Part shown: piece by piece, positions 1 through 64,000 of the stretch | How the letters are laid out: every line of letters starts with the position of its first letter | Position numbering within the stretch: the stretch's first letter is position 1 | Virus record (IMG/VR): IMGVR_UViG_3300019776_000324 | Location: 186,001-250,000 of that record | Direction: 5' to 3' (one strand) | Length of the DNA stretch: 64,000 bases | The notes under the pieces: generated by a model | What the model was told of the DNA's origin: nothing | The model's input: only the letters and a program-made list of their open reading frames with translations | Databases searched by the model: none | Translations under genes and position numbers: made by a program

Positions 1-210
1 GGCAACTATGGTTACAATGCCGCAACCGGTACATACGGCGACATGGTAGAACAAGGTGTTATTGATCCTACTAAAGTTACCAAGACTGCTTTGGTCAATG
101 CCGCAAGTATTGCTGGTTTGATTCTTACCACAGACTGTTCAATTGCACAGATCCCTGCCAAAGAAGGCCAGGCTCAACCGCAAATGGGTGGCATGGGCGG
201 TATGATGTAA
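1..210 (+). CDS. groL: Chaperonin GroEL, C-terminal fragment (gene starts before the window)
   Basis: Frame 1 reads [46 protein letters not shown]...QMGGMGGMM*, the GroEL C-terminus with GGM tail. Confidence 0.97.
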
Positions 211-235
211 TTAGTAGTTAATTTGTAATAAATAT

Positions 236-298
236 TACTGTGGGTGCCGATGGTCGGGCCCACAGTATTATGTCACTTGCTTAATAAAGGAGAAAACA
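236..298 (+). promoter_or_regulatory. Structured 5' leader of hsp20: hairpin plus ROSE-like anti-SD element
   Basis: Stem TACTGTGGG(236-244)/CCCACAGTA(259-267) encloses GCCGATGGTCGG; then CTTGCT-taataa-AGGAG (UYGCU opposite the SD). Second copy at 18155-18209. Confidence 0.7.
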
Positions 299-742
299 AT
301 GACAAGACTTACAACTCTGGACCTCAGTCCATTCTATCGCAACTCAATCGGTGTAGACAAATTATTTGATCGTTTGCTTGGTCAAATTGATGCTGGCGGA
401 ACTACACAGAACTATCCACCATACAATATTGTAAAAACTGGCGACAACACCTACGAGATTCAAGTAGCTGTTGCTGGCTTTACGCAGGGTGAAGTTACTG
501 TAAATGTTAACGAAGGTAATTTGATTATCACTGGTGAGAAATTATCTAAAGAATTGCCAGAAGGTCATGTGTATGAGCATCAGGGCATCAGCGCCCGTCG
601 TTTTATGCACACATTTACCTTGGCTGACTATGTAGAAGTAACTAGCGCACTAAGCAAGGACGGTATTCTTACTGTCAAGCTAGAACGCCAAGTTCCTGAA
701 GCAATGAAGCCTAAAACTATTGCGATATCATACGAATCGTAA
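299..742 (+). CDS. Small heat shock protein (Hsp20/IbpA family)
   Basis: NYPPYNI, AVAGF, HQGISARRF, DGILTVKL and C-terminal I-x-I motifs; AGGAG SD. Confidence 0.95.
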   Translation: MTRLTTLDLSPFYRNSIGVDKLFDRLLGQIDAGGTTQNYPPYNIVKTGDNTYEIQVAVAGFTQGEVTVNVNEGNLIITGEKLSKELPEGHVYEHQGISARRFMHTFTLADYVEVTSALSKDGILTVKLERQVPEAMKPKTIAISYES

Positions 743-804
743 TATAATATAGTAAATACAGTGGAGGGCATACTGCTCTCCACTATAATAACAAAGGAAC
801 TTGT

Positions 805-1113
805 ATGTCACAAGCTGGAACAGTTACAAAAATAGAAGTTAATCAAATTCTTAAAGAACCTCCAATGTTTAAGGTGATCTATCTTAACGATAATCAAACC
901 AGTATGGAATTTGTAATTGAAACTCTATTAGACTTTTTTAATTATACTCCAGACACCGCAGTAAAAATTACCCAAGATATCCACGAACAAGGATCAGCAG
1001 TGGTAGCAGTATTGCCATATGAAGTTGCTGAACAAAAAGGCATCGAAGTAACAGTAAGTGCCCGCAGTCAAAATTATCCACTACAAGTTAAACTAGAGCC
1101 AGAATCGGCTTAA
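805..1113 (+). CDS. clpS: ATP-dependent Clp protease adaptor ClpS
   Basis: EPPMFKVIYLNDNQTSMEFV...IHEQGSAVV..YEVAEQK...YPL. Confidence 0.95.
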   Translation: MSQAGTVTKIEVNQILKEPPMFKVIYLNDNQTSMEFVIETLLDFFNYTPDTAVKITQDIHEQGSAVVAVLPYEVAEQKGIEVTVSARSQNYPLQVKLEPESA

Positions 1114-1234
1114 CAGAACAGTCCGGTCAAGCCTATGGGGTAGGAATACCTTATGCTCACTTTGATATAGCTAGAATTTACTAGTGAACTCTCGGGACGC
1201 CGAGTGCTACGGGCATCATGAGGGCGATAAGCCT

Positions 1235-2020
1235 TCACCTAATTTCAATACGCTTGGGATAATACGCCAGTTGAGAATACTCAGTGTCCCCACGACCTCG
1301 GCAGTTGTTTGTAAATCTAACTCCTGCAAAGTCACGGTCAACACTTTTATGATAGTGCCCAAAGCACCAAGTTTTAATTTTGTTTTCAGTATCTTCATCC
1401 AGCACTGACAACAAATGTCGATTGCCCATGCAATTAAATCTCCAGGTATCAACTAGTTCTAAATCATGATCTATAATCCATGATGCTGGCAGAGTATGAG
1501 TTACAATTATTATTGAATGTACATCTGGATGTGTTTGTAATCTAGCAACACTATTAATTAAATATACAGCATCATGATAAGCCACACCATTTATATTATT
1601 TGCTGCGGATAGAGTAATGTCATTCCTTTGTTGATACCATTCGATGGTTTGCGCAACTTCGATATTTGGATCAAAATCATAACACCACCATCCATTTGTG
1701 GCCAAGATAGCAACGCCATTGACAATAACTACATTGTCTTGCATGTAAACAACATTTGGAATATTACTAACTTGCTGAACTAACTCTTGATAGCTTGCTC
1801 CAAGATCTTCTAAAGTATAACGATGCTCATCGTTGCCATCAATATAAAATACAGCGGCATAGCATTGTCCTAAATGAGTTAGTACATCAACAAGAACACT
1901 GCGGTCTCTACACACATCTCCGGCCACGACACAATATGGGCTGGTAGCTTGTCCAGTCCAGTCGAACTCATCCCAGGTTTCGATGTGTAGGTCAGAAATT
2001 AAATCAAAGGCAAAAGTCAT
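1235..2020 (-). CDS. Calcineurin-like metallophosphoesterase
   Basis: DLH, GD, GNDEH, H and GHYH metal-binding motifs. Confidence 0.85.
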   Translation of the reverse strand: MTFAFDLISDLHIETWDEFDWTGQATSPYCVVAGDVCRDRSVLVDVLTHLGQCYAAVFYIDGNDEHRYTLEDLGASYQELVQQVSNIPNVVYMQDNVVIVNGVAILATNGWWCYDFDPNIEVAQTIEWYQQRNDITLSAANNINGVAYHDAVYLINSVARLQTHPDVHSIIIVTHTLPASWIIDHDLELVDTWRFNCMGNRHLLSVLDEDTENKIKTWCFGHYHKSVDRDFAGVRFTNNCRGRGDTEYSQLAYYPKRIEIR

Positions 2021-2045
2021 GATAACTATTTACAGGAGATTGACA

Positions 2046-2399
2046 ATGAACATAATTTTTGGTGACAATATAGCAGCACTTGAAGACAAGTACACAGTAT
2101 TAGAGTTAGATACCTTTCGTATCGGATCAGATGGTCCAGTTAATACTGCTTATTGTGTTTTGGAACTTATTCCCCTTGAAGAAATGGCTCTAGCTGAAAG
2201 TATGGTAGATTTACATCATAATCTTATGCAGGAGTACAAGAAGCGCAATTGGAACTATTGCGAGCAAGCCATGGAACAACTTATGGGCAAATGGAACGGC
2301 GAACTGGATACTTTTTATCAAGAACTAGAAAAACGCATCGGCAAGCTAAAAACCCTGGAGTTAACCAACGAATGGTCTCCTATAATTGAAAAAGTCTAA
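2046..2399 (+). CDS. Stand-alone paralogue of the C-terminal region of the adenylate cyclase at 5485-7533
   Basis: AGGAG SD before ATG 2046; aligns by eye with the last ~120 aa of the cyclase (e.g. LMGKWNGELDTFY vs LIGKFGGQMDKYY). Confidence 0.7.
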   Translation: MNIIFGDNIAALEDKYTVLELDTFRIGSDGPVNTAYCVLELIPLEEMALAESMVDLHHNLMQEYKKRNWNYCEQAMEQLMGKWNGELDTFYQELEKRIGKLKTLELTNEWSPIIEKV

Positions 2400-2424
2400 A
2401 AACCCTTAGTAATACCACTTAATT

Positions 2425-2462
2425 TCTTGCTCTAGATCCTATAAATATCAATAGGAGCGAGA
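2425..2462 (+). promoter_or_regulatory. T4-type late promoter TATAAATA (2440-2447) inside a hairpin that sequesters the csgF SD
   Basis: TCCTAT(2437-42)/ATAGGA(2451-56) and TCTTGCTC/GAGCGAGA arms flank TATAAATA. Confidence 0.65.
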
Positions 2463-2464
2463 GT

Positions 2465-2917
2465 ATGATAATAATAATAAGATTTACTCTGCTATGTATA
2501 ATTGCGATCTCCTTACAAGCCGTCGCAGTGTCAGCAGAACTGATTCATCAGTTTAACAGCCCCGCCTTCAGCGGAATTGGCTGGTCCAGTCATGTGCTAA
2601 CCATTGAGCAGATGGAAGCCGCACGGGCTCAAAAAATCAAAGACGAAAACAAGGCTGCGCAAGATAAAGCTGAGCGCGACGCTAAAAACACTAACTTGGC
2701 TAAGTTTTTAGTCAATGTGGAAAGTCGTATCTATGCACAATTATCCAAGCAACTAGCAGATGCCATGTTCAGTGATGGCGGAAATAGTGGTAACATGGAC
2801 TTTCAAGGTACAAATATCAATTGGGTTAAAACCGCAACTGATGTTACATTAACAATTACGGAAGCTGGCGGCGGTGTAACGCAGATAACAGTTCCGTTGG
2901 CGAGCTTTGCATTCTAA
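2465..2917 (+). CDS. csgF: Curli assembly protein CsgF-like
   Basis: Signal peptide, then AELIHQFNSPAFSG (cf. CsgF N-terminal FxFxNPxFGG); SRIYAQLSKQL; immediately upstream of csgG. Confidence 0.8.
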   Translation: MIIIIRFTLLCIIAISLQAVAVSAELIHQFNSPAFSGIGWSSHVLTIEQMEAARAQKIKDENKAAQDKAERDAKNTNLAKFLVNVESRIYAQLSKQLADAMFSDGGNSGNMDFQGTNINWVKTATDVTLTITEAGGGVTQITVPLASFAF

Positions 2918-3699
2918 TGAAACGGCTTGCTATACTCTTCTGCACACTAGCCCTCTCAGGTTGCGCTAATCTTCACATGATGGCCGCACAGGAAGAACCT
3001 GTGGTCGTTCAACCCAAAGAAAATTTAATGGCCAAACTACCTACACTAGAAGGCCCACCAATGACTGTAGCAGTGTATGGGTTCAAAGACCTAACTGGAC
3101 AAATGAAACCCAACGACAAACTAGCAGTATTCAGTAAGGCTGTTACGCAAGGTGCAGAAGTATTTTTAATTAAGAGTCTACAAGATTCTAGAGGATGGTT
3201 TAGAGTTGTTGAGCGTGTTGGACTTGACAACCTAATTAAAGAGCGTCAACTTATACGCAATCAGCGTGAAGTGTACGAAGGTAAAGATGCCAAAGCATTA
3301 AAGCCACTAACTGTGGCAGGTGTCTTGATTGAGGGCGGAGTTATTGGCTATGACAGCAATATACGCTCAGGTGGTAACGGTGCCAGATTTTTAGGCATCG
3401 GAGGCAGTCAACAATACAGAGTAGATGAAGTTACAGTTAGTCTTAGACTAATCAGTATTGCATCCGGCGAAGTATTGTTAACCAACGCTGTAAGTAAAAC
3501 CATTTACTCTACAGCACATGATGTAGGTGTACTAAAGTTTGTAGATAATGCAACCAAAGCATTGGAAATTGAAACTGGCACCGCATTAAATGAGCCCACG
3601 ACTTATGCAGTTCGTGTGGCCATTGAGCAGTCAGTTTACGAAATGATAGTAGACGGACAACGAAAGGGTCTTTGGAATTTTGTCCAAAGCAAAAACTAA
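2917..3699 (+). CDS. csgG: Curli secretion channel CsgG (outer-membrane lipoprotein)
   Basis: Lipobox LSGC; VAVYGFKDLTGQ, FSKAVTQG, WFRVVERVGLDNLIKERQLIR, IEGGVIGYDSNIRSGGNGARFLGIG, NEP motifs. Confidence 0.95.
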   Translation: MKRLAILFCTLALSGCANLHMMAAQEEPVVVQPKENLMAKLPTLEGPPMTVAVYGFKDLTGQMKPNDKLAVFSKAVTQGAEVFLIKSLQDSRGWFRVVERVGLDNLIKERQLIRNQREVYEGKDAKALKPLTVAGVLIEGGVIGYDSNIRSGGNGARFLGIGGSQQYRVDEVTVSLRLISIASGEVLLTNAVSKTIYSTAHDVGVLKFVDNATKALEIETGTALNEPTTYAVRVAIEQSVYEMIVDGQRKGLWNFVQSKN

Positions 3700-3700
3700 A

Positions 3701-4321
3701 ATGAAATCAAGTATGACAAGCGTTTGTAAGTTGCTGAGTAAATTACTTACTGTAGTAGGAATCGTAGCCATGGGTAGTGCGATGGCCAATGAAGTTTATG
3801 TCGAGCAAGTAGGCAGTGGATCTACAATTAACATATTACAAGAAGGTTCTGATAATAGAATTGGCACAAGTTTATCGCCAGCCTATATTGGGTCTGGATC
3901 TAATACAGTTAATATTGATCAAATTGGTGCCAACAATACCTTAGACATGGTGGTTAATGGATCATCAACAGATGTTACAGTATCAACCACTGGTAGTAAT
4001 AACACTCAAGAGATTCAGTGCGGTACGACTGGGTCATCTGGTTGCGGTGGTAGTGTAATTACTCAAACCATTACAGGAGATAACAATACTGTACGACAAC
4101 TGCTAGGTGCTGGTGCCAATCATACCAGTAATATTGCAGTAACAGGTGATACCAATACTGTTACTCATACTAGTACTGCCACAGGCACAACCTCGGCAGA
4201 TATTACTGTAACAGGAAACACTAATACAGTAGCAGTTACTCAATCAGGAATGTTGAATCATAGTGTCACGGTTAATAGTAGCGGTAACCTTAATAACATT
4301 AGCATTATTCAGCGAGACTAG
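3701..4321 (+). CDS. Secreted curlin-like (CsgA/CsgB-type) beta-solenoid repeat protein
   Basis: Signal peptide ending AMA-NE; repeated (Q/T)-x-G-x-x-N strands rich in G/S/N/T/Q; lies directly after csgG. Confidence 0.75.
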   Translation: MKSSMTSVCKLLSKLLTVVGIVAMGSAMANEVYVEQVGSGSTINILQEGSDNRIGTSLSPAYIGSGSNTVNIDQIGANNTLDMVVNGSSTDVTVSTTGSNNTQEIQCGTTGSSGCGGSVITQTITGDNNTVRQLLGAGANHTSNIAVTGDTNTVTHTSTATGTTSADITVTGNTNTVAVTQSGMLNHSVTVNSSGNLNNISIIQRD

Positions 4322-5348
4322 TATATCAGCGGTAGGGAAAGTTACAGAACAAACTGGCCCTACCGAGATAGTTAGAAACAAAAAGTCCTCGCCGAGTGCG
4401 GTTAATGCGCCAGTCGAAATGAACGACACTATCATTACGGCCAAGGCAAAGGCAAAATTAACATTTGAAGATAACACCACAATAAACATTACAGAACAAA
4501 GTAAAGTATTGATTGATGACTTTGTTTATGATCCAAAGAACAAAGATGCTGGCAAACTGTCAATGAAGATGGTACAAGGTACAGCTCGATATGCGTCAGG
4601 ACAGATTGCTAAAAACAATCCTCAGGCAGTAAACATACAAACACCCACAGCTACAGTAGCAGTGCGTGGCACAGATTTCTCAATGACAGTAGATGAACTA
4701 GGTCGTAGTCTTGTTATGTTGTTACCAAGTTGCGATAAGAAAGGTTGTGTTACTGGAGCAATTAGTGTGAGTAATGAAGCTGGTACAGTATTTCTTGATG
4801 TGGCATTTCAGGCCACATTAGTTACTAGTATTTCAGTACCGCCACAGGCACCAGTAATAGTAACTATTGATACTGCTAACATTAATAACTTGTTGATTGT
4901 TAGCCCTCCTAAGGAAGTAGTTAAAGACACAAATGAAAACTCTCAGAAAACTGCACTTGATATAAACTTCTTAAACAAAGATCTACTCAAGTACAATGAA
5001 TTAGATAAAAACGAATTGGAAAAATTTAGATCCTTGGACATTAACTTTTTAGATGTAGACTTATTGGTAAACCTATTAGACCTAAGCACTGCACAACTAT
5101 CAGCCAGTCAAGAACAACTGTCTAACGAAGCTTCGTTGTTACCAAAGTATTCGCCAGCTTCTGGAATAACTTACTATTTTAGTGATGACGAAAGTAAAGT
5201 AATTCTTCGTAAAGTTACCACACATATTGCAGAAGTTACTGTACCTGTAGACCACGATGTTGTAATTAATATCACGCAGGATGGTACAGCAGTAACACAG
5301 CAAGTCAATCGCGGTGGAACATCAGTTATCAATATCATTCAGCGTTAG
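4263..5348 (+). CDS. Exported FecR-domain protein
   Basis: Signal peptide; VGKVTE..G, DTIIT, LTFEDNTTINITEQSKVLIDDFVYDP, TPTATVAVRGTDF motifs. Confidence 0.85.
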   Translation: MSRLIVAVTLITLALFSETSISAVGKVTEQTGPTEIVRNKKSSPSAVNAPVEMNDTIITAKAKAKLTFEDNTTINITEQSKVLIDDFVYDPKNKDAGKLSMKMVQGTARYASGQIAKNNPQAVNIQTPTATVAVRGTDFSMTVDELGRSLVMLLPSCDKKGCVTGAISVSNEAGTVFLDVAFQATLVTSISVPPQAPVIVTIDTANINNLLIVSPPKEVVKDTNENSQKTALDINFLNKDLLKYNELDKNELEKFRSLDINFLDVDLLVNLLDLSTAQLSASQEQLSNEASLLPKYSPASGITYYFSDDESKVILRKVTTHIAEVTVPVDHDVVINITQDGTAVTQQVNRGGTSVINIIQR

Positions 5349-5441
5349 CTCCTGAGTAAGTATGCCGTTTATATTTTACGATTAATTCTTAAATAGAATG
5401 CAGGCATTATAACTAAAACAAGCCGGCTACGAAGGATTTTT

Positions 5442-5472
5442 AAGTACCCACTTTATTGTGGGTATTTTTTTC
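5442..5472 (+). terminator. Intrinsic terminator after the FecR gene
   Basis: TACCCAC-tttatt-GTGGGTA followed by a T-tract. Confidence 0.65.
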
Positions 5473-5484
5473 ATTAAATACTCT

Positions 5485-7533
5485 ATGCTTAAAAAAATAA
5501 TAACAAGTCCTTGGACAGCATTACTAACATTGGCACTAGTAGTTGGATTGCGTGTAGCAGATCCTACTTTTGTTGAAAGCGTTCGTCTGCGCTACTTTGA
5601 CACACTAGTAACTAGTAAACCTGCAGAGGTCATTGGAGTTAGTGTTGTAAACATAGACGAGAAAGCCTTAGAAAAATATGGTCAATTCCCTTTCAGTCGC
5701 GATATCTACGCTTCCGTTATTCGAGAACTTTATCGTCGTAACGCTGGTCTGGTGGTTTTTAATATTCTTACTCCTGATCGCGATCGTATGGGTCAGGATC
5801 AATCTTATATCCAAGCACTCAGACAGTTCCCAACCATCCTACCTAGTATTGGATCTACACAAACAAGAAACCAACCAAGAAACCCAGGAACGATTATAAT
5901 TGGACCATACCAAAATCAAATAGTTACATATCCTGGAATTATTGCCAACATACCTGCTGTTGAAAATGCAGCTGCTGGAGTTGGAATTGTAAACACTTTT
6001 CCAGAAGTTGACGGAGTAGTAAGACGCATGCCGTTGGTAGTAATGAGCGATCAAAAACTTTATCCTGGTATGGCCATGGAAGTGTTGCGTGTAGCAGCAG
6101 GAGACTCGACATTCCAGGTTAAACTAAACGAGAATGGTGTAGAGAAAATGCGCATTCCAAAGTTTGGACCTATTGCTACTGATAGTTTAAGTCGTATTTG
6201 GATTGACTGGAGTTTGGTTCCGGACAAGTATAGTTTAACCAATCTGCCAGATGATTTTGAAGGTGAAATAGTTATTGTGGGTGTGTCAGCCCAAGGATTA
6301 AGTAATCCAGTAGCAACAAGCATGGGTGAAATGCTACCACAAGATTTACAAGCAGCAGTATTAGGCACAGTAATAGCAAATAAAGATCGACCTGCTATCA
6401 CTCGCCCAGATTGGGCCGATGGCGCTGAAATTATATTTGTGTTAGTGGCAGGTATTTTATTATTATTTTTATCAAGGTGGGTTTATGTTGGACTTTGTGC
6501 ATCTGTTGTTATACTCGGCGGGAGTTTACTATTTTCTAGTTGGGCTTATGGAAGTCTCGCTTGGCTTGTGGACGCAACTGTTCCGGTCGCTGGTCTTGTC
6601 ATTGTGCTTCTTCATGCTTATGGTGTTAAGTTTGTAAGTGAGTTCTTACAGAAGCAAGCGATCAAGAAACAGTTTGCTGGCTACTGCTCTAAAGAAGTTG
6701 TGGATATGTTGCAGAAGGATCCAGACTTGATCAAGCGTGGTGTGCGTAAGGATGTAAGTGTTATGTTTAGTGACCTGCGTGGCTTTACTCCTATTGGTGA
6801 ACACTACGGTGATGATGTTGCTGGACTTGGCAAGTACATGAACGGCTATATGGATGCTATTAGTCAGCCTATCATGGACAACAAAGGCATGGTTATCAAG
6901 TATGTAGGAGATGCAAGTATGCATATTCACGGTGCTCCTATTGAAGATCCTAATCACGCAAGAACAATCGTTGCTGTCGGTCTACAAATGTTAGATGCTG
7001 TAGACGAGTACACTAAGCTAATGGAAGCACAAGGCTTACCTCCTGCGGCAATGGGCTGGGGTTGTAACTCGGGCATTGGCTTTATTGGCGAAATGGGAAG
7101 CACAGATAGACACAGCTATGACATTTTAGGTGATATGGTTAGTACGGCGGCACGATTAGAAGCTCGTTGCAAAGCATATGGTGTACTATGTATTATTGGT
7201 GCTGAAACTTACAATCGTACCAAAGATGATTTCTTCTACCTGTTGTTAGATAACTTACAACCAAAAGGTAAAACTGTGGCAGACTTGATCTACACAGTAT
7301 TACGCACCAAAGGCGCAGACTACACCAAAGAACTATCAACACATAACAAGATGCATGCATTATACAAAGAGAAAAATTTTGATGCGGCCGCTATCTTATG
7401 TGGAGAATTAATTGGTAAGTTTGGCGGACAAATGGACAAGTACTATAAGATTTGGATCGAGCGTTGCGAGTTTATGAAAGAACAGAACTTACCAGAAAAC
7501 TGGAATGGTGAATTTGTAGCGCACGAAAAATAA
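5485..7533 (+). CDS. CHASE2-domain membrane-bound class III adenylate/guanylate cyclase
   Basis: N-terminal TM; CHASE2 (IDEKALEKYGQFPFSR, DGVVRRMPL); three TMs; cyclase motifs MFSDLRGFT, KYVGDA, GEMGS, YDILGDMVSTAARLE. Start placed at ATG 5485 (ORF track 5458). Confidence 0.92.
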   Translation: MLKKIITSPWTALLTLALVVGLRVADPTFVESVRLRYFDTLVTSKPAEVIGVSVVNIDEKALEKYGQFPFSRDIYASVIRELYRRNAGLVVFNILTPDRDRMGQDQSYIQALRQFPTILPSIGSTQTRNQPRNPGTIIIGPYQNQIVTYPGIIANIPAVENAAAGVGIVNTFPEVDGVVRRMPLVVMSDQKLYPGMAMEVLRVAAGDSTFQVKLNENGVEKMRIPKFGPIATDSLSRIWIDWSLVPDKYSLTNLPDDFEGEIVIVGVSAQGLSNPVATSMGEMLPQDLQAAVLGTVIANKDRPAITRPDWADGAEIIFVLVAGILLLFLSRWVYVGLCASVVILGGSLLFSSWAYGSLAWLVDATVPVAGLVIVLLHAYGVKFVSEFLQKQAIKKQFAGYCSKEVVDMLQKDPDLIKRGVRKDVSVMFSDLRGFTPIGEHYGDDVAGLGKYMNGYMDAISQPIMDNKGMVIKYVGDASMHIHGAPIEDPNHARTIVAVGLQMLDAVDEYTKLMEAQGLPPAAMGWGCNSGIGFIGEMGSTDRHSYDILGDMVSTAARLEARCKAYGVLCIIGAETYNRTKDDFFYLLLDNLQPKGKTVADLIYTVLRTKGADYTKELSTHNKMHALYKEKNFDAAAILCGELIGKFGGQMDKYYKIWIERCEFMKEQNLPENWNGEFVAHEK

Positions 7534-7534
7534 T

Positions 7535-7948
7535 CTAATTTACAGGCACACGAAGATGCACAGCTATGGCGCTGGCACCACCTGCATTAACTTGTGGAAT
7601 AGCGATAGCACATAGATAACTGTAACAAACTTCAGGAAATGCCATGGGTGCAATCTTGTAGGAATTATATCCTGTTACTAGTCCAGCACCAATGCCTATG
7701 TCCCAAGGCCCGTCCTTATATAAAGCATAACGAGCATAACCATAGGTGCTGCCACGATACTCGCTATTGCGATACCAACCACCAGCAACTGACCAACTGT
7801 CTGTAATAGTTTGTTCAAGGCCTGCTCCGTAATTAAATCCATTGAACCCAGGGCGGTCATGCACACTGGCTCCGTTGACTTGGATATATGTTTCTGCTAA
7901 TGATAGATTGCATACTGCTATTAACAGCATAGCTACAAGTGTTTTCAC
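7535..7948 (-). CDS. Small outer-membrane beta-barrel, PagP-like
   Basis: Signal peptide; SVH..FNGFNYGAGLE, GGWYRNSEYRGSTY, GAGLVTGY pattern of alternating beta-strands. Confidence 0.55.
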   Translation of the reverse strand: MKTLVAMLLIAVCNLSLAETYIQVNGASVHDRPGFNGFNYGAGLEQTITDSWSVAGGWYRNSEYRGSTYGYARYALYKDGPWDIGIGAGLVTGYNSYKIAPMAFPEVCYSYLCAIAIPQVNAGGASAIAVHLRVPVN

Positions 7949-7956
7949 ACTTTTAC

Positions 7957-8253
7957 TTATTTGTCTTTTTTAACGACTTCGTTAATTTGTGATTCAGCTT
8001 CTACACGCTCGTGCTCGATGGTCTTGCCGCGTAGGTGTAATACTGTGTTTACTTTTTGATTTAAACGAATTAAATCATTATCCAGCATGCGGATACGATC
8101 AATAAGAGCAATAAGAACTGTATTGGCGTCATTGATAACTGGCTTAACTTCTGTAGTAGCCCAAATCCAAACATATTTAATAATCATCCCCATTCCGACG
8201 GCCATAACAATTGGAAAGCCGTATTTGTTTACTAAGTTTACTATTTCGCCCAT
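7957..8253 (-). CDS. Small membrane protein (GFPI motif, single TM plus coiled coil; holin/YvrJ-like)
   Basis: NKYGFPIVMAVGMG...ALIDRIRMLDNDLIRL; paralogue of 8883-9164. Confidence 0.55.
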   Translation of the reverse strand: MGEIVNLVNKYGFPIVMAVGMGMIIKYVWIWATTEVKPVINDANTVLIALIDRIRMLDNDLIRLNQKVNTVLHLRGKTIEHERVEAESQINEVVKKDK

Positions 8254-8254
8254 T

Positions 8255-8449
8255 TTATTTCTTCCACGGTGATGATGCACCGCCCTTTTCTAGTCTATCT
8301 ATTTTTTTCTGTAAGTCTTTATTAAGTTTGACCCATTGCTTGCCATTTTCAATTGCTTCGTTTAGTGTTAACAAAGCATACATGCTTATAATAATAGCAA
8401 TGCCACCCATGATAAAGCCAATAAACGCATAAGTTACTTCTAACATCAT
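8255..8449 (-). CDS. Hypothetical membrane protein
   Basis: Hydrophobic N-terminus from MMLEVTYAF, then coiled coil. Confidence 0.45.
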   Translation of the reverse strand: MMLEVTYAFIGFIMGGIAIIISMYALLTLNEAIENGKQWVKLNKDLQKKIDRLEKGGASSPWKK

Positions 8450-8548
8450 GCTAACAACCCTACAATAACTCCAGCAACAAACGCTATCAGCGCAAACTTG
8501 GCCAAATCCCAATCGGTCCAAATTTGTTTAATGGGTAATGCATAAGGA

Positions 8549-8743
8549 TCATACTTTTTCATTGTTATCACCATCTTTTAAAAATTTCACTAAAGGATCT
8601 ACCTTAACCAACACACAACGACCATTGACATTTTTAACTTGAAAATAATCGCCGCTCTTCCAATCTAGTTTGTCTGTATCAAGCTCGGCGTCTAATACAA
8701 TCCTATTAGGTTCTAGGTCCCAGGTATAATCGTAGTACAGCAT
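8549..8743 (-). CDS. Hypothetical protein
   Basis: 64-aa ORF translationally coupled within the minus-strand operon. Confidence 0.55.
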   Translation of the reverse strand: MLYYDYTWDLEPNRIVLDAELDTDKLDWKSGDYFQVKNVNGRCVLVKVDPLVKFLKDGDNNEKV

Positions 8744-8883
8744 TATTCGGCCTTGTTTAAATCACTTAGTCGATCAGCACAAGCACGAATGTTTTTGCTT
8801 AATTCACCGAATCCAATTCTTTGTTCTACTTGGTGAGCAATACTGTGTAATTGCATAACTAGATATTCAATATCAAAGTCCAT
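8743..8883 (-). CDS. Hypothetical 46-aa protein (not in the ORF track)
   Basis: MDFDIEYLVMQLHSIAHQVEQRIGFGELSKNIRACADRLSDLNKAE*; TAATG overlaps at both ends. Confidence 0.55.
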   Translation of the reverse strand: MDFDIEYLVMQLHSIAHQVEQRIGFGELSKNIRACADRLSDLNKAE

Positions 8884-9164
8884 TAGTCTCTCCGTGCATC
8901 ATTCTTGCCGTCGGCACGAGCAATACGATCTGTGTCGGGCTTTAAGCCTAGTGCGTTACTGACAATAGTGTCAATACGGATAACATCGTGATTCATTGTT
9001 TTAACACGATTATCTAAGGCTGTAATAATGCCAGCCATGCCTTTAATAGCTGACAGAACTCCAGCTAGTAATAGTTTAATTGTGAGATATACAAAGTAAC
9101 CACCAGCAAGTGCAGTGGCAATTGGAAAACCTAGATCCCCAATGATTTTGAAGATTTCATTCAT
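8883..9164 (-). CDS. Small membrane protein (GFPI motif), paralogue of 7957-8253
   Basis: GDLGFPIATALAGG...ALDNRVKTMNHDVIRI; AGGAG SD and upstream ATAAATA. Confidence 0.6.
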   Translation of the reverse strand: MNEIFKIIGDLGFPIATALAGGYFVYLTIKLLLAGVLSAIKGMAGIITALDNRVKTMNHDVIRIDTIVSNALGLKPDTDRIARADGKNDARRD

Positions 9165-9228
9165 ACTCAGCTCCTTTTGTTAGAGTCTTTTTATTATGTG
9201 AGTATTTATTTTAGTTTTAAATTATTCG

Positions 9229-10527
9229 TTATGTAGGGTTTTTAAGCCATTGCACTAGCAGTTCAACATCCTTTTGTGTGCGCCAAGGCAGGTCACTGTT
9301 TACTATTTCTGCTACTTCGGGATTGTGTTTGGCAACTTCTCGTAAATCATAAAAATGTTTACCACCTTTGTGCTGATTCATTTGTTGTACACCTGCAGTC
9401 AAGTTTGTTTTAAGTTCGTTGAGGATATTGTTTTGCCAGTCTACAGAGAAAAACAATTGTTTGTTATAATCAGCAATGGCCTGTGCTTCGGCCATTTTGC
9501 GTTCTCTAACCCAGGGCATCCAGTTGGCAATTTGTTTCATAAGATCCGCAATTCTTCCCAGTCGTTCTTCTGGATCTGCACACTGATCGTATCGTTCGTC
9601 CCAAATATGACCAAAGGTTTTGAATCCATAACTGCGCAGGTATTCTAAACTGCCAGGTGTACCAGCTAATATAAAAGGTTGTCCGCAAGCAATGGGTCGC
9701 AAACTTTTTTCAGTTAAATGAAGTCTACTGTCATCAAATAATGTTTCTAGCACTACTTCTATATCTGTAGACTCGTAATCTGCAATATCAAAGTCAGCAC
9801 TGTAGTGACTTTGTGCTGTGCTAATTGGAAAGTAGTTTTCTAACACATTTGTTGGACGCCACACAGGATTTTTAAACTTGTGTAATTCATAGTGTATGCC
9901 TAACTCAGGCTCGACTGCATTAATACTCATCTTGCAATCGTTTTCTAATCCTAGACGAACTAGGAAGTCGGCAAGTTTTAATCTGTATTCTCTAGTTCCG
10001 GCCCAGGCACGATTGTAAATTAAAAATCTTTTTTCTACTTGTTTTGATTGTGTAACATGCTCGGCATAACGAAACCAATCTCTAGCAATAACAGCGTGAC
10101 TCCACCAGTAGACTGCAATGAAATTGTTGTCTTGATATTTTGCAAGCTCACTGCTATTTTTCTCTGAATGTAACAACAAGGTATAATCATAACAACTTAA
10201 AGGAGATTCAACTGCTGAGCGTAGATGCAAGCTGGCTACTTTATTGATTAGGTATTCACCACGAGTATGATATTTTCTAGAAAACTTAACAAAGTCATAC
10301 AGCATTTCTTTGGTGTATAAATCATAGTACAATGGTTCTTGATCGTGACAAATTAGATTGGCAGTTATTTGTTGTTCAAACCAAGATCGGTTGTCTTGAT
10401 ACAATGGAACCAAGTCATCAAGTTTTTTTGATCCATGAGGGAAAAACCGATAAATTATAGTATCGTTTGTGATTTGCTTTAAAACACTGTCGATGTACAA
10501 ATAAAAACGATCTAATGGAATACTCAT
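9229..10527 (-). CDS. Putative glycosyltransferase-like protein (GT10/GT-B-like C-terminal motif)
   Basis: VVLET...LTEKSLRPIACGQPFI...LRSYGFKTF...WDERYD motif. Confidence 0.55.
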   Translation of the reverse strand: MSIPLDRFYLYIDSVLKQITNDTIIYRFFPHGSKKLDDLVPLYQDNRSWFEQQITANLICHDQEPLYYDLYTKEMLYDFVKFSRKYHTRGEYLINKVASLHLRSAVESPLSCYDYTLLLHSEKNSSELAKYQDNNFIAVYWWSHAVIARDWFRYAEHVTQSKQVEKRFLIYNRAWAGTREYRLKLADFLVRLGLENDCKMSINAVEPELGIHYELHKFKNPVWRPTNVLENYFPISTAQSHYSADFDIADYESTDIEVVLETLFDDSRLHLTEKSLRPIACGQPFILAGTPGSLEYLRSYGFKTFGHIWDERYDQCADPEERLGRIADLMKQIANWMPWVRERKMAEAQAIADYNKQLFFSVDWQNNILNELKTNLTAGVQQMNQHKGGKHFYDLREVAKHNPEVAEIVNSDLPWRTQKDVELLVQWLKNPT

Positions 10528-10566
10528 ATATCGTTATTTAATAAAAAGAATCCCCTGGAACTAAAA

Positions 10567-11091
10567 ATGTCAACGCAATACACGCACAAATATCAACTTT
10601 ATCCATTTTGGGATGATGAGTACAAAAAATTAAACTATATTACAGAACCATTTAACGATCCTGTAAATGTTAGTCTTTGGTTAGGGCAAGGATATCCTCC
10701 TAACTTTGTTGGTGAGTTGTGTGACATGCGCCACCAATTACCTGCATGGAGTCGTAGATTTATAGAAATTTTTGAAGGTCAAGGCTGGAAGGATGTGGGC
10801 ATTGCCTTTTACCGTATGCACACAGGAACAGTGTTGCCCAACCATGTGGACTTGTATAAACGATATATTGAATTATTTAAACTTGAAGGCCAAGAAAAAA
10901 CTATTCGTCGTGCATTGGTACTACTTGAAGATTGGAAGTCTGGTCATTACCTGGAAATAAATGGCAGTCCTGTGGTCAATTGGCGAGCAGGTCAAGTGGT
11001 AGAGTGGGTATATGATACTCCACACATGGCAGCAAACATTGGATTAGAAGATAGATACACATTACAAATTACAGGGCACATTGATGATTAA
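10567..11091 (+). CDS. 2OG-Fe(II) dioxygenase / cupin hydroxylase-like
   Basis: HxD (NHVD), distal His (PHMAAN) and R-x-x-x-Q-I-T strand. Confidence 0.7.
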   Translation: MSTQYTHKYQLYPFWDDEYKKLNYITEPFNDPVNVSLWLGQGYPPNFVGELCDMRHQLPAWSRRFIEIFEGQGWKDVGIAFYRMHTGTVLPNHVDLYKRYIELFKLEGQEKTIRRALVLLEDWKSGHYLEINGSPVVNWRAGQVVEWVYDTPHMAANIGLEDRYTLQITGHIDD

Positions 11092-12007
11092 TAGTAGAAA
11101 TGAGTGGGATCCACTGGAAAAAATTATTGTAGGTAGTGCTACCAATGCAAACTGGCCCATGACTGATCCAGTGTTTGCAGAAGAAGCCCGCAATAGTTTA
11201 TGGACAGAAACACCAGCACCCAGTGGCCCAGTTCCACAATTTATTATTGATGAAGCAAATAGAGAGTTAGACATACTGTCCGAAACACTGGTGCGTTATG
11301 GCGCAATTGTTTACAGACCCAAGCCCATGGACTTTGTTGAAAACAAAGGCATGTACAATTACTGCCCTAGAGACCGTATGCTAGTAGCTGGCGATACATT
11401 GGTTGATTGTAATATGATGTATCCTTGCCGCAATCAAGAAAGTAAAAACTATGTCAGACTAATAGGCGAAGCTAGAAACATATTCACCATGCCTAGAGAC
11501 GAAGGCATGACACTAGACGCAGCTAATATATGTCGTTTAGGCGATACTTGGTTGTTTTTAGAATCAGCCAGCGGCAATCGTGCAGCCTATGAGTGGTTGT
11601 GTGGTAAGTTTCCTAAGATTAATATTGAGCTGGTTAATTTTTACGCAGGCGTGCATATTGATTCAACTATTACTCCGTTGCGTGAAGGATTAGTAATGCT
11701 CAATGCCGGTAGAGTAAATGCAGAAAACTGTCCTAAAGCCTTTAAAGATTGGGAAAAGATTTGGGTTACTGAGGATATGATTGTACCACAGAGCTTTTAC
11801 CAATATCCATATGCTAGCAAGTGGATTGCTATGAACTTGTTGGTATTAGACCCTGAAACAGTTATTATAGATGCTGCCCAAACTCAGCTAATTAATATAC
11901 TAAAGAGCAAGGGCATTGATAGTATTCCACTTACACTAAGTCATAGTAGAACATTAGGTGGTGGATTCCATTGCGTTACTTTAGACACCAGGAGACGACA
12001 TGCTTGA
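11084..12007 (+). CDS. Amidinotransferase (glycine/inosamine-phosphate amidinotransferase family)
   Basis: NEWDPLEKIIVG, YCPRD, DAAN, HIDST, GGGFHCVTLD (catalytic Asp/His/Cys). Confidence 0.9.
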   Translation: MINSRNEWDPLEKIIVGSATNANWPMTDPVFAEEARNSLWTETPAPSGPVPQFIIDEANRELDILSETLVRYGAIVYRPKPMDFVENKGMYNYCPRDRMLVAGDTLVDCNMMYPCRNQESKNYVRLIGEARNIFTMPRDEGMTLDAANICRLGDTWLFLESASGNRAAYEWLCGKFPKINIELVNFYAGVHIDSTITPLREGLVMLNAGRVNAENCPKAFKDWEKIWVTEDMIVPQSFYQYPYASKWIAMNLLVLDPETVIIDAAQTQLINILKSKGIDSIPLTLSHSRTLGGGFHCVTLDTRRRHA

Positions 12008-13274
12008 TCCTAATGCTATAACACGCATGATTGAAGACCAAATTACTAAAACAGTTAATGAGCAGATATTAACTGTAATGAGTTCTGACCAATGGTTAGA
12101 AAGTCTTGAGCAAAAAATACTACAGTACACTCAAGATCGTATATTGAGCAAATTTGCTAATGCATCAACTATGCCAGAAATTGTTAGTGCAGTCAAAGAC
12201 AGTGTCAGCAAATTGTTTGATGAAGGAAAAATACCCGGAGTAGAAGAGTTTGTTAACCCTGCGGTTATTAAGTCAACAATTGATCAAGCAGTTGAACAAT
12301 ATACACAAGCATCCGTTGAGCAATTTGGCCAAGATCCAAGATGGCAAGCCAGAGTTGAAGCACAAATCAATCAAGCTATCACGCAAAATACATTAGCAGT
12401 ACTAGGGTCTATTGATCTTAACCCAATTATCAAACAACGGGTTGATGACAATATGACCGTGTTCCGTCAAGACATATTAAAAGAGTTTGCAAGCACTGGT
12501 ATTAGCGATCAAGCCTCTGCATGTCAGTTAACTGTGATGGACGATACTGTGGTAGTAGAGAATTGCTTGACTGCACACAGTATAAATGTTGTAGAATCTG
12601 CTACCATACAAAATTTAGTAGTCAAAGGATCAATCAACACTGATAATTTTGCTTGGTCGCAACTGTCTGCAGATATCAGTCAAAAAACCCTGGATAGTTT
12701 AACAACAGAATGGCAAGGAAACTTGGTTAAACAAGTAGCTGATCATATTGTTGAAAACGGTATTGATTTTAAACAAGTCACGGTTGATGGCATAAAGTTA
12801 ATTGACGGTAATCGTTTATCAAGATCAATTACACAAACAAATATACAGTCATTGGGAGTGTTGGACACTTTATCAGTAACTGGAGAAGCACAGATTGGTG
12901 CTGCAAACATTCTAAAAACTCGTGTAGGAATCAACACTGATCTGCCAGACATGGCATTAAGTGTATGGGATGAAGAAGTATCAGTCAGCATTGGTAAATT
13001 TAAAAGCGATCAGGCCTTTGTGGGCACCAGCAGATTGCAAGGATTGGTTATAGGAGTAAATCGCCAGCCACAAATTGAAATTACTTCAGACGGGTTGACT
13101 CGAATTAAAAAACTTCAATTAGGCCTACATAAAGTTAGTTTTGAACCAGCAGTGCCAGGCTGGTCCGGTACTCGTGGCGACATGGTGTTTAATTCTAATC
13201 CAGGAGCAGATCGTGTGTTTGCCTGGGTATGCTTGGGCGCATTTAAATGGCAACCACTTAAGAGTGCAGAATGA
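12000..13274 (+). CDS. Hypothetical protein, possibly virion-associated (helical N-half, beta-rich C-half)
   Basis: TQTNIQSLGVLDTLSVTG resembles the fibre repeat; C-terminal GDMVFNSNP..WVC...W. Confidence 0.5.
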   Translation: MLDPNAITRMIEDQITKTVNEQILTVMSSDQWLESLEQKILQYTQDRILSKFANASTMPEIVSAVKDSVSKLFDEGKIPGVEEFVNPAVIKSTIDQAVEQYTQASVEQFGQDPRWQARVEAQINQAITQNTLAVLGSIDLNPIIKQRVDDNMTVFRQDILKEFASTGISDQASACQLTVMDDTVVVENCLTAHSINVVESATIQNLVVKGSINTDNFAWSQLSADISQKTLDSLTTEWQGNLVKQVADHIVENGIDFKQVTVDGIKLIDGNRLSRSITQTNIQSLGVLDTLSVTGEAQIGAANILKTRVGINTDLPDMALSVWDEEVSVSIGKFKSDQAFVGTSRLQGLVIGVNRQPQIEITSDGLTRIKKLQLGLHKVSFEPAVPGWSGTRGDMVFNSNPGADRVFAWVCLGAFKWQPLKSAE

Positions 13275-13822
13275 ATGTAAGCTGGGTATTATCTGATTCA
13301 GTAGTGCTAGATCCAACTCTGGATGTCACTCCACTCAAAAATATTGGAAGTTTCTGGGGATCGTGGTCTACTTGGCGTAGTTGCCAAACTGACAATGTAA
13401 TATGCAATGATCCTGTCAAAGCCGCAGAACTAATTAAACGAGAGTTTCAAAAAACTTGTAATTTTTATATTTCAAATTCAATATTTCAACAGTTAGGACG
13501 ACCAGAAGGAGTTAGACTCTACGGTGGTGCGTTCGAACATGATGTAGATCATCAAGACGACATTGTAGCCATGCATCTAGTTACTGGTACCAGCGATATA
13601 GTGCTACTGTTGGGATTTGATTTGACTGATCATGCACCAAACCCAGATAGATTAGAACAGCATCGTCGAATGAATTACAGAGGATTGATTCGGCAAGCAA
13701 TAACAGATAATGAGCATATACAATGGGTACTAGTAGACCATCCAGGAGAAATTGGTAAAGACATGATTTTGGATAATCTTACCAAAGACTCCATGTCTAG
13801 TGTGTTGAAATTACTAGATTGA
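13271..13822 (+). CDS. Hypothetical protein
   Basis: 183-aa coupled ORF; IVLLLGFD motif. Confidence 0.6.
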   Translation: MNVSWVLSDSVVLDPTLDVTPLKNIGSFWGSWSTWRSCQTDNVICNDPVKAAELIKREFQKTCNFYISNSIFQQLGRPEGVRLYGGAFEHDVDHQDDIVAMHLVTGTSDIVLLLGFDLTDHAPNPDRLEQHRRMNYRGLIRQAITDNEHIQWVLVDHPGEIGKDMILDNLTKDSMSSVLKLLD

Positions 13823-13854
13823 CAAAATAAGTCATTTAGTTGTATAATAGCTGT

Positions 13855-14883
13855 ATGACTACAACTACAGCTCCTCGTATTGGTTTTGCTTGCAAATGGA
13901 TCGATGAACCCAGCCAGGTCAACGGCATTAAGCCCAAAGATCCAGCAAAAGCATATAACACTGGATCAACCACAGTGCGCTGGCTAAACAACCAAACTCG
14001 AGATGTAGCCGAACAAAAGTTGTGGGACTTAATGGTTCAAAATATTGAATCGACCCGTAAACTAGTAGAAAGAGTAGGTACATTAAATGATAATCTTAGA
14101 ATGGTCCGCCTTAGCAGTGATCTCTTGCCTGTCTATACTCATGACGATTGGAAGTATTTTTGGCGCCGTGAAGATGTTAGACAGTACGCAGAAACTCACT
14201 TTGAACAAGTGGGTAACTTGGCAAGGTCATCTAATACTCGTCTCAGTTTCCATCCTGGGCAATTTACTGTGTTGGCATCTGATAACCCGGGCATTGTTGA
14301 CCGTTCAATAGAGGAGTTTGAGTATCATGCAGATATGGTCCGTTGGATGGGTTTCGGAAAAGAATTCCAAGATTATAAGATTAACGTACACATCTCAGGC
14401 CGTCAAGGGCCAGAAGGTATCAGAGCCGCCTACAAGAGATTGTCACCTGAGGCTCGTAACTGCATCACCATCGAAAACGAGGAAATAACACATGGGCTCC
14501 AACATACTCTTATGCTTTCTGATATTGTTCCTACTGTCTTGGACATTCATCATCACTGGGTCCGCGAGGGCGAATACATACACCCCAGAAGCGACAATTG
14601 TAAAAGAGTTATTGACAGTTGGAGGGGTACTCGTCCTACTATTCATTATGCTCTTAGTCGTGAAGATTATCTTGTCGGACATGATGCGACCTGTGCCCCC
14701 GACCATAAAGCACTTCTCGAATCCGGGCATAGTAAGCAAAAACTAAGAGCGCATTCGGACTTCTATTGGAATCATGCTACTAATGAATGGGCATTGAGTT
14801 TCTTAGAAGATTTTGATATTATGTGCGAGTCTAAGGGCAAGAATCTTGCTAGTCGTGCATTATATGAGCAATGGAAAAAGTAG
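13855..14883 (+). CDS. uvsE: UV-damage endonuclease (UvsE/UVDE)
   Basis: RIGFACK, RLSSDLLP, RLSFHPGQF, INVHISG, ITIENEE, LDIHHHW, AHSD, DIMCESKGK; TTGACA/TATAAT promoter at 13819-13848. Confidence 0.93.
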   Translation: MTTTTAPRIGFACKWIDEPSQVNGIKPKDPAKAYNTGSTTVRWLNNQTRDVAEQKLWDLMVQNIESTRKLVERVGTLNDNLRMVRLSSDLLPVYTHDDWKYFWRREDVRQYAETHFEQVGNLARSSNTRLSFHPGQFTVLASDNPGIVDRSIEEFEYHADMVRWMGFGKEFQDYKINVHISGRQGPEGIRAAYKRLSPEARNCITIENEEITHGLQHTLMLSDIVPTVLDIHHHWVREGEYIHPRSDNCKRVIDSWRGTRPTIHYALSREDYLVGHDATCAPDHKALLESGHSKQKLRAHSDFYWNHATNEWALSFLEDFDIMCESKGKNLASRALYEQWKK

Positions 14884-15098
14884 ACTATCAAGATCCACCG
14901 CCTAATTGGACAAGTATTATAATATTGTGGAACGATATTCTTTCTGGTCCTGACTATCGTATTAGAGATATATTAGAGTGGATAGATGATGCTCCCGGTG
15001 GCCGATATCACTTACACGGACACCAGTTTGACAAAGGATTTGATTTTAGATTTGAACGCCCAGAAGATGCAACATATTTTAAATTAAGGTGGTTATAG
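14871..15098 (+). CDS. Small protein of a paralogous family ending F-x-F-x4-DA-x2-F-x-L-x-W
   Basis: Shares its C-terminal pattern with 41409-41654 and 42034-42270. Confidence 0.6.
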   Translation: MEKVDYQDPPPNWTSIIILWNDILSGPDYRIRDILEWIDDAPGGRYHLHGHQFDKGFDFRFERPEDATYFKLRWL

Positions 15099-15388
15099 TG
15101 GAATGGATTACAAACAGTTGGCAGTATGTTAAACAAGATTGGGCAAGTAATCGAGTTAGATTCTGCGCAGAAGTATTTGCGTGGTCGTGTAGTGTAACTA
15201 GTGCTGTAATCTTTGCCGTTACAGTTCCAGATATTCCTGTAGTGCCGCTTTACAGTATTTTTATTGCTGGATGTTGTGCTAGTGCCTGGGCTTGTTGGAC
15301 TAGACGGAGTTTTGGATTGCTCGCCAACTCCGCCTTCCTAGTTACTATTGATAGTATAGGATTAATCCGGTATTTCTTACAGCATTAA
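15089..15388 (+). CDS. Small integral membrane protein (3 TM)
   Basis: Three hydrophobic segments. Confidence 0.6.
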   Translation: MVIVEWITNSWQYVKQDWASNRVRFCAEVFAWSCSVTSAVIFAVTVPDIPVVPLYSIFIAGCCASAWACWTRRSFGLLANSAFLVTIDSIGLIRYFLQH

Positions 15389-15594
15389 ACCTTAGGAGCT
15401 TTAGGTTTACGGGCAGTTTTGGCCTTTACACCGGGTTTCTTTTCACCTTGGATTTTTGCTGGACGAGTAGTAGCCTTCTTAACAGTAGGTTTTTTAACTT
15501 CTACTGGTTGCTCCACCTTGGGTGCTTCCACCTTGTATGGTGCTGGTGTTTCTGCTGGTTTAGAGCCAAAAAGTTTCTTAAAAAATTCTAACAT
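15385..15594 (-). CDS. Lys/Pro/Ala-rich basic protein
   Basis: MLEFFKKLFG amphipathic start after AGGAG SD; histone-H1-like low-complexity tail. Confidence 0.6.
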   Translation of the reverse strand: MLEFFKKLFGSKPAETPAPYKVEAPKVEQPVEVKKPTVKKATTRPAKIQGEKKPGVKAKTARKPKAPKV

Positions 15595-15787
15595 AATAAT
15601 CTCCTTATGCATGTATTTAACCGTTTTAATCATTAACGGTTAATATTATTATTGCATTGCCGCAATATATACTATATACTACTAGTGAAAACCATGAGAG
15701 AAAATACTATGCCAAAACATGAACGAATTGCTTTATTGCTATTGTTGGCAATACTAGCAGTCATGCTGGTAACCATTTAAGATTATT

Positions 15788-15934
15788 ATGACAAAAATTA
15801 TAGAACAATTTATGCACTTATTTGCCAAGGATGCAAGTGCCCTAGAACAATTCCTAAACTCACGCAATTTAAAAACCCATGCAGATGTAGAGTTTTGGAC
15901 ACGCTATTTTGAAAATAAAGGAAAAGTATTATGA
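15788..15934 (+). CDS. 48-aa protein, DUF3563-like (not in the ORF track)
   Basis: MTKIIEQFMHLFAKDASALEQFLNSRNLKTHADVEFWTRYFENKGKVL*; coupled to a 46-aa ORF at 15931-16071. Confidence 0.5.
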   Translation: MTKIIEQFMHLFAKDASALEQFLNSRNLKTHADVEFWTRYFENKGKVL

Positions 15935-16070
15935 AAATTATCAACGCAATTGTAAGTTTTATTCAAAGCATACGCGAAGCAAACTATGCAGCAAATTTAG
16001 CCCGTAACGGCAAAATTAAAGAATCTCAGTCTTGCTACGCTGATGCCAAAGGTATTTGTAGAGGTCTATA

Positions 16071-16625
16071 ATGATCATTACAGAATTTTTACCCGTTCAA
16101 CACTATAAACAGTTTGGCGATTGGCTAGAAATTCAAGACGAAGAAACTCGTCAACTGTACTTTGGTGTAGCTGGTAGTCAACATGTGATCAACGCACTAA
16201 TGGATCGTGTACTAGCGAACCCAGACGATCATTATTTTTTAGTGGCCAAAGACGGTGCTCGTTGGGTTGGTACTATTCATATCGCTGTCAGCAACACAGT
16301 AGTAGAATTTGGTGTGATTGTTGACGAAGAATATCGTGGACAAGGAGTTGCTAATATCTTAATGGATGAAGCTCTTATTTGGGCCCGAAATCGTGGCTAT
16401 AAAGAATTGTTTATGCATTGTTTAGGTTGGAACAAGCCTATACAGCATTTGTGCCACAAGCATGGGCTGGAAACTCACAACATGTATGGTGATAGCGAAG
16501 TCGAGATAAAGTTAGACCCAGCTAATTGGATTACTATCAACAAAGAAATCTGCATAAAACAACGCAACTTGTTCCACACATTCTTGCAGAATAATAGCAT
16601 GTTATATCGTGAGATGTACGGTTAA
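16071..16625 (+). CDS. GNAT family N-acetyltransferase
   Basis: VEFGVIVDEEYRGQGVANILM acetyl-CoA motif A. Confidence 0.85.
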   Translation: MIITEFLPVQHYKQFGDWLEIQDEETRQLYFGVAGSQHVINALMDRVLANPDDHYFLVAKDGARWVGTIHIAVSNTVVEFGVIVDEEYRGQGVANILMDEALIWARNRGYKELFMHCLGWNKPIQHLCHKHGLETHNMYGDSEVEIKLDPANWITINKEICIKQRNLFHTFLQNNSMLYREMYG

Positions 16626-16632
16626 ATACTAG

Positions 16633-17337
16633 ATGACTACAATCATAGCAACCCTGGTAATGGTCCAACTTACCATAGCGTGTGTGACACTATATTTGCA
16701 CCGCGGAGTATGTCACCGAGCTGTTTCATATAATCCTGTGGTAGAACATGTCATGCGCTTTTGGCTTTGGTTAACAACCGGCATGGTTACTAAACAATGG
16801 GTAGCAATACATCGCAAGCATCATCAACGGTCAGACCAAGAAGGTGACCCACATAGCCCACAAATCTACGGCATCAAGCGTGTGTTGTTTGGTGGTGCAT
16901 TTTTATATCATGCGGCCAGCAAAGACAAGGCCATGGTTGAAAAGCTAGGAGTAGGCACACCCGACGACTGGATTGAACGGAACCTTTACACTCCACACAG
17001 CAGACTTGGCATTAGTATTATGCTTATCATTGATCTATGCTTGTTTGGCCTATGGGGCTGGTTAGTCTGGGGCATTCAAATGATTTGGGTTCCATTCTGG
17101 GCTGCTGGTGTAATCAACGGTCTAGGGCATTGGGTTGGATATCGCAACACTGATACCGCAGATACCAGTCGTAATTTAATTCCTATAGCTGTATGGATTG
17201 GTGGTGAAGAGTTGCATAATGGGCATCACGCAGATGGTGCCAATGCCAAGTTCAGTACCAAATGGTGGGAGTTTGATATTGGCTGGATGTATATTACAAT
17301 TCTTAAAAAATTAGGGCTGGCTCAAGTTCGTCAATAA
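16633..17337 (+). CDS. Membrane fatty-acid (acyl-CoA/lipid delta-9-type) desaturase
   Basis: His boxes LHRGVCH, HRKHH, HNGHH; DPHSP; WWEFDIGW. Confidence 0.93.
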   Translation: MTTIIATLVMVQLTIACVTLYLHRGVCHRAVSYNPVVEHVMRFWLWLTTGMVTKQWVAIHRKHHQRSDQEGDPHSPQIYGIKRVLFGGAFLYHAASKDKAMVEKLGVGTPDDWIERNLYTPHSRLGISIMLIIDLCLFGLWGWLVWGIQMIWVPFWAAGVINGLGHWVGYRNTDTADTSRNLIPIAVWIGGEELHNGHHADGANAKFSTKWWEFDIGWMYITILKKLGLAQVRQ

Positions 17338-17345
17338 GTATTTTG

Positions 17346-18086
17346 ATGAAAATTGTGCTGGTCACCGGTGGGTTTGACCCTGTCCATTCTGGACATATTT
17401 CTTATTTTAAAGCAGCTCGCACCATGGGCGACATGTTGATCGTTGGACTCAACAGCGACGAATGGCTTGAGCGTAAAAAGGGTCGTGCATTTATGCCCTG
17501 GAATGAAAGATTATGTGTTATTAATAATCTCTCCATGGTTGATGAAGTGTTTACTTTCAACGACGAAGATGGCACAGCCAAGCATTTTATTCAACAGGTC
17601 AGAGCACACTATCCTGAAGCTGATTTGATATTTGCCAATGGTGGAGATCGCACAGCAACAAATATTCCAGAAATGGATTGTGCTGATAAAAATTTATATT
17701 TTGCATTTGGAGTTGGTGGCGAAAATAAATCTAATAGTTCAAGTTGGATCTTGCAAGAGTGGAAAGCACCTAAAACAGAACGCCCGTGGGGACATTATCG
17801 TGTACTGCATGAAGCGCCTGGCATGAAAGTCAAAGAGCTCACAGTAGAACCTGGAAAAAGTTTAAGCATGCAACGACATGCTCAACGCAGAGAATACTGG
17901 GTAGTAGAAGAAGGCAACTGCAAGGTTGAAACAGATACCAGTACATTGTTGTTGGATACACATCAAACTATAGATATTCCAGTGGGTTCGTGGCACCGTT
18001 TAAGCAACCCATTTACTAACCCTTGTAGAATTGTGGAAATACAGTATGGCACAGCCTGCGAAGAATCGGACATAGAGCGTAAGTAA
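17346..18086 (+). CDS. Cytidylyltransferase-like (HIGH) domain fused to a mannose-6-P isomerase type II cupin
   Basis: TGGFDPVHSGH, GLNSD, FANGGDR; then ERPWG..., LSMQRH, WHRLSNP, IVEIQYG. Confidence 0.85.
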   Translation: MKIVLVTGGFDPVHSGHISYFKAARTMGDMLIVGLNSDEWLERKKGRAFMPWNERLCVINNLSMVDEVFTFNDEDGTAKHFIQQVRAHYPEADLIFANGGDRTATNIPEMDCADKNLYFAFGVGGENKSNSSSWILQEWKAPKTERPWGHYRVLHEAPGMKVKELTVEPGKSLSMQRHAQRREYWVVEEGNCKVETDTSTLLLDTHQTIDIPVGSWHRLSNPFTNPCRIVEIQYGTACEESDIERK

Positions 18087-18101
18087 TTTCACCAAAAAGA
18101 C

Positions 18102-18130
18102 TTGCAAAATGTTGCAGTGCAATATATAAT
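18102..18130 (+). promoter_or_regulatory. Sigma70 promoter with a palindromic PhaR-like operator in the spacer
   Basis: TTGCAA-17-TATAAT; TTGCA-G-TGCAA palindrome at 18112-18122. Confidence 0.6.
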
Positions 18131-18154
18131 AGATAAATAAGTTAGAGAAAACAA

Positions 18155-18209
18155 GTTAGTGCCGATGGTCGGGCTAACGCAGAAGCTCGCTTAATTTAGG
18201 AGATTTACC
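18155..18209 (+). promoter_or_regulatory. Second copy of the hsp20-type structured leader
   Basis: GTTAG/CTAAC stem around TGCCGATGGTCGGG; CTCGCT-taattt-AGGAG. Confidence 0.7.
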
Positions 18210-18458
18210 ATGCAACAATTTAATTTAGACACAATCAAAGAAGCATTGAACCCAGCCAAGTTTATTGACCAAGCTGAAAAGAACACACAGGCTGTATTGG
18301 CTTATGTAGAACCAAAAGAACTCAGCAAGACATTGGTTACTTTGACCAAAGATGCTAGCGATTTTGCTCGCGCACAAGTAGAAGCAATGAACAGTATTGC
18401 TAACCTTGTTAAAACACAAGCTGAAGATTTCGCTAAGAAATTCGCTGTAACCAAGTAA
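18210..18458 (+). CDS. Small amphipathic helical protein, phasin-like
   Basis: 82 aa, Ala/Lys/Gln/Thr-rich, all-helical pattern, no Cys/Trp; PhaR-like box upstream. Confidence 0.5.
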   Translation: MQQFNLDTIKEALNPAKFIDQAEKNTQAVLAYVEPKELSKTLVTLTKDASDFARAQVEAMNSIANLVKTQAEDFAKKFAVTK

Positions 18459-18470
18459 TTCAAGCAATAC

Positions 18471-18508
18471 AACCCAAAGCCCGTATTATGCGGGCTTTCT
18501 CTTGGGTT
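18471..18508 (+). terminator. Intrinsic terminator-like hairpin
   Basis: AAAGCCCG-tattatg-CGGGCTTT within outer AACCCAA/TTGGGTT arms. Confidence 0.65.
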
Positions 18509-18557
18509 AATTTCCTGGCCATAACCCACTAAATACCTTGTCCAACCGGAGAAGCAA

Positions 18558-19283
18558 ATGCGTCAGGATTTTAACTGGAGTCAGCTCAATCGCAATAATT
18601 TGTACAGTATGTTGTATAGTGCTGGTGCTGATATTGTTGGCAAAAAAATGCCAGTTAAATTGCTACATCAGCGACTAAGCGCACACATTAAATCTTGCCT
18701 ACCAGTAACCATAAGAAAATGGCAGTATGATAGTAAACAAGATCGCGGCTTTCCTTATTTGGGCGGAGCCTATGACAGTGTGCAAGATAAACAGGGCAAA
18801 AAGAAGTTTATTGAAGTTGTCTTGAGTTATAATCCTTTGGATCAAGACGCACGAATAACCGAGTACCGTTGGCGCAGAATATGTAGTTTATTTGCTGATA
18901 CTATCTTACACGAAATTATTCACATGCGTCAGTATCGTAGCAGAAACTTTAAAGATATTCCAGGATACGAAAGCACAGCATACTATCACAAGCAACGCAT
19001 GGATCAAGAATACTATGGTCATCGCGATGAAATGGGTGCATTTAGTTTTAATATTGCTTGTGAAATGATTGATAAGTTTGGTTATAATCCAGCAGTTATT
19101 CGCAACTACATGGACAACATAACTAGTCGTACCAAGAAAGGTACATTTAGAAAATTCCTAGCTACCTTTGATTGGAATCATGACCACATCAAAGTGCGTC
19201 AAATGAAACAAAAGGTTCTCAAGCAGTTAGAATATGCTGCAATTGGCCGTCCTTTTAAAACAACCACTCATTTAACTTATTAA
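18558..19283 (+). CDS. HExxH zinc-metallopeptidase-like protein
   Basis: ILHEIIHMRQ...YYGHRDEMGA. Confidence 0.6.
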   Translation: MRQDFNWSQLNRNNLYSMLYSAGADIVGKKMPVKLLHQRLSAHIKSCLPVTIRKWQYDSKQDRGFPYLGGAYDSVQDKQGKKKFIEVVLSYNPLDQDARITEYRWRRICSLFADTILHEIIHMRQYRSRNFKDIPGYESTAYYHKQRMDQEYYGHRDEMGAFSFNIACEMIDKFGYNPAVIRNYMDNITSRTKKGTFRKFLATFDWNHDHIKVRQMKQKVLKQLEYAAIGRPFKTTTHLTY

Positions 19284-20882
19284 TTACTTTTGACGACCGC
19301 GTCCTAAAGTTGCTTTAGATCCCAGTTTCTTTTCAACTCCACCTGCACTGGCCTTGAGCCCTGAAGATTGTTGTGCAACTGCATCTAAATCTTGTGTGGT
19401 AGTTTTTGCTGGTGCAACTACTTGACCTTCATCACCATCTGTGCCATCATCAGTGACATCTGTAGCACCGTTGTACAAGATTTTAAAAGTAAAGTTACCC
19501 TTGCTACCTGTACTGTAAAAGGTCTTGTCAGCACTTAATTCTACATTGGTTACAGCAGTGCTAGGAAATACTACATCAAATGGTTTCAAAACAATTTCGT
19601 CACCCTTTTGATCTGCGTGTGTATAAACTTGAATAAATGCACCCCAGTTTAGAATCTCTGAAGCTGCTTGGCCAAAGTTGGTATTTTTATTAACCCAGGC
19701 AGCAACTTCATTGGCAATAACAGCACGGATATGAAAGAAAGGAATAACTGCACTTGGATCTCTAGCTTTACGGCCTTCGTATTTCTTTTCAAGATTTTTA
19801 CTTAATAGCTTTTGCCCTACAACTTCACTGCCAGGCGGAAGTTTTCTAATGGCCATGATTTGATCTAATTCTTCTGGAGTAATAATCTTTGCCAACACAG
19901 CAGTATTAAGACTTCCAGGAGTACTACCCGCAGTTACAGTATTAATTAATTCAACTTCTTTGGCATATTTCTTTAACAGTTTCTGACCGTCGGGATCGGC
20001 TGCCATTTCATCAATCTTTTCCACTAGATTCTTTGCACTTGCTTTGGCACCAGCTTCAGCTTTACTTGACAAGCCCATTATTTGTCCAGCTGGATTAGTT
20101 AATGTACTGTCAGTGAGTCCGCCAATTTTGCTACTGCCGAATGTGATACTACAAGTAGTATATCCACCTTTGGTTAAGAATTTTTTAGCAGCGTCTTGAG
20201 CAGAGCCTGTGGTCTTTTTGCCCATGACTAGGGCCATTGGTTGCAACATTTCGCAGAAGTAATTGGTAAATGCTGTGTAGTTCATGTTGCCTAGAGGAAT
20301 ACGAATTGGATAGCTGGTTGAGCTCATAAAGATTTCTGTAGCTCGAGCTTCGTCGCTGTCAGCACCAAATTTTGTTTGTATTTGTGATAAGATATCAGCA
20401 GGTGTTAAATTGATTAAATTTGATAATACATCAGTGGGTTTATATCCAGCTGCTTCTTTTTTTGCCACAGCAGTTTGTAGTGTAAAGCCACCTGGTAATT
20501 TATTGGCAAAACTGTTTTCTGCACGAATTGGGGAAATCTTTTGAAAGTAGCGTCCTAGGTAATAGCTCTTGCCACTGTCATCATTGAATTGTGCAATACC
20601 AAACCCGCCCTTTCCTGGTGCTGGAGTAGCAACAGCATCGCCCTTGGGACTTACCCATTGTATTGATTGTGGAGTTATTCCTAACTGTTGACATACTTGT
20701 GCCAGTGCATCCTGAAACTCTTCTGGACTAGCATACGCACCACCGCCTTGTGGGTAAAATTCTAGCCCCTGAAATACCAGTTGATCACCTTCAGGATTGG
20801 CAAAAAGAGTACCGGGTTTACGGTTAGCTAGGCCAACACTTTCGGTTAATATGGAATCAAGTAAGTTTAGAATATCACGCAT
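19284..20882 (-). CDS. Large hypothetical protein, probably virion-associated
   Basis: Starts [15 protein letters not shown] (candidate prohead-protease leader); late-type motif upstream. Confidence 0.55.
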
Positions 20883-20936
20883 TTGCTTTTCTTTAAAAAA
20901 TTTGTTATACTTACTTATCATTTATCCGGAGACAAT

Positions 20937-21527
20937 ATGCCAAACTTAGTACCCATTGTAGTAGAACAAACCTCAAAAGGCGAGCGCAGTTATGATATAT
21001 ACAGTAGACTCTTGCGTGATCGCATTGTCATGCTGGATACAGATGTAAACGAGCATACAGCCAGTTTAGTAGTGGCGCAAATGCTGTTTTTAGAATCAGA
21101 AGATCCAGACAAGGACATCCTATTTTACATCAATAGCCCAGGCGGTGTTGTTACAGCTGGCATGGCAATTTATGACACAATGAACTTTATCAAGCCCGAT
21201 GTTTCAACTGTAGTAATGGGCCAAGCATGTAGTATGGGTAGTTGTTTGGCACAAGCAGGCGCACCTGGCAAGCGTATTATTTTGCCCAATGCTAGACACA
21301 TGATTCACCAGCCATCAGGTGGTGCTCGTGGACAAGCAACAGATATTCAAATCCAAGCACAAGAAATATTAAAAATGAAGAAATACTTAACAGAGATTTA
21401 TGTCAAGCATAACAGTGCTGGTAAAACCTTTGAAGAATTAAGTGCTGATATGGAACGCGACTTCTTTATGAGTGCTGAAGAAGCTGTGGCCTACGGCCTA
21501 GCTGATCGAGTAATTAGCAGTAGATAA
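20937..21527 (+). CDS. clpP: ATP-dependent Clp protease proteolytic subunit
   Basis: [33 protein letters not shown] (Ser), MIHQP (His), ERD (Asp). Confidence 0.97.
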
Positions 21528-22828
21528 TGTCCTTTAACCAAACCTTTTGCTCAAGCCCGTGGTTTCATATGCGAATTAATAATTCGGGTTCATATGAATA
21601 CTGTAGGTGGCAGCAAAGGGATGGTGAATATCGTGTTGATCTAGAGAATAATATACAGCAACAAGCACCCTTGGTATATTTTCAAAAGACCATGGCACCT
21701 TTACGAGCTAGCATGTTAAATGGCCTGGCAATTGATGGCTGTAAAGACTGCTATAAAATGGAACAGCACGGCAAAGTAAGCGGACGCCAGAAACAACTGT
21801 TAAAAACAGGAATTCAACAACAGTATTTTGAAAAAAGTTTAATCAGTAGCCCATTAAAAGCAGACTTTGATTACAGCAATCTTAATCACGGGCAGACACT
21901 GAGGACTGTAGTTGACTGGCAAATAGATCTGGGCAATTATTGTAATGGAGCCTGTGTATTTTGTATTCCCGAAAGCTCTAGCAAACTGGCCACGGAATTT
22001 AAACAATTAAAGCTGATAGATAAACTACCCCCAAGATCCTGGTGTGATGATCCTGTACTGTTAGAAAAGTTTATTAAAGATTTAATTGCGAGTCCCAGTC
22101 TTGAGTATTTGCATTTTATTGGCGGCGAAACATTAATTACTCCAGGATTTAAAAAGATATTGCAGGCATTAATTTCAGCTGATCTGTCTCGAAATATAAC
22201 CATTGGGTTTACTACCAATCTTATTTCCTGGGACGATGAATTAATCAACAATATACTGCCCGAGTTTAAACAAATTAATCTTGGACTGAGTGTTGAAGCA
22301 TTGACTGAGGTCAACGACTATGTAAGATATCCCAGCCGTTTGGCCACTACTAATGATATCTTAGACCAATGGGTTGCAATAGGAAAAGCTCAAGGCTGGT
22401 TAATGCAACTCAGAATCACTCCAACCTGTTTGTCCATAGCAGATCTGACCACCGTTTATGATTATGCGTGGACTCATAATTTAAGTGTGGAAAGTTGTAA
22501 TTTCTTAGAAGAACCAAAATTCATGCGCATCAGTGTGTTGCCCATAGAATATCGACTGGCAATACAAGATCAAATGAAAACCTGGCTGGCAAGCAAAACT
22601 GATATTTCCCAAGAGCAGATCATCAACACTAGAAATCCTGAGTTTGCCCGCCAACAAATTTGTCAAGATGCTGAAAGTTATATCAATTATCTTGAAACTG
22701 CTGTTGATGAAAGCTATCGATTACCTGACTTGATTGATTATCTAAAACGATTAGAATCAATTCGTAATAATAGCATTATAGATTATCTACCACAATATGA
22801 AGAATTATTCAGAAGTCAAGGATATTAA
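21527..22828 (+). CDS. Radical SAM protein with N-terminal Cys (twitch/SPASM-like) domain
   Basis: CNGACVFC, GGE, FTTN; N-terminal FC..PW...YC and CKDC. Confidence 0.85.
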   Translation: MSFNQTFCSSPWFHMRINNSGSYEYCRWQQRDGEYRVDLENNIQQQAPLVYFQKTMAPLRASMLNGLAIDGCKDCYKMEQHGKVSGRQKQLLKTGIQQQYFEKSLISSPLKADFDYSNLNHGQTLRTVVDWQIDLGNYCNGACVFCIPESSSKLATEFKQLKLIDKLPPRSWCDDPVLLEKFIKDLIASPSLEYLHFIGGETLITPGFKKILQALISADLSRNITIGFTTNLISWDDELINNILPEFKQINLGLSVEALTEVNDYVRYPSRLATTNDILDQWVAIGKAQGWLMQLRITPTCLSIADLTTVYDYAWTHNLSVESCNFLEEPKFMRISVLPIEYRLAIQDQMKTWLASKTDISQEQIINTRNPEFARQQICQDAESYINYLETAVDESYRLPDLIDYLKRLESIRNNSIIDYLPQYEELFRSQGY

Positions 22829-23222
22829 TCCATATTCTCAGCTTAGAATCGAGCTGAGCCCTGTTGGACTGCCCAATATTCGCATAATCACACCAGATGA
22901 TTTAATTGAATATACAGGATTATCTGCGCCTGTTATATTGGATTATCAAATTGATATATTAAAGCCATATAATATTATATTAGAATTATATGATAAACAT
23001 TATACTACAGAATATGAAACTGCTATAATCATTAATCAAATATGCATTGATAATATCGAAATAATACCCAAATATAGTCATTTAACTGAATATATTAATG
23101 ATCACAATAATAATAATCCAACCAATTATCTAGGATTTAATGGTAAGTGGGCACTAACTATAGATCGCCCTTTTTACCATTGGCTACACCAGCATTCTGG
23201 ACAGGGTTGGCTACTGGATTAA
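22797..23222 (+). CDS. Hypothetical protein
   Basis: Overlap-coupled to the radical SAM gene. Confidence 0.6.
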   Translation: MKNYSEVKDINPYSQLRIELSPVGLPNIRIITPDDLIEYTGLSAPVILDYQIDILKPYNIILELYDKHYTTEYETAIIINQICIDNIEIIPKYSHLTEYINDHNNNNPTNYLGFNGKWALTIDRPFYHWLHQHSGQGWLLD

Positions 23223-23227
23223 AACGG

Positions 23228-23256
23228 TTGACCAAAAACTCCATTTAGGCTATAAT
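23228..23256 (+). promoter_or_regulatory. Early sigma70 promoter, member of a dispersed family (others start at 24240, 35622, 36118, 43022, 44027, 45364, 52841, 53136, 53616, 53878, 55575, 60377)
   Basis: Consensus (G)GTTGAC(C)-17-TATAAT/TATACT, often with TGn extended -10, followed by AGGAGC SD. Confidence 0.85.
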
Positions 23257-23285
23257 GTATGTATAGTTAATAAAAAGGAGCAAGA

Positions 23286-23711
23286 ATGAAGCAGATTCAA
23301 TACGCAGGTTACAGTATTCTTAAAGACGGTACTTGGAAGTTCCGTACAGCGACTGACGAAAAACGAATCTCCCAACTAGAAGCATTTGGTGAAGCAGTTT
23401 ACATGGTCTCTATCAAGCCTGTTGAAACTAAGTCACAAGCCGCTAAGGAGTTATTGGCTATGGATTACATGGGCAAAGATCCAGCCTGTGTTGACTTCTT
23501 TACTCAGTTTGCTAAAGACGAAAACCCGTTTAAGCGTAAAGCACGGATTGTTAAGGTTACAGTGCCCAATCGTGCTATTGCTGAACTTACAGGTGCAAAG
23601 GTTCGAGTAAGTCGTGGTGTATTTGGTAAAGTATATCCAGAAATTCCGATGACACCCAAGCAAGCTGAACGGATCCGCAACGAGTTTAACGCTAAAAACA
23701 AGGTAGCTTAA
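23286..23711 (+). CDS. Early hypothetical protein, paralogue of 55679-56005
   Basis: AG..GTxKxRxAxD..RI..L...G...TK..A...L pattern shared. Confidence 0.65.
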   Translation: MKQIQYAGYSILKDGTWKFRTATDEKRISQLEAFGEAVYMVSIKPVETKSQAAKELLAMDYMGKDPACVDFFTQFAKDENPFKRKARIVKVTVPNRAIAELTGAKVRVSRGVFGKVYPEIPMTPKQAERIRNEFNAKNKVA

Positions 23712-24176
23712 TTATGTACGAACTAACATCATATGGTAATCGCGAAACAGGCGAAGCACACTATCTAGTAGATGGTGTAGAAGTTACCAAAGCTGAATAT
23801 GATCGGTGTATGGTAGAGTATCGACTAGCAAAGGCAAACTAACAAATGACCAAAGAATATATCCGCAATTTGCCCTTTCAAGAATTAATGCACTGGGCAG
23901 AGATTTACAACGAGAATCTAGCAACCGACGGCGAAGTAAGCGCAGTCAGGACGATCCTTAACGATGAAGTAGAACGCCGTATCAACAACTGGGAGGTAGC
24001 AGAAGTATGACAAATCCAATTCCAAAAAGTAGCTTATGGGCCACACCCGCAGACTTTGATCACTTGACTATTATGCTCAACGAGTGTGGCAGCAAAGAAG
24101 AACAGCGAATGGCATGGTATGGTGCTATGTTGGCCCTTAACTTGTGCCACAATTTGCTAGAACAATACGAGAAAAG

Positions 24177-24268
24177 TGTAGCATAAAAACAACACCTTAA
24201 ACCCCCGTAAAAGGGGGTTTTTCTGGGTTTACCAAACGGTTGACCCGAAATGCCCAATTTGCTATAAT
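24177..24268 (+). repeat. Operator-terminator-promoter cassette, copy 1 (copy 2 at 52776-52869)
   Basis: TGTAGCATAAAAACAACA, CCCCGTAAAAGGGG hairpin with T-tract, GGGTTTACCAAA, then TTGACC-17-TATAAT. Confidence 0.85.
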
Positions 24269-24299
24269 ATATGTATAGTGAAAATAAAGGAGCAATAAG

Positions 24300-25464
24300 A
24301 TGACTACATTACAAGTTCGACAAGGTGATATTATTCGTGCATATGACTTCAAGCCAATGGTTGGTCGTGACGATTGCTACATCGAAGGTCAAGTGATTGA
24401 AACCAATAACACCGAGCAAGGTTATCAAGCCTACAAGATTGTGGTTACCAAAGACCATTTTGGCAACGATCGAGTTTCAACTATAGCTGGTCCGGACAAT
24501 CGTGTTGGTATTGAAATGTTTGTTCCGTGGAGAGTTAGTTTTTCAGAGTTCCAAGGTCGTATTATCAACTTGAGCCGCTAAGGAGCAAGAAAATGACAGT
24601 TAAAGAATTAATCGAGCAGTTACAGAAAATGAATCCAGAATCTACTGTTTACGTTGCTAAGTTTAATTTTGCCGAGACAGGTGATTTAAGTGATTATGTT
24701 GATGCTTATGAAAGACCCGTCGGTAACGGTGGAACTGAAGCCGTAATTATTGATCGCAGTTAAGGAGCGAATGATGATACTAGAATCTAGTATGGACTAT
24801 GGTACAGGTATTGTTACTATGCTGTTCGAAGGTGAGCGTCCAAGTTATGATGCTGTTTGTGAATATTGCGACAAGAACTATGGATTTAAACCATTTGGAT
24901 TTACTGTTACAATGCCCGGTGAATATAAAGGATTAATGAATCCCGGAGTTGTTACTACTTCTAGAAAGGAATTAGAATCATGAGAGAACTTACCAAATCT
25001 GAATTAGAAACCCTGGAGTTCTTAGGTAGCTTTGGCCCTACTGTTGATCCTGTGGCCTGCGAAGTTAAAGGTTACATGCACGACAGCGAAGGTGGCGGCA
25101 AAGTGTATTTGCGTTCACCTGACCTGCGAGCCATAGCTGAAGATTTAATCTCAATTGCCCAATGGTTGGATGAGCGTGCCACAGAAGCTGAACAGGTATA
25201 ATGGAAACGCATTATAAAATTCGACATCGTGTTACTGGATTGTACAGCAAAGGAACCGCCTACAATCAGTGGAGCGAAAAAGGTAAAACTTTTGATACCT
25301 TAGGTAAGTTGCGTAGCTATATCACTCGTTGTTTGAATGATGACTATATGTGTAAGTTTCTTGGCGATTTCCAAGTAATAGAATATGAAGTTCAACAGTC
25401 GGCCGTTAAAGAGTTGCATGACATTGTGAAACCAGAAAAGATTATGGAGTTGTTAAAGAGATGA
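24300..25464 (+). other. Run of small early hypothetical ORFs (24300-24581, 24750-24983, 24980-25201, 25201-25464)
   Basis: Closely coupled ORFs with AGGAG(C) SDs downstream of an early promoter. Confidence 0.65.
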
Positions 25465-25829
25465 AAGCATTTCAAGAGATTACCGAGTGGGATACAGATT
25501 TTGCTATGCCCAACCATGTTTACTTTTTGTCAGATTCAAAGGACAAAATGTACGGTTATGTAAAGTCCAGCACAGGTGAGATTCAAGAAATGACCACTCC
25601 TTATAAGTTCAAGGCTAGTGGACGCAAGTTTAAGGAAGTTAATAACATTTGGGGGTTCTTCCCTAAAGAGGAATTGATCTTAGTTGGTGAAACTTTTCGA
25701 GTGCCTGGATCAAAGGGTTCTGTTTATACTGTGACTAATGATCGCGGATCATGGACTTGCACCTGCCCAGCCAGTAAATGGCAAAAGGGCGAGTGCAAAC
25801 ATATCATTCAGTTAAAAATTAATAATTAA
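25461..25829 (+). CDS. SWIM zinc-finger protein
   Basis: GSKGSVYTV...WTCTCP......CKHI. Confidence 0.75.
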   Translation: MKAFQEITEWDTDFAMPNHVYFLSDSKDKMYGYVKSSTGEIQEMTTPYKFKASGRKFKEVNNIWGFFPKEELILVGETFRVPGSKGSVYTVTNDRGSWTCTCPASKWQKGECKHIIQLKINN

Positions 25830-27742
25830 CTTATTTTAGTCCAACCGTAGTTTATAGTTTGGCTGGAGCCCGAATTGTTAGTAATACCAAATGTAAACAC
25901 ATTGGTATTGGCCACAGCAGGTGCTGCGTTACTAATTGATCCTGCTGTTCCAATAATTTGATTGGGTATGCTGGTCCAAACTAGATTATTTCCTGTTAGA
26001 TAATACCAGGCAAATTGTTGCCCGATCGCTGGGACATTAGTATTGCTAAGACTTACAGTAGCATTCCATACAATGATACCGTTGGGTATGTTTCCATCAA
26101 CCCACAAGGCATAAGTTGCATTTGCAGGTACTGTAAAACTGTAAGTGCCAGAACCTGTGGTTACTGTCCATGATCCTTTAGATTGAGTAGCAACATTAGA
26201 AAGTGTTGCACCATTACCAAGAAGATTACTACCTGCAATATTACCTGTGGTACTGATATTACCTGGTGTGTATAAGGTACCATCGGTACTTAACACCATT
26301 TCTTTTGGTGTACCATCGCTGTCCGCAACAAATGTGATACTGGTGGTTGAATTCAATCCTGGGGAAGCAGTTGCAGTGGCATCGCCTAGTACTAGATTAC
26401 CGTTAGTAGCTTCTACATAAACATTATTAAGAGCACGAACATTGCCGCCTGTGATGTTGCCGATTGCACTTAAATCTATAGCGCCAACACTATGAAATCC
26501 GTTTAAACTCGGCGCAGGACTTGCACCACTACCTGTGATATTACCACTGGATAATACAAGATTTCCGCCAACACCTAAATCAATTCCGCCAGGCAGAATA
26601 ACTTGACCATTATCGGTAAATGTCGACAAATATCCATTGGAGTTAATAACAATATTTGCAACTGGCGATTGTTTTGTAATAGCAACTAACCCTCCGCCAG
26701 TATATGGTGTCCACCCACTGGCATCTACTAAATCTGTATAAGTGGCGTCTGTGTATAACCGATATGTAACAGTGTTAACTGATTCATAATACCAGGTGCC
26801 CAGTGCTTGAGTAGTGCTTATGTCACCGGTAATTGTTAACTGGCCGCGAGTTGGTTGGCTAAACGGAAACCCAAATACATCCATTTGAGCACCCGGGGCT
26901 AATGCTATAGAATTTATACCATCATTGATAACAATAGCAGTACCACCGTTGATATAGCCACTGTTTAGAGAAATATTATTTGCTGTAATAGTACCACCGG
27001 TAGTTGTAGAATAAGTTACCGCGGGTCCGCTGGCACTGAATGTGACCGCGCCATTGTCGGTTACAGTTTGTGTGTTGCTAGAATCTATAAGGTATGTTCC
27101 AGCAGACTCAACATCTAATAGAAGTTCTGTACCAGTTACTGCTGTCAGTGATGTAGTTGGGACAGTAATAGTTGAAGCATTAGGATCGTACACATTATAT
27201 CCAGCTACTGCTCTAATTTGAGTTGCGCCACCGGTATACCACCATTGACCACCAGTGTTGAATTTACCAACACTTGTACTTGCTCCACTAAAATCATAAT
27301 TAGTGGTTGTTATTCCATCTGATGATCGCACACCGTCGACAAACACAGTTTCGTCACCGCTACTGTTTCTTGTTACAGCAATATGATGCCAAGTATCATC
27401 GGCCATTGGTGCTACTGTATAGTTGTTGGCTGCAACACCATCTTGGTCAATATGTATTTGAGTAGCACTAGAAATTACTAAACTAAATCCACTGTTATCA
27501 GGAGTTAACGATCCTAAAATGGGGCCAGGTAAATTTGCTGCTTGGAAATAAACAAAGCACTCAACAGTATAAGCACCCGATCCAATAGTAACACCTGGAG
27601 AGAATGACAACCAGTTGCTACCACTAAACATTAACGAACCAATATTTTCTAATGTTGTTTCTGTTGATGTTACTATATTAGTACCTGTTATATTACCTGT
27701 AGTGCTAAACCCGCCGTCCGAGTTAAATGGTTGTTGTGACAT
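25826..27742 (-). CDS. Virion fibre/adhesin with a LamG/ConA-like domain
   Basis: YTVECFVY, WHHIAVTRN, VFVDGV LamG-like motifs plus GNIT repeats. Confidence 0.75.
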   Translation of the reverse strand: MSQQPFNSDGGFSTTGNITGTNIVTSTETTLENIGSLMFSGSNWLSFSPGVTIGSGAYTVECFVYFQAANLPGPILGSLTPDNSGFSLVISSATQIHIDQDGVAANNYTVAPMADDTWHHIAVTRNSSGDETVFVDGVRSSDGITTTNYDFSGASTSVGKFNTGGQWWYTGGATQIRAVAGYNVYDPNASTITVPTTSLTAVTGTELLLDVESAGTYLIDSSNTQTVTDNGAVTFSASGPAVTYSTTTGGTITANNISLNSGYINGGTAIVINDGINSIALAPGAQMDVFGFPFSQPTRGQLTITGDISTTQALGTWYYESVNTVTYRLYTDATYTDLVDASGWTPYTGGGLVAITKQSPVANIVINSNGYLSTFTDNGQVILPGGIDLGVGGNLVLSSGNITGSGASPAPSLNGFHSVGAIDLSAIGNITGGNVRALNNVYVEATNGNLVLGDATATASPGLNSTTSITFVADSDGTPKEMVLSTDGTLYTPGNISTTGNIAGSNLLGNGATLSNVATQSKGSWTVTTGSGTYSFTVPANATYALWVDGNIPNGIIVWNATVSLSNTNVPAIGQQFAWYYLTGNNLVWTSIPNQIIGTAGSISNAAPAVANTNVFTFGITNNSGSSQTINYGWTKIS

Positions 27743-27756
27743 TTATTGTTTTCCTA

Positions 27757-29814
27757 TTAATCTACCATGAGTCCAAATTCTGTTGCATCAAAACTAGCCC
27801 AGCCATTTTGGCCCACAGGAAGTTGTAATAAAATTTGTAATTCGCCAAGTCCACCTTGTACCGCTGTAACAATAGTATCGGCAACAAGTGGATTAGCCTT
27901 AATTCTGTTGCTTACTACCCATAACAACAATCCTGAGTTAGCATAATCGTAAGTCACAACAACATCAAATTGTTCCCAGTTAGCGCCAACTCCTGTGCCT
28001 TGAACAGCAAAAGTAACTTTGGCACTGTTGATGTTTACACCTGTTTCTGACTTATACACCACAGTGGCGGAACCATCACCTGGTAATTCTACAGCAAACG
28101 GATTAGTTGCGCCAGTGTAAACACCGTTGATAATCTTGCGTGAACCTCGAAGCACTTGTGCTTCGCCCGGTGTACCATTTGACCCAGCATCTCCAACATT
28201 GGTTGGTGCTAATACTAAGTTTGCACCAGTAAATGTCCATTGTCCTTGTAATCCTGTGCCATCACCGTATGTGGAAATGTTTAATGTACCGTCAGCGTTA
28301 TCTGTAACACAACTTGAGTACATTCCACTGGAGTAATAACTTGTTAAACTAGTAATGTTACCATTGCCGCCAGTTATCATTGTGCCATCGCCCTTAACTC
28401 CAGCTGGTCCAATGTATCCACCAGTTGGCAAGTTTAAGTTGCCGTTGTTACTAAAGAACCATGAATGAGTATTACCAGTATCATTAACTCCCATTTCAAC
28501 AGAAAAACCATTAGAATCAATATAAGCCCAATTAGTTATAGCGTCAGTTGAGTTAGGATCAACATTGGCAACATCAGTGGTCCATTGTAACTGAACAAAA
28601 TTATTTGACACTAAATTAACTGGACCTGCTAGAGTATTTGCAGCGCGAATAGTACCAGGATTTGGTAAATTTAACGCACCGACATTATCAAAATACCAAA
28701 CATGCTGGTCTATTCCATCTTTAACTGCTAGTGCTAGATTGCCATCTTGTACATACAAATATCCGTCACCTGGGCCAAGTATATTTCCTAAACTGTTTTC
28801 TTGTGTGCCGTCCCAGGTGCTACTGGTTATGCCGAGGTCAAGAAAGTGTGTGCTGTCAGTGCCGTTGTCTGAAGTAATAATGTAATCGCCACTGGCTACA
28901 GGTGAGTCACTGATATTTTGAAAATTAGTTTGGCTATATCCAATAACATTGCCTGTAACTTGTGTCATTACTGACGAGCCAAGAATAGTAAATCCTGGAA
29001 CACCGGTATACAATCCATCAACTCCAGAATCTGGATTTCCACTAAATGATGCAGTATGCGCATACAAGGTGTTGCCTGCATAGTTAAATCCTGCTGCTGC
29101 TCCTAAGTGGCCATCGATGTTAATTTGCACTGAAGTATTGCCATCGGCGGCAGGAATATTACCAATAAAATTAGTAGCTGTAATATTGCCCGAGGTACTA
29201 ATGCTGTTGCTACCAAAGCTGGCTAATAGAGCAGTTACATTGCTGTTACTATAATTTCCAGCAGGCAAGTTGGTCAATTGACTGCCATCACCTTTGACAA
29301 ATCCGGCTGTAATATTACCAGTAGTACTAATTACATTAGCGCCAAAACTAGCCAAGAATGTAGCAACATTACTATTGCCATAGTTACCGCTACCGCCACC
29401 AATACCGCTAAGGATACTTACGCCATTGGCATAGTTGATGTTTGAAGTGTTGCTTGGTAATGTTATATTACCAGTTTTACCAAATGTATAAGTCGCTGTA
29501 AGTACGGCGTTGTTGCCAGCACTTAGAGCAATATTGCCATAGGTGTTGTTTAGTTGAATAGGACTGGTACTGCCATTGGCAGGAATAACCATTGCCGCTG
29601 TAGCACCATGTGATAAATCTGCATTTTCTATGATCATGCCATTTAGATCATAGATAGCGTCTCCGACAAATCCAATGTTGCCAGTACTAATTGGAACAGT
29701 GCCGCCACCTGTGCCTGCAGCTACCCACTTGGTGCCATCGTAAGTATAAACTACACCGTTTTCGGCTGTAAATGTATCACCTGTAGTAGGGTTTGGTGGA
29801 AATGTAATATTCAT
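27757..29814 (-). CDS. Tail-fibre-like structural protein
   Basis: N-terminal FPPNPTTGD..YTYDGTKW module; GNITAG..GDGSQLTNLP repeats. Confidence 0.75.
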   Translation of the reverse strand: MNITFPPNPTTGDTFTAENGVVYTYDGTKWVAAGTGGGTVPISTGNIGFVGDAIYDLNGMIIENADLSHGATAAMVIPANGSTSPIQLNNTYGNIALSAGNNAVLTATYTFGKTGNITLPSNTSNINYANGVSILSGIGGGSGNYGNSNVATFLASFGANVISTTGNITAGFVKGDGSQLTNLPAGNYSNSNVTALLASFGSNSISTSGNITATNFIGNIPAADGNTSVQINIDGHLGAAAGFNYAGNTLYAHTASFSGNPDSGVDGLYTGVPGFTILGSSVMTQVTGNVIGYSQTNFQNISDSPVASGDYIITSDNGTDSTHFLDLGITSSTWDGTQENSLGNILGPGDGYLYVQDGNLALAVKDGIDQHVWYFDNVGALNLPNPGTIRAANTLAGPVNLVSNNFVQLQWTTDVANVDPNSTDAITNWAYIDSNGFSVEMGVNDTGNTHSWFFSNNGNLNLPTGGYIGPAGVKGDGTMITGGNGNITSLTSYYSSGMYSSCVTDNADGTLNISTYGDGTGLQGQWTFTGANLVLAPTNVGDAGSNGTPGEAQVLRGSRKIINGVYTGATNPFAVELPGDGSATVVYKSETGVNINSAKVTFAVQGTGVGANWEQFDVVVTYDYANSGLLLWVVSNRIKANPLVADTIVTAVQGGLGELQILLQLPVGQNGWASFDATEFGLMVD

Positions 29815-29883
29815 TCTTAAGTCCTGTTATTGTTCTTCTATATTTACCGTGACATAATGCAGTCACAGTTGCTAGCTTTCTGT

Positions 29884-30147
29884 TTAAATTTCTTCTTCTA
29901 ACCGATATCCACATCCATTGGGAATTCCTGACACTGTCAATGCTGTAACATCAGGATATCGACGACAGCCTTCGGGTCTAGTTTCATAGATATTACAAGT
30001 ACCATGTTCAGTATTGTATTCTGGACAAAATGTTTCAACATAAGTTTCTGAATCAGTGTAGGTTCTGACCCTGCAACATCCTCCATTGCAGGCTAGGCCA
30101 CCTAGGCATTGGCCACGAACCACAAGGTTGATCCATATTACACCCAT
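29884..30147 (-). CDS. YkgJ/CxxCxxCC-type cysteine-cluster protein
   Basis: C...CNGGCC...CP......CNIYETRPEGCRRYP. Confidence 0.7.
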   Translation of the reverse strand: MGVIWINLVVRGQCLGGLACNGGCCRVRTYTDSETYVETFCPEYNTEHGTCNIYETRPEGCRRYPDVTALTVSGIPNGCGYRLEEEI

Positions 30148-33100
30148 GCTATGTATTCTATATCAATGTTGCCCAAGTCAATAGCACCACCTGTGATGTT
30201 CATGAATTGTATGCTCAATGTGTCTGCGGCACTTGCCCATGCAGCAGTAATAAAGATACCGTAAGTCAGTGCAGTTCCTACTGAAATAACCACCTTGTGA
30301 TTGGTAGTTAATCCAGTTAAGGTAAATGTTTGTGTACTAGCCGCAGTCTTACCAACCGATGCTGGGTTAATAACTAGGGTGCTTTTTAGTATGCTACTGC
30401 TTGCAAACACACCAGTTAGGGCTGATCCATTACCAACAAAGTTGCCACTAGTGGTAATATTACCTGTGGCAGTTACTTGTCCGGCAGTTGAAATATTGCC
30501 ACTTGTAACATTACCAGTGGCACTTACTATACCACCTGTTAGAACATTACCACCTGTGACATTACCAGTTACACTCAGACTTGATAATGTACCAACGCTG
30601 GTAATGTTAGGCTGACTTGCAGTTAATACTGTGCCAGTTAAGTTGCCAGTTACATTGCCTGTATGAATACCAAATGTGTTGCTGTTGACATTTCCAGCTG
30701 TAATATTTCCGCTGACACTTAATGCGCTAAGAGTTCCAATGGCTGTGATATTAGTCTGACTTGCTGTGGTCAGTGTACCTGTAATATTTGTACCAGATAA
30801 GTTGCCACCTGCAATGTTACCGACAACACTTAAACTTGTCAATGAACCAACACTGGTTATATTAGTTTGAGCAGCAGTGGTTAATGTACCTGTAATATTT
30901 GTACCAGACAAGTTGCCAGCAGTAACATTACCAGAGACACTTAAACTTGATAGTGTGCCAACACTGGTAATATTTGGTTGTGCGGCAGTAGTTAATGTGC
31001 CAGTGACATTGGTAACAATCAAGTTACTACCTACAATATTTCCTAATGCACTTACTATACCGTCGGTATTGATATTGGCTCCACGAACATTACCTGTAGC
31101 ACTTACAATTCCAGTAGTTAATAAATTGCCAGAACTGGTATTACCACTTACACTTACACTAGTTAATGTACCGACGCTAGTGATGTTTGGTTGTGCGTTT
31201 CCAGTTACAGTCACCGCAGTTGTTGCAGTTGTAGCAACTACACCAGTCAACACAGATCCGTTACCAATAAAGAAGCTACCTGTGATGTTGCCGGTGGCTG
31301 AAATTCCATCACCCGAAGAAATAGCACCAGTTGCGCTAACTTGTCCAGTGGTTAAAACATTACCACCAGCAATATTACCCGAGGCAACAACAATACCACC
31401 AGTTCTGATATTGCCACCATCCACATTACCTGTAGCACTTACTAGACCTGTGGTTCTTAGGTTGCCGCCAGAGATATTGCCAGTTGAGCTCAATACACCA
31501 CCAGTATTAATGTTGCCACCTGTGATGTTGCCTGTGGCTGATATCGATGAACTAAATGTTCCAGCTGTGGCAACCAAGTTGGCACCTGTGATGTTGCCTG
31601 TGGCTGATATGGCTGAACTAAATGTTCCAGCGGCAGCAATTAAATTAGCACCTGTGATATTACCTGTGGCACTAATAGTTCCAGCAGTTGCAAAGTTGGC
31701 ACCGGTTACATTACCGCTGGCACTCATCTGCCCACTAGTTCTTAGGTTGCCTGCATTAACATTTCCACTAACACTTGCGCTGGTCAGTATGCCCACGCTG
31801 GTAATATTTGGTTGAGCAGCCGTAGTTAATACAGAACTCGAGAATGGTGCTGTAATATTACCAGTAATACTGAGATTTGTTCCAAACACATTTCCTGATG
31901 CTGACAAGTTTGCGGCCTGTACAAGACCAACTACACTTAGGCCTGTGTCGGTAATAGTAGCACGAAGATTGCTGGTATTTGATCCTCCTGTGACAAACTG
32001 TATTACCTGTCCTGCATTGTTGGTAATCAATAAAAGATTTCCGCCACTAGCTGAAACAAATGTATCACTGTCGCCAAGTATTGATAAATCTGGATTTGAA
32101 AAAGTGCTACTGGTTATACCAATGGCTGCCGAGTAAGATGGACTATCTACACCTAGATCATTTAAAGCAACAAACATAGACATAGCATTAGTACCCGAGC
32201 TATGATTAATCTGTACTAACTGTGCAGGATTATTTTGATTCGCATCAATTTGAACTATTGCATTGCCGTAATTGATACCCTCGTAGGCTGCACCAAAGTG
32301 TGCAGTTCCGTTGGCTACCAAGTTGGCAACAGCTATGTCATCGGCAGTTAACGCTAATGTCTTTAGTCCAGCACCGTCAGTATCCCAACGATTGTTGTTT
32401 AAGTTATATAAGAATGTTCTGTAGTAACTACCATTCGAAACATTACCAAGAATCATACCACCGCCATCAATCTGTGTATTACTTGTAGAATTGTTTGCTA
32501 AGGTAAAGTTTTTATCGTTGATTGAGATGGTATTGGCTGATGTGCTAGTACCAGTGATTACAATATTACCTACAGTGATATTACCAAACTGTACACTAGA
32601 ATTAGTATTAATATTCTGTGGTAGACTTAATGTCAAGTTCTTGCCACCTGAATCAGACACAATAACTTGATTGGTAGTGCCAACTACATTTTGCACACCA
32701 GTGGCATTGATAGCCACATTACCTTGTGTTACTGTCTGTGTAAGACCGGTACCTACTGTTAGACTTTGAACCACTTGTGTAGGAACAAAAGCTGTATTTT
32801 GGAAAGTAGTGTCAGGGAATGTTATACCAGAGCCTGCTACTGGTAATGTAATACCATCAGTGTCAAGTTGCAGTGCATTTACACCAGCACTTCCACCAAC
32901 AGGTGTTAATTTAAATTGTGCGTATGTTCCTTTGCCGCTAGTGTTGGTTACAAAATCTTCCGCAGCAAAGAACTGTAAGCCTGCTACTTGTCCTGTACTA
33001 TAACTAGGAATGCCGTTGGCAACAGTACCAGTCATACCAAGCCCACTAAAGCTGGCTAGAATGTCGTTTTGTAAAACATAGTGAGGATTGTCAGCTGTTC

Positions 33101-35108
33101 CACGGCTTGCTCTAAGAGCAATTAATCCGTAACCTGCTTGCGCTGGCTGTGGGCCTGTGTTGCTAGTTGCATAACCATCAACAGTGATACGAGCAAGAGT
33201 ATTGTCGTTACCAGTAATGTGGATCATACCACCAGCGCCATTAACTGGTTGGTAGTTGCCAGAACTACTACCAACAATGTTTAATGCACCAGCTGTTCCT
33301 GTTGGAATATTATTGGCATTAATAGATACAAATCCGTTATTAAAGGCACTAAACACATTACGAGTGTTTGCACTGTCTCTAACAGCAATAGAACGATTGA
33401 ATACAACATTGCCTGTGGCACCAACAGTACCGATTGTGATGTCTTGTTGCAAATTGCCAATGGTAATTGCATTGTTGTAAAAAGTAAAGTCTGCTACAGT
33501 CAAGCCACCAGCATTGGCAATAACCAAATTGCCACTTTGGGCCAATAAGTTTACAGTGATATCTTCGACTGAGTCTTTGATGTTTAAACCGCCAGTACCA
33601 GCATAGATACTGTTCCAGTAGTTAGTCCCAGTTCCTAGTTCAGATGTATCTGGATTAGTTGGCAAGAATGAACTGTTGGTATAAACATTGCCCGAATCAG
33701 CATTGATACTGATATTACCTGTGCTAGTGGTGATATTGTAGCCACCTTCATCAGTGTATAACAAGGTATTGCTCATTGCAACGGCCGGTACAGCAACTAC
33801 ACCAGATCCTTCTGGAACAATATTAATATTGCCATTGATAGTAGTGCCACTAATGGTTTGACCTGTTATGCTTAGTAGGCCAACTTGCGAAGGAATACCA
33901 GTGAGTTGGCTAGCATTACCAAACAAGTAACTACCTGAGATATTTCCTGGAGTTGTAATGGTGCCAGTGGCTGTAATTAACCCATTAACATTTAAATTGG
34001 CACCGCGAATATTTCCTTGAGCAATAATAACACCGTCGGTGTTTATTGACCCAGTAACACTAAGATTGCCGCCGCTTAGATTACCAGTATAGGTTGGCAA
34101 GTAAGCAGCCACATTGGCATTGCCATACTGTGCTGGCAAGCCAGTTAACTGACTGCCATCGCCGATAAAATACCCAGCTGTGATATTACCTGTGGTACTG
34201 ACACTAGTATTACTATTATTGGTTAAAACTGGTTGTCCAGCAACAGTCAGTACATTACCTGTAGTGCCTAAACCAACACCACCAATGTAAACTGTGTTAG
34301 AACTGAACCATGCATCACGCCACCAGTTGGTACTGTTGCCCAAACTATAAGTTACATTGGCTGCAGGAATAATATTGCTGGCCACATTGGCAAAGTTTAC
34401 GCCACTTGGTGCTGCATCAACCCATTGGCTACCATCATCGTCGGTGTACCAAACATACAAACGACCCGATACTTCATCCCACCAAAGTGTTTGATCAGTT
34501 GGATTTGTAGGAGCTGAACTGCTTTGAATTACTCCACCACCAATTGCTTGTCCATTTGCATAGGATATGTTTATACTGCTGATCCAACTGTTGGTATTAG
34601 ATTGATATAAGAAAGTTGCAATATTTGAATTTGCACCAACCAATATGCCTGACCCATTGGCTGCATTGGCAGTGCTGGCTGAGTTTGCCAGATGTATTGT
34701 CTTTGAATCTGTTGTAATGTTACCCAGTTCAATAATGTCGCCTTGAACTGTTAAATCACCACCTACTGTTAAATTACCAGCTATTGATAAGCCACCCGAC
34801 ACATCAACATATTGCAAATACGCTGTAGCCCAGCGTTGTGTAGGGCTACCTAGGTTTCTAATATTAGCCAAGTTTGGTACAATGCTTACATTGGCTTGTA
34901 CTACTCCTATACCGTTTGGTGCTAGAATCAAATTACCATTGGTATTTGTAGTTAATATAGTATTGTTGGCAATACGAACATTACTTAACACTGGCCCTGC
35001 GGCAAAAACCTGATCAAAATTCAAGTTTACATCATTAAATGCGGTTCTTAAAGGGTCGCCAGTACCATCATTTGGTAGTGCGCCGATGTTGATTACATAT
35101 TGAGTCAT
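30138..35108 (-). CDS. Giant (1656 aa) Gly/Asn/Thr-rich fibre / baseplate-associated protein
   Basis: N-terminal INIGALPNDGTGDPLRTAF..VNLNF (T4 gp9/gp10-like start); dozens of SATGNITGGN repeats and repeated LTTAAQPNITSVGTL units. Confidence 0.8.
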   Translation of the reverse strand: MTQYVINIGALPNDGTGDPLRTAFNDVNLNFDQVFAAGPVLSNVRIANNTILTTNTNGNLILAPNGIGVVQANVSIVPNLANIRNLGSPTQRWATAYLQYVDVSGGLSIAGNLTVGGDLTVQGDIIELGNITTDSKTIHLANSASTANAANGSGILVGANSNIATFLYQSNTNSWISSINISYANGQAIGGGVIQSSSAPTNPTDQTLWWDEVSGRLYVWYTDDDGSQWVDAAPSGVNFANVASNIIPAANVTYSLGNSTNWWRDAWFSSNTVYIGGVGLGTTGNVLTVAGQPVLTNNSNTSVSTTGNITAGYFIGDGSQLTGLPAQYGNANVAAYLPTYTGNLSGGNLSVTGSINTDGVIIAQGNIRGANLNVNGLITATGTITTPGNISGSYLFGNASQLTGIPSQVGLLSITGQTISGTTINGNINIVPEGSGVVAVPAVAMSNTLLYTDEGGYNITTSTGNISINADSGNVYTNSSFLPTNPDTSELGTGTNYWNSIYAGTGGLNIKDSVEDITVNLLAQSGNLVIANAGGLTVADFTFYNNAITIGNLQQDITIGTVGATGNVVFNRSIAVRDSANTRNVFSAFNNGFVSINANNIPTGTAGALNIVGSSSGNYQPVNGAGGMIHITGNDNTLARITVDGYATSNTGPQPAQAGYGLIALRASRGTADNPHYVLQNDILASFSGLGMTGTVANGIPSYSTGQVAGLQFFAAEDFVTNTSGKGTYAQFKLTPVGGSAGVNALQLDTDGITLPVAGSGITFPDTTFQNTAFVPTQVVQSLTVGTGLTQTVTQGNVAINATGVQNVVGTTNQVIVSDSGGKNLTLSLPQNINTNSSVQFGNITVGNIVITGTSTSANTISINDKNFTLANNSTSNTQIDGGGMILGNVSNGSYYRTFLYNLNNNRWDTDGAGLKTLALTADDIAVANLVANGTAHFGAAYEGINYGNAIVQIDANQNNPAQLVQINHSSGTNAMSMFVALNDLGVDSPSYSAAIGITSSTFSNPDLSILGDSDTFVSASGGNLLLITNNAGQVIQFVTGGSNTSNLRATITDTGLSVVGLVQAANLSASGNVFGTNLSITGNITAPFSSSVLTTAAQPNITSVGILTSASVSGNVNAGNLRTSGQMSASGNVTGANFATAGTISATGNITGANLIAAAGTFSSAISATGNITGANLVATAGTFSSSISATGNITGGNINTGGVLSSTGNISGGNLRTTGLVSATGNVDGGNIRTGGIVVASGNIAGGNVLTTGQVSATGAISSGDGISATGNITGSFFIGNGSVLTGVVATTATTAVTVTGNAQPNITSVGTLTSVSVSGNTSSGNLLTTGIVSATGNVRGANINTDGIVSALGNIVGSNLIVTNVTGTLTTAAQPNITSVGTLSSLSVSGNVTAGNLSGTNITGTLTTAAQTNITSVGSLTSLSVVGNIAGGNLSGTNITGTLTTASQTNITAIGTLSALSVSGNITAGNVNSNTFGIHTGNVTGNLTGTVLTASQPNITSVGTLSSLSVTGNVTGGNVLTGGIVSATGNVTSGNISTAGQVTATGNITTSGNFVGNGSALTGVFASSSILKSTLVINPASVGKTAASTQTFTLTGLTTNHKVVISVGTALTYGIFITAAWASAADTLSIQFMNITGGAIDLGNIDIEYIAWV
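31519..31670 (-). repeat. 66-bp tandem repeat inside the fibre gene
   Basis: CCTGTGATGTTGCCTGTGGCTGATAT at 31519 and 31585, a variant at 31651 (22-aa unit ISATGNITGANLxAxAGTFSSx). Confidence 0.85.
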
Positions 35109-35242
35109 AGGTGGAATTAGCCTTTTTCATTATTTATGGCTAAATGCTTAACCTAATGGCATTGCGCATAGTGCAATACTCTGCTATACTAGCATCATGC
35201 TGTTGTTAAACAGCGTTTAACATAGAAAGGTAATTTTTACAA

Positions 35243-35512
35243 ATGAAACATTTTAATCCAGAAACCAAGACTTTTAAAGTATTTTCCGCACTACAATCAG
35301 GCAAGGCTTTGACAGCTAGCCAAGCAGCAAAAATGGGCGTTAAGAACTTGTCCGCTGAAGTATCACGCATTCGTAGCAATGGCTTTGCCGTCTATACGAA
35401 TAGCCGCAAAGCTGGCAATGGTGTTCAAGTTACAGAATATGTACTTGGTAAACCATCACGCAAGCTAGTAGCCCTTGGCTACAAAGCTCAGGCAATGGGA
35501 ATTACATTGTAA
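35243..35512 (+). CDS. Winged helix-turn-helix DNA-binding protein
   Basis: ALQSGKALTASQAAKMGVKNLSAEVSRIRSNGFAVY; promoter TTGCGC-17-TATACT at 35162-35190. Confidence 0.7.
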   Translation: MKHFNPETKTFKVFSALQSGKALTASQAAKMGVKNLSAEVSRIRSNGFAVYTNSRKAGNGVQVTEYVLGKPSRKLVALGYKAQAMGITL

Positions 35513-35550
35513 TTTAAGTCCTTAATACCCCGTTCGGAGGTATTACCCCT

Positions 35551-35579
35551 AGCCCAAGTGCAATGCTTGGGCTTTTTTA
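35551..35579 (+). terminator. Intrinsic terminator
   Basis: AGCCCAAG-tgcaatg-CTTGGGCT plus T-tract. Confidence 0.75.
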
Positions 35580-35678
35580 TGAGCCCAAATTTCCTTCATT
35601 TTTGCACTAGTTTTAGCTCGGTTGACCATTAATTACCAAAATGCTATAATATAGTTGTATAGTTAGGAAAGGATCATT

Positions 35679-36128
35679 ATGAAACGAGGTGAAATGCTTG
35701 CAAAAATGTTAGTTATTGCTACCAACGCACATGATGGCCAATTTGATAAGGGCGGCGCACCTTACATTTTGCACCCTCTAAAAGTCATGCACTACCTAAA
35801 GACCGACGACGAAGAATTGCAATGTATTGCTCTTGGACACGATGTTATTGAAGACACTAAGGTTACTTACAGGGACTTAGCTGACGCTGGAATTAGCGTA
35901 AGAGTTATGGATGGTATTAAGGCTCTAACTAAGCAACCTGGGCAGACACTAGACGAATACAAAGAAGGTGTGTTTGCCAATCGTGATGCTATGCTGGTTA
36001 AGAGTTGCGACCTGCGTCATAACAGTGATATCCGTCGGTTAAAGGGTGTCACTGATAAAGACCTTGCTAGGATTGCAAAATACAATCAGTTCTACATGGA
36101 GATCCAATCTCGGTTAGTTGACCATTAA
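35679..36128 (+). CDS. HD-domain (p)ppGpp hydrolase-like protein (small alarmone hydrolase/Mesh1-like)
   Basis: AHDGQFDKGGAPYILHP, LGHDVIEDT, VKSCDLRHN. Confidence 0.8.
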   Translation: MKRGEMLAKMLVIATNAHDGQFDKGGAPYILHPLKVMHYLKTDDEELQCIALGHDVIEDTKVTYRDLADAGISVRVMDGIKALTKQPGQTLDEYKEGVFANRDAMLVKSCDLRHNSDIRRLKGVTDKDLARIAKYNQFYMEIQSRLVDH

Positions 36129-36175
36129 ATCCGTTCGTTGTATAATAGTAGTATATTAAGAATTAAGGATATCGT

Positions 36176-36694
36176 ATGCCAAATTGGTGTTCAAATCGTG
36201 CTCGTATTACCGGCCCTGCTCCTGTAATCAAAGAAATCACAGACATCTTAAATCAGGATGATCATCCACTATTAAACTGGATGGTACCACAACCTAAGTT
36301 TGCAAATGATCAAGATTGGTATGATTGGAATATTAATAATTGGGGAACTAAGTGGGACATCGCAGATGTGTACTTTGAAAATCAAGCAGAAGAAGATACA
36401 ATAGAATTCTCTTTTTGCACAGCGTGGGCACCGCCAGTTGATGCGTTTTTAACTTGGGCACAACAAGACGGACGAGTGCAGTTTAATTTGGATTATTGGG
36501 AACCCGGTGTTGGTTTTGTAGGTAGTGCGAATTGGGATGGCGATTACTTTGATGACAATTATGTAGACTGTAATCAGGACGAAACAGCTTATAAGCATAT
36601 AGCATCAGATGTCTGGGGTTACGAAGAATATGAAGAGCCGGAACCGTTAACGGAATGGTATAAAGACGGTGTCAAAGAAAAAGGATTAGCATAA
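36176..36694 (+). CDS. DUF1281/YubB ferredoxin-like family protein
   Basis: MPNWCSN...WYDWNINNWGTKWD...FCTAWAPP...YWEPG. Confidence 0.7.
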   Translation: MPNWCSNRARITGPAPVIKEITDILNQDDHPLLNWMVPQPKFANDQDWYDWNINNWGTKWDIADVYFENQAEEDTIEFSFCTAWAPPVDAFLTWAQQDGRVQFNLDYWEPGVGFVGSANWDGDYFDDNYVDCNQDETAYKHIASDVWGYEEYEEPEPLTEWYKDGVKEKGLA

Positions 36695-37068
36695 TGGAAT
36701 TAAATGATATTGTTGTAAGCGTGTTGACCGGCATCGGAATTGGAGTTGGTCTAGCCGTTTTGTATATTATCTACCTAATTTTTAAAGTTAAAAAACGCAT
36801 TGACCAAATGGTAGAAGAAGTCATTGCCGAAGCCGAAGCCAGTATGGTTGGATTGGATATTGAACTAGACAAAGATACATATTTTTGCTATAATAGTGAA
36901 GATAAGCAGTTTGTTTGCCAAGGTAAAACAGTGGGGGAAATCGCCCAAGCATTTAGAAGTCGCTACCCAACCAAGACAGCATACTTGGCTGGCGGTGATC
37001 CAGAAGTAGTAGAACAATTTAAAACAGAATTATTAAAGTTAGTCACAGATGAAAATAGCCCTAGCTAG
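36694..37068 (+). CDS. Membrane-anchored hypothetical protein
   Basis: N-terminal TM segment. Confidence 0.6.
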   Translation: MELNDIVVSVLTGIGIGVGLAVLYIIYLIFKVKKRIDQMVEEVIAEAEASMVGLDIELDKDTYFCYNSEDKQFVCQGKTVGEIAQAFRSRYPTKTAYLAGGDPEVVEQFKTELLKLVTDENSPS

Positions 37069-37969
37069 TGATGTACATTTAGAATTTGGACCTATTACCT
37101 TGGACAATACCGAAGGTGCAGAGGTCCTAGTTCTTGCTGGTGACATTTGTGTGGCCAAGCATTTTGTGGATGGTCGCCCTACTTACCTGCAACATCTAGC
37201 AAAAGAATATCGTCAGTTTTTTGATCATGTGTGTCGAGAATTTCCGCATGTGGTGTACATCATGGGCAATCATGAACACTATTCGGGTGATGTAGCCCAT
37301 ACAGAGAACATTCTTCGATATCACTTGGACTACGGCAATTTACACATCCTTGAAAAACAAACATGGACTCACCAGGGCCATACCTTTATTGGTGGCACAT
37401 TGTGGACTGATATGGATCAGCAAAATGGTGTAGCTATGAGCTACTGTCAGAATGCCATGAATGACTTCCGCGAAGTGCTCAACAGTAATCGCATGGTTGT
37501 GCGTCAAGTTCCTATCTACGAACGGAATCCCTTATGGGTGCCAGATGGTAAAAATGGTGGACAATATAACAAGAACCCAGACGGATCTTTAATTAACATT
37601 GGCTACAAGAGCAAAGAAGAACCGGCTAGATGGACACCAGAAGATAGTGTTATTGATCATGATAAAATGCTGGCCTATGTTGACCATGTTACCCGTGATC
37701 CAGGTAGCTATATTGTTGTTGGCCATCATTGCCCAAGCGAGTTAAGCGTAGCTGAACAGTATAAAGGCAACATGTTAAATGCCGCATTCCGTAGCAAGCT
37801 AGACGACTTTATCGAAGCTCGCCCGCAGATACGATACTGGTTACATGGTCATACGCACCATAATTTTAATTACTGGATTGGCGAAACCCGTGTGGTATGT
37901 AACCCTAGAGGTTACACAGGTCACGAGGCTATGGCAGATTGGTTTAAACTACAGTATTTGGAGATCTAA
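37049..37969 (+). CDS. Calcineurin-like metallophosphoesterase (second copy)
   Basis: SDVH, AGDI, GNHEH, HHCP, HGHTH, CNPRGY. Confidence 0.9.
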   Translation: MKIALASDVHLEFGPITLDNTEGAEVLVLAGDICVAKHFVDGRPTYLQHLAKEYRQFFDHVCREFPHVVYIMGNHEHYSGDVAHTENILRYHLDYGNLHILEKQTWTHQGHTFIGGTLWTDMDQQNGVAMSYCQNAMNDFREVLNSNRMVVRQVPIYERNPLWVPDGKNGGQYNKNPDGSLINIGYKSKEEPARWTPEDSVIDHDKMLAYVDHVTRDPGSYIVVGHHCPSELSVAEQYKGNMLNAAFRSKLDDFIEARPQIRYWLHGHTHHNFNYWIGETRVVCNPRGYTGHEAMADWFKLQYLEI

Positions 37970-39049
37970 TGTATAAATGGTTAAAATATTCAGGAGCAAG
38001 TGTATCAGTTACACTTAATCCCTTACACTGGCGATTGATTCCGTGGACCAGTAAATTTCGTGACGAGTGGGCTGGCCCTAAAGAATGGACTGGAACTGTA
38101 AGTTGGTTATTTTTAACTATTAATCTTTGGATCGATGACGGGAGTTGGTAATGCAAATGGAACCTAAACCGATTCGAGACTTGTATCTTAACCGTGCCGA
38201 AGTTGAGCGGTTGTTAGAGCTAATGGATACCTTTGGCAATGACTGGGTGCATATCATCAACGAAACCGATAATATAGGTGGTGAGGAAGGTGCTCGGGTA
38301 GAATTCTTTACAGACTTAAATTCATTTCCGGGCTTGTTTACTACAACACTTAGAAACCCTAACGAAAACTTGTTTTAATGAACAAAGAAAATACTTTTCG
38401 AGCACTCAAAGATCAAGCACCATTTGTGGAACGCTGGCAATGTCGTGTTGGGTTTCACCGCTGGATGAAGTGGTCTGACATCGAAAAGAAAACTAGTAAT
38501 CTCTATGCTTATCAAAAGAGATATTGTGCCGACTGTAACGAAGGCGAAAGCCGAAAATTAAAAATTGATTGGTAATATGATGAAAATTGAATCAGCTGAC
38601 GGCCGCGAAGGCTACTTGATCTGGTGCGGTGGAGACCGATATGTGTTTAGAATCTATGACCTATGGCATAACTTTGTAGACTATGATATTCGTCACTGTG
38701 ACATGCGAGTCAAGATCATAGATTCAGATGCGTTCTTTTACACAGACAAGCAAGGCAGTCGAGTTGATCACAGTCCGGAAACATTAGGATTAAAATGAGC
38801 AAAGAAATCATTGGCTACAGATTTAAACGGCTAAAAGAATTAGTCGATGGCAAAATGTCTTTCACAGATCACTGGGAGCCAATCTATCCTATACAGCCGG
38901 GATGGATCTCTACAGCGGCTATTATGTCTTGTCAGGATTGTCACAGAACTATTAGTTCTTCAGGTGGGCCTGGGTACAACTGTTTATGTCCAGAATGTTA
39001 CAACAAGTTTAAGTTGGTTAATTTTACAGCAGGAAATGATCCCATATGA
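37969..39049 (+). other. Run of small hypothetical ORFs (37969, 38145, 38378, 38565, 38795)
   Basis: Overlapping start/stop coupling; two carry Cys pairs (possible Zn ribbons). Confidence 0.6.
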
Positions 39050-39690
39050 AAGTTTGGATAAGCAAATACCGTAATCACTGGATTAGTCCATATGTTATAC
39101 TTAAGGCTGTGTGCTTTTGGGAAAAAGATGAAGATCGCATTTACAATCTTAAAGATACAAACAATAATCCATATGTTCGTTGGGTTAAATTGTTAAATCC
39201 TGTTTGCCAAGGCATACAAAAGTTTTTAGATACAGTTCACCCACGCTGGACTTATGTTAAAATTGATCGCTGGGATACATGGTCAATGGATCATACCTTG
39301 GCTGATATTATTCTTCCCATGCTCAAGCAACTTGCTGCCACCAAACATGGTGCACCATTTGTTGATGATGAAGATGTTCCAGAAGGATTAAACTTGCGTA
39401 GTACTGAAGGAGAACCCAAAGAGAATGAGTGGGACACTGACAGTAATCACTTTAGACGCTGGGACTGGGTACTAGACGAAATGATCTGGGCATTTGAACA
39501 AAAAGTAGATGACAATGCTGACAGCAAGTTCTTTGATCACAGCGAATGCGATCCAGAAACAAGACTTGACGACCTGCTTAATAATGTAAGCAAAACCAAG
39601 TATGATCAAGCAGGACATCAAAAGTGGCAGGATCGCAAGGCAAATGGATTCCGCTTGTTTGGCAAATATTACGAAGCACTATGGGACTAA
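39046..39690 (+). CDS. Conserved-looking phage hypothetical protein
   Basis: IDRWDTWSMDHTLA..ILPMLKQL...WDWVLDEMIWAF...GFRLFGKYYEALWD. Confidence 0.7.
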   Translation: MKVWISKYRNHWISPYVILKAVCFWEKDEDRIYNLKDTNNNPYVRWVKLLNPVCQGIQKFLDTVHPRWTYVKIDRWDTWSMDHTLADIILPMLKQLAATKHGAPFVDDEDVPEGLNLRSTEGEPKENEWDTDSNHFRRWDWVLDEMIWAFEQKVDDNADSKFFDHSECDPETRLDDLLNNVSKTKYDQAGHQKWQDRKANGFRLFGKYYEALWD

Positions 39691-39694
39691 AATT

Positions 39695-40444
39695 ATGGCA
39701 ATGACAATACTACCAACCAAAGTTTATAATACTAATACTGTGTTTGAAGTTGACGACGACTTTGATATATTGTTAGAAGAAAAAACAGATCGTGCATTAA
39801 AGAAAGAAGTTCCCGACGCTACCTTTGAGGATGATCCTGTGGCCTTAACTATCACTAGCTACTTGATCTGGCTTAAGAATCCAGCTCGTCGTTGGGTTCC
39901 TGTTAACGAAGTTGGCCGTGTCACTCCTGAAGCCCGCGAAATGGCCCATGACTTACGCAAGTATTTCCTACATCGTAGCACAATGAAAGTTCTACAAGGA
40001 CAAACACCTACAGAGTTTCAGTATAAGCTGAATGCTTTCTTATCTGATATCCGTCCACTCAAAATAGACGAGCTAGGCATGCTGTATCGCTTGCCTTACT
40101 TTTGGCAGGAAGATCTTGCCCTGGATCAAGTGTTTGAAGGTGCTCCACAAATTGAATTTGATGGCCCAGGTATGTATAGTATGATCAGTCATACCACACT
40201 GACTCCTATTCGTGAAGTATTAAAAAGTCGTCGGTCAGGAGACTTTGCTCAGTTTTGGTTCAAGGACACCAGTGACCAACGCTGTGTGTATGAAGTTAAA
40301 ACTGACAACAAATTAATATCGTTATTTAGAAGTTTGTTTAAGCAACCCGAAATGGCAGTCAAGTGCTACTCCAAGATGGAACATCTGCGTGGTAGTCATA
40401 TCAAAACTAGATACTGGCGTTTGAGTAACCTGGAACTACAATGA
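39695..40444 (+). CDS. Hypothetical protein
   Basis: Long ORF; start moved to ATG 39695 to avoid the overlap. Confidence 0.6.
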   Translation: MAMTILPTKVYNTNTVFEVDDDFDILLEEKTDRALKKEVPDATFEDDPVALTITSYLIWLKNPARRWVPVNEVGRVTPEAREMAHDLRKYFLHRSTMKVLQGQTPTEFQYKLNAFLSDIRPLKIDELGMLYRLPYFWQEDLALDQVFEGAPQIEFDGPGMYSMISHTTLTPIREVLKSRRSGDFAQFWFKDTSDQRCVYEVKTDNKLISLFRSLFKQPEMAVKCYSKMEHLRGSHIKTRYWRLSNLELQ

Positions 40445-40654
40445 TTGCTGAGAAATGGTCAGAAAAGTGGGTCTAGGTCCTTTAGTTTGTATTAATTGTG
40501 AACTACTTGCTGTGCGTGAAGATCACACGGATCGTTGCCCTCGTTGTGGTGAAGAAAATTTCTTAGATTACCTGTGGATGTTCACTGAAGAGCAGCAAGA
40601 ACGAGTTCACGCAAATAGTCGCTTTCATCGGTTTGTAGCAGGACAAGACGCCTA

Positions 40655-41188
40655 ATGGGCCTAACACTACCACCCGACGATCCACGCAATCCTAAAAGCA
40701 AGAAGAAATCAAATCTTGCAGATGGGCGTGACAGCTACGACTCTACATCAACTGGTAGTTTGGTTGAGTTCTTTAATCGTAATGTAACACCTTATCCTAC
40801 CGATGTGGGTGGTCCTGCTTTTGACCTTATTCCTGTGGAAAAGCAAAAGGACATCATGGTCAATGTTGCCCGTATGCATGCCAAACAGGAATACAACCGA
40901 ATTATGGAATTGGTGGAAGTACTACAGCGCCAAGCAGATGAAGTAAGAAAACGGTTAGATATTACCGATTTGGTTCATGCGGCCAAGTATTCCTTCCAGA
41001 TCTACCATGGTCAGTGCTATTGGTTGGCCATGGATCGTGCTAGAGGCGGAACCTTATTAACCCAAACTGGACCAGATGAATGGACTACAACCAAACCAGA
41101 CCATTATGAGTATGTTTGCCGTGTAAAATGGCTAGGAGATTATACCTGGATTGAAGTTGACAACAATGGCGAAAGCGTGTTAAAATAG
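40655..41188 (+). CDS. DUF2452-like protein
   Basis: PYPTDVGGPAF...AKYSFQIYHGQCYWL...GPDEW...LGDYTW. Confidence 0.55.
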   Translation: MGLTLPPDDPRNPKSKKKSNLADGRDSYDSTSTGSLVEFFNRNVTPYPTDVGGPAFDLIPVEKQKDIMVNVARMHAKQEYNRIMELVEVLQRQADEVRKRLDITDLVHAAKYSFQIYHGQCYWLAMDRARGGTLLTQTGPDEWTTTKPDHYEYVCRVKWLGDYTWIEVDNNGESVLK

Positions 41189-41408
41189 TATATGACAGGA
41201 CACAACGCATTTGGCCAATTGGTCACAGCAACAACAACAGCTCGAGTTCAATGGAACAATCACATCGCCCAGGATGATTTTGAATTATGGCAAAAAGACT
41301 ATACCTGGGAAGCCTTACATGGTCAACGCTATGGGCAAAGTTTTTGTAATAGGTTTGGTATAACAGACAACTTATTATATTACAGCACATGGCCTCCCGA
41401 GCAGATGG

Positions 41409-41654
41409 ATGATTATATACGGAAACATTATCTTGCGAGAACCTGAGTATCTATACCATTGCACCATACCGTGGCGCGATCAAAATAATCCTATGTTTTA
41501 TTGGGATACATTGTGTGCTAATGCTATAGAATTATTTGGACTTCCGGGCGATAGGTATATAACAGATATAAGCGAGAAATCAATGACATGGAGTTTTCGC
41601 AACCAACAAGACGCATTACTTTTTAAACTTAAATTCGCAGAGGCAGTATGCTAG
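41409..41654 (+). CDS. Small protein of the ...DALLFKL family
   Basis: C-terminal WSFRNQQDALLFKLKF. Confidence 0.6.
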   Translation: MIIYGNIILREPEYLYHCTIPWRDQNNPMFYWDTLCANAIELFGLPGDRYITDISEKSMTWSFRNQQDALLFKLKFAEAVC

Positions 41655-42043
41655 TAGAACGACAACTTTATTTTGCTTATGGCGCAAACATGCATCCAGG
41701 TAACATGCAATGGCGATGCCCTAATGCACTGGCTCGTGGAGCATTTGTTGTTCGAGACTGGGAGTTAAAGTTCTACAGTCATGCCACGATTGAACCTCGC
41801 AAAGGAAGAACAGTTAGTGGAGTATTGTGGGAAATTACTCCTGACTGTGAATTATCCTTAGATACCTTTGAAGGGTATCCTAGTTATTATACAAAACGCA
41901 CATGGATTCAAGATGGCGTCCAGTTTTTCTTTTACGAGATGACTGATCCTAAGAGTGGTAGACCAAGTTCTGGATATGTACAAGACATTGAAGAAAGTCA
42001 CCAATTTTGGGGAATTAAACAACCCATGGAAATATGCTCCTAA
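41648..42043 (+). CDS. Gamma-glutamylcyclotransferase (AIG2-like) family
   Basis: YFAYGANM..M..RCP, ATIEP, VSGVLWEI, LDTFEGYP..Y. Confidence 0.85.
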   Translation: MLVERQLYFAYGANMHPGNMQWRCPNALARGAFVVRDWELKFYSHATIEPRKGRTVSGVLWEITPDCELSLDTFEGYPSYYTKRTWIQDGVQFFFYEMTDPKSGRPSSGYVQDIEESHQFWGIKQPMEICS

Positions 42044-42270
42044 ACAGTCCTGTAGAGTGGTCAAGAGACAAAACAAGTTTTAATCATGCCAAAGAAATTA
42101 GCAAGGCATTTGGCGAAGTAGAACATGTATTAGATTGGTGTAAAAGTGAATTAGCTAATGAATGGCGCTGGCAGTTAGTTGATGTGTCAAGCGATCGTAG
42201 ACCCGGTCGTTACATATTTTATTTTGACGACGAGCGTGATTACCTAGCATTTGTAATGAAATGGGCGTAA
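42034..42270 (+). CDS. Small protein of the ...DxxxFxxxW family
   Basis: VLDWCK...W...YIFYFDDERDYLAFVMKW. Confidence 0.6.
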   Translation: MLLNSPVEWSRDKTSFNHAKEISKAFGEVEHVLDWCKSELANEWRWQLVDVSSDRRPGRYIFYFDDERDYLAFVMKWA

Positions 42271-43020
42271 ATGAAGGTAGATAATTTTGTAGTATTAGAC
42301 AGCGTGTATGGCAAGTTCATTGTACCACGCACTTGTTTGTTTCAAGCAGAATCTCTCGTCAAGACTGGTCGTACACATATCGAGGATGAACTAAACAATA
42401 TATTTGCTATTGTTGGAACATTACCTGCTGGATCGATCATTGTTGATGGTGGATGCAACGCCGGGTTCTTTACAATTCCTGTGGCACACATGACGCAGAA
42501 TCGTGACATAAGAATCATCAGCTTTGAACCACAGCGTCAGTTATTTCAGGCAGTAGGCGGCAGTCTTGCACTCAACGGATACCAGCATGTTTACCTACAC
42601 AATGTTGGTCTTGGTACAGAACCCGGAATAGCTCAACTGCCGGCAATTGACTACAGCGTAGCTCAGGACTTTGGCACTGTACAACTTAGCGACGATACCA
42701 CAGTAGAAGAAGATGGCTGGTTAAACGATCGTGTGGTAGACATAACCAGTATTGACGCTATGGATCTACCCAGTTTAGAATTTTTTAAATTGGATGTAGA
42801 AGGATACGAAGTTCCAGCACTGCAAGGATCAATTAACACTATACAAAAATACAGACCTTGGATATGGGTCGAGTACTTTATTACTGGTGCAGAAACGATC
42901 AAAGCGGCACTCAGTGATATAGATGACTATGAATTCTTTATAGTAGACTACCAAAATATGCTGTGTGCTCCTAAGGAAAAACTGGCTCAAATTACCACTG
43001 TAGGGCTGAAAAAAGTATAG
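42271..43020 (+). CDS. FkbM-family SAM methyltransferase
   Basis: VDGGCNAGFF, SFEPQ, KLDVEGYE. Confidence 0.88.
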   Translation: MKVDNFVVLDSVYGKFIVPRTCLFQAESLVKTGRTHIEDELNNIFAIVGTLPAGSIIVDGGCNAGFFTIPVAHMTQNRDIRIISFEPQRQLFQAVGGSLALNGYQHVYLHNVGLGTEPGIAQLPAIDYSVAQDFGTVQLSDDTTVEEDGWLNDRVVDITSIDAMDLPSLEFFKLDVEGYEVPALQGSINTIQKYRPWIWVEYFITGAETIKAALSDIDDYEFFIVDYQNMLCAPKEKLAQITTVGLKKV

Positions 43021-43078
43021 GTTGACCAGAAATTACCCTTTTAGTATAATAGTAGTATAGTAACTAATAGGGGTTGTA

Positions 43079-43606
43079 ATGACAAATCGTGCATGGATTG
43101 CCACTGGTTGTGTATTATTGCTTATTTTACTGTTTCGACAAGAAGCTCGAATGGATATGCTAGAAGAAAAACTTGACGATATTATTCAAGTCAAGGAACA
43201 AGTCAAATACAATAAAAATGATGTTGAATGTTTGACTCGAAATATCTATTACGAAGCTCGTGGCGAAGACGATCGTGGTCGAATGGCTGTAGCCCATGTT
43301 ACTATTAATCGATTAAAAACTGGATACTGGGGTAACACGATTTGCAAAGTGGTCTATGCTAAGAAACAATTTAGTTGGACACTAGCAAAGAAATTGCCCA
43401 GACCTGACAGTCGAGTTTGGGCAGAGAGTGAAGAAGTAGCTCGAAAGGTACTAGCAGGACATCGTGTTCGTGGGTTGGCAAAAAGTTTGTACTATCATGC
43501 AACCTACATCAAAGATCCAAAATGGGCTGATACTGATCACGAAGTAGGTCAGATTGGTAACCATGTTTTTTACAATCGTGCAAAAGGTAGTAATTTAGAA
43601 ATCTAA
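43079..43606 (+). CDS. Cell wall hydrolase (SleB/Hydrolase_2), membrane-anchored
   Basis: CLTRNIYYEARGE...AVAHVTINR...QFSW...YYHA...IGNHVFY. Confidence 0.9.
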   Translation: MTNRAWIATGCVLLLILLFRQEARMDMLEEKLDDIIQVKEQVKYNKNDVECLTRNIYYEARGEDDRGRMAVAHVTINRLKTGYWGNTICKVVYAKKQFSWTLAKKLPRPDSRVWAESEEVARKVLAGHRVRGLAKSLYYHATYIKDPKWADTDHEVGQIGNHVFYNRAKGSNLEI

Positions 43607-43615
43607 GGAGAGACA

Positions 43616-45123
43616 ATGAAATCATATCGTTTTTTAGGTGAAGAAGCAGAAGCATTGGGTAACCGTCTGGACCATGCTCGTAAATGTGCCACTGGCGCAA
43701 AGACCGCTTGGGCAAAGAATTACTGGCAACGAAATGTAGAACGGTTATTGTTTCAATGGCGTCAATTACCTATTCTACACGACGGCGGCGCACAGATGAC
43801 TATCATTCCTAAATGGATGGTCAGTTACGATTTTTATGAAAAGTCTGGTGCTCATGAATATACTGGCATTACTGAACGAGCATATGACAAGTTATTTAGA
43901 GAAAGTGCCAACTTGGATGCAAGTTGGGAAAATCATAGATCAGCAAGATTAGCAAAGGCACAATAATGGCAATAATTTACAAAGATAAACACGGCAAGTT
44001 CTTTTATGTACAAGAGCGTTATTCGGTTGACCAAAAAGACTGGATCCGTTATACTAATACTATGGGTGAGGAATTTACTTGCCTTAAAGACGCATTTGAT
44101 GAACGATTTACTCCACAGGAGCAATAAATGACTGAAGAACGCTTGATGGTAGCAGAAGCTGTAATGGCCGGCCAGATTCCAGAATATCACTTGACACAAG
44201 ATGAAATTGATGAGCTGTTTGAACGATGCTGTGACCTGGCCACAGAAAAGTTAATGGCAGAAGCTGAAGAGCGTGGTTGCTCAGTGTTCTACGGCGTTGA
44301 GGGCGATACAGTACAATAATGTCCGACATCAAGTTCAAACGATTCTCTGCAGATAAACAGGAACAAATTCAACAATTTGTTGCTTATGCACAGATGTGCG
44401 GTTTGTCTGGCAAGGATATCCGTAGCATCGGCGATAAGCTGGATCGTGATCGTAAGGCTGAAGAGCGCCGTCAAAACTTGGAAATAGTTCAAGGCTTTGA
44501 ATGTTTACCCATCGGCGACGACAAGCGTTATAAGAATCATGGTGTAGGTTATTTTAACCAAATCTTAGATCGCAGATTCAAACTTAAAACTGCCCGCGGC
44601 CCTTACAACTTCAAACAAGATTACAACGGTTGGGAAATTAAAAGTTTAGAGACTGGCACAATTAAACGGCATCGTGTTGAAGTTTATGATTATCAACTTT
44701 CTGAAAGCAGTGGCTGGGAACGCAGAATGCGATATGCAGTATTGCTTGATATTTCATTTGGTAAATTGAAGTTAGATTTTTAACATGGATCACCAATTTA
44801 TTGTCATGTGGTGCAACGAAGGCTTGGAGTATGTGGCTGACATTACTGCTGATCAACAGCGTGTGGTGTGGGAAAACTTACAAGGTCACGAAAGTCCAAG
44901 ACATGCGTATGCCAATCCTTTCCATCTTAGATTGCGGGCACAACTTAACTTGGACCGACATTATGAGATATATATTGTTGATGGTGCAGAAGGTATAACG
45001 GAACAAGAAATTAAAAATATGTTTCGCTATGATCCACAAGGATCTGCAGATTTAATACGCAGTAAAGGTATTTGTTTTTACAGTAATCGACGAGATACAA
45101 CTCAACAATCGGTTATTGTCTAG
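43616..45123 (+). other. Hypothetical early ORFs (43616-43966, 44128-44319, 44319-44783, 44785-45123)
   Basis: SD-preceded ORFs; early promoter at 44027. Confidence 0.6.
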
Positions 45124-45129
45124 TTTTCG

Positions 45130-45352
45130 AACGCCGGGTGATACCGGCTAGTGCGACCCGCACGATAACTGGTCTTATCAACCGGGGGTGGTCCCAGTCT
45201 AACCCTAACTGGCGCTGGCAATGCGATAACGAGCCCTGTCGAGCAGCGGATGAGGCCTTGCGTAGTGTGACTGACACTGATCGGTGAACTCACAGTAACA
45301 GTAAGAATAGCTGTTGCAATGCTAAGGATATAAAGGACCGCCGGGGGCTGAA
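45130..45352 (+). ncRNA. Candidate structured non-coding RNA of unknown family
   Basis: GC-rich intergenic island with successive hairpins (45133-48, 45151-63, 45164-79, 45194-212) and a nested domain closed by 45232-37/45344-49 and 45246-49/45338-41; strand assumed. Confidence 0.55.
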
Positions 45353-45420
45353 GAGCATTTTGGTTGACGGACACAAGTATTTTTGCTATACTATAGCTCT
45401 TAATAACTTTTAAGGTGACA

Positions 45421-45873
45421 ATGAGACCAATTTGCGTAAACCTAGGATGTAACAAATTTGCCGTGCCTGTGCGCGGCCGTGTTGGCGAACCTGGAGTTAG
45501 GTATCGTGTGTTTTGTGGCGATTGCCATATTAGTAGCTACAGCCAAACACCGTTGCGTCCCGGAGTTACACCATTTAAGAAGAATCAATGTAGTAATTTA
45601 GATGGTCGTTTGGGATTTCCGTGTATTACTGATCACAGCAAGTTTGATCAAGTCAGTACCAAAGGCAAATTTGAAATCGATCACATAGATAGAGATCCTA
45701 ACAACAATGACCCTGCCAATTTACAAGAATTATGTATGCACTGTCACAAAGAAAAGGGCATGCGACAGGGCGACTTTGACAGGCACAAAAAAAAAGGTGA
45801 AATAACTATTTCGGGCAGACGCTTGAGATGGTCAAGTAAAATTATGTTTAACGAATTATTTGATGAAGCATAG
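45421..45873 (+). CDS. HNH endonuclease with Cys (Zn) motifs
   Basis: EIDHIDRDPNNNDPANLQELCMHCHKEK; own promoter TTGACG-17-TATACT. Confidence 0.85.
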   Translation: MRPICVNLGCNKFAVPVRGRVGEPGVRYRVFCGDCHISSYSQTPLRPGVTPFKKNQCSNLDGRLGFPCITDHSKFDQVSTKGKFEIDHIDRDPNNNDPANLQELCMHCHKEKGMRQGDFDRHKKKGEITISGRRLRWSSKIMFNELFDEA

Positions 45874-45894
45874 TATAGTGTGTTATAATAAACA

Positions 45895-46467
45895 ATGGCA
45901 AAATATCTAGACCCAGCAATCCTAAAAGAACTCGACGAATACCGAAAGCGTATTTTTAAAGAGCGTGAAGAAATTTATCGCAAGCACAAAATTGATGTGC
46001 TTGACACAGACACGCTGAGTTCCTTATCAGTTTACGAAATCGTCAGTCAATACGACGCCGACTATAATATTAACTTTGCTAGAAATGGCGAAGATGCAAA
46101 ATCTCAAGGTGTGCTAATTGAACAAAAATGCAGTCGTGTTGAACGACGCAAGCGATTAGGCACTTACCCAGATGCACTGTATCAATTTCATGCCATGGGC
46201 GATCTAATATATCCAAGATATATCTTAGTAAGTCGAGACAAAACCACATTAGAACTAGTTAGGATTTACGATATCAGTGCTCCTAAAAATATCAAGGTAG
46301 TTCAAGACTGTTTAATGGGCGAGCGCCAGGCTTGGGAAGATCGTTGTGCCATTGATAAAAAATATATGAAACGAGATGTAATTGGTATTCCTGAATCTGT
46401 ACTCAAAGACAATTTAAAAATTACAAAAACATTAACCGTTAACAATTGTGAAGTAACTATTGCTTGA
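45895..46467 (+). CDS. Putative PD-(D/E)xK restriction-endonuclease-like protein
   Basis: GEDAK....IEQKCS motif; adjacent to a methyltransferase. Confidence 0.45.
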   Translation: MAKYLDPAILKELDEYRKRIFKEREEIYRKHKIDVLDTDTLSSLSVYEIVSQYDADYNINFARNGEDAKSQGVLIEQKCSRVERRKRLGTYPDALYQFHAMGDLIYPRYILVSRDKTTLELVRIYDISAPKNIKVVQDCLMGERQAWEDRCAIDKKYMKRDVIGIPESVLKDNLKITKTLTVNNCEVTIA

Positions 46468-46479
46468 TATAAATACGTG

Positions 46480-47727
46480 ATGATATATACCCGGCAACAA
46501 TTTTTAAAACAGTTTAAACTAAACAAAAATATTAGTTATACAGACTTTTGCTCAAAGATTGCTGTTCTCAACGGCAGTGATACTTCTGGGCAATTTGTTA
46601 CTCGCAGTGACTTGGATACCTTTGTTAAGAAGAACGCAACCAAAGACAATCGTGTCAGTAGGCTAGACGATTACAAGAAGAAACTGTACCAAGTGCTGGT
46701 TACAGATGCAGATGAAGCACTAGGACAGTGGTTTGACCGTACTGCTGCTATCTCTGAAAATATTGATTATTATTTTCAACTTCCAAATGCCAGCATACTT
46801 GAAGACAAGACATTTGCTGGGCGCACACATTCCAAGTATGGTCGCTTGTGTAAGAATATAAACTTTGAGCAGTTCTTCAACACACGCAAACTATACTCCA
46901 ATGACTTTGAATATACATTTGGCTTGATGCGAGCCATGTTTGAAGATTTTAAAATTCGTAATAGTTTGGTTGGCCCTGCTATGTTTGATCATATATGCCG
47001 TATAGAAGATCGTAACTACGGGCAGTTCTGGACTGACTTTATGATGGGGTGTAATCGTGCAAGCGTATTCAATCCTGTAACATATCGTGGCATACTAGAT
47101 GAACTATTGCCAGGAGAAACATTGTTTGCACCTGTTATGGGTTGGAATAGCTATCAGCTGGCATTTTATAACAGTCACTTTAAACATTTTGTAGCTACTG
47201 ATGTGATTCCAGAAGTAGTCAACAATGGAAAGAAATTACACCAAGAGTGGTTAGCGTATAAAGATCGCAGTTTATTTGAACTAGAGGACAAGACTGTTAA
47301 GTTATATTGTTCGCCCAGCGAAGAGCTAGCAAAGGGCACAGACTTTGTGGCTATGTATCAAGGTCAAGTTGATGCGGTGTTGTTTAGTCCACCATACTTT
47401 GACTTAGAGATATATCCCAGTGCTGACCAAAGTTTTACTAACTATCCCAACTATCAAGATTGGTTATTGAACTATTGGGAAGCTACAGTTAAGACAGCTA
47501 AACAAGTTCTCAAACCTGGCGGCCGCTTTGCTTTTGTAATTAGTAACTATCGTAACAAGGCCAAACAAGAAGTCGCTATTAGCCAAGACATGCGAGATAT
47601 AGTTGAATTACATTTAGGTAAACCTACACACTATAAAGTACAGTGGTCTGCTATTGCTGGAGGTCGACAAGCTATGAAAACTAGAGATGGTAATTTTGAA
47701 GATCTCTGGTTATTTGAAAAGGATTAA
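46480..47727 (+). CDS. DNA amino-methyltransferase (N4-C/N6-A type)
   Basis: Degenerate motif I FAPVMGWNS, ATDV, catalytic SPPYF, LKPGG. Confidence 0.75.
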   Translation: MIYTRQQFLKQFKLNKNISYTDFCSKIAVLNGSDTSGQFVTRSDLDTFVKKNATKDNRVSRLDDYKKKLYQVLVTDADEALGQWFDRTAAISENIDYYFQLPNASILEDKTFAGRTHSKYGRLCKNINFEQFFNTRKLYSNDFEYTFGLMRAMFEDFKIRNSLVGPAMFDHICRIEDRNYGQFWTDFMMGCNRASVFNPVTYRGILDELLPGETLFAPVMGWNSYQLAFYNSHFKHFVATDVIPEVVNNGKKLHQEWLAYKDRSLFELEDKTVKLYCSPSEELAKGTDFVAMYQGQVDAVLFSPPYFDLEIYPSADQSFTNYPNYQDWLLNYWEATVKTAKQVLKPGGRFAFVISNYRNKAKQEVAISQDMRDIVELHLGKPTHYKVQWSAIAGGRQAMKTRDGNFEDLWLFEKD

Positions 47728-47728
47728 C

Positions 47729-48775
47729 ATGAATTACTTAGACGAAATTCGAGCTCGATATGATATCAAGGACTATGTAGAAAGTCCTGTAACTATACCA
47801 GAGCTACCTACAGATGGCATTGTACTAATTGTTGGCACAAGTGGGTCAGGAAAAACTACAATATTAAAAACAGTAGACAACCCAAAACCTATTGTGATTG
47901 ATCACGCTAAAACTGTCATTGAAAACTTCTCTACTCCTGAGCAGGGTGAAGAACTGTTACTGGCTTGCGGGCTAAGAACTATTCCTGCTTGGTTCCGTGC
48001 TCCTAATACTTTAAGCAATGGTGAGTTTCATAGATTTGAAATTGCTGTAGGCTTAGATCAAGGACACACAATCATTGATGAGTTTACAAGTGTTGTTGAC
48101 CGTGACACTGCTAAAAGTCTTGCTTATAGTGTTCGCAAGTATTTTGACCGTAATCCTGGTGTGTTGTATATTGCATCATGTCACAGAGATATCATTGACT
48201 GGTTAGATCCAGAATGGGTGTACGATACCGACTTACAGGTATTAGAAAACCGGAGGTCACCCTTTCGTCTGGGACGACGACCCGACATTACCCTTACCAT
48301 CAGAAGCACAGGTCCGCAGTATTGGGATATGTTCAAAAAGTATCACTATCTCGACACAAACATGAGTCGTAGTGGTCACTATTATGTTGGCCTTATTGGA
48401 GATAAACCTGTGGCATTTCACGCAGTATTACATTCGACCAACAGAGATATTCATAGTTACTGGCGTGGACATCGCACAGTTGTACTACCTGAGTTTCAAG
48501 GCATGGGAATAGGCACAGCATTTAGCGATGCTATTGCTCAGATCTATGTAGACAAGGGCTTAAGATATTTCTCTAAAACAGCACATCCTAGCTTTGGTGA
48601 ACACCGCGAAAAGTCTGACCTATGGCGTCCAACCAGCACTAACAAGAAAAGTCGTTTAGGTAGCTATCTACTTAAAGACGGTTCAGCTCGTAAGATGCCC
48701 GGCTACGGTGGAACTACTACAGCCCGAGATGCTGGTCGTATTTGCTACAGTCACGAATATATTGGCCAAAAGTGA
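47729..48775 (+). CDS. ABC-type ATPase fused to a GNAT acetyltransferase
   Basis: Walker A GTSGSGKTT, signature LSNGE, Walker B IIDEFTSVVDR, H-loop SCH; GNAT RTVVLPEFQGMGIG. Confidence 0.85.
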   Translation: MNYLDEIRARYDIKDYVESPVTIPELPTDGIVLIVGTSGSGKTTILKTVDNPKPIVIDHAKTVIENFSTPEQGEELLLACGLRTIPAWFRAPNTLSNGEFHRFEIAVGLDQGHTIIDEFTSVVDRDTAKSLAYSVRKYFDRNPGVLYIASCHRDIIDWLDPEWVYDTDLQVLENRRSPFRLGRRPDITLTIRSTGPQYWDMFKKYHYLDTNMSRSGHYYVGLIGDKPVAFHAVLHSTNRDIHSYWRGHRTVVLPEFQGMGIGTAFSDAIAQIYVDKGLRYFSKTAHPSFGEHREKSDLWRPTSTNKKSRLGSYLLKDGSARKMPGYGGTTTARDAGRICYSHEYIGQK

Positions 48776-48776
48776 T

Positions 48777-49700
48777 ATGGAAAAACTTGAATATGGACTA
48801 TCCAGTGTCGGACTAGGAACCAATATTGGTTTCATGTCGGCGTTGATTGACGCAGGAATTCCAAGTTGCATTTATGTTGATGATCAAAATCATCTCATGT
48901 TCAAGTTAAAACGCATTTTTAACATAAGCGACGATGTATTGGATGTGGTGTTTGATCCAGACTACAATAACAACATAACTGACCAACTGGGCGATCAACT
49001 AAAATATTTTAGTCCGTATTTTGATGTAGATTCAATTAACGCATTTGATCAGCAGTTCTCAATTAACAAACAAAACAAGCCAGCTATTGGCCTAGCAATG
49101 TTTCATCGCAGTAACCCTGGGGAAAACATAGATAACCGGTATCCTCACAGCAAGTTATACTCCAGAGAAGTATATGCCAACATTTTTAATCTAATTGTTG
49201 CCAGCGGATATGATGTAATTACATTCAACAGTGAAAACATAGATATCGAACACAAAGTTTGGCAACTCAACGAACTATGCGAGTGCGTTATTGGATATGA
49301 AGGCGGAATTGCTCATATTGCACACTTATTAAAAATACCAAGTATTGTTCTTCCGTATCATCATTGTGGAGATGGTGTCAGACCCTTATGGGCCGACAGT
49401 GGCATACTGGATGTTAACCTATTACATGCTCCTCAACTGTTACACATAGATCGTAGAACTTATTTTTTAAGTTCCCCAAGAGAAATTGTCAATTGGTCTC
49501 CTGATCAACTCAAACAAAAAATTCAAGACTTGCACGATCAAAAAGGAAACAATGTATTATTTGGCGCAGGAGTTACTGTAAAGAATGACACATTACAAGT
49601 GTTTACTGATGTTCCTGGGTTAGAAACAATGTCACCGTGGTTATCTACTTTTGAATTTGAGTTTGTAACAAACTATATTAAAGGTCGCACATTTGTCTAA
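48777..49700 (+). CDS. Glycosyltransferase family 9-like protein
   Basis: VIGYEGGIAHIAHLLKIPSIVL resembles GT9 xIGxDSGxxHxAxAxxxP. Confidence 0.55.
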   Translation: MEKLEYGLSSVGLGTNIGFMSALIDAGIPSCIYVDDQNHLMFKLKRIFNISDDVLDVVFDPDYNNNITDQLGDQLKYFSPYFDVDSINAFDQQFSINKQNKPAIGLAMFHRSNPGENIDNRYPHSKLYSREVYANIFNLIVASGYDVITFNSENIDIEHKVWQLNELCECVIGYEGGIAHIAHLLKIPSIVLPYHHCGDGVRPLWADSGILDVNLLHAPQLLHIDRRTYFLSSPREIVNWSPDQLKQKIQDLHDQKGNNVLFGAGVTVKNDTLQVFTDVPGLETMSPWLSTFEFEFVTNYIKGRTFV

Positions 49701-50445
49701 ACAATTACATGCGTTTGGTGATAGTTTTATTGTAGGGGACCAAGATGATTTTTTGCACGAAGTCCCTACTGCTACTCACGGCATGCCTTGGGACCAAAGA
49801 CTTGAATATTTAAAAACACAAGTAAGTTTTGTTTCAATACTGGCCAAACACTACGGATATGATTTAACAAATTATGCCGAGCGTGGCACGGGTAACTATC
49901 CGCAGATTGATCGCTTATGGACAAATTTAATCAACGGTAATATTAAACCAGGCGACTTGGTTTTGTTTGGAATCACTACTACTATTAGAGATCGATTCAT
50001 GTTGCATGAAGTTGATAGATGCACTAGTGATAAATTTGGTGCGTTTATGGTTGATAGGAACCTGTTGGATAAGAACAGTGATCGCCAGCGACTGTTAGAA
50101 CTTGATTATTTTTATATTCTTAGTTTGCTGGATCAGTTGAGCAAAAAGTTTAATGTTAGAATTATCAAGTTCAATCTGTTTGACAATTCGTTAGATCATG
50201 CCAACTCCAAAATAACTGATGTATGTCAAGTTGACGACTTTGTGGGCTGGGCAACTCCAGGCAATACTTTGGTTGATATTCTTAACGATTCCTGGGGACA
50301 GGGTGTATTTTATACCTTTGCACACGAAGAAATAAAAATACCAACAGGATACGAATACTTGTACACAGCTAAAAAACATCCTAGCATTGAAGGACATAAA
50401 AAGATTGCCGATTGGTGGATTTTGAACAATATTGTGTCAACTTAA
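49693..50445 (+). CDS. SGNH/GDSL hydrolase-like protein
   Basis: AFGDSF, G.GN and HPSIEGHKKIA blocks. Confidence 0.7.
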   Translation: MSKQLHAFGDSFIVGDQDDFLHEVPTATHGMPWDQRLEYLKTQVSFVSILAKHYGYDLTNYAERGTGNYPQIDRLWTNLINGNIKPGDLVLFGITTTIRDRFMLHEVDRCTSDKFGAFMVDRNLLDKNSDRQRLLELDYFYILSLLDQLSKKFNVRIIKFNLFDNSLDHANSKITDVCQVDDFVGWATPGNTLVDILNDSWGQGVFYTFAHEEIKIPTGYEYLYTAKKHPSIEGHKKIADWWILNNIVST

Positions 50446-50470
50446 TACCTAGCTTGTGCGTTAATATAGT

Positions 50471-50872
50471 ATGATGAGGAGACAATCATGCTTATGCGTA
50501 CTAACAATTCCAATCTTAGTGATACTAAGTTTAATGGCACAATCGAGCTCAGCTCAATCCAGCCCAGTCTTGAACGATACTCTCTTAGAACCGCCTGCCC
50601 GCATTGTGACAGCCGAAGGTCGGGCCCGTGTGGTCATCACAAAACACAAACCAAAACTACACCTACCTAAACACCAACGCCCTGTTGTTCGTTTAGCCTT
50701 AAACGACGACGATGATTACTATGATGAATTGCCTGACATACAAGTTGGGTATCGTCGTCCAGAGTTGGTTGATCAAACAGCCGAAGTCAATGACATCTCC
50801 GATGAAATAAAAATTAGATTACTACTTGCTCGAAAGCGGGCACTCGAAGCATATCACGCAAATTGGTCCTAA
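50471..50872 (+). CDS. Hypothetical exported protein
   Basis: Hydrophobic N-terminus. Confidence 0.5.
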   Translation: MMRRQSCLCVLTIPILVILSLMAQSSSAQSSPVLNDTLLEPPARIVTAEGRARVVITKHKPKLHLPKHQRPVVRLALNDDDDYYDELPDIQVGYRRPELVDQTAEVNDISDEIKIRLLLARKRALEAYHANWS

Positions 50873-51019
50873 ATCGTTATTTAAAAAATTAATAACGATT
50901 AACAAAAAATATTATAAACCAAATAACGAAAATCCATAGATTTTCGAGGTATATAATGTTACAATCAATTATCAGTACAAACACTGAGAAACCAATTTTT
51001 CAACTTAAAGGAGATTTAC

Positions 51020-51559
51020 ATGAAGACAGTAGGACATAAATTAGAGAAGTTTGTAGTAACCGGTGTCAAGCCAGGACAACCAGAAGATGCGTTCTTTGAT
51101 ATCACAGAAGAATCATTTCCAGGCAAATGGAAAGTAATCGTTTACTATCCAAAAGATTTTACATTCGTATGCCCAACAGAGATTGTAGCCTACGACAAGT
51201 TAACAGGCGACTTTAGTGACCGTGATGCAGTATTGCTAACAGGTAGCACAGACAATGAGTTCTGTAAAGTTAGCTGGCAGAATGCTCACAGTGATTTGAA
51301 GAAGATCACACACAATCAGTTCGCTGACACACAGCGTGGTGAGTTGAGTTTGATCGAACAGTTAGGCGTGTTCTATGCTCCAGCAGGTGCAGCACTTCGC
51401 GCAACATTCATCGTTGACCCAGACAATGTTATCCAGCATGTCACAGTAAACAACTTGAATGTTGGTCGTAGCCCAGAAGAAACATTGCGTGTATTGGATG
51501 CGTTACAAACTGGTGAATTATGTGCATGTAACCGTACAGTAGGCGGGGAGACTCTATAA
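51020..51559 (+). CDS. ahpC: Peroxiredoxin AhpC
   Basis: YPKDFTFVCPTEI, RATFIVDP, VGRSPEETLRVLDALQTGELC. Confidence 0.96.
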   Translation: MKTVGHKLEKFVVTGVKPGQPEDAFFDITEESFPGKWKVIVYYPKDFTFVCPTEIVAYDKLTGDFSDRDAVLLTGSTDNEFCKVSWQNAHSDLKKITHNQFADTQRGELSLIEQLGVFYAPAGAALRATFIVDPDNVIQHVTVNNLNVGRSPEETLRVLDALQTGELCACNRTVGGETL

Positions 51560-52065
51560 TGTCTTTTATCGAGCAAGTCAAAAGTGCCTTGCCTGATTAC
51601 GCAAAGGACGCCAAGTTAAATCTTGATGCGGTCCTTTTGCGTAGTACATTAGATGCTGATGTGGCCATGGGTTGTGCTGTAGCCGCATTGGCCGCAACAG
51701 GCAATGGCAAATTAGTTAGTTTAATTTTAGCCGATGAACCAGCACTAGCTGAATCAGCAATGACAGCCGCTAGCATTATGGCACAAAACAATGTATGGTA
51801 TCCATATGTTGAAATGGCTGATGATCCTGCACTTAAAGGTTTGCCTGCACAGTTGCGCATGAATGCTATTGCTAGCCATGGCGGAACTACCAAGTCAAAC
51901 TTTGAAGCATTCTCATTGGCAGCTAGTATCGTAGGCAAGTGTCACTTCTGTGTAAAAGCACACTACGAAACACTCAAGCAAGAAGGCTATACAGTAGAGA
52001 ATCTGCGTGATATTGGCCGTATTGCCGCAGTAATGAATAGTGTAGCAAAAGTGTTAAATAGCTAA
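51559..52065 (+). CDS. ahpD: Alkyl hydroperoxidase AhpD
   Basis: LPDYAKDAKLNL, MAQNNVWY, LRMN, CHFCVKAH. Confidence 0.93.
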   Translation: MSFIEQVKSALPDYAKDAKLNLDAVLLRSTLDADVAMGCAVAALAATGNGKLVSLILADEPALAESAMTAASIMAQNNVWYPYVEMADDPALKGLPAQLRMNAIASHGGTTKSNFEAFSLAASIVGKCHFCVKAHYETLKQEGYTVENLRDIGRIAAVMNSVAKVLNS

Positions 52066-52785
52066 GTGAAACCTGTTTTAATACTACAACATCAAGTTCC
52101 AGAAAACGCAGCATATTTGACTACATGGCTAGATCGCAATCATGTCGTGTATCAAATATGCAACGCTGGAGCGGGCGAACAATTTCCTAGTAGTATTGAA
52201 CCATATTCTGCCCTGGCAGTAATGGGCGGAGGTATGAGTGCTAACGATCCATTATTAAGTAATCGTCAAGCAGAAATATTAATCCTGCAAGCCATACATA
52301 GAGATATTCCTGTTGTGGGACATTGTCTTGGTGGACAGTTAATGAGTCGTGCATTGGGTGGGGAAATCTCAGCCAGTCCGCAACCAGAAATAGGTTGGCA
52401 AAATATCACCTATGAAGACACTCCGTTGGTCCAGGAATGGTTTGGCGACAATCCTACACCTACAGTTATCCACTGGCACTACGAATCATTTAGTATTCCA
52501 GAAGGTGCAACCAGATTAGCTACTAGTCCTAGTTGCCCTAATCAAGTCTGGGCCTATGGTAAACACCTGGCCATGCAGTTCCACATAGAAATCAATGAAG
52601 TTAAAATTGATTCATGGGTTTACGAGGACGATGACAAGTGGGCACTAGCTAGACAGCAGTATGAATCTGCCCAAGATAAAATTACAATTCTCGCTGGTAT
52701 TCCATATCATTTGGCACAGCATCAAGCCACAGCTGATTGTATATACACCAAATGGCTCAGCACAACAGAGTGGTCTGTTGCCTAA
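52066..52785 (+). CDS. Class I glutamine amidotransferase-like protein
   Basis: MGGGMSAND, GHCLGGQL, EIGW, HWH, QFHIE. Confidence 0.9.
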   Translation: MKPVLILQHQVPENAAYLTTWLDRNHVVYQICNAGAGEQFPSSIEPYSALAVMGGGMSANDPLLSNRQAEILILQAIHRDIPVVGHCLGGQLMSRALGGEISASPQPEIGWQNITYEDTPLVQEWFGDNPTPTVIHWHYESFSIPEGATRLATSPSCPNQVWAYGKHLAMQFHIEINEVKIDSWVYEDDDKWALARQQYESAQDKITILAGIPYHLAQHQATADCIYTKWLSTTEWSVA

Positions 52786-52869
52786 AAACAACACATTTTT
52801 AGCCCCGTAAAAGGGGCTTTTTTACGGGTTTACCAAAAGGTTGACTCAAAATGCCCAATTTGCTATACT
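52776..52869 (+). repeat. Operator-terminator-promoter cassette, copy 2
   Basis: TGTTGCCTAAAAACAACA, GCCCCGTAAAAGGGGC hairpin, GGGTTTACCAAA, then TTGACT-17-TATACT. Confidence 0.85.
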
Positions 52870-52898
52870 ATTATTATAGTGAACAATAAGGAGCTGAA

Positions 52899-54591
52899 AT
52901 GAATCAAGTAGAATATAAAGTTGGAGATGATGTTAGCCACGGAATTGGTGGCGATCGTTACTACGATGGTAAAATTGCTAGAATCACCAAGCGTTTTATT
53001 TTTACAGATTCAGGTCGTCAATATACCCGTAAAGAAGCCAAAGATGGCCGGGTGTATTATACTCAAACCGGTTGCAAATACTGTTATTTGATGCCAGGCA
53101 AGCACGAATACATGGACCCACACTTCTAAAAACGGTTGACCCGAAATACCCAATTTGCTATAATAGTATATAGAGTTAAAAAACGGAGCAAGAAATGACA
53201 AGAAAACATTTTATCGCAATGGCAAAAGAAATCGCTGAAATGCCAGATCGTAAGTCAGCCAAAATTGCAGCCGAAGCATTTGCCCAGGTAGCCCGTTCAG
53301 TTAATCCAAGATTTGACTTCGGTCGTTTCTTTACAGCCTGTGGAGTTTAATAATGTTGAAAGAATTTAACGAAGTTCAAAAACTTGTTCAAGTTCTCCGT
53401 GGCCCACAGTTTGATCGCAAGCGTCACGGTGGTTTATTTGATCGTGGCAGTGCAGACAGTTATTATGGTCGTGGACACGATCCACACTGGTATCCAGAGG
53501 GCACCGGTAACGGTGTTAAAATTACCGAGTTAAACTCGGCAGAATTAGAAGAATATTTGGCTGGATACGAGCATAATGAACGCCATGGTGACAAAAAGAG
53601 TTACGACTAAAACGGTTGACCAGAAATTACCGATTTGTTATACTATTAACATAGTAAAGAAAAAGGAGCAGAAAATGACTACATTACAAGACAAATTAGG
53701 CCGTACCTTAACAGTAGGTGATCGTGTAGCTTATGCCTCATTTAAAAACCTGGGCATGACATTTGGTACTGTTACCAAATTGGGTCGTTTGCGGGCCATA
53801 GTAACACCAGAAGCACCTGCATTTAACCCCGATTCTGAGTCGTTTCGCACTACAGAATTGGTAAAGATCTAAAACGGTTGACCCGAAATACCCAATTTGC
53901 TATAATAGTAGTATAGTAATTAATTAGGAGCAGAAATGAACTACACAGTAGAACAAATTAAAGAAATTGTGTTTGAAGCTAGACTCGAGGCACAGAAAGC
54001 CGCTAAGTTCTTTTTTGATACCAAGTTAGGCGGCGAGGACAAGTTTAGTTGTGGTTTTGCTTGGGTTGATATCTACGGAGTCAAAGGTAATACCAAATTG
54101 GGTCGTGCGCTAAAAGAAGCTGGTGTGCGTAAGAGTTATACCGGTAGCTACCAAATTTGGAACCCAAGTGGCTTGGGGGTGCAAAACATTGACACCCTTG
54201 AAGCAGGTGCAGAAGCGGCCGCCAAAGTATTTGAGAATTACGGCTTTAAGGCCTATGCTGGCTCAAGGTTAGACTAATGAAACTTATTGCTCGAACAAAA
54301 ACCGGTTACCTGGCCGAGATCGAAGAAGGAGAAATTGCCAACCTCCTGGGCTATAATAGTACATACGACGATGGATATCGTACAGTGGTTAGAAATCAAC
54401 CCAGTGAAGACTTAACAGGCTTTGAAGTTGAAGTAGAGAGGATGTATGATATTGCCAAGATGTTGCGTGGTCTAAACAAGACAGATATTGAAAAAGTTCA
54501 AGCAACTCTCAGGAATACACAAGAAAAGATAGATGAGTTGCAAGATATTGTTAATAAATTGACATTGTTTGAAACATTAAAGGACGCTTAA
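52899..54591 (+). other. Array of promoter-led single-gene or two-gene units (ORFs 52899-53129, 53195-53350, 53353-53610, 53675-53872, 53936-54277, 54277-54591)
   Basis: Four promoter copies in about 1.1 kb; 40 bp identical at 53129-53168 and 53871-53910. Confidence 0.8.
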
Positions 54592-54756
54592 TATGACCTT
54601 AGATCAAGCCCTAGCTGAAATTATTACCTACAGTATTGCCAACGGTGTTGACAGTTTAACAGCAGTTGAGCGTATGGTTAAAAACTACAAGACATTGAAC
54701 GCAGAACAGCAACAGGCCGTTACAGTATTCATGGCCGAAACTAAAATGGAAATGGT

Positions 54757-55416
54757 ATGAGCCGCAGAGAAAAATACGATCGTATTGATGCAATAGACGC
54801 AGACTTGGTATGGTCAGCGGCACAAGCGGCTTATCGCATCAACGGCGGTTACTTGAAAGTTCCTGAGAGGTCCGGCGACAAGATTGTCAAGCCAACCAAC
54901 CGAGAAATTGTAACTATTGCACTTTACGATCCGTCGTTGATTACTGATGCTGATCGTGAAGCGGCCCAGAAGTGTCGTCAGTACATGGCAAGCTCAGCAA
55001 CTATGGCCACACTCAAAGATGAAATCACTGAATGGGGACAAATTGTTGCTCGTCTATGCGATAAGAAAACAATTACCAGCAACTATGACATGGCAGTACT
55101 TACAGCTATACCGCAGAGTCATGTCAACGATTTGAAAAAAGAAGAAACAGAAGGTCGCTTGGCTCGTTGCTCGTGTATTCAAGCAATCGCTGGAGATAAG
55201 ATAGAAGTTACAGGCGAAGTAGTTCGTTGTAATTTTTCGATGAAATTTAACACTTGGTTTGTTACTGCAATTACCACCGACGATCATGCGATATGGTTTG
55301 CTTATCGTGAAGGTGCCAAAGTAGGAACCAATGTTGTTGTCCGTGGCACAGTCAAACGACACAGTGACCGAGCTACTCAACTTAATCGTGTCAAACTCGT
55401 GGAGGAATCCAAATGA
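54757..55416 (+). CDS. Hypothetical protein with a probable C-terminal OB-fold
   Basis: GDKIEVTGEV...VVVRGTVKRH....TQLNRVK. Confidence 0.55.
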   Translation: MSRREKYDRIDAIDADLVWSAAQAAYRINGGYLKVPERSGDKIVKPTNREIVTIALYDPSLITDADREAAQKCRQYMASSATMATLKDEITEWGQIVARLCDKKTITSNYDMAVLTAIPQSHVNDLKKEETEGRLARCSCIQAIAGDKIEVTGEVVRCNFSMKFNTWFVTAITTDDHAIWFAYREGAKVGTNVVVRGTVKRHSDRATQLNRVKLVEESK

Positions 55417-55678
55417 AAGCATTTGTGTTAGGAACTGTTTTTGGTATTTTGATTTGCACTGTTGGTCTATCCGGAATTGCTAGGATTTTGGACAACGGTG
55501 TGGCCAAAGTCCAGGAAGTGTCCAAAGAAGCTGCCAAATAAGGCATTTTGGACAACCAAAAGCATACTATATGGTTGACATTAAAACCCAATTCAGCTAT
55601 AATAGTATTTGTAGTATGTAATAAAGGCAGTACAGTATTTTAAATCAACTTAGTAAGGCAACTTAGAAAGGCAACATC

Positions 55679-56005
55679 ATGTCAGTAGAAAAATTATTTA
55701 CAGTAGCAGGTACAGCAACAAATCCTAACGGTACAGTTAAGGCTCGTTTCGCTAACGATTTGGTAGCTCGTATTAAGATTTTGAACAAAGCAGGTTGTAC
55801 TAACATTAACTTGGTAGAATTGCCAAAGGCAATGACCAAGTTAGAAGCTCTCCAACATTTGCAAAGCATTGGTATCACTGAAGGTGACGCTGGTTATGCT
55901 GTAGCAAACAAGTTGGCTGAGAAGACCAAAGTAGCCAAAAAAGGCGAAGTAAAGGTCAAAGCAACTAAGGCATCTGCTAAAACAGCAGAAAAAGTAGTAG
56001 CCTAA
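55679..56005 (+). CDS. Early hypothetical protein with a Lys/Ala-rich tail, paralogue of 23286-23711
   Basis: VAG...GTVKARFAND..RIKIL...MTKLEALQHL. Confidence 0.7.
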   Translation: MSVEKLFTVAGTATNPNGTVKARFANDLVARIKILNKAGCTNINLVELPKAMTKLEALQHLQSIGITEGDAGYAVANKLAEKTKVAKKGEVKVKATKASAKTAEKVVA

Positions 56006-56077
56006 TAACCCAGGGGCAGGACGCTGGGTGTAGGCCCAGACTGTAAGTCCCCTGATAACTTTCTTAGAAAGCATATC

Positions 56078-56437
56078 ATGAGTAAACCAGTATTTTCAGA
56101 CCTATTCAAATTTTCAGGTCGTCGCAATCGTCAATCCTTTATTCTTTTACAGTTGGCAAGTATTGTAGCTGTATTGTTAGGCATTGGCATTATCACAGCC
56201 GTTACCGCAGTATCACCAGGTGTAGGTGGCGTACTAGCTATCCTTGGCATCATTGGATTCATTGCTATTTGCGTAGCCAACTGGGCCAGTGCTAGTCAAC
56301 GCATTCGTGACTTTGGTCAGTCGGGTGTATGGGCATTGGTAATGTTGATCCCTTACATTGGTCCTGTGTTTAGCCTGGCACTATGGTTCATTCCAAGTAC
56401 CGAAGGTGAAAACAAATACGGTCCTAGCTGTATCTAA
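56078..56437 (+). CDS. DUF805 membrane protein
   Basis: FKFSGRRNR, QRIRDFGQSG, IPYIG, GENKYGP. Confidence 0.85.
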   Translation: MSKPVFSDLFKFSGRRNRQSFILLQLASIVAVLLGIGIITAVTAVSPGVGGVLAILGIIGFIAICVANWASASQRIRDFGQSGVWALVMLIPYIGPVFSLALWFIPSTEGENKYGPSCI

Positions 56438-56443
56438 TACCAA

Positions 56444-56743
56444 ATGATATTAAGAATAACAGCCAAGTTTTTAGCGATCTTGGCTGTTATTCTTTTGTCT
56501 GGTTGTGCAATACCAGTAGTAGTATCTATGGCAACAGGAGCTGCTAGTGTAGCAGTAAATGAAACCACAGGCAAAACTGCCACTGATCATGTTGTTAGTG
56601 CAGTTAATGGCAAGGACTGCCGGGTGAGTAGAATGGGCAAACAAGACATTTGCCAAGAAGAAGTACAACAATTTCAATTTACAGTAATCACCACAGGTGT
56701 TACTTCGTCCTCAGTAGAAGAAATTCAATCTAAATATCGTTAA
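56444..56743 (+). CDS. Putative lipoprotein
   Basis: Lipobox LSGC; TGKTATDHVVS...DC. Confidence 0.6.
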   Translation: MILRITAKFLAILAVILLSGCAIPVVVSMATGAASVAVNETTGKTATDHVVSAVNGKDCRVSRMGKQDICQEEVQQFQFTVITTGVTSSSVEEIQSKYR

Positions 56744-56773
56744 TAGGTTAGCCGTTTGGCTAAGTATTTTGAT

Positions 56774-57246
56774 ATGTTTGACGAATTAGATCTAACAATC
56801 AAAACCGCAATACACAATCTTATGCTAGTGCTGTATGAGCAGGGCATAACGGAAATTCACACTGGCGGACTTATGAGATTACTGGGTGTGTCTGACGAAG
56901 TGGCTCAGAAATACGATAAAGAACGAGTAATTTTAGATGATGATTTTGTTAAATATGTAAAGGAATACAATACTCCTAGACCCAAAGATCAACCTTTACA
57001 TTAATGACCTTACCAATATTTAAAAGCGGCGATGCACTGTTTACCGTTATAATCCGAGACTCTGCAGCCAATGACCGTTTAATAAAATGGACCAAAACCA
57101 GCCGCAGTATTCAAGCCCGTGTTGAAGATAACCGCATGCATATCTATGACCATAATACTTTAAGTTTGTTTATGGTCACTTGGACACACTCGTGGGATAA
57201 TATGGTTATTTGGGATCCGTGGTCAAAACGGCATATAAACTTTTAA
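56774..57246 (+). other. Two small hypothetical ORFs (56774-57004, 57004-57246)
   Basis: Coupled ORFs after TAAGTA. Confidence 0.55.
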
Positions 57247-57317
57247 AATACTTGACACACTGCCTTTATAGTGTATAATTAATAGGTGCTCAGGCACTTT
57301 ATATAAAGGAAATAACA

Positions 57318-57506
57318 ATGTCACAACATGACGCAATCGTAGAAGCATTTAACACTTACCTCTCTGAAAACGAGAAGTTCACAACCAAAGGCGTTAAAGC
57401 GTCAGCTGCTCGTGCTCGTAAAGCATTACAAGAAATGAGCAAAGGTATCAAAGAGCGTCGTAAAGAAATTACCGCAGAAAAAGAAGCGTTAGCTGCTGCC
57501 AAGTAA
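57318..57506 (+). CDS. Histone H1-like Hc1-family protein
   Basis: EKFTTKGVKASAARARKALQEMSK...RRKEI. Confidence 0.75.
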   Translation: MSQHDAIVEAFNTYLSENEKFTTKGVKASAARARKALQEMSKGIKERRKEITAEKEALAAAK

Positions 57507-57955
57507 TGATGGATGCCCATTCTCAAATGGCCGAAGCACTAGCTGATAGCATGACTGTATCGGTTAGTGCTCCTGGAACTTATAGTACAATTACCAATGG
57601 CGGGTTTGCCTACTCTAACACTGCTATTACCAACAACGGTGTTGCTACTGGATCCTTAGGACCGTACACTGTTAGCACTGGTTATTCACAACCATGGTTC
57701 AGCAACTCTGCTAGTCCAAAAATCCGTTTAGATGGTGAAGACGCTGACATAGAAGTCAACGGCGAAAGCCTCATGGGCTTGATGAAAGAAATCCGCGAAC
57801 GACTAAATCTCATAACCATTAACGAAAAGATGGAAAAGGAATGGGACGAACTACGAGCCTTAGGTGATCAATATCGTGCCCTAGAAGCCAAGTTAAAAGA
57901 ACAAGGCGAAATGTGGAACAAGCTAAAAGCTATGCCACCGCCTGATATCAAGTAA
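57506..57955 (+). CDS. Hypothetical protein with a C-terminal coiled coil
   Basis: ADIEVNGESL...IRERLNLI...EWDELRALGDQYRALE. Confidence 0.6.
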   Translation: MMDAHSQMAEALADSMTVSVSAPGTYSTITNGGFAYSNTAITNNGVATGSLGPYTVSTGYSQPWFSNSASPKIRLDGEDADIEVNGESLMGLMKEIRERLNLITINEKMEKEWDELRALGDQYRALEAKLKEQGEMWNKLKAMPPPDIK

Positions 57956-59337
57956 TGTCAGCATGGAAAGAGTTTTATAATCAAATTCGCGACCCAAGCT
58001 GGCCCGACTGCGACAACGAAACTGACTTTGAACAACTACCTGACAATATCAAACAAGAGTGTATCAAAGTGTTTGGTTATCAGCCCAACCAGTTTAAAAA
58101 AACTTCTAAATTAAAAAATCAAGTATTTCCTATTAGGTCTGAAACAAGTTGTCAACTCAAATGGTCCTGGAGTACATTATTTTTAACCACAGAAGAAACA
58201 GCCAGTTGCCACAGAACTGACCATCATAAATTTGATACAGATCAATTTGATTTTCATAATACACCAAGTAAATTAGACGACCGTCGGCGTATGCTTGAAG
58301 GGTTGTGGCCCAAGCGCGGTTGCAACTATTGTCAAGATATTGAATCAGCGGGCGGCCAAAGTGATCGCATTACTAATTTAGATTTTCCTGGCATACATGC
58401 ACCTCCAGAATTAGACACTGATCCAACCGCGGTACATGTTACTCCTAGAATACTTGAAGTTTATTTTGATAACACTTGTAATCTAAAATGTCTATACTGT
58501 GGCCCGCACTTTAGCAGTTTATGGGATGCTGAAAATATAAAATTTGGGCAACCTGCATTTAACAAAAGCAAAAACATTGAGCAAAATAAACAAAAAATAT
58601 TTGAATGGCTAAAAGTCAACGGAAAACATTTAACTCATTTTAATATTCTCGGTGGTGAACCGTTGTATCAAAGTGAACTAGAAGAATGTTTAGAATTATT
58701 TGATCAGTATCCAGCACCTGAGCTTAAATTACAAATTTTTACCAATCTTAATTGTCGATTGCCCTATCTACAAAAAATAGTACAACGGGTTGGTCAATTA
58801 GTTGATCAAGATAAACTAAGAGAATTTGAAATTACTGCTAGTTTAGATTGTTGGGGAGCTCCGCAAGAATATGTTAGATATCCGTTAAACTTGGTTGCAT
58901 GGGAAAAGAATTTTGAATATTTGTTAACTCAAGACTGGATTAATTTAATAGTAAGTTCAACAGTAACGCCACTTACAATAAAAACTCTTCCGGACTTGCT
59001 TGAAAAAATACAACAGTGGAATCAGCAAAGAATTGTGCATCATTATCAAAATAGTGTAAATGGTCCTAGTTACATGTTCATTGATATTTTTGGTGACATT
59101 TTTGCCGAGGATTTTAAACGAGCATTGGATTTTAAACCTGCTGATACTCCTGAGCAACAATCAAGCAAAGGTTATCTTGAAGGGATTGCAACGCAGTCTG
59201 GTTCCAAAGGTCCAAACTTAAAAGAAATCAAAAATCTGTTTAATTTTTTAAATGAAATGGATCGCAGAAGATCGACTAGTTGGCGTGAGGTGTTTCCTTG
59301 GTTGATTGTGGAATTTAATAAACATGGGTTATATTGA
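57955..59337 (+). CDS. Radical SAM protein (second copy)
   Basis: CNLKCLYC, GGEP, FTN, EYVRYP; N-terminal CQLKW..SCHR and CNYC. Confidence 0.85.
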   Translation: MSAWKEFYNQIRDPSWPDCDNETDFEQLPDNIKQECIKVFGYQPNQFKKTSKLKNQVFPIRSETSCQLKWSWSTLFLTTEETASCHRTDHHKFDTDQFDFHNTPSKLDDRRRMLEGLWPKRGCNYCQDIESAGGQSDRITNLDFPGIHAPPELDTDPTAVHVTPRILEVYFDNTCNLKCLYCGPHFSSLWDAENIKFGQPAFNKSKNIEQNKQKIFEWLKVNGKHLTHFNILGGEPLYQSELEECLELFDQYPAPELKLQIFTNLNCRLPYLQKIVQRVGQLVDQDKLREFEITASLDCWGAPQEYVRYPLNLVAWEKNFEYLLTQDWINLIVSSTVTPLTIKTLPDLLEKIQQWNQQRIVHHYQNSVNGPSYMFIDIFGDIFAEDFKRALDFKPADTPEQQSSKGYLEGIATQSGSKGPNLKEIKNLFNFLNEMDRRRSTSWREVFPWLIVEFNKHGLY

Positions 59338-59439
59338 GTAATATACCCAGATAACGGCAAAAACCTATCAAAAATCATAGATTTTTATTAACATCAATAG
59401 TATAATACTAAGTATTTTAGAGAACAGTAAAACAACCAG

Positions 59440-59700
59440 GCTGTCATTTGATTGATCAGCGGAGGATTACAATCTAGAACTGTTCCAAAACGGACGGGCT
59501 TGTGCCGTAAAGCAAGCAGTAGTATAAGAGGACTTCGGAACTCCTCTTCAATGACAAATGGTATAGGCCGTGTGAGAAACAAAGCACCGCTTAAAGAGTA
59601 TGGCACTGAGGCCCGAGGTCTTAATCTGTCTCCAATTCTATACACTTCATCTGTCTTTGCGCCCATCCTGGGAATCCGCTGATACGCACAGTATTGCGTC
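59440..59700 (+). ncRNA. Long structured 5' leader / candidate ncRNA upstream of a cell wall hydrolase
   Basis: 9-bp long-range stem ATCAGCGGA(59455-63)/TCCGCTGAT(59675-83); AGAGGA..TTCG..TCCTCT hairpin; ACGCA/TGCGT hairpin next to the SD. Confidence 0.5.
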
Positions 59701-59712
59701 GAGGAGACGAAG

Positions 59713-60375
59713 ATGAAACTTAAAAAACTTCTTATATCGTTATTAACAGTAGTAAGCAGTAGTGCATTTGCAGTAGATGTAGCAGAAGTAAAAGCAGAAG
59801 TCTCTTATAGAGATCAAATTGTTGACCAAGCCAGCAAGTTTGTTGAGCGCACAGTTAACATAATTGCAACTCCATTCTTGTCAGACAAGGATGTAGAGTG
59901 TCTAGCTCGTAACATATTTTACGAGTCAGGTAGCGAACCAACTGAGGGCAAAATTGCCGTTGGTCTTGTTACTATAAATCGTGCCCAAGATCCACGCTTT
60001 GGTAAGAGCGTATGCGAAGTTGTCAAAGCTCGCACAGTGGTCACTAAAACACGCGAAGTCAAACGCACAGAAATGGTTCGAGTAGGGTATTTTGGCCCTC
60101 CTGAAAAAGTTGTTAGAACAGAAGAAGTAGTTCAACAAGTGCCAGTATGTCAGTTTTCGTGGACATGCCAGGGCTATGCCCGTGCTCCAAAACCCACAGA
60201 TGAACGCTGGGTAGAAAGTCAGCGTATTGCTGAAGGTATTGCTCGTGGAGACTACGAAGAATATCGCGGCAAATACGGCTCTGCACTATTCTTCCACTCT
60301 ACAGGAGTGCGCCCAATTTGGGCTAAAACCAAGAAGTTTGTAACCAAGACTGGACAGCACTTATTCTACGAATAG
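59713..60375 (+). CDS. Cell wall hydrolase (SleB/Hydrolase_2), secreted
   Basis: Signal peptide; CLARNIFYESGSE, AVGLVTINR, CQFSW, FFHS, GQHLFY. Confidence 0.9.
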   Translation: MKLKKLLISLLTVVSSSAFAVDVAEVKAEVSYRDQIVDQASKFVERTVNIIATPFLSDKDVECLARNIFYESGSEPTEGKIAVGLVTINRAQDPRFGKSVCEVVKARTVVTKTREVKRTEMVRVGYFGPPEKVVRTEEVVQQVPVCQFSWTCQGYARAPKPTDERWVESQRIAEGIARGDYEEYRGKYGSALFFHSTGVRPIWAKTKKFVTKTGQHLFYE

Positions 60376-60437
60376 GTTGACCAAATATTCGCATTTTGTT
60401 ATAATAGTAGTATGAATAACAAATGTGAGTTCGTATA

Positions 60438-60833
60438 ATGGCATTCCATCTTGAAGGACCCTGGTTAAGCACAACTGGACGCAAGAAAGGCCCACGCAAA
60501 TGGGCTAGTTCTGAAGCCAAGCGTTTAGCACAAAAGCGACAAGCTGACTGGGATCGCAAGCTCGTTGAGTTTGACAAGATGGCGCCTAAATTTAGTACAG
60601 GACCATATAATGCACCTAAAAAATCTATCACAGACTTTATCCCAAAAACGCCACCAGGTCGTGAAACGGCTCAAATACCTAGCCAAGATACTGGTTGGGT
60701 TACCTGCGTAAAGCCCACAGATAACGAATACACAGGCACTAAAATCAAAGGCATTGGTACTATGCACAAGTCCAATGCCGTGCCTGTATTCTCTGATGAA
60801 GAGGCAATTGAGATAAGTAAAATGCGTAGATAA
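60438..60833 (+). CDS. Conserved-looking phage hypothetical protein
   Basis: YTGTKIKGIGTMHKSNAVPVFS..EAIEISKMRR; early promoter at 60377. Confidence 0.65.
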   Translation: MAFHLEGPWLSTTGRKKGPRKWASSEAKRLAQKRQADWDRKLVEFDKMAPKFSTGPYNAPKKSITDFIPKTPPGRETAQIPSQDTGWVTCVKPTDNEYTGTKIKGIGTMHKSNAVPVFSDEEAIEISKMRR

Positions 60834-60859
60834 TGAAAGGATAGTCGCAAACAAAATAC

Positions 60860-61078
60860 ATGAGTAAAGATGATTTTATTAAAATGGAAGGTGTAATTAC
60901 CGAAGTATTGCGTAATACACAATATCGAGTTCAGCTCGAAAACTTTGAAAAACCTGTGCTTGCTAGTCTAAGTGGGCGCATGAGACAAAACAATATTAAA
61001 GTGCTTGCAGGAGATACAGTAGAGCTAGAATTTAGCCCGTACGATCTTAACCGCGGGCGTATCACAAGACGCAGATAA
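60860..61078 (+). CDS. infA: Translation initiation factor IF-1
   Basis: MSKDDFIKMEGVITEVL...SGRMRQNNIKVLAGD.V..EFSPYDLNRGRI. Confidence 0.95.
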   Translation: MSKDDFIKMEGVITEVLRNTQYRVQLENFEKPVLASLSGRMRQNNIKVLAGDTVELEFSPYDLNRGRITRRR

Positions 61079-62083
61079 ATGATAGAAGATAAGCATGGGC
61101 TAGCTCATGCGATTCCTATTCAATCGGGCACTATTGCCCTGCGTATTAAAGTTGAAGATTTTGGACAACACAGTCTTTTACCGTTCTTAAATTTGTTTGG
61201 CAAATTGTACATTGGAAACATTAACCAAGAATACTTTGCCCAACTGTTCACTCCTAAACGACGCCGATTCCTACAAGATTTAAACTCTGCTACAACCAAT
61301 AGAGATTTAGAATTTCAATTAAGCATGGCAAGACTAGCACTGACCACTGAGTGGAAGTGGCCAGCCTTTGTTAACATGATATATTCAGATGGCGAACTCG
61401 AGTGGGCCACAGGCGGCAGTAGAATACTTGCCAGTGGATTAAGCAAGCCCAATCCGGAACAAACTATATCAGTATTATTATTTGATCAAACTAAAACAGC
61501 AGTTGATCAGTGGTTGGTTGATCCAGTGGAAATTACTACAGATCAACAGTTACATCAAGTTCTTAATTTAACTTATACACAAATGCAAAGCCCAACTATA
61601 CAATTATCATCAGTGTTAAAACAAGTTGGCGATCATACTAGATTATTTTTGCATGGCATTATTGACGAAGAACTACAAGGATATCAAAACTCCAACGAAT
61701 CAACTGAATTAAAATTGCTGGATAATCTAAGGCAGTGGCAAACAAATAACCCTAGGCCGCAAATAGAAATTTATACAAATTGGCCCGAGCTAATAAGCGA
61801 TAGTTTAGGCGTATGGGATTGCCGTATTGTAGGGCCTATTCCTCAAGTGAGTAGTCCTGATTTCAAGCCAGGACACTTGGAACGCTTGGCCAAGATGAAC
61901 GCAGAAAACAACAAGGCCAAACATATATTGTATGTTAGGAATCCTAGACCCATTGATTTGTCAGAGTTTTTGGTTTGGATAGATAACAAACACACTGCCT
62001 TTATTGAAGCAAACTGGGACTTTTTATTGTATCAAAGCACACTGGAATACCAGTCAAGAATGATTGGTTTCAGTACCATTTAA
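61079..62083 (+). CDS. Hypothetical protein
   Basis: 334-aa ORF, no recognisable motif. Confidence 0.6.
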   Translation: MIEDKHGLAHAIPIQSGTIALRIKVEDFGQHSLLPFLNLFGKLYIGNINQEYFAQLFTPKRRRFLQDLNSATTNRDLEFQLSMARLALTTEWKWPAFVNMIYSDGELEWATGGSRILASGLSKPNPEQTISVLLFDQTKTAVDQWLVDPVEITTDQQLHQVLNLTYTQMQSPTIQLSSVLKQVGDHTRLFLHGIIDEELQGYQNSNESTELKLLDNLRQWQTNNPRPQIEIYTNWPELISDSLGVWDCRIVGPIPQVSSPDFKPGHLERLAKMNAENNKAKHILYVRNPRPIDLSEFLVWIDNKHTAFIEANWDFLLYQSTLEYQSRMIGFSTI

Positions 62084-62096
62084 AATAAATATTAAT

Positions 62097-62639
62097 ATGC
62101 GTAACGAAATCAACTTAATTGAAGCAAGCACCCGTCCAGCTAAACTGGAAACTACTCCACTGCCATATGCAGAAAAGGCCTTAGATCCTGTAATGAGCAA
62201 AGAGACCATAGAATATCACTATGAACATCTTGCAAAAGGCTACGCAAAACGCTATAATAGTGGTGAAGGCAATGCAGACTTTAACCGTGCTGGTAGCTTT
62301 TTACACAATAAATTTTTCCCACAACTACAACCGCCCAAAGGCGCAAACCGTCCCAAAGGAGCAGTACTTGAACTCATTGAAACAAACTTCAAAACATACG
62401 AAGACTTTAAAGATGAATTTAAAAAAGTGGCCATGGCTGTGCAGGGATCGGGCTGGGTATACCTTAGCACATCGGGCACGATTAAAACCATTCCAAACCA
62501 TCAGGTTAGAACAGATATCTGTTTACTCGTTGATTGGTGGGAGCATGCTTGGGCACTAGATTATCAATGGGACAAAGAAAAGTACCTGGATAATATTTGG
62601 AAAATTATTAATTGGAATGTTTGTAGCGAAAGATTATGA
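62097..62639 (+). CDS. Fe/Mn superoxide dismutase (compact)
   Basis: LPY...[31 protein letters not shown]; all four metal ligands present. Confidence 0.9.
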
Positions 62640-62962
62640 TAACAGTAACCGAACAAGCAGTAGCTAAAATCAAGGATATTTTAGCAGAAGAAAACAACCC
62701 AGATCTCAAACTCCGTGTATTTGTACAGGGAGGCGGATGTTCAGGCATGAGCTATGGCTTTACCTTGGACGATGCCCAGGCAGAAGATGACTGGGATTTA
62801 GAAGTTTCTGGCATAAAAGTGCTGGTTGACAGCATGTCGGGTGGCTACCTACAAGGTGCTACAGTTGACTACAAAGAAAGTGATTACGGTAGCAGTTTTA
62901 CCATTGATAATCCACAAGCAACTACAACCTGTGGTTGCGGTTCCAGCTTTAGTCCTTACTAA
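62636..62962 (+). CDS. erpA: A-type Fe-S carrier ErpA/IscA
   Basis: [38 protein letters not shown]. Confidence 0.9.
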
Positions 62963-62981
62963 AATACCCAAAACACCTTAA

Positions 62982-63017
62982 ATCTAGTTTCTGCTAAATA
63001 CAGCAGAGGAACTAGAT
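62982..63017 (+). promoter_or_regulatory. Late promoter TAAATA within an RBS-sequestering hairpin
   Basis: ATCTAGTT-TCTGCT/aaatac/AGCAGA-gg-AACTAGAT; SD GAGGA lies in the 3' arm. Confidence 0.7.
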
Positions 63018-63019
63018 CT

Positions 63020-64000
63020 ATGGCTCAACAAATTATCAATATTGGCGCGGCTCCGAACGACGGGCAAGGTACCCCTTTACGGACAAGTTTTGAATATTGT
63101 GATGAAAATTTTACAGAATTATACGCTAGAGCACAAACAGAACCACCACCTACACTAGTAGGCAGCGCTGGCGATGTGCCCGGAATGTATGCATATAATA
63201 GTACATATTTTTACTATTGTTTTGGCACCTACAATGGCTCCAGTGTTATTTGGGCGCAGTTGACCAACACTGGTAATATTGCAGCCACACAAATTTCAAG
63301 TGGGACCAGCAGTGTTGCAATTGCTAGTCCCAACGCAAATGTTACTTTTACAGTCAACGGCACTAGTAATGTAATTGTAGTCAATTCATCTGGTGCTAAT
63401 CTTAATGGATACTTAAACGCTACAGGCAATATCACAGGCGGCAATGTTTCAACTGCTGGTAATGTTTCTGCTGGATACTTTGTTGGTAACGGTAGTTTAT
63501 TAACTGGATTACCAGCAACCTATGGCAATGCTCAAGTTGCTGCATACATGCCATTTTACACTGGCACCTTGTCTCCTATAGGAATATATACCAACAATTA
63601 TTATTATGCCAACGGCACTCCGGTTTCATTCAGTGGAAACGGTGGCGGATCATATGGCAATGCTCAAGTCGCTGATTACTTGCCAACATACACTGGCAAC
63701 CTTGGTGGGACATTAACCACCGTCAGTCAACCACACATTACTACAATTGGTACATTAACTGGACTTACTGTCACCGGACTAGGTGCTGTAGCATTAAACC
63801 CAACTGCAAATAATGTTTCAATTAGTCCAACCTTTGGTGGAACTGTAACTATTAATCCAGCAGGCATCGGATCAATAGATAATATGAACATTGGTGTTAC
63901 TACACCGGGCACCGGTAAGTTCAGCACATTATCTGCTACTGGTAATATTACTGGTGCATATTTTGTAGGTGACGGCAGTCAATTAACCAATTTGCCAGTT
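63020..64000 (+). CDS. Fibre/baseplate-associated structural protein, N-terminal part (runs off the window)
   Basis: MAQQIINIGAAPNDGQGTPLRTSF...NFTELY start; YGNAQVA.Y.P.YTG and GNITG repeats shared with 30138-35108. Confidence 0.8.
   Translation, partial: MAQQIINIGAAPNDGQGTPLRTSFEYCDENFTELYARAQTEPPPTLVGSAGDVPGMYAYNSTYFYYCFGTYNGSSVIWAQLTNTGNIAATQISSGTSSVAIASPNANVTFTVNGTSNVIVVNSSGANLNGYLNATGNITGGNVSTAGNVSAGYFVGNGSLLTGLPATYGNAQVAAYMPFYTGTLSPIGIYTNNYYYANGTPVSFSGNGGGSYGNAQVADYLPTYTGNLGGTLTTVSQPHITTIGTLTGLTVTGLGAVALNPTANNVSISPTFGGTVTINPAGIGSIDNMNIGVTTPGTGKFSTLSATGNITGAYFVGDGSQLTNLPV

What the first reader, a model, noticed from the sequence alone, without database searches (positions are those of the whole stretch)
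2425..63017. Late promoters embedded in RBS-sequestering hairpins, including ahead of the curli operon
Seen: three cases where TAAATA lies in or at the loop of an inverted repeat whose downstream arm contains the SD: csgF (2425-2462), the giant fibre gene (minus strand, TTAGCC/GGCTAA arms at 35117-35143, weaker SD) and the fibre gene at 63020 (62982-63017). Known: T4 silences early read-through of some late genes (e.g. lysozyme e, soc, I-TevI) this way. Inference: the curli system is deliberately restricted to late infection like structural genes, which points to a role at lysis or assembly, or on the virion.
Basis: partly seen in the sequence, partly recalled or inferred. Interest (0 to 1): 0.6.

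Follow-up and report, generated by a model that had tools for sequence, protein, structure and literature searches.

The report
Promoter-embedded RBS-masking hairpins in jumbo phage
In a 344-kb freshwater jumbo phage, the curli operon and one tail-fibre gene each start with a T4-style late promoter sitting inside a conserved RNA hairpin that hides the ribosome-binding site, a known T4 trick; the third reported case is no better than chance.

Summary
The window belongs to a complete 344-kb phage of the Rak2/PA5oct/Atu_ph07 group. It encodes a gp55-like late sigma factor.

TAAATA behaves as its late-promoter core. It is strongly depleted overall, oriented, intergenic, and sits ahead of the portal, sheath, tube and baseplate genes.

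Two of the three hairpins are real:
- csgF: -15.6 kcal/mol, z -3.6.
- Fibre at 63020: -18.3 kcal/mol, z -4.8.
- Giant fibre: -5.9 kcal/mol, z -1.0, not beyond chance.

Promoter-flanking hairpins are not a general rule in this genome. Across about 160 related loci they are specific to two gene families, CsgF and the fibres. Their arms co-vary, they cover the Shine-Dalgarno sequence up to the ATG, and they stay with csgF whatever gene lies upstream.

By T4 geometry the late transcript starts in the 3' arm. Only RNA that begins upstream would therefore be masked. No RNA data exist, so timing and start sites are inferred.

The mechanism is a new member of the T4 e/I-TevI kind.

Side findings:
- Many late genes look leaderless (TAAATA-N4-5-ATG), including the curli-linked cyclase.
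- The whole curli module is shared with pelagiphage HTVC008M, where csgF carries TATAAATA-N5-ATG.

The parts
2425..2468 (+). csgF leader hairpin. Inner helix is 2437-2442 with 2451-2456. Outer helix is 2428-2433 with 2460-2465, plus 2425-2426 with 2467-2468. It encloses the promoter motif and pairs both the SD and the AUG.
   Evidence: -15.6 kcal/mol, z -3.64. Covariation in relatives.
2440..2447 (+). TATAAATA, a full T4 late-promoter consensus. The predicted +1 is near 2453, the first base of the SD AGGAG (2453-2457).
   Evidence: Geometry -13..-6 comes from PMC2988020. The start site is inferred, not mapped.
2465..2917 (+). csgF
   Evidence: PF10614, 4.8e-15.
2917..3699 (+). csgG
   Evidence: PF03783, 1.4e-52.
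3701..4321 (+). Secreted curlin-repeat protein, a CsgA/B-like candidate.
   Evidence: PF07012, 22.9 bits against a cut-off of 20.7; signal peptide followed by N/Q/G-rich repeats.
4263..5348 (+). FecR-domain protein. Its start codon is uncertain.
   Evidence: PF04773, 2.2e-12. Sequence seen.
5442..5467 (+). Intrinsic-terminator-like hairpin with a T-run, closing the csgF-csgG-curlin-FecR unit.
   Evidence: Equivalent hairpins with different stems occur in L027 and L033.
5475..5480 (+). TAAATA placed 4 nt before the ATG at 5485. No room for an SD, so the mRNA is predicted to be leaderless.
   Evidence: The 4-nt spacing is kept in L027, L033, L037 and L065 while the spacer letters vary.
5485..7533 (+). 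CHASE2 plus adenylate/guanylate cyclase.
   Evidence: PF05226, 1.1e-36; PF00211, 9.8e-14.
62976..63023 (+). Fibre-gene leader hairpin, core 62982-63017. TAAATA (62995-63000) is at the loop. SD GAGG (63006-63009) and A63020/G63022 of the ATG lie in or next to helices.
   Evidence: -18.3 kcal/mol, z -4.77. Relatives.
63020..64000 (+). Tail-fibre gene, 487 aa, running past the window end. It has the N-terminal motif shared with the giant fibre.
   Evidence: phrog_677/8859, weak; fibre family cluster.
35117..35143 (-). Weak 6-bp inverted repeat around TAAATA (35131-35136), upstream of the giant fibre gene.
   Evidence: -5.9 kcal/mol, z -1.04; broken in 2 of 8 relatives.
30138..35108 (-). Giant fibre gene, 1656 aa.
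60377..60405 (+). Strong sigma-70-type early promoter (TTGACC-17-TATAAT). It heads the + strand unit that runs towards the fibre gene, with no convincing + strand terminator before 63020.
62086..62091 (+). TAAATA placed 5 nt before the ATG at 62097 of the Fe/Mn superoxide dismutase gene. This is a leaderless-type late promoter just upstream of the IscA and fibre genes.

Best explanation
TAAATA (full form TATAAATA) is the core of the phage's late promoters and is read by host RNA polymerase carrying the phage's gp55-like sigma factor.

At csgF and at the fibre gene at 63020, this promoter sits in the loop, or the 5' side, of a hairpin. The 3' arm of that hairpin carries the Shine-Dalgarno sequence and reaches the AUG.

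RNA that begins upstream contains both arms. That RNA could come from early sigma-70-type promoters or from neighbouring late promoters. It folds, and the gene is not translated from it.

RNA that begins at the gene's own promoter starts about 6 nt after the motif, inside the 3' arm. It lacks the 5' arm and is open for ribosomes. Translation of the curli operon and of this fibre is therefore tied to firing of their own late promoter.

Shown here: the motif statistics, the gp55 homologue, the hairpins, their covariation and their gene-family specificity.

Inferred: the start site (from T4 geometry), the late timing, the existence of read-through RNA, and the translational effect.

The giant-fibre hairpin is probably not functional.
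For: Promoter identity:
- A gp55-like protein is encoded at genome 73389-74342 (phrog_12791 7e-72, phrog_234 8e-22).
- TAAATA occurs 29 times in the window against 78.8 +/- 7.9 expected.
- Within 40 nt upstream of starts there are 58 sense and 10 antisense copies. 36 of 46 ATAAATA copies are intergenic in a genome that is 92% coding.
- The motif precedes the portal, baseplate wedge, sheath, tube, adaptor and virion structural protein genes.
- Early promoters are all on one strand and TAAATA is on both, as in T4.
- The same motif was predicted as the late promoter in the related phages CBB and GAP32 (PMC5259590).

Hairpin stability: z is -3.64 and -4.77. Transcripts cut at the predicted start site are essentially unfolded.

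Comparative evidence:
- For 30 unique csgF leaders, cognate arm pairing is -12.7 kcal/mol against -8.0 for non-cognate pairs (p = 3e-6).
- 173 unique SD-led sites were grouped by downstream protein. 59% of 39 CsgF sites and 44% of 27 fibre sites reach -12 kcal/mol or lower. About 0% do in most of the other families, and 5% do in non-cognate pairs.
- The SD is paired with pre-start-site bases at mean probability 0.73 for CsgF and 0.56 for fibres, against 0.36 elsewhere (p = 5e-9 and 8e-4).
- 37 of 39 CsgF sites have a median of 13 pairs spanning the motif. The helix ends about 2 nt before the ATG although the motif-to-ATG distance varies from 15 to 36 nt. There are 9 distinct arm-sequence clusters.
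- The upstream gene differs in relatives and is sometimes divergent, with intergenic regions of 40-122 nt. The hairpin therefore belongs to csgF.
- The sense RNA folds better than the antisense at csgF sites, 27 against 12 (p = 0.007).

Precedent: T4 gene e and I-TevI (PMC3014915).
Against: - There is no RNA evidence of any kind. Only DNA metagenome runs hold the sequence.
- Inside this genome, late promoters in general are not flanked by pairing arms (p = 0.17 and 0.55). TIR masking is only marginally commoner at motif genes (p = 0.07).
- Fibre-family sites show no sense/antisense asymmetry.
- Alignment-based counting on the fibre helix finds only one covarying pair.
- SOD, immediately upstream of the fibre gene, has its own late-type promoter. 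Masked read-through need not be early.
- gp33 and gp45 homologues were not detected, so the late machinery may differ from T4 and the start-site offset is assumed.
- Related sequences are not independent, so the p-values overstate the evidence.
Confidence: 0.6

Rival explanations
1. The hairpins act on transcription, not translation. They would be terminators, pause sites or 3'-end stabilisers for the upstream transcription unit, and the next gene's promoter merely overlaps them because intergenic space is short.
For: In several relatives the csgF hairpin is GC-rich and followed by a T-run just before the ATG (L081, L086, L087, L095, L097). A true terminator followed at once by TAAATA stands before the cyclase gene.
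Against: The two window hairpins have no T-run and are not called by the terminator scan. The hairpin stays with csgF while the upstream gene changes, including divergent upstream genes, and intergenic regions reach 122 nt. The 3' arm tracks the SD and ATG whatever the promoter distance.
Confidence: 0.15
2. The inverted repeat works in DNA. A cruciform or single-strand hairpin would present or hide the TAAATA element and so tune promoter strength or couple it to replication or supercoiling.
For: The arms abut the motif. The median gap to the 5' arm is -1 to 1 nt and the 3' arm starts 3-5 nt after it. Fibre-family sites show no preference for the sense RNA fold. T4 late promoters are sensitive to supercoiling (PMC2988020).
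Against: At csgF sites 55 of 444 spanning pairs are G.U. The sense strand folds better than the antisense (p = 0.007), which a DNA cruciform would not select for. The helices extend to the ATG irrespective of promoter distance. Most late promoters of the phage have no such repeat.
Confidence: 0.1
3. The hairpin is an RNA operator with a conserved loop, bound by a phage translational repressor in the manner of T4 gp43 or RegA sites. TAAATA would be conserved as the loop rather than as a promoter.
For: Variable stems with an invariant loop motif are typical of protein-binding hairpins.
Against: The same motif precedes about 60 other genes without any hairpin. It stands at fixed distances from the SD or the ATG, including structural genes. 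No candidate repressor was identified.
Confidence: 0.05
4. For the giant fibre gene only: the 6-bp repeat is a chance feature of a conserved AT-rich leader.
For: z is -1.04 and 34 of 200 shuffles fold as well. The helix is broken in 2 of 8 relatives with no two-sided compensation. No early promoters lie on the minus strand, so there is no early read-through to mask.
Against: The site ranks 4th of 31 by arm pairing and 14th of 445 by TIR masking. The fibre family as a whole is enriched for such hairpins.
Confidence: 0.7

Closest known systems
T4 gene e (lysozyme), soc and I-TevI: a late promoter inside a hairpin that sequesters the RBS of early read-through transcripts. Aeh1 mobE is a further case.
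   Same: A TATAAATA-type promoter lies in the 5' part or loop of a hairpin whose 3' arm holds the SD and AUG. Transcripts from that promoter lack the 5' arm. A gp55-type sigma is present. The precedent is documented in PMC3014915; soc is cited from my own knowledge.
   Different: The host phage is a Rak2/PA5oct-like jumbo phage with no detectable gp33 or gp45. The genes gated are a curli secretion operon and a tail fibre. The device is kept by covariation across dozens of uncultured relatives. The start site and the translational effect are unproven here. Similar masks also sit at some early promoters of the same phage.
Predicted ATAAATA late promoters of Rak2-like jumbo phages CBB and GAP32
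   Same: The same core motif is found ahead of structural genes, together with a gp55-like sigma factor and no gp33 or gp45 homologue (PMC5259590).
   Different: That work reports neither hairpins nor the two spacing classes (leaderless-type and SD-led).
Phage-borne curli modules of pelagimyophages (HTVC008M) and OM43 phage Melnitz
   Same: The gene order is the same: csgF, csgG, curlin-repeat protein, FecR-domain protein, with a cyclase downstream in HTVC008M. CsgG is about 47% identical. HTVC008M csgF and its cyclase each have TAAATA-N5-ATG.
   Different: Those phages are 140-kb Kyanoviridae. Their csgF has no SD-masking hairpin: it is leaderless-type in HTVC008M and embedded in an operon in Melnitz. 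The papers could not predict late promoters and left the function open (PMC7029224, PMC9004378).

Membership tests
T4 e/soc/I-TevI-type promoter-gated RBS hairpin | A gp55-type late promoter motif lies within the hairpin (5' arm or loop). | tested here: met
   TATAAATA at 2440-2447, CTAAATA at 62994-63000, ATAAATA at 35131-35137 on the minus strand. Fold positions.
T4 e/soc/I-TevI-type promoter-gated RBS hairpin | The hairpin is more stable than composition-matched chance. | tested here: met
   csgF z -3.64 and fibre 63020 z -4.77. Not met for the giant fibre (z -1.04).
T4 e/soc/I-TevI-type promoter-gated RBS hairpin | The 3' arm contains the SD and/or the start codon. | tested here: met
   structures. 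The SD is paired with pre-start-site bases at probability 0.73 (CsgF family) and 0.56 (fibre family), against 0.36 elsewhere.
T4 e/soc/I-TevI-type promoter-gated RBS hairpin | The late transcript starts downstream of the 5' arm. | not testable with these tools
   Inferred from T4 geometry (motif at -13..-6) and from the sharp peak at 5 nt of TAAATA-to-ATG spacing. No RNA runs exist.
T4 e/soc/I-TevI-type promoter-gated RBS hairpin | Transcription from upstream promoters reads into the gene. | tested here: inconclusive
   An early promoter at 60377 and a late-type promoter at 62086 lie upstream of the fibre gene, with no convincing + strand terminator between. For csgF the nearest early promoter is 1.8 kb before the window start, with a convergent gene in between.
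T4 e/soc/I-TevI-type promoter-gated RBS hairpin | The structure is conserved by compensatory change. | tested here: met
   Cognate against non-cognate arms, p = 3e-6. Nine arm-sequence clusters. One CG/GC covarying pair in the alignable fibre subset.
T4 e/soc/I-TevI-type promoter-gated RBS hairpin | Translation from long transcripts is repressed. | not testable with these tools
   Needs reporters or toeprinting.
T4-type late transcription apparatus | gp55 late sigma factor | tested here: met
T4-type late transcription apparatus | gp33 co-activator and gp45 clamp | tested here: not met
   gp33 gives only E = 0.03, inside an SbcC-like ORF. gp45 gives no hit. Remote homologues could be missed. 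The same absence is reported for CBB.
Intrinsic (Rho-independent) terminator | A GC-rich stem followed by a U-run. | tested here: not met
   Neither window hairpin is called and neither has a T-run. The feature is met in a minority of relatives' csgF hairpins.
Curli / type VIII secretion operon | CsgG channel, CsgF and a curlin-repeat subunit. | tested here: met
   The curlin hit is marginal (22.9 against 20.7 bits) but is backed by a signal peptide and repeats. CsgE and CsgD were not found among the operon genes scanned.
Leaderless mRNA (side finding) | The AUG is at, or within a few nt of, the transcript's 5' end. | not testable with these tools
   Only geometry is available: peaks at 4-5 nt spacing, none at 10-16 nt.

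The most novel reading that the evidence does not exclude
In this jumbo-phage clade, and in T4-like pelagimyophages, translation of many late genes is hard-wired to initiation at the gene's own gp55-type promoter. Two interchangeable designs would do this: leaderless mRNAs (TAAATA-N4-5-AUG) or an SD masked by sequence upstream of the start site. The horizontally shared curli module (csgF-csgG-curlin-FecR plus cyclase) is always wired in one of these ways. That would mark it as a strictly late, dosage-controlled function.
Probability: 0.4. Interest if true: 0.7.

Novelty: new member of a known kind. Interest (0 to 1): 0.55.

Why it matters
The function of phage-borne curli genes is an open question; the published ideas are lysis timing, a pore, or 'sibling capture'. 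This work gives a testable regulatory fact for them. In two very different phage groups the module sits behind a late-type promoter, and its translation appears tied to that promoter. That argues against an early host-takeover role.

It also extends a classic T4 post-transcriptional device to uncultured jumbo phages, with comparative rather than single-genome support.

Finally, it points to widespread leaderless late mRNAs in T4-superfamily phages. For that group, earlier work (pelagimyophages) could not find late promoters at all.

Tried and rejected
- RNA evidence: the one run search found only five freshwater DNA metagenome runs with small word shares and no RNA.
- DNA similarity: megablast of window 1-12000 against the phage records found nothing.
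- Rfam: no family matched in the window.
- A general rule 'late promoter = hairpin': rejected for this genome.
- T4 gp33 and gp45 searches: no credible hit.
- Column-wise covariation on an alignment of fibre leaders: weak, because the stems sit in different registers in divergent relatives. I replaced it with cognate against non-cognate arm pairing.
- CACTTAAT, conserved upstream of csgF hairpins: not enriched in the window, so it was not pursued.
- A first guess that the gene upstream of csgF starts at 2047 was wrong by one base. The in-frame ATG is at 2046.
- Not run: the large protein searches, structure prediction and complex prediction. Family scans already settled the proteins that matter here.


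Full report
**What the window is.** It is bases 186001-250000 of a 344,244-bp virus record with direct terminal repeats, rated complete, at about 40% G+C. The portal protein is 47-52% identical to those of Pseudomonas phage PA5oct, Agrobacterium phage Atu_ph07, Xanthomonas, Erwinia and Serratia jumbo phages and Klebsiella phage RaK2. The phage therefore belongs to the T4-related jumbo-phage supergroup. The only runs that hold it are freshwater DNA metagenomes.

Positions 2465-7533 encode five proteins:
- CsgF
- CsgG
- a secreted curlin-repeat protein
- a FecR-domain protein
- a CHASE2 adenylate/guanylate cyclase

**The observation.** All three sites exist at the stated coordinates.
- The csgF hairpin (2425-2468) folds at -15.6 kcal/mol, z -3.64. 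It pairs four bases of the SD AGGAG and two bases of the AUG.
- The fibre hairpin (core 62982-63017, extended 62976-63023) folds at -18.3 kcal/mol, z -4.77. AAAUAC is the loop and the SD GAGG lies at a helix/bulge junction.
- The giant-fibre repeat (35117-35143, minus strand) is a 6-bp stem with a 15-nt loop at -5.9 kcal/mol, z -1.04. That is not beyond chance.
- Transcripts cut at the predicted start sites are essentially unstructured.

**Is TAAATA a promoter?**
- The full octamer TATAAATA is rare: 2 copies in the window and 14 in the genome.
- The hexamer TAAATA is strongly purged: 29 in the window against 78.8 +/- 7.9 expected.
- It is oriented: 58 sense against 10 antisense copies within 40 nt upstream of called starts. 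It is also intergenic: 36 of 46 ATAAATA copies, in a 92% coding genome.
- It precedes the portal, baseplate wedge, tail sheath, tail tube, head-tail adaptor, fibre/spike and several virion structural protein genes.
- The genome encodes a gp55-like late sigma factor.
- 41 intergenic sigma-70-type promoters (TTGAC-N17-19-TATAAT) all lie on the + strand, whereas TAAATA sites lie on both strands. T4 shows the same polarity rule (PMC2988020).
- The related phages CBB and GAP32 were predicted to use ATAAATA with a gp55-like sigma, also without gp33 or gp45 (PMC5259590). I likewise found no gp33 or gp45.

I take TAAATA as the late-promoter core with high confidence. The word 'late' rests on analogy only.

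**Geometry.** In T4 the octamer occupies -13 to -6, so +1 is the sixth base after the motif. Here the distance from TAAATA to an ATG that opens a long ORF is bimodal.
- One class has 4, 5 or 7 nt (10, 11 and 10 cases). There are no cases at 10-16 nt.
- The other class has 17-26 nt with an SD in between.
- In 1.05 Mb of related contigs the peak is at exactly 5 nt: 55 cases, against 0 for the reverse-complement control.

This fits T4 geometry. It implies two architectures: leaderless-type mRNAs, and mRNAs that begin at or just before the SD. For the three sites the predicted 5' ends are about 2453, about 63006 and about 35125. Each lies in or after the 3' arm's start, so the 5' arm would be absent from the gene's own transcript.

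**Is the hairpin a general property of late promoters?** No.
- In this genome, 31 SD-led TAAATA sites show no more arm pairing than non-cognate arm combinations (p = 0.17). They also show no more than pseudo-sites in motif-less genes (p = 0.55).
- TIR masking is only marginally higher at motif genes (p = 0.07).
They are the extremes, not the rule.

**Relatives.** Seventy-six viral contigs carry csgG at 61-85% identity. Seventy-six carry the IscA-type gene that precedes the fibre. Eight carry the giant fibre.

Upstream of csgF, TAAATA is retained in most relatives. It is flanked by inverted repeats of different sequence in different lineages.
- Cognate 5'/3' flank pairing is -12.7 kcal/mol against -8.0 for non-cognate combinations (n = 30 unique leaders, p = 3e-6).
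- I grouped 173 unique SD-led sites by the downstream protein. The CsgF family (39 sites) has mean -13.8, with 59% at -12 or lower. The fibre family (27 sites) has mean -10.4, with 44% at -12 or lower.
- Nearly every other family sits near background, and non-cognate pairs reach -12 in 5% of cases.
- The SD core is paired with bases upstream of the predicted start at mean probability 0.73 (CsgF) and 0.56 (fibres), against 0.36 elsewhere.
- In 37 of 39 CsgF leaders a median of 13 pairs span the motif. The helix ends about 2 nt before the ATG although the motif-to-ATG distance ranges from 15 to 36 nt. The arms fall into 9 sequence clusters.
- The gene upstream of csgF differs among relatives. 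There are at least eight different genes, some divergent, with intergenic regions of 40-122 nt. The hairpin belongs to csgF, not to its neighbour.
- At csgF sites the sense RNA folds better than the antisense (27 against 12, p = 0.007). Fibre sites show no such asymmetry.
- Where csgF follows tRNA genes (L077-L084), the hairpin is replaced by TAAATA 6-8 nt before the ATG, with no SD.
- The giant-fibre helix is kept in 6 of 8 relatives and broken in 2. It shows only a one-sided G.U change.

These sequences are related, so the p-values are optimistic. The number of distinct stems is the sturdier evidence.

**Transcription context.**
- A consensus early promoter at 60377 heads a + strand unit: two unknown ORFs, Fe/Mn superoxide dismutase and an IscA-type protein. 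It runs into the fibre gene without a convincing + strand terminator.
- The SOD gene's real start is the ATG at 62097, five nt after ATAAATA. Read-through into the fibre gene may therefore be late as well as early.
- For csgF, no + strand terminator is predicted between the window start and 2465. The nearest early promoter lies 1.8 kb before the window, and a convergent late gene lies in between.
- The minus strand carries no early promoters. An early-silencing role for the giant-fibre repeat therefore has no obvious substrate.
- Four early promoters also have their spacer and -10 region paired with their own gene's initiation region. They are at window 60377 and 43022 and at genome 302799 and 174052.

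The device therefore looks like 'translate only from the gene's own promoter', of which 'late only' is a special case.

**Rivals.**
- A terminator or 3'-stabiliser role fits a minority of relatives whose hairpin is followed by a T-run. It does not fit the window's hairpins, nor the fact that the hairpin follows csgF rather than the upstream gene.
- A DNA-level role (cruciform at the promoter) fits the arms abutting the motif and the lack of strand asymmetry at fibre sites. It does not fit the G.U usage at csgF or the extension of helices to the ATG.
- A protein-binding operator with a conserved loop is unlikely. The same motif serves about 60 hairpin-less genes.

**Comparison with what is known.**
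- The architecture matches T4 gene e and I-TevI (PMC3014915). It also matches soc, which I cite from my own knowledge.
- Membership features tested and met: the promoter motif in the hairpin, stability (two sites), the SD/AUG in the 3' arm, covariation, and a gp55 homologue.
- Features not testable here: the start site and the translational effect.
- Phage curli genes are already known in pelagimyophages and in Melnitz, with function unresolved (PMC7029224, PMC9004378).
- The module order csgF-csgG-curlin-FecR, with a cyclase downstream in HTVC008M, is the same there.
- In HTVC008M, csgF carries a perfect TATAAATA five nt before its ATG, and the cyclase has TAAATA-N5-ATG. So do nine genes in the first 50 kb, most of them structural.

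The curli module is thus behind late-type promoters in two distant phage groups.

**Verdict.**
- The T4-like interpretation is the best-supported reading for those two.
- The inference about what curli does is not addressed by this evidence, beyond making an early role unlikely.
- As a mechanism it is a new member of a known kind. The leaderless-type late promoters and the shared, late-wired curli module are the more novel by-products.

Noticed in passing
Whole genome. In the window: 5475-5487, 16623-16635, 46470-46482, 62086-62099, 2027-2018 (minus), 10540-10525 (minus).: The distance from TAAATA to the start codon is bimodal. One class has 4-7 nt with no room for an SD. The other has 17-26 nt with an SD. 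None fall at 10-16 nt. Relatives peak sharply at 5 nt, which puts the T4-type +1 on the A of the AUG. This implies many leaderless late mRNAs.
   Followed up: partly
L192 (Pelagibacter phage HTVC008M, 1-50000): Nine genes in the first 50 kb have TAAATA exactly 5 nt before the ATG. They include csgF, the cyclase, tape measure, head closure and baseplate genes. A published study reported that late promoters could not be predicted in pelagimyophages.
   Followed up: partly
Window 13819, 23228, 24240, 35622, 36118, 43022, 52841, 53136, 53616, 53878, 55575, 57252, 60377 (and 41 intergenic sites genome-wide).: These are near-identical early promoter cassettes, all on the + strand: TTGACC, a patterned 17-nt spacer and TATAAT. 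Most then have a conserved AGTAGTATAGT box, AAGGAGC and the ATG.
   Followed up: partly
Window 60377-60458 and 43022-43100; genome 302799-302880 and 174052-174130.: Some early promoters have their spacer and -10 region base-paired with their own gene's SD/AUG, down to -28 kcal/mol. This is the same 'own-promoter-only' design as at the late csgF and fibre promoters.
   Followed up: partly
Window 2465-7533; L190 and L191.: The module csgF-csgG-curlin repeat-FecR, plus a cyclase, is shared with Kyanoviridae phages Melnitz and HTVC008M (CsgG about 47% identical). It is present in at least 76 uncultured viral contigs. Here it includes a plausible secreted curlin subunit.
   Followed up: partly
Window 2416-2423 and the same place in L027, L030, L033, L036, L042, L048, L054.: A conserved CACTTAAT-like word lies about 17-20 nt upstream of the csgF TAAATA in many relatives. 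It is not enriched elsewhere in the window and remains unexplained.
   Followed up: partly
Window 299-1113, 57955-60375, 62097-62962.: Auxiliary genes are present: Hsp20, ClpS, a radical-SAM protein, a cell-wall hydrolase, Fe/Mn superoxide dismutase and an IscA-type Fe-S protein.
   Followed up: no
Window 753-805: The ClpS gene has TAAATA 46 nt upstream. It is followed at once by an 8-bp stem-loop that would sit at the 5' end of the late transcript, a different arrangement from the masking hairpins.
   Followed up: no
L077-L084 (csgF loci): In one sub-lineage csgF directly follows tRNA genes. There it has TAAATA 6-8 nt before the ATG instead of an SD plus hairpin.
   Followed up: no

What the first reader, a model, noticed from the sequence alone, without database searches (positions are those of the whole stretch)
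3701..5348. Curlin-like protein and FecR protein end in the same C-terminal strand (I-x-IIQR)
Seen: the curlin-like protein ends NNISIIQRD and the FecR protein ends SVINIIQR, preceded by a curlin-like VVINITQDG strand. Inference: a shared terminal beta-strand could be a CsgG-targeting signal, or could let the FecR protein stack onto the curlin beta-solenoid. That would physically couple fibre and signalling relay. Canonical E. coli curlin is targeted by an N-terminal peptide, so a C-terminal signal would be new.
Basis: partly seen in the sequence, partly recalled or inferred. Interest (0 to 1): 0.6.

Follow-up and report, generated by a model that had tools for sequence, protein, structure and literature searches.

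The report
Phage sensor protein with curli-docking tail
In a 344-kb jumbo phage, a secreted FecR-domain protein encoded next to a curli fibre subunit ends in the same kind of terminal beta-strand as the fibre subunit, and modelling suggests this tail clips onto the first rung of the subunit, which would tie the phage's curli machinery to a neighbouring membrane cyclase sensor.

Summary
The curlin-like protein (3701-4321) ends NNISIIQRD*. The FecR-domain protein (4263-5348) ends VVINITQDG...TSVINIIQR*. About 70 distinct homologues were read, from jumbo phages, pelagimyophages and the most divergent members. In all of them both proteins end [IVL]x[IVL]xQ plus 1-3 residues.

The window lies in a 344-kb phage with terminal repeats. 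The csgF-csgG-curlin-fecR cluster with a CHASE2 cyclase is the phage type VIII secretion cluster already described in pelagiphages.

For the curlin, the strand is ordinary: E. coli CsgB ends IRVTQR* and CsgA ends ATAHQY*. What has not been described is the FecR tail, a confidently folded 60-residue C-terminal beta domain found only in these phage proteins. A complex model (ipSAE 0.84; controls 0.00) places its last strand parallel and in register on the curlin's first rung, with Q360 on Q47. That is where a neighbouring curlin's own C-terminal strand should dock.

The "CsgG-targeting signal" reading remains untested and unsupported. The link to cyclase signalling is inferred from gene order only. 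Sequence similarity between the tail and curlin repeats is weak.

The parts
2465..2917 (+). CsgF-like secretion/assembly factor
   Evidence: Pfam PF10614 CsgF, E 4.8e-15. Conserved directly upstream of csgG in nearly all 80 related loci.
2917..3699 (+). CsgG-like outer-membrane lipoprotein channel (lipobox LSGC)
   Evidence: Pfam PF03783 CsgG, E 1.4e-52; NCBIfam CsgG 4.9e-53, below the equivalog cut-off.
3701..4321 (+). Curlin-like fibre subunit, 206 aa: signal peptide residues 1-29, then about seven strand-arc-strand rungs. It is the only curlin gene in the phage genome.
   Evidence: Pfam Curlin_rpt 22.9 bits, over the 20.7 cut-off. Only one gene in the genome matches Curlin_rpt. 66-sequence alignments A2/A4.
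3788..3847 (+). First rung of the mature curlin (residues 30-49, NEVYVEQVGSGSTINILQEG): the predicted docking site for the FecR tail
   Evidence: Interface residues 30-49 in the complex model. It is the most conserved segment of the curlin: mean column identity 0.74 against 0.61-0.67 elsewhere.
4292..4318 (+). C-terminal strand of the curlin (NNISIIQRD)
   Evidence: Q204 is invariant in 66 sequences. E. coli CsgB and CsgA end the same way.
4263..4321 (+). 59-nt dual-coding overlap: curlin C-terminus in one frame, FecR signal peptide in another
   Evidence: An overlap of 47-77 nt, always in the same frame relation, is present in 63 of 64 distinct loci.
4263..5348 (+). FecR-domain protein, 361 aa: signal peptide 1-23; beta domain 22-215; low-confidence linker 216-300 with LDxNFLxxDLL repeats; C-terminal beta domain 301-361
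   Evidence: Pfam PF04773 FecR, E 2.2e-12. AF2 models. Residues 22-97 match 5ix9 at Z 9.8 and residues 52-215 match PupR 6ovk at Z 8.2.
5163..5345 (+). FecR C-terminal domain (residues 301-361, six strands), the curlin-docking module
   Evidence: AF2 pLDDT 89.9 and pTM 0.77 for residues 282-361. No solved fold matches it. Only phage FecR clusters match in the Atlas. Its profile finds 133 cluster representatives in 1.84 billion, always at the C-terminus.
5223..5246 (+). FecR strand 321-328 (HIAEVTVP), predicted to pair with curlin EVYVE (residues 31-35)
   Evidence: Contact list of the complex model.
5319..5345 (+). FecR C-terminal strand 353-361 (TSVINIIQR), predicted to pair in register with curlin TINILQ (residues 42-47)
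   Evidence: Lowest-error contacts are 44/357, 45/358, 46/359 and 47/360. It is the most conserved strand of the domain, 0.69.
5442..5467 (+). Terminator-like hairpin with a T run after the FecR gene
   Evidence: It is a consensus match only; the number of such sites is not above shuffles.
5485..7533 (+). CHASE2 sensor / class III nucleotide cyclase. The ORF opens at GTG 5458, but ATG 5485 is the likelier start.
   Evidence: Pfam CHASE2 1.1e-36 and Guanylate_cyc 1e-13. Both metal-binding Asp motifs (FSDLRGFT, YVGDA) align with solved cyclases. The gene is near the module in most related loci, in varying position and strand.

Best explanation
The shared ending is the terminal 'motif b' strand of a curlin-type rung. 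In the curlin it is the ordinary C-terminal overhang with which one subunit docks on the first rung of the next. The FecR-domain protein is a Sec-exported soluble protein whose last 60 residues form a small beta domain. One face of that domain (strands 321-328 and 353-361) imitates the C-terminal end of a curlin subunit. By parallel, in-register beta-sheet augmentation it clips onto the N-terminal rung of the phage curlin (EVYVEQ plus TINILQ), placing Q360 on Q47 and N357 on N44. The FecR protein would therefore sit at, or create, the N-terminal end of a curlin stack, as nucleator/anchor or as cap. This genome has no CsgB-like second curlin and no CsgE. Through its N-terminal FecR domain, the protein would report the state of curlin secretion or assembly to the adjacent CHASE2 cyclase. 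Shown here: conservation, domain architecture, gene linkage and restriction to phage modules. Modelled: the docking geometry. Inferred only: nucleator versus cap, periplasmic versus surface location, and any contact with the cyclase.
For: The complex model of curlin 30-206 with FecR 282-361 gave ipSAE 0.84 (runs 0.59, 0.86, 0.84) against a best control of 0.00. The runs agree in at least 98% of contacts and partner pLDDT is at least 78. That mark was reached by 58 of 80 solved complexes and 2 of 110 mismatched pairs, and these counts hold only roughly because my own alignments were used. The interface is curlin 30-49 with FecR 321-328 and 353-361, and the residue pairs rise together, so the strands are parallel and in register. 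The FecR end is conserved in all homologues read, from 82% down to about 30% identity. hhalign aligns FecR 318-361 end to end with the last two curlin rungs, P 1.8e-4; the local score of 17.1 compares with a mean of 3.6 and a maximum of 11.4 in 100 column shuffles. Curlin rung 1 and FecR strand 6 are the most conserved segments of their regions. Curlin N44 and FecR N357 co-occur in three separate lineages. Head-to-tail R5/R1 augmentation is the established curli interface (PMC10192328). The genome has no CsgE and only one curlin gene. FecR-domain proteins pair with CHASE2 sensors in bacteria that lack curli genes there (L090, L091; PMC5192318).
Against: Similarity of the tail to curlin repeats is weak. 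Pfam Curlin_rpt does not hit it, and a curlin HMM scores it at E=44 among 3026 ORFs. On its own, AF2 folds the C-domain as a compact six-strand unit whose best structural matches are partial Ig-like sandwiches (Z 3.9) with no CsgA match, so it is not a plain curlin solenoid. The complex score is a model's confidence, not a measurement, and curlin-on-curlin stacking could not be run for comparison. The covariation rests on 3 independent pairs, with exceptions (L035, L014/17/18, L064), and is not significant. Curlin is thought to be unfolded in the periplasm, so where the contact could happen is open. No test of FecR with CHASE2 was possible.
Confidence: 0.5

Rival explanations
1. The C-terminal strand is a secretion signal recognised by the phage CsgG/CsgF channel. 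It would be shared by every substrate of the operon (curlin, FecR protein, and the second curlin of pelagimyophages), replacing the N22/CsgE route of E. coli.
For: All exported non-channel proteins of the module end with the motif, including the second curlin of Melnitz and HTVC008M (...SVTQN*...TVTQN*). The mature curlin starts directly with rung 1 and has no N22-like segment. No CsgE is found in the genome.
Against: E. coli CsgA and CsgB end the same way, yet CsgA is targeted by N22 (PMC10192328). That paper says N22-like segments are the exception, so their absence is uninformative. The docking model already accounts for the conservation. The strand sits inside a confidently folded domain. 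No tool here could test recognition by CsgG.
Confidence: 0.15
2. The FecR C-domain is an independent beta domain with another partner (CsgF, CsgG, the CHASE2 domain or the cell wall). Its resemblance to a curlin end would be convergent, the generic look of an amphipathic strand ending in Gln, and the predicted docking would be an artefact of the sticky open end of a beta-solenoid.
For: HMM-level similarity is not significant. The fold is not solenoid-like in the fold searches. In bacterial FecR-CHASE2 pairs the extra domain differs, for example LysM (PMC5192318), which shows the accessory domain is exchangeable.
Against: Three controls with unrelated proteins scored 0.00 against 0.84. The tail is found only in modules that contain a curlin gene directly upstream. 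The contact puts Gln on Gln and Asn on Asn in register.
Confidence: 0.25
3. The curlin's terminal strand is conserved because the same DNA encodes the FecR signal peptide, so the motif is a by-product of dual coding.
For: The 47-77 nt overlap is present in 63 of 64 distinct loci.
Against: In L009 the genes lie 583 nt apart, and in HTVC008M they abut without overlap; both curlins still end ...SITQSD* and ...DIIQRD*. The FecR C-terminus itself is not overlapped in this window.
Confidence: 0.03

Closest known systems
Phage-encoded type VIII secretion (curli) clusters of pelagiphages (Zaragoza-Solas 2020, PMC7029224; Buchholz 2022, PMC9004378; the 2022 mSystems pelagiphage study, PMC9599517)
   Same: Same gene set and order: csgF, csgG, curlin, FecR-domain gene and adenylate cyclase, with no csgE. 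The FecR protein is 44% identical over 69% of its length to those of HTVC008M and Melnitz.
   Different: Here the cluster sits in a 344-kb phage with terminal repeats, and relatives lie on 300-364 kb contigs. There is only one curlin gene. Text searches of the 2022 mSystems study found no mention of a C-terminus, a signal peptide or jumbo phages, and the other two papers do not mention FecR at all. That study treats FecR as an iron-related regulator.
CsgB, the minor curlin and nucleator of E. coli curli
   Same: It also ends in a strand-Gln-one-residue terminus (IRVTQR*). It presents a curlin-like end on which the major subunit polymerises, and it is cell-associated through CsgF (PMC10192328).
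   Different: CsgB is a full five-repeat curlin. The FecR protein has only a 60-residue pseudo-rung domain behind a 190-residue FecR-type domain and a long linker. No nucleating activity is shown.
FecR/PupR anti-sigma regulators (periplasmic cell-surface signalling domain, PDB 6ovk)
   Same: The Pfam FecR domain is present, and residues 52-215 match the PupR domain structurally (Z 8.2, rmsd 4.0, 135 aligned). That domain relays a signal from an outer-membrane protein to an inner-membrane signalling step.
   Different: There is no cytoplasmic anti-sigma domain and no transmembrane helix, only a cleavable signal peptide. The likely partner is a CHASE2 cyclase rather than a sigma factor, and there is an extra curlin-like tail.
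RIN retention domain of RTX adhesins (MpIBP, PDB 5ix9; PMC5550230)
   Same: Residues 22-97 superpose at Z 9.8, rmsd 1.8 A, over 69 of 76 residues with 22% identity. RIN is a periplasmic plug that keeps a secreted fibre-like adhesin anchored in its outer-membrane pore.
   Different: RIN works with a type I TolC-like pore. Whether the phage domain plugs CsgG is speculation, and the match is fold-level only.
LysM-FecR protein plus CHASE2 histidine kinase ('BiofilmReg' operon of Burkholderia, PMC5192318)
   Same: An exported FecR-domain protein is encoded next to a CHASE2 sensor. Acidobacterial loci L090 and L091 show the same pairing without curli genes.
   Different: The accessory domain there is LysM at the N-terminus, which binds peptidoglycan. 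Here it is a C-terminal curlin-like domain, and the output is a cyclase rather than a kinase.

Membership tests
Curlin (CsgA/CsgB family), for the 3701-4321 product | Tandem curlin repeats (Pfam PF07012) | tested here: met
   22.9 bits against a cut-off of 20.7, one stretch scored; 20.7 bits with neighbouring stretches in the genome scan. About seven Q-x-G-x-x-N rungs are visible in alignment A4. The NCBIfam CsgA and CsgB equivalogs score far below their cut-offs, so it is a curlin but not an orthologue of either.
Curlin (CsgA/CsgB family), for the 3701-4321 product | Sec signal peptide and a position in an operon with csgG and csgF | tested here: met
   The signal peptide with AMA/NE cleavage was read from the sequence and is conserved. 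csgF and csgG lie directly upstream in nearly all loci.
Curlin (CsgA/CsgB family), for the 3701-4321 product | Forms CsgG-dependent extracellular amyloid fibres | not testable with these tools
   Needs expression, Congo red or ThT assays and electron microscopy.
Curlin repeat, for the FecR tail 318-361 | Significant match to curlin repeat profiles | tested here: inconclusive
   No Pfam Curlin_rpt hit, and the curlin HMM gives E=44. However, hhalign gives P 1.8e-4 end to end, with a score above 100 of 100 column shuffles.
Curlin repeat, for the FecR tail 318-361 | Beta-solenoid fold like CsgA | tested here: not met
   The model of the domain alone has its best matches to partial Ig-like sandwiches (Z 3.9), and no CsgA chain appears in the lists. 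I therefore call it a curlin-end mimic, not a curlin repeat.
FecR-type anti-sigma regulator | FecR periplasmic domain (PF04773) | tested here: met
   47.7 bits against a cut-off of 24, residues 56-145. PupR structure match at Z 8.2.
FecR-type anti-sigma regulator | N-terminal cytoplasmic anti-sigma domain followed by a transmembrane helix | tested here: not met
   The protein starts with a 23-residue cleavable signal peptide directly followed by the beta domain, and this is conserved in all homologues. It is a FecR-domain protein, not a FecR regulator.
Type VIII secretion system (curli machinery) | CsgG channel plus CsgF | tested here: met
   PF03783 at 1.4e-52 and PF10614 at 4.8e-15.
Type VIII secretion system (curli machinery) | CsgE periplasmic adaptor | tested here: not met
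   No PF10627 match in the whole 344-kb genome, while the E. coli control matched. This is as reported for phage and alphaproteobacterial systems (PMC9599517).
FecR-domain protein / CHASE2 sensor pair | Adjacent genes for an exported FecR-domain protein and a CHASE2 membrane sensor | tested here: met
   The cyclase gene starts 137 nt after the FecR stop here. A CHASE2 cyclase lies within the flanks of most related loci. Bacterial pairs are seen in L090 and L091.
FecR-domain protein / CHASE2 sensor pair | Physical interaction of the two periplasmic domains | not tested

The most novel reading that the evidence does not exclude
The FecR protein is a trans-envelope tether. Its N-terminal domain, which resembles the RTX-adhesin retention plug, stays folded in the periplasm. 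The 85-residue linker threads the CsgG-CsgF channel. The C-terminal pseudo-rung sits on the cell surface, where it nucleates and anchors the phage curlin fibre. Fibre assembly or load would then be transmitted to the CHASE2 cyclase, giving the phage a cyclic-nucleotide read-out of its host's surface contacts.
Probability: 0.12. Interest if true: 0.85.

Novelty: new variant of a known kind. Interest (0 to 1): 0.55.

Why it matters
Three papers call the purpose of phage-encoded curli clusters a mystery. They treat the FecR gene either as unannotated or as an iron-related regulator. A conserved curlin-docking tail on the FecR protein turns that gene into a concrete, testable link between the fibre subunit and a membrane cyclase. 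It also offers a candidate for the missing nucleator, anchor or cap in systems that have no CsgB and no CsgE. More generally, it would be a natural example of a globular protein that uses a two-strand imitation of an amyloid end to bind or seed a functional amyloid. The module is very abundant: more than 5800 protein clusters and more than 500 viral contigs carry it.

Tried and rejected
- A curlin HMM searched against all 3026 ORFs of the phage scores the FecR tail at only E=44, so sequence-profile homology is not established. Pfam Curlin_rpt does not hit the tail either.
- Fold searches with the C-domain alone gave no clear match: Foldseek best E 0.09, VIA-wide best Z 3.9, and no CsgA chain. 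The feature search of the ESM Atlas gave nothing usable. The Atlas shape search found only phage FecR clusters.
- I first suspected that the 5ix9 match of the whole model belonged to the C-domain. The second look places it at residues 22-97.
- Covariation of curlin N44 with FecR N357: only 3 independent pairs on supported branches. They go the same way 2-3 times and never the opposite way, but the sign test cannot reach significance.
- Dual coding as the cause of conservation is rejected, because L009 and HTVC008M lack the overlap and keep the motif.
- Cellular homologues of the C-domain: none in 400 sampled genomes of the class of the MAG that carries L087. The only hits in that MAG are two contigs carrying the same module, and the longer one shares further genes with the phage. 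The 'bacterial' MAG loci L084-L089 carry the same module and look like phage contigs.
- The long multi-stretch hits of the big profile search are WD40, BACON and Ig repeat proteins, which are false positives.
- Sequencing runs: only small shares (0.12 or less) in freshwater or aquatic metagenomes and no RNA run.
Full report
**What is at the coordinates**

The + strand of 2465-7533 carries five genes:
- a CsgF-like gene, 2465-2917 (PF10614, 4.8e-15);
- a CsgG-like lipoprotein, 2917-3699 (PF03783, 1.4e-52);
- a curlin-like protein, 3701-4321 (Curlin_rpt, 22.9 bits against a cut-off of 20.7);
- a FecR-domain protein, 4263-5348 (PF04773, 2.2e-12);
- a CHASE2 class III nucleotide cyclase, ORF 5458-7533 with a likely start at ATG 5485.

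The cyclase keeps both metal-binding Asp motifs. The window is bases 186001-250000 of a virus record of 344,244 bp with direct terminal repeats, estimated 100% complete. It is therefore a jumbo phage, not a bacterium. GroEL, Hsp20 and ClpS genes lie just upstream.

**The observation**

The curlin ends ...NNISIIQRD*. The FecR protein ends ...VVINITQDGTAVTQQVNRGGTSVINIIQR*. The two genes overlap by 59 nt, so the FecR signal peptide (MSRLIVAVTLITLALFSETSISA/VGKV) is read in another frame from the DNA that encodes the curlin's last strand.

A scan of IMG/VR found 503 stretches encoding relatives of the FecR protein, many on contigs of 300-364 kb. The word search found more than 5800 protein clusters. 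In the 80 loci fetched, csgF-csgG-curlin-fecR is syntenic, and a CHASE2 cyclase lies nearby in varying position.

The endings are conserved in every distinct homologue:
- The curlin ends [IV]x[IV]xQ[STR][DN]*.
- FecR ends ..[IL]x[IL]xQ[DSG]G....Qx[VI]NxG[GS]..x[IVL]x[IV]xQ[KRN]*.
- Q204 of the curlin and Q339, Q346, N349 and Q360 of FecR are invariant in 66 sequences.

The same holds in three further groups:
- the isolated T4-like phages HTVC008M and Melnitz;
- five of the six MAG contigs that carry the module (the curlin ORF of L089 ends differently), plus L111;
- the most divergent family members (L112 ...TTRQN*, L114 ...NIKQSP*).

The second curlin of the pelagimyophage-type modules also ends ..V[TS]VTQN*. 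In the phage genome the C-terminal pattern occurs in 3 of 446 long ORFs. Only the literal 'IIQR' is lineage-specific.

**What the strand is in the curlin**

E. coli CsgB ends MAIRVTQR* and CsgA ends NATAHQY*. Ending one or two residues after the last strand's Gln is therefore normal for curlins. Sleutel et al. (PMC10192328) show three relevant things. Curlin subunits are beta-solenoids that end with a motif-b overhang at the C-terminus. They polymerise head to tail by R5/R1 sheet augmentation. [quoted passage not shown] The curlin's C-terminal strand therefore needs no new explanation, and the absence of N22 does not call for a C-terminal signal.

**What is unusual: the FecR tail**

- AF2 on a 66-sequence alignment gives a confident N-terminal beta region, a low-confidence linker (216-300) and a confident six-strand C-terminal domain.
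- Folded alone, residues 282-361 reach pLDDT 89.9 and pTM 0.77.
- No solved structure matches the domain: Foldseek best E 0.09; VIA-wide best Z 3.9, to parts of Ig-like sandwiches; no CsgA chain. It is not a plain curlin solenoid.
- In the ESM Atlas only phage FecR clusters share its shape.
- Its profile finds 133 cluster representatives among 1.84 billion. The match lies at the very C-terminus of proteins of about 340-400 aa or of fragments. The exceptions are repeat-protein false positives.
- It was not found in 400 sampled genomes of the class of the MAG that carries L087.

Sequence similarity to curlin repeats is weak. There is no Pfam hit, and the curlin HMM gives E=44. However, hhalign aligns FecR 318-361 end to end with the curlin's last two rungs at P 1.8e-4, and the local score exceeds all 100 column shuffles.

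**Docking**

The one complex job was given curlin 30-206 and FecR 282-361.
- Score: ipSAE 0.84 (runs 0.59, 0.86, 0.84), against a best control of 0.00.
- Consistency: the runs agree in at least 98% of contacts, and partner pLDDT is at least 78.
- Calibration: the mark was reached by 58 of 80 solved complexes and 2 of 110 mismatched pairs. These counts hold only roughly because my own alignments were used.
- Interface: curlin residues 30-49, its first rung, against FecR 321-328 and 353-361.
- Lowest-error pairs: 42/355, 43/356, 44/357, 45/358, 46/359, 47/360, and 31/322 to 35/326.

Because the numbers rise together, the strands are parallel and in register. VINIIQ lies on TINILQ, with Gln on Gln and Asn on Asn. 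This is the place where the C-terminal rung of a neighbouring curlin should dock. It explains why the two proteins end alike.

Three further observations are consistent with this:
- Rung 1 is the most conserved part of the curlin, and strand 6 is the most conserved strand of the C-domain.
- Curlin N44 and FecR N357 co-occur in three separate lineages. With only three independent pairs and several exceptions this is suggestive, not significant.
- The phage genome has no CsgE and only one curlin gene. The role of nucleator, anchor or cap is therefore unassigned.

**The rest of the FecR protein**

Residues 52-215 match the periplasmic signalling domain of the anti-sigma regulator PupR (Z 8.2). 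Residues 22-97 match RIN (5ix9) at Z 9.8, rmsd 1.8 A, over 69 of 76 residues. RIN is the periplasmic plug that retains the RTX adhesin MpIBP in its outer-membrane pore (PMC5550230).

The protein has only a signal peptide, with no anti-sigma domain or membrane helix. It is a FecR-domain protein, not a FecR regulator.

Exported FecR-domain proteins are encoded next to CHASE2 sensors in bacteria that have no curli genes at those loci. Examples are the acidobacterial loci L090 and L091 and the LysM-FecR/CHASE2-kinase operon of Burkholderia (PMC5192318). The simplest reading is that a FecR/CHASE2 sensor pair has acquired a curlin-binding accessory domain in place of, for example, LysM. Any contact with the cyclase is inference.

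**What is already known**

Phage curli clusters were reported in pelagimyophages (PMC7029224) and in Melnitz (PMC9004378). Both papers regarded the clusters as incomplete and their function as unknown. The 2022 mSystems pelagiphage study (PMC9599517) identified the curlin, FecR, histidine kinase and cyclase genes, noted the lack of CsgE, and proposed regulation, sibling capture or import. Text searches of that study found no mention of a C-terminus, a signal peptide or jumbo phages. The module is therefore known. The curlin-mimicking, curlin-docking tail of the FecR protein appears to be undescribed, and I found no description of the module in 300-360 kb phages.

**Verdict**

CsgG targeting remains untested and has no positive evidence. 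The dual-coding overlap does not explain the conservation, because L009 and HTVC008M lack the overlap and keep the motif. I rate this a new variant of a known kind, of moderate interest.

Noticed in passing
window 4263-4321: The last 19 codons of the curlin and the first 19 codons of the FecR signal peptide are read from the same DNA in different frames. An overlap of 47-77 nt with the same frame relation is present in 63 of 64 distinct loci. The start is GTG here and ATG or GTG elsewhere. This may be translational coupling.
   Followed up: partly
window 4326-4553 (FecR residues 22-97): The N-terminal domain of the mature FecR protein superposes on 5ix9, the periplasmic retention plug (RIN) of the RTX adhesin MpIBP: Z 9.8, rmsd 1.8 A, 69 of 76 residues, 22% identity.
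   Followed up: partly
window 4908-5162 (FecR residues 216-300): This is a low-confidence linker with a repeated LDxNFLxxDLL motif and a run of invariant leucines (L237, L242, L247, L252, L263, L268, L272). Its partner or role is unknown.
   Followed up: no
window 4019-4045 and 4731-4748: There are invariant cysteine pairs in both exported proteins: curlin C107/C115 and FecR C157/C162. These are probably periplasmic disulfides. E. coli CsgA has no cysteine.
   Followed up: no
whole genome G000 (344,244 bp); window 1-1113: The host genome is a jumbo phage with terminal repeats that encodes GroEL (C-terminal end at 1-210), an Hsp20 (299-742) and ClpS (805-1113) just upstream of the curli module. 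No tRNA gene lies in the window.
   Followed up: partly
window 7957-8280 (-) and 8883-9164 (-): Two paralogous small membrane proteins (phrog_18771, unknown function; one has a weak holin-like N-terminus) flank the module. Homologues also lie directly upstream of csgF in L111.
   Followed up: partly
window 7535-7948 (-): A 137-aa protein with a signal peptide and a weak match to the outer-membrane beta-barrel family (PF13505, E 0.024) sits directly after the cyclase gene. Homologues are near the module in L004, L008 and L040.
   Followed up: no
window 5442-5467: A ten-pair hairpin followed by a T run lies between the FecR stop and the cyclase ATG at 5485. It overlaps the upstream GTG (5458) that opens the ORF, so the cyclase may be a separate transcription unit.
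   Followed up: partly
window 2465-7533: The only public runs holding words of this operon (shares of 0.12 or less) are freshwater or aquatic metagenomes. The 2020 pelagimyophage paper reported that freshwater pelagimyophages lack the curli cluster.
   Followed up: no
L084-L089, L111 (MAG contigs labelled Flavobacteriaceae, Pelagibacter, Legionellales, Rhodobacteraceae, Pirellulales, Bacteroidetes): Contigs binned into bacterial MAGs of six different phyla or classes carry the same phage-type module, and L111 shares further genes with the jumbo phage. They look like phage contigs binned with bacteria.
   Followed up: partly
window 57955-59337 and 46477-47727: A radical SAM protein and a DNA methyltransferase-like protein are encoded further downstream. 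Several very large ORFs (for example 30138-35108, 1656 aa) have no PHROG match.
   Followed up: no

What the first reader, a model, noticed from the sequence alone, without database searches (positions are those of the whole stretch)
15640..18458. Candidate carbon-storage/lipid module wired to a host PhaR-like repressor
Seen: the promoter of the phasin-like gene has TTGCA-G-TGCAA between -35 and -10. The promoter at 15652-15680 (TTGCAT-17-TATACT) has a related ATTGC-C-GCAAT palindrome. It drives tiny ORFs (DUF3563-like) and a GNAT, followed by a fatty-acid desaturase. Known: PhaR binds TGC-N3-GCA-type sites upstream of phasin genes and is released when PHA granules form. Inference: the phage may read the host's polyhydroxyalkanoate status and express proteins that coat or mobilise granules. 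The phasin call itself is tentative.
Basis: inference. Interest (0 to 1): 0.65.

Follow-up and report, generated by a model that had tools for sequence, protein, structure and literature searches.

The report
Phage phasin-like gene behind PhaR operator
A 344-kb freshwater jumbo phage, and its relatives, carry a lipid-desaturase operon and a small phasin-like gene whose promoters hold the DNA box that bacterial PhaR, the repressor that senses storage-polyester granules, binds. The phage may therefore switch these genes on according to the host's carbon reserves.

Summary
The window lies in a 344,244-bp phage with terminal repeats.

- **Genes.** GNAT (16071-16625) and a DesA-type desaturase (16633-17337) are confirmed. 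A nucleotidyltransferase-cupin gene (17343-18086) was overlooked. No DUF3563 match was found.
- **Operator.** The dyad at 18112-18122 contains TGCAGTGCA. This fits the published PhaR cores (TGCRNYGCA) and the boxes I read upstream of phasin genes in 22 Legionellales and 2 Chromobacterium loci.
- **Unbiased scan.** A matrix built only from those bacterial boxes puts its best hit in the whole phage genome on this promoter. The operon promoter (TGCATTGCC, 15653-15661) ranks 17th.
- **Conservation.** The box recurs about 80-105 nt before the gene in 10 of 16 related loci, in relatives with proteins down to about 30% identical. One subclade has a 4-nt-spaced variant.
- **No phage PhaR.** The phage encodes no PhaR.
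- **The 82-aa protein.** It is an amphipathic helical hairpin. Similarity to phasins is weak but reproducible at profile level (hhalign P of 4e-4 to 1e-3). It fails Pfam Phasin_2.

Verdict: host-PhaR wiring is well supported computationally. The phasin identity is plausible but unproven, and the host is unknown. Confidence about 0.5.

The parts
15595..15708 (.). Divergent intergenic control region between a minus-strand Lys/Pro-rich 69-aa gene and the plus-strand operon
   Evidence: Sequence. The homologous region is conserved in relatives, with the motif box - ATAAATA - (C)AGTAGAAAC.
15649..15665 (.). Degenerate PhaR-type box TTATTGCATTGCCGCAA. Its core TGCATTGCC (15653-15661) has one mismatch to TGCRNYGCA.
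   Evidence: Scores 6.8 bits on the bacterial PhaR-box matrix, rank 17 of 344,228 positions. Relatives have perfect boxes here (L128 TGCACTGCA, L134 TGCGTCGCA) or the same GCC variant (L129, L002, L137).
15709..15780 (+). Small ORF of 23 aa (28 aa if started at 15694) with a hydrophobic, membrane-like segment
   Evidence: ORF list. A similar peptide follows the same promoter in L002. No family hit.
15788..15934 (+). Small conserved ORF, 48 aa, unknown function.
   Evidence: tblastn finds 49-56% identity in L003, L005-L007 and L009. No Pfam hit at E <= 1. Weak phrog_22735 hit, E 0.024.
15931..16071 (+). Small conserved ORF, 46 aa, unknown function
   Evidence: tblastn finds 41-70% identity in L002 and L004-L009. 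No family hit.
16071..16625 (+). GNAT N-acetyltransferase, 184 aa, substrate unknown
   Evidence: PF00583 4.5e-15. phrog_1249 5.9e-16. Conserved next to the desaturase in nearly all relatives.
16633..17337 (+). DesA-type membrane acyl-lipid desaturase, 234 aa. The three His boxes (HRGVCH, HRKHH, HNGHH) are present. It lacks the C-terminal ~150 aa of bacterial DesA.
   Evidence: NF049918 1.7e-118, 396.1 bits against a cut-off of 400, covering positions 10-241 of 385. PF00487. 58-65% identical to DesA of Gamma- and Betaproteobacteria. The phage copies form one clade.
17343..18086 (+). Accessory gene: cytidylyltransferase-like domain fused to a mannose-6-phosphate-isomerase-type cupin, 247 aa. 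Probably sugar-nucleotide metabolism. Not part of the conserved core.
   Evidence: PF01467 5.4e-13 and PF01050 1.4e-27. rfaE domain II 7e-21. Present only here and in L129, absent in the other relatives.
18102..18130 (+). Sigma-70-type promoter of the 82-aa gene: TTGCAA, 17 nt, TATAAT
   Evidence: 10 of 12 match. Conserved in relatives with a variable -35. It does not belong to the phage's repeated TTGACC early-promoter class.
18109..18125 (.). PhaR-type operator ATGTTGCAGTGCAATAT. The core TGCAGTGCA (18113-18121) lies in the promoter spacer.
   Evidence: - Fits TGCRNYGCA and the 21-nt S. meliloti consensus.
- The same 9-mer occurs in phaP promoters of Legionellales and Chromobacterium.
- Best matrix hit of the whole genome, 19.1 bits.
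- The only intergenic copy of the core among 11 in the genome.
- Conserved in relatives.
18131..18209 (+). Conserved structured leader. It has a hairpin at 18155-18178 and an invariant CTCGCTTAA (18186-18194) that can pair with the Shine-Dalgarno AGGAG (18198-18202).
   Evidence: Alignment A4 has 79% mean column identity. RNAalifold finds 18 pairs, 4 with compensatory changes. Only a weak ROSE_3 hit, E 0.64.
18210..18458 (+). The 82-aa (9.1 kDa) amphipathic two-helix protein (called p82 in this report), a candidate phasin-like granule-binding protein
   Evidence: - 524 unnamed metagenomic homologues; only 18 clusters at 50% identity.
- AF2 pLDDT 84, helices 15-30 and 36-81.
- Mean hydrophobic moment 0.365 against 0.207 shuffled.
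- hhalign against Legionellales phasins: P 4e-4 to 1e-3.
- Nearest named atlas clusters are Phasin_2, PHB_acc and PHA_synth_III_E.
18476..18498 (+). GC-rich hairpin, probable terminator, which would make the 82-aa gene monocistronic
   Evidence: Terminator-like scan. The sequence is followed by TTTCTCTT.

Best explanation
This is a conserved accessory module of a clade of freshwater jumbo phages. It has two transcription units, each with a PhaR-type operator (core TGCRNYGCA) overlapping its core promoter.

- **Unit 1** (from about 15650) encodes two or three tiny peptides, a GNAT acetyltransferase and a DesA-type acyl-lipid desaturase. In this phage it also encodes a nucleotidyltransferase-cupin enzyme.
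- **Unit 2** (promoter 18102-18130) is a monocistronic gene with a conserved structured leader. It encodes a 9-kDa amphipathic helical hairpin, p82, that resembles small phasins.

**Proposed mechanism**
1. The phage has no PhaR of its own, so the host's PhaR would occupy the operators when it is free in the cytoplasm. That blocks RNA polymerase.
2. In a host that is making polyhydroxybutyrate granules, PhaR is drawn onto the polymer surface and both units are derepressed.
3. p82 would then bind the granule surface, and the desaturase would remodel membrane lipids. One relative carries an isocitrate lyase in this slot, which would feed storage-derived acetyl-CoA into the glyoxylate shunt.

**Shown here**
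- The genes, the operator sequence, and its match to bacterial PhaR boxes.
- Its position and its conservation.
- The absence of a phage PhaR.
- The fold class of p82.

**Inferred**
- PhaR binding and the direction of regulation.
- Granule binding by p82.
- The physiological pay-off.

My sub-estimates:

| Claim | Probability |
|---|---|
| The operator is a real selected element | 0.9 |
| It is read by host PhaR | 0.65 |
| p82 acts on PHA granules | 0.45 |
For: **Match to known PhaR sites**
- Published PhaR sites are YTKNTGCRNYGCANMAR in R. eutropha (PMC12849132) and WNWDDNYGCRNYGCRNHHWNW in S. meliloti (PMC12542648).
- Window 18107-18127 fits the S. meliloti consensus at every position, and the core fits both.
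- In 22 Legionellales loci and 2 Chromobacterium loci, phasin genes lie beside phaR (28 loci with PhaR; Pfam check).
- Those phasin genes carry TGCAnYGCA boxes upstream of -35 and just after -10. Several are exactly TGCAGTGCA.

**Unbiased scan**
- A 17-nt matrix built from those 40 bacterial boxes puts its best hit of the 344-kb phage genome at window 18109-18125 (19.1 bits; the next best is 14.4, in coding sequence).
- The operon promoter ranks 17th.

**Conservation in relatives**
- In relatives whose p82 is 28-96% identical, the top matrix hit of the locus lies 78-102 nt before the p82 start in 10 of 16 loci.
- The second-best hit often lies on the operon promoter (sequences).
- Only the R, N and Y positions vary between relatives.
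- 7 of 11 cores in 93 kb of related loci fall in the 140 nt before p82.
- The core is otherwise depleted in the genome: 11 observed against 28.5 +/- 5.7 expected.

**No phage-encoded reader**
- No PHB_acc_N or PhaR-like ORF in the phage.

**p82 as phasin-like**
- hhalign against Legionellales phasins scores 25.8, P 4.2e-4. 200 column shuffles gave 10.9 +/- 2.1, maximum 18.0.
- The tool's own hhalign gives P 0.0011. It aligns the most conserved motifs of both families (AEKN--T with AELNVKT; LAYVEPKEL with LxYLKPEEL).
- 2 of 25 family members give sub-threshold Phasin_2 hits.
- The only named families among the nearest atlas clusters are Phasin_2, PHB_acc and PHA_synth_III_E.
- The AF2 helical hairpin has the architecture described for L. 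pneumophila PhaP (PMC11067923).
- Its hydrophobic moment equals that of Legionella PhaP.

**Context**
- GNAT, desaturase and p82 are syntenic even in distant relatives.
- One relative has isocitrate lyase, desaturase, p82.
Against: - No experiment and no expression data. No RNA run holds the region.
- p82 fails every profile-to-sequence test. There is no Phasin_2 hit at E <= 10 in the genome. The Legionellales phasin HMM ranks p82 11th of 3026 ORFs, E 8.7. The p82 profile does not find the phasin in five bacterial genomes.
- HH probability is only 20-34%.
- Structural matches do not discriminate. PhaP 5ip0 has Z 6.4 at rank 18, within the background of helical hairpins.
- One subclade (L002-L009) has a 10-bp dyad TGCGGTCGCA with 4-nt spacing in the spacer, which does not fit the PhaR core. 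L004, L005 and L009 have no good box before p82.
- A 19-bit site somewhere in the genome is not rare: 7 of 40 shuffled genomes reach it.
- The operon box in this phage has a mismatch in a conserved position.
- The host is unknown, so a host PhaR is assumed. The desaturase tree does not place the phage clade inside any bacterial order.
- Box predictions in phage genomes have failed before. PMC10976474 reports that PhoB-box prediction in a cyanophage was unreliable.
Confidence: 0.5

Rival explanations
1. The dyad is a real operator, but it is read by something other than host PhaR, such as a phage-encoded regulator or another host factor. p82 would then be an unrelated small helical phage protein, and its resemblance to phasins reflects only amphipathic helices.
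For: - p82 has no significant phasin hit by HMM.
- Helical hairpins match many unrelated structures.
- The subclade L002-L009 keeps a dyad with different spacing (TGCGGTCGCA). That is easier to explain by a co-evolving phage regulator.
- The two promoters also share non-PhaR elements (ATAAATA ... AGTAGAGAA) found nowhere else in the genome.
Against: - The box equals bacterial phaP operators over 15 of 17 positions, and it is the best genome-wide hit of a matrix built only from bacterial boxes.
- Variation among relatives is confined to the positions that are also free in PhaR sites.
- Three independent weak lines point to PHA-associated proteins for p82.
Confidence: 0.25
2. The promoters are PhaR-controlled, but p82 does not act on granules. 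It could be a membrane or lipid-binding partner of the desaturase, a chaperone-like stress protein, or a decoy that titrates PhaR or host phasins.
For: - p82 is almost always next to the desaturase.
- The atlas also lists PHB_acc, a PhaR domain, among the nearest families.
- Phasins are reported to have chaperone-like effects (discussion in PMC11067923).
- The phage carries no PhaC or PhaZ.
Against: - L134 has p82 without a desaturase or GNAT.
- The architecture and amphipathicity equal a small bona fide phasin.
- No evidence for any specific alternative partner.
Confidence: 0.15
3. It is a chance palindrome in an AT-rich promoter, and conservation reflects only recent common ancestry.
For: A site scoring this well appears in 7 of 40 shuffled genomes. 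Several loci are close relatives (L122 and L125; L005 and L006).
Against: - The box persists where the protein is only 28-40% identical and the flanking intergenic sequence has diverged.
- 7 of 11 cores sit in 1.9% of the related sequence.
- The same box recurs at the second promoter.
Confidence: 0.04

Closest known systems
Bacterial PhaR-phaP autoregulatory circuit (R. eutropha phaP1; S. meliloti AniA/PhaR regulon; L. pneumophila phaB1-phaB2-phaR-phaP)
   Same: - The same operator core, TGCRNYGCA, with GT/AC flanks, placed over the core promoter of a small amphipathic helical protein gene.
- A two-helix protein of about 9-11 kDa.
   Different: - It lies on a lytic-type jumbo phage genome that has no phaR, phaC or phaZ.
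- There is one box inside the spacer rather than two boxes flanking the promoter.
- p82 does not reach the Phasin_2 threshold.
- A long conserved leader RNA, absent from the bacterial genes I read, precedes the gene.
Cyanophage genes controlled by host regulators (pstS and other genes under host PhoBR; PMC10976474)
   Same: A phage gene of host-like function carries the binding site of a host nutrient-status regulator, so its expression follows host physiology.
   Different: - The regulator here would be a repressor released by a storage polymer, not a two-component activator.
- The signal is carbon storage rather than phosphate.
- It is untested here, whereas PhoB binding was shown by gel shift.
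Cyanophage Delta-9 lipid desaturases (vFAD; PMC5776448)
   Same: A phage-borne membrane fatty-acid desaturase acting as an auxiliary metabolic gene.
   Different: - This one belongs to the proteobacterial DesA family (NF049918) and is truncated at the C-terminus.
- It sits in an operon with a GNAT, behind a PhaR-like box, in a non-cyanobacterial jumbo phage.
Pfam Phasin_2 (PF09361) small phasins of Legionellales
   Same: - Similar length (96 aa against 82 aa).
- An N-terminal MxQxNF motif.
- A Y-x-x-P-x-E-L linker between two amphipathic helices.
- Equal hydrophobic moment.
   Different: About 20-31% identity over the aligned part. There is no HMM-level match, and the HH probability is 20-34%.

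Membership tests
Phasin_2 (PF09361) | Match to the family HMM above the gathering score (24.9 bits) | tested here: not met
   No hit for the window protein at E <= 1 and none in six frames of the genome at E <= 10. 2 of 25 family members reach 16-17 bits, E about 0.008.
Phasin_2 (PF09361) | Profile-profile similarity to bona fide phasins | tested here: inconclusive
   hhalign P is 4.2e-4 (probability 34%) and 0.0011 (probability 20%). 0 of 200 column shuffles reach the score.
Phasin_2 (PF09361) | Small, all-alpha, amphipathic architecture | tested here: met
   AF2 pLDDT 84, helices 15-30 and 36-81. Hydrophobic moment 0.365 against 0.207 +/- 0.04 shuffled, equal to Legionella PhaP at 0.37. This feature is not specific.
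Phasin_2 (PF09361) | Binding to PHA granules | not testable with these tools
   Needs localisation or an in vitro binding assay.
PhaR regulon (operator) | Palindromic core TGCRNYGCA with a single central base | tested here: met
   TGCAGTGCA at 18113-18121. The 21-mer fits the S. meliloti consensus. At the operon promoter there is one mismatch, TGCATTGCC.
PhaR regulon (operator) | Site overlaps or flanks the core promoter of the regulated gene | tested here: met
   It lies between -35 and -10. In relatives it lies in the spacer, over -35, or just after -10.
PhaR regulon (operator) | Conservation of the site in orthologous promoters | tested here: met
   It is the top matrix hit at -78 to -102 in 10 of 16 related loci. 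The exception is subclade L002-L009, which has a 4-nt-spaced dyad.
PhaR regulon (operator) | A PhaR protein present in the cell and binding the site | not testable with these tools
   The host is unknown and the phage has no PhaR. Binding needs a gel shift or footprint.
DesA family fatty acid desaturase (NF049918) | HMM score at or above the curated cut-off (400 bits) over the full length | tested here: not met
   396.1 bits, covering positions 10-241 of 385. The C-terminal third is absent.
DesA family fatty acid desaturase (NF049918) | Three histidine boxes of membrane desaturases | tested here: met
   HRGVCH, HRKHH and HNGHH are in the translation. They align with Legionella DesA.
GNAT (PF00583) | HMM match above the gathering score | tested here: met
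   56.4 bits against a cut-off of 20.7.
   No Pfam family at E <= 1 for the 28-, 48- and 46-aa products.

The most novel reading that the evidence does not exclude
A widespread clade of freshwater jumbo phages senses the host's polyhydroxybutyrate status by borrowing the host's granule-sensing repressor PhaR. It uses that signal to time a viral phasin mimic and carbon and lipid genes (desaturase, GNAT and, in some members, isocitrate lyase). This would be the first storage-polymer-responsive regulon described on a virus.
Probability: 0.4. Interest if true: 0.8.

Novelty: new variant of a known kind. Interest (0 to 1): 0.7.

Why it matters
Phage genes that follow host nutrient status through host regulators are known for phosphate. 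I found no report of a phage wired to the carbon-storage sensor PhaR or of a phage phasin. The literature searches gave nothing, though the library is incomplete.

If true, infection outcome in PHB-storing freshwater bacteria would depend on their carbon reserves, and the virus would actively handle those reserves.

The claim is directly testable with a gel shift, two reporter fusions and one localisation experiment. The 17-bp box and the leader RNA also give specific handles for finding the host and related phages.

Tried and rejected
- **Nucleotide search against deposited phages:** no match.
- **Generic phage promoter motif:** I searched genome-wide for the dyad-plus-TATAAT arrangement. It occurs only at the p82 promoter, so it is not a general promoter class. 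The same holds for the ATAAATA...AGTAGAGAA element.
- **First AF2 model**, from a shallow alignment: pLDDT 59. Foldseek against PDB and the atlas shape search gave nothing.
- **Second AF2 model** (pLDDT 84): Foldseek against PDB found nothing at E <= 0.001. VIA wide lists PhaP 5ip0 at Z 6.4, within the helical background.
- **PDB sequence search with the family profile:** nothing below E 0.16.
- **Profile-to-sequence tests between p82 and phasins, both directions:** negative.
- **Host inference from the desaturase:** the best named hits are Legionellales, but the tree puts all phage copies in one clade outside every bacterial group. I dropped Legionellales as a host claim and kept it only as a source of comparison sequences.
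- **Sequencing runs:** only DNA contigs of freshwater metagenomes with small shares, and no RNA.
- **Rfam:** only a sub-threshold ROSE_3 hit on the leader.
- **Other PHA genes in the phage** (PhaC_N, PHB_depo_C, Esterase_PHB, PHB_acc_N): none.
- it held typed protein letters and was not run. I repeated the calculation reading the sequences from the stored files.


Full report
**Where the window lies.** The window is bases 186001-250000 of a 344,244-bp virus record with direct terminal repeats, so it is a jumbo phage. GC content is about 40%. The only public runs that share words with the region are freshwater or aquatic metagenomes, all DNA.

**Genes in 15640-18458.**

| Coordinates | Product |
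|---|---|
| 15385-15594, minus strand | Lys/Pro-rich protein, upstream of the divergent intergenic region 15595-15708 |
| 15709-15780 | 23-aa hydrophobic peptide |
| 15788-15934 | 48-aa ORF |
| 15931-16071 | 46-aa ORF |
| 16071-16625 | GNAT acetyltransferase (PF00583, 4.5e-15) |
| 16633-17337 | Desaturase |
| 18210-18458 | 82-aa gene (p82), separately promoted, followed by a hairpin at 18476-18498 |

- The desaturase scores 396 bits on NCBIfam's DesA family model (cut-off 400). It covers only the first two thirds of the model and keeps the three His boxes.
- The small ORFs give no Pfam hit at E <= 1, so the DUF3563 label is not supported.
- The small ORFs are nevertheless conserved in relatives.

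TTGCAA-17-TATAAT with TTGCA-G-TGCAA in the spacer is exactly at 18102-18130. TTGCAT-17-TATACT with ATTGC-C-GCAAT is at 15652-15680. The second is a weak sigma-70 match and was not listed by the scan.

**Relatives.**
- p82 has 524 unnamed homologues in the word-indexed collection, on contigs up to 341 kb.
- The exhaustive profile search finds only 18 clusters at 50% identity in 1.84 billion proteins. The family is narrow and viral.
- I fetched 8 IMG/VR loci and further contigs for members down to 28% identity.
- The order UvdE ... small ORFs, GNAT, desaturase, p82 is kept almost throughout.
- The nucleotidyltransferase-cupin gene is present only here and in L129.
- L137 has isocitrate lyase, desaturase, p82. 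L134 has p82 without the desaturase.

**The operator.**
- Two papers give PhaR sites. R. eutropha has YTKNTGCRNYGCANMAR, with sites next to -35 and around the transcription start of phaP1 (PMC12849132). S. meliloti has WNWDDNYGCRNYGCRNHHWNW, confirmed by gel shifts (PMC12542648).
- The window's TGCAGTGCA (18113-18121) fits the core. The 21-mer at 18107-18127 fits the S. meliloti pattern at every position.
- For an independent reference I followed the desaturase to bacteria. In Legionella, desA lies directly upstream of phaB-phaB-phaR-phaP. This is the operon described for L. pneumophila (PMC11067923).
- Phasin_2 genes were found in 51 of 61 Legionellales genomes. PhaR lies beside them in 28 loci.
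- Their promoters share one architecture: TGCAnYGCA-AAAA, about 20 nt, TTGACA-17-TAnTAT, then ATTG-TGCAnTGCA-ACAT before the ribosome site. Several boxes are exactly TGCAGTGCA.
- Chromobacterium phaP has ATTGTGCAATGCAACAT and TTGTTGCAGTGCAACAT. The latter matches the phage 17-mer ATGTTGCAGTGCAATAT at 15 of 17 positions.

**An unbiased scan.**
- I built a 17-nt matrix from these 40 bacterial boxes only. Its best hit in the whole 344-kb phage genome is window 18109-18125, at 19.1 bits. The runner-up scores 14.4 and is in coding sequence.
- The operon promoter site 15649-15665 (core TGCATTGCC, one mismatch) ranks 17th of 344,228 positions.
- The score alone is not remarkable. Shuffled genomes reach 17.1 +/- 2.5, and 7 of 40 reach 19.1. 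The real genome is in fact depleted of the core: 11 against 28.5 +/- 5.7, with only this copy intergenic.
- What is beyond chance is the position and its conservation. The best hit of each related locus lies 78-102 nt before p82 in 10 of 16 loci.
- The cores are TGCACTGCA, TGCGTTGCA, TGCATTGCA, TGCGACGCA, TGCGTCGCA, TGCGCCGCA and others. Only the R, N and Y positions change.
- The second-best hit is often the operon promoter. L128 and L134 have perfect boxes. L129, L002, L137 and the window share a ...GCC variant.
- 7 of 11 cores in 93 kb of related loci sit in the 140 nt before p82.
- So both promoters carry the element.

**An exception.** The IMG/VR subclade L002-L009 has TGCGGTCGCA (4-nt spacing) in the spacer.
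- L003, L007 and L008 add a second palindrome just after -10, and this is the top matrix hit of their loci.
- L004, L005 and L009 have no good box before p82.
- I cannot say whether PhaR tolerates that spacing. This is the main internal evidence against a uniform PhaR reading.

**Who reads the box.** The phage encodes no PHB_acc_N domain. It has no ORF matching a PhaR profile built from 28 bacterial PhaR proteins; the best E is 0.85. It also lacks PhaC and PHB depolymerases. If the box is a PhaR site, the host's protein must read it.

**Is p82 a phasin?**

Negative results:
- No Pfam hit.
- No Phasin_2 hit in six frames.
- The Legionellales phasin profile does not pick p82 out: rank 11 of 3026 ORFs.
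- The p82 profile does not find phasins in five bacterial genomes.

Positive but weak results:
- hhalign of the p82 family against Legionellales phasins gives P 4.2e-4 over 85 columns. 200 column shuffles gave 10.9 +/- 2.1 and the reversed alignment 12.8, against the real score of 25.8.
- The tool's hhalign gives P 0.0011 over the N-terminal 42 columns at 31% identity. It lines up the best-conserved motifs of both families.
- Two family members give sub-threshold Phasin_2 hits.
- The only named families among the nearest language-model clusters are Phasin_2, PHB_acc and PHA_synth_III_E, at scores of 0.81-0.86. These are leads only.
- With a diverse alignment, AF2 gives a confident helical hairpin: pLDDT 84, helices 15-30 and 36-81, with the break at the conserved Y-V-E-P-K. 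L. pneumophila PhaP is described with the same two-helix architecture.
- Amphipathicity equals that of Legionella PhaP.
- Structure search is uninformative for such a fold.

I rate phasin-like function as plausible (about 0.45), not shown.

**The leader.** Between the promoter and the start codon lies a leader conserved even in the most distant relatives. It has a hairpin (18155-18178) with compensatory changes. An invariant CTCGCTTAA can pair with the Shine-Dalgarno sequence. Rfam gives only a sub-threshold thermometer-like hit. This suggests a second, translational layer of control. It is unexplained.

**Host.**
- The phage uses strong sigma-70-type early promoters: about 20 copies of TTGACC-17-TATAAT.
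- It uses AGGAG ribosome sites, which fits a proteobacterial host.
- The desaturase is 58-65% identical to DesA of Legionellales, Chromobacterium, Alcaligenaceae and others.
- The tree puts all phage copies in one clade (support 99) outside every bacterial group. This suggests one old acquisition and does not identify the host.

**Comparison with the known.**
- The circuit works like the bacterial PhaR-phaP switch.
- In concept it resembles cyanophage genes under host PhoB, where box prediction alone proved unreliable (PMC10976474).
- Phage desaturases are known from cyanophages (PMC5776448).
- I found no report of a phage phasin or a PhaR-controlled phage gene, though the library is incomplete.

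I class this as a new variant of a known kind. Overall confidence in the combined explanation is about 0.5.

Noticed in passing
window 18131-18209: The p82 gene has a conserved structured leader. It has a hairpin with compensatory changes, and an invariant CTCGCTTAA that can mask the Shine-Dalgarno sequence. It is present even in relatives whose protein is about 30% identical. Only a sub-threshold ROSE_3 match was found.
   Followed up: partly
window ~23223, 35513, 43021, 52786, 53130, 53873, 60376 (and about 13 more places in the genome): There is a family of near-identical strong promoters, cgg-TTGACC-17-TATAAT-AGTaGTATAGTTAATAA, followed by AGGAG. They are probably the phage's early class, read by host sigma-70. 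The two promoters of this finding do not belong to it.
   Followed up: no
whole genome G000: The PhaR-type core is depleted in the phage genome. TGCRNYGCA occurs 11 times against 28.5 +/- 5.7 expected, and YGCRNYGCR 22 times against 59 +/- 8. This could be palindrome or restriction-site avoidance, or avoidance of stray repressor sites.
   Followed up: no
L019 2962-6358 with L092; L018 with L091: In Legionella bozemanae, L. tucsonensis and at least seven other Legionella loci, desA lies directly upstream of phaB-phaB-phaR-phaP. This mirrors the desaturase-p82 neighbourhood of the phage.
   Followed up: partly
L015 2944-2952: A Legionellales MAG has a perfect box TGCATTGCA about 30 nt upstream of its desA start codon. 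A desaturase may therefore be PhaR-controlled in a bacterium too.
   Followed up: no
L137 849-2108: A distant relative carries an isocitrate lyase gene in the slot of the GNAT, behind a box TTGTTGCAATGCCACAT (17.1 bits). It is followed by the desaturase and the p82 homologue.
   Followed up: partly
L010 (CAIRZD010000009.1, 2.7 kb): A short contig binned in an 'uncultured Bacteroidetes' MAG carries a desaturase that nests inside the phage clade next to L007. It is probably mis-binned phage DNA.
   Followed up: no
window 17343-18086: This is a fusion of a cytidylyltransferase-like domain (rfaE domain II-like) with a type-II mannose-6-phosphate-isomerase cupin. It is inserted between the desaturase and p82 only in this phage and in L129.
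   Followed up: partly
window 13840-14883, 15385-15594 (-), 20883-21527, 21527-22828: The neighbouring genes are a UV damage endonuclease UvdE, a Lys/Pro-rich 69-aa protein, ClpP protease and a radical SAM protein. Relatives have two ClpP genes here.
   Followed up: no
L003, L007, L008 about 84 nt before the p82 homologue; L002-L009 promoter spacer: One subclade replaced the 3-nt-spaced box in the spacer with TGCGGTCGCA (4-nt spacing). Some members added a long perfect palindrome just after -10, for example ATATTGCGTCGCAATAT and ATGTGGCAATGCCACAT. Both arms changed together.
   Followed up: partly
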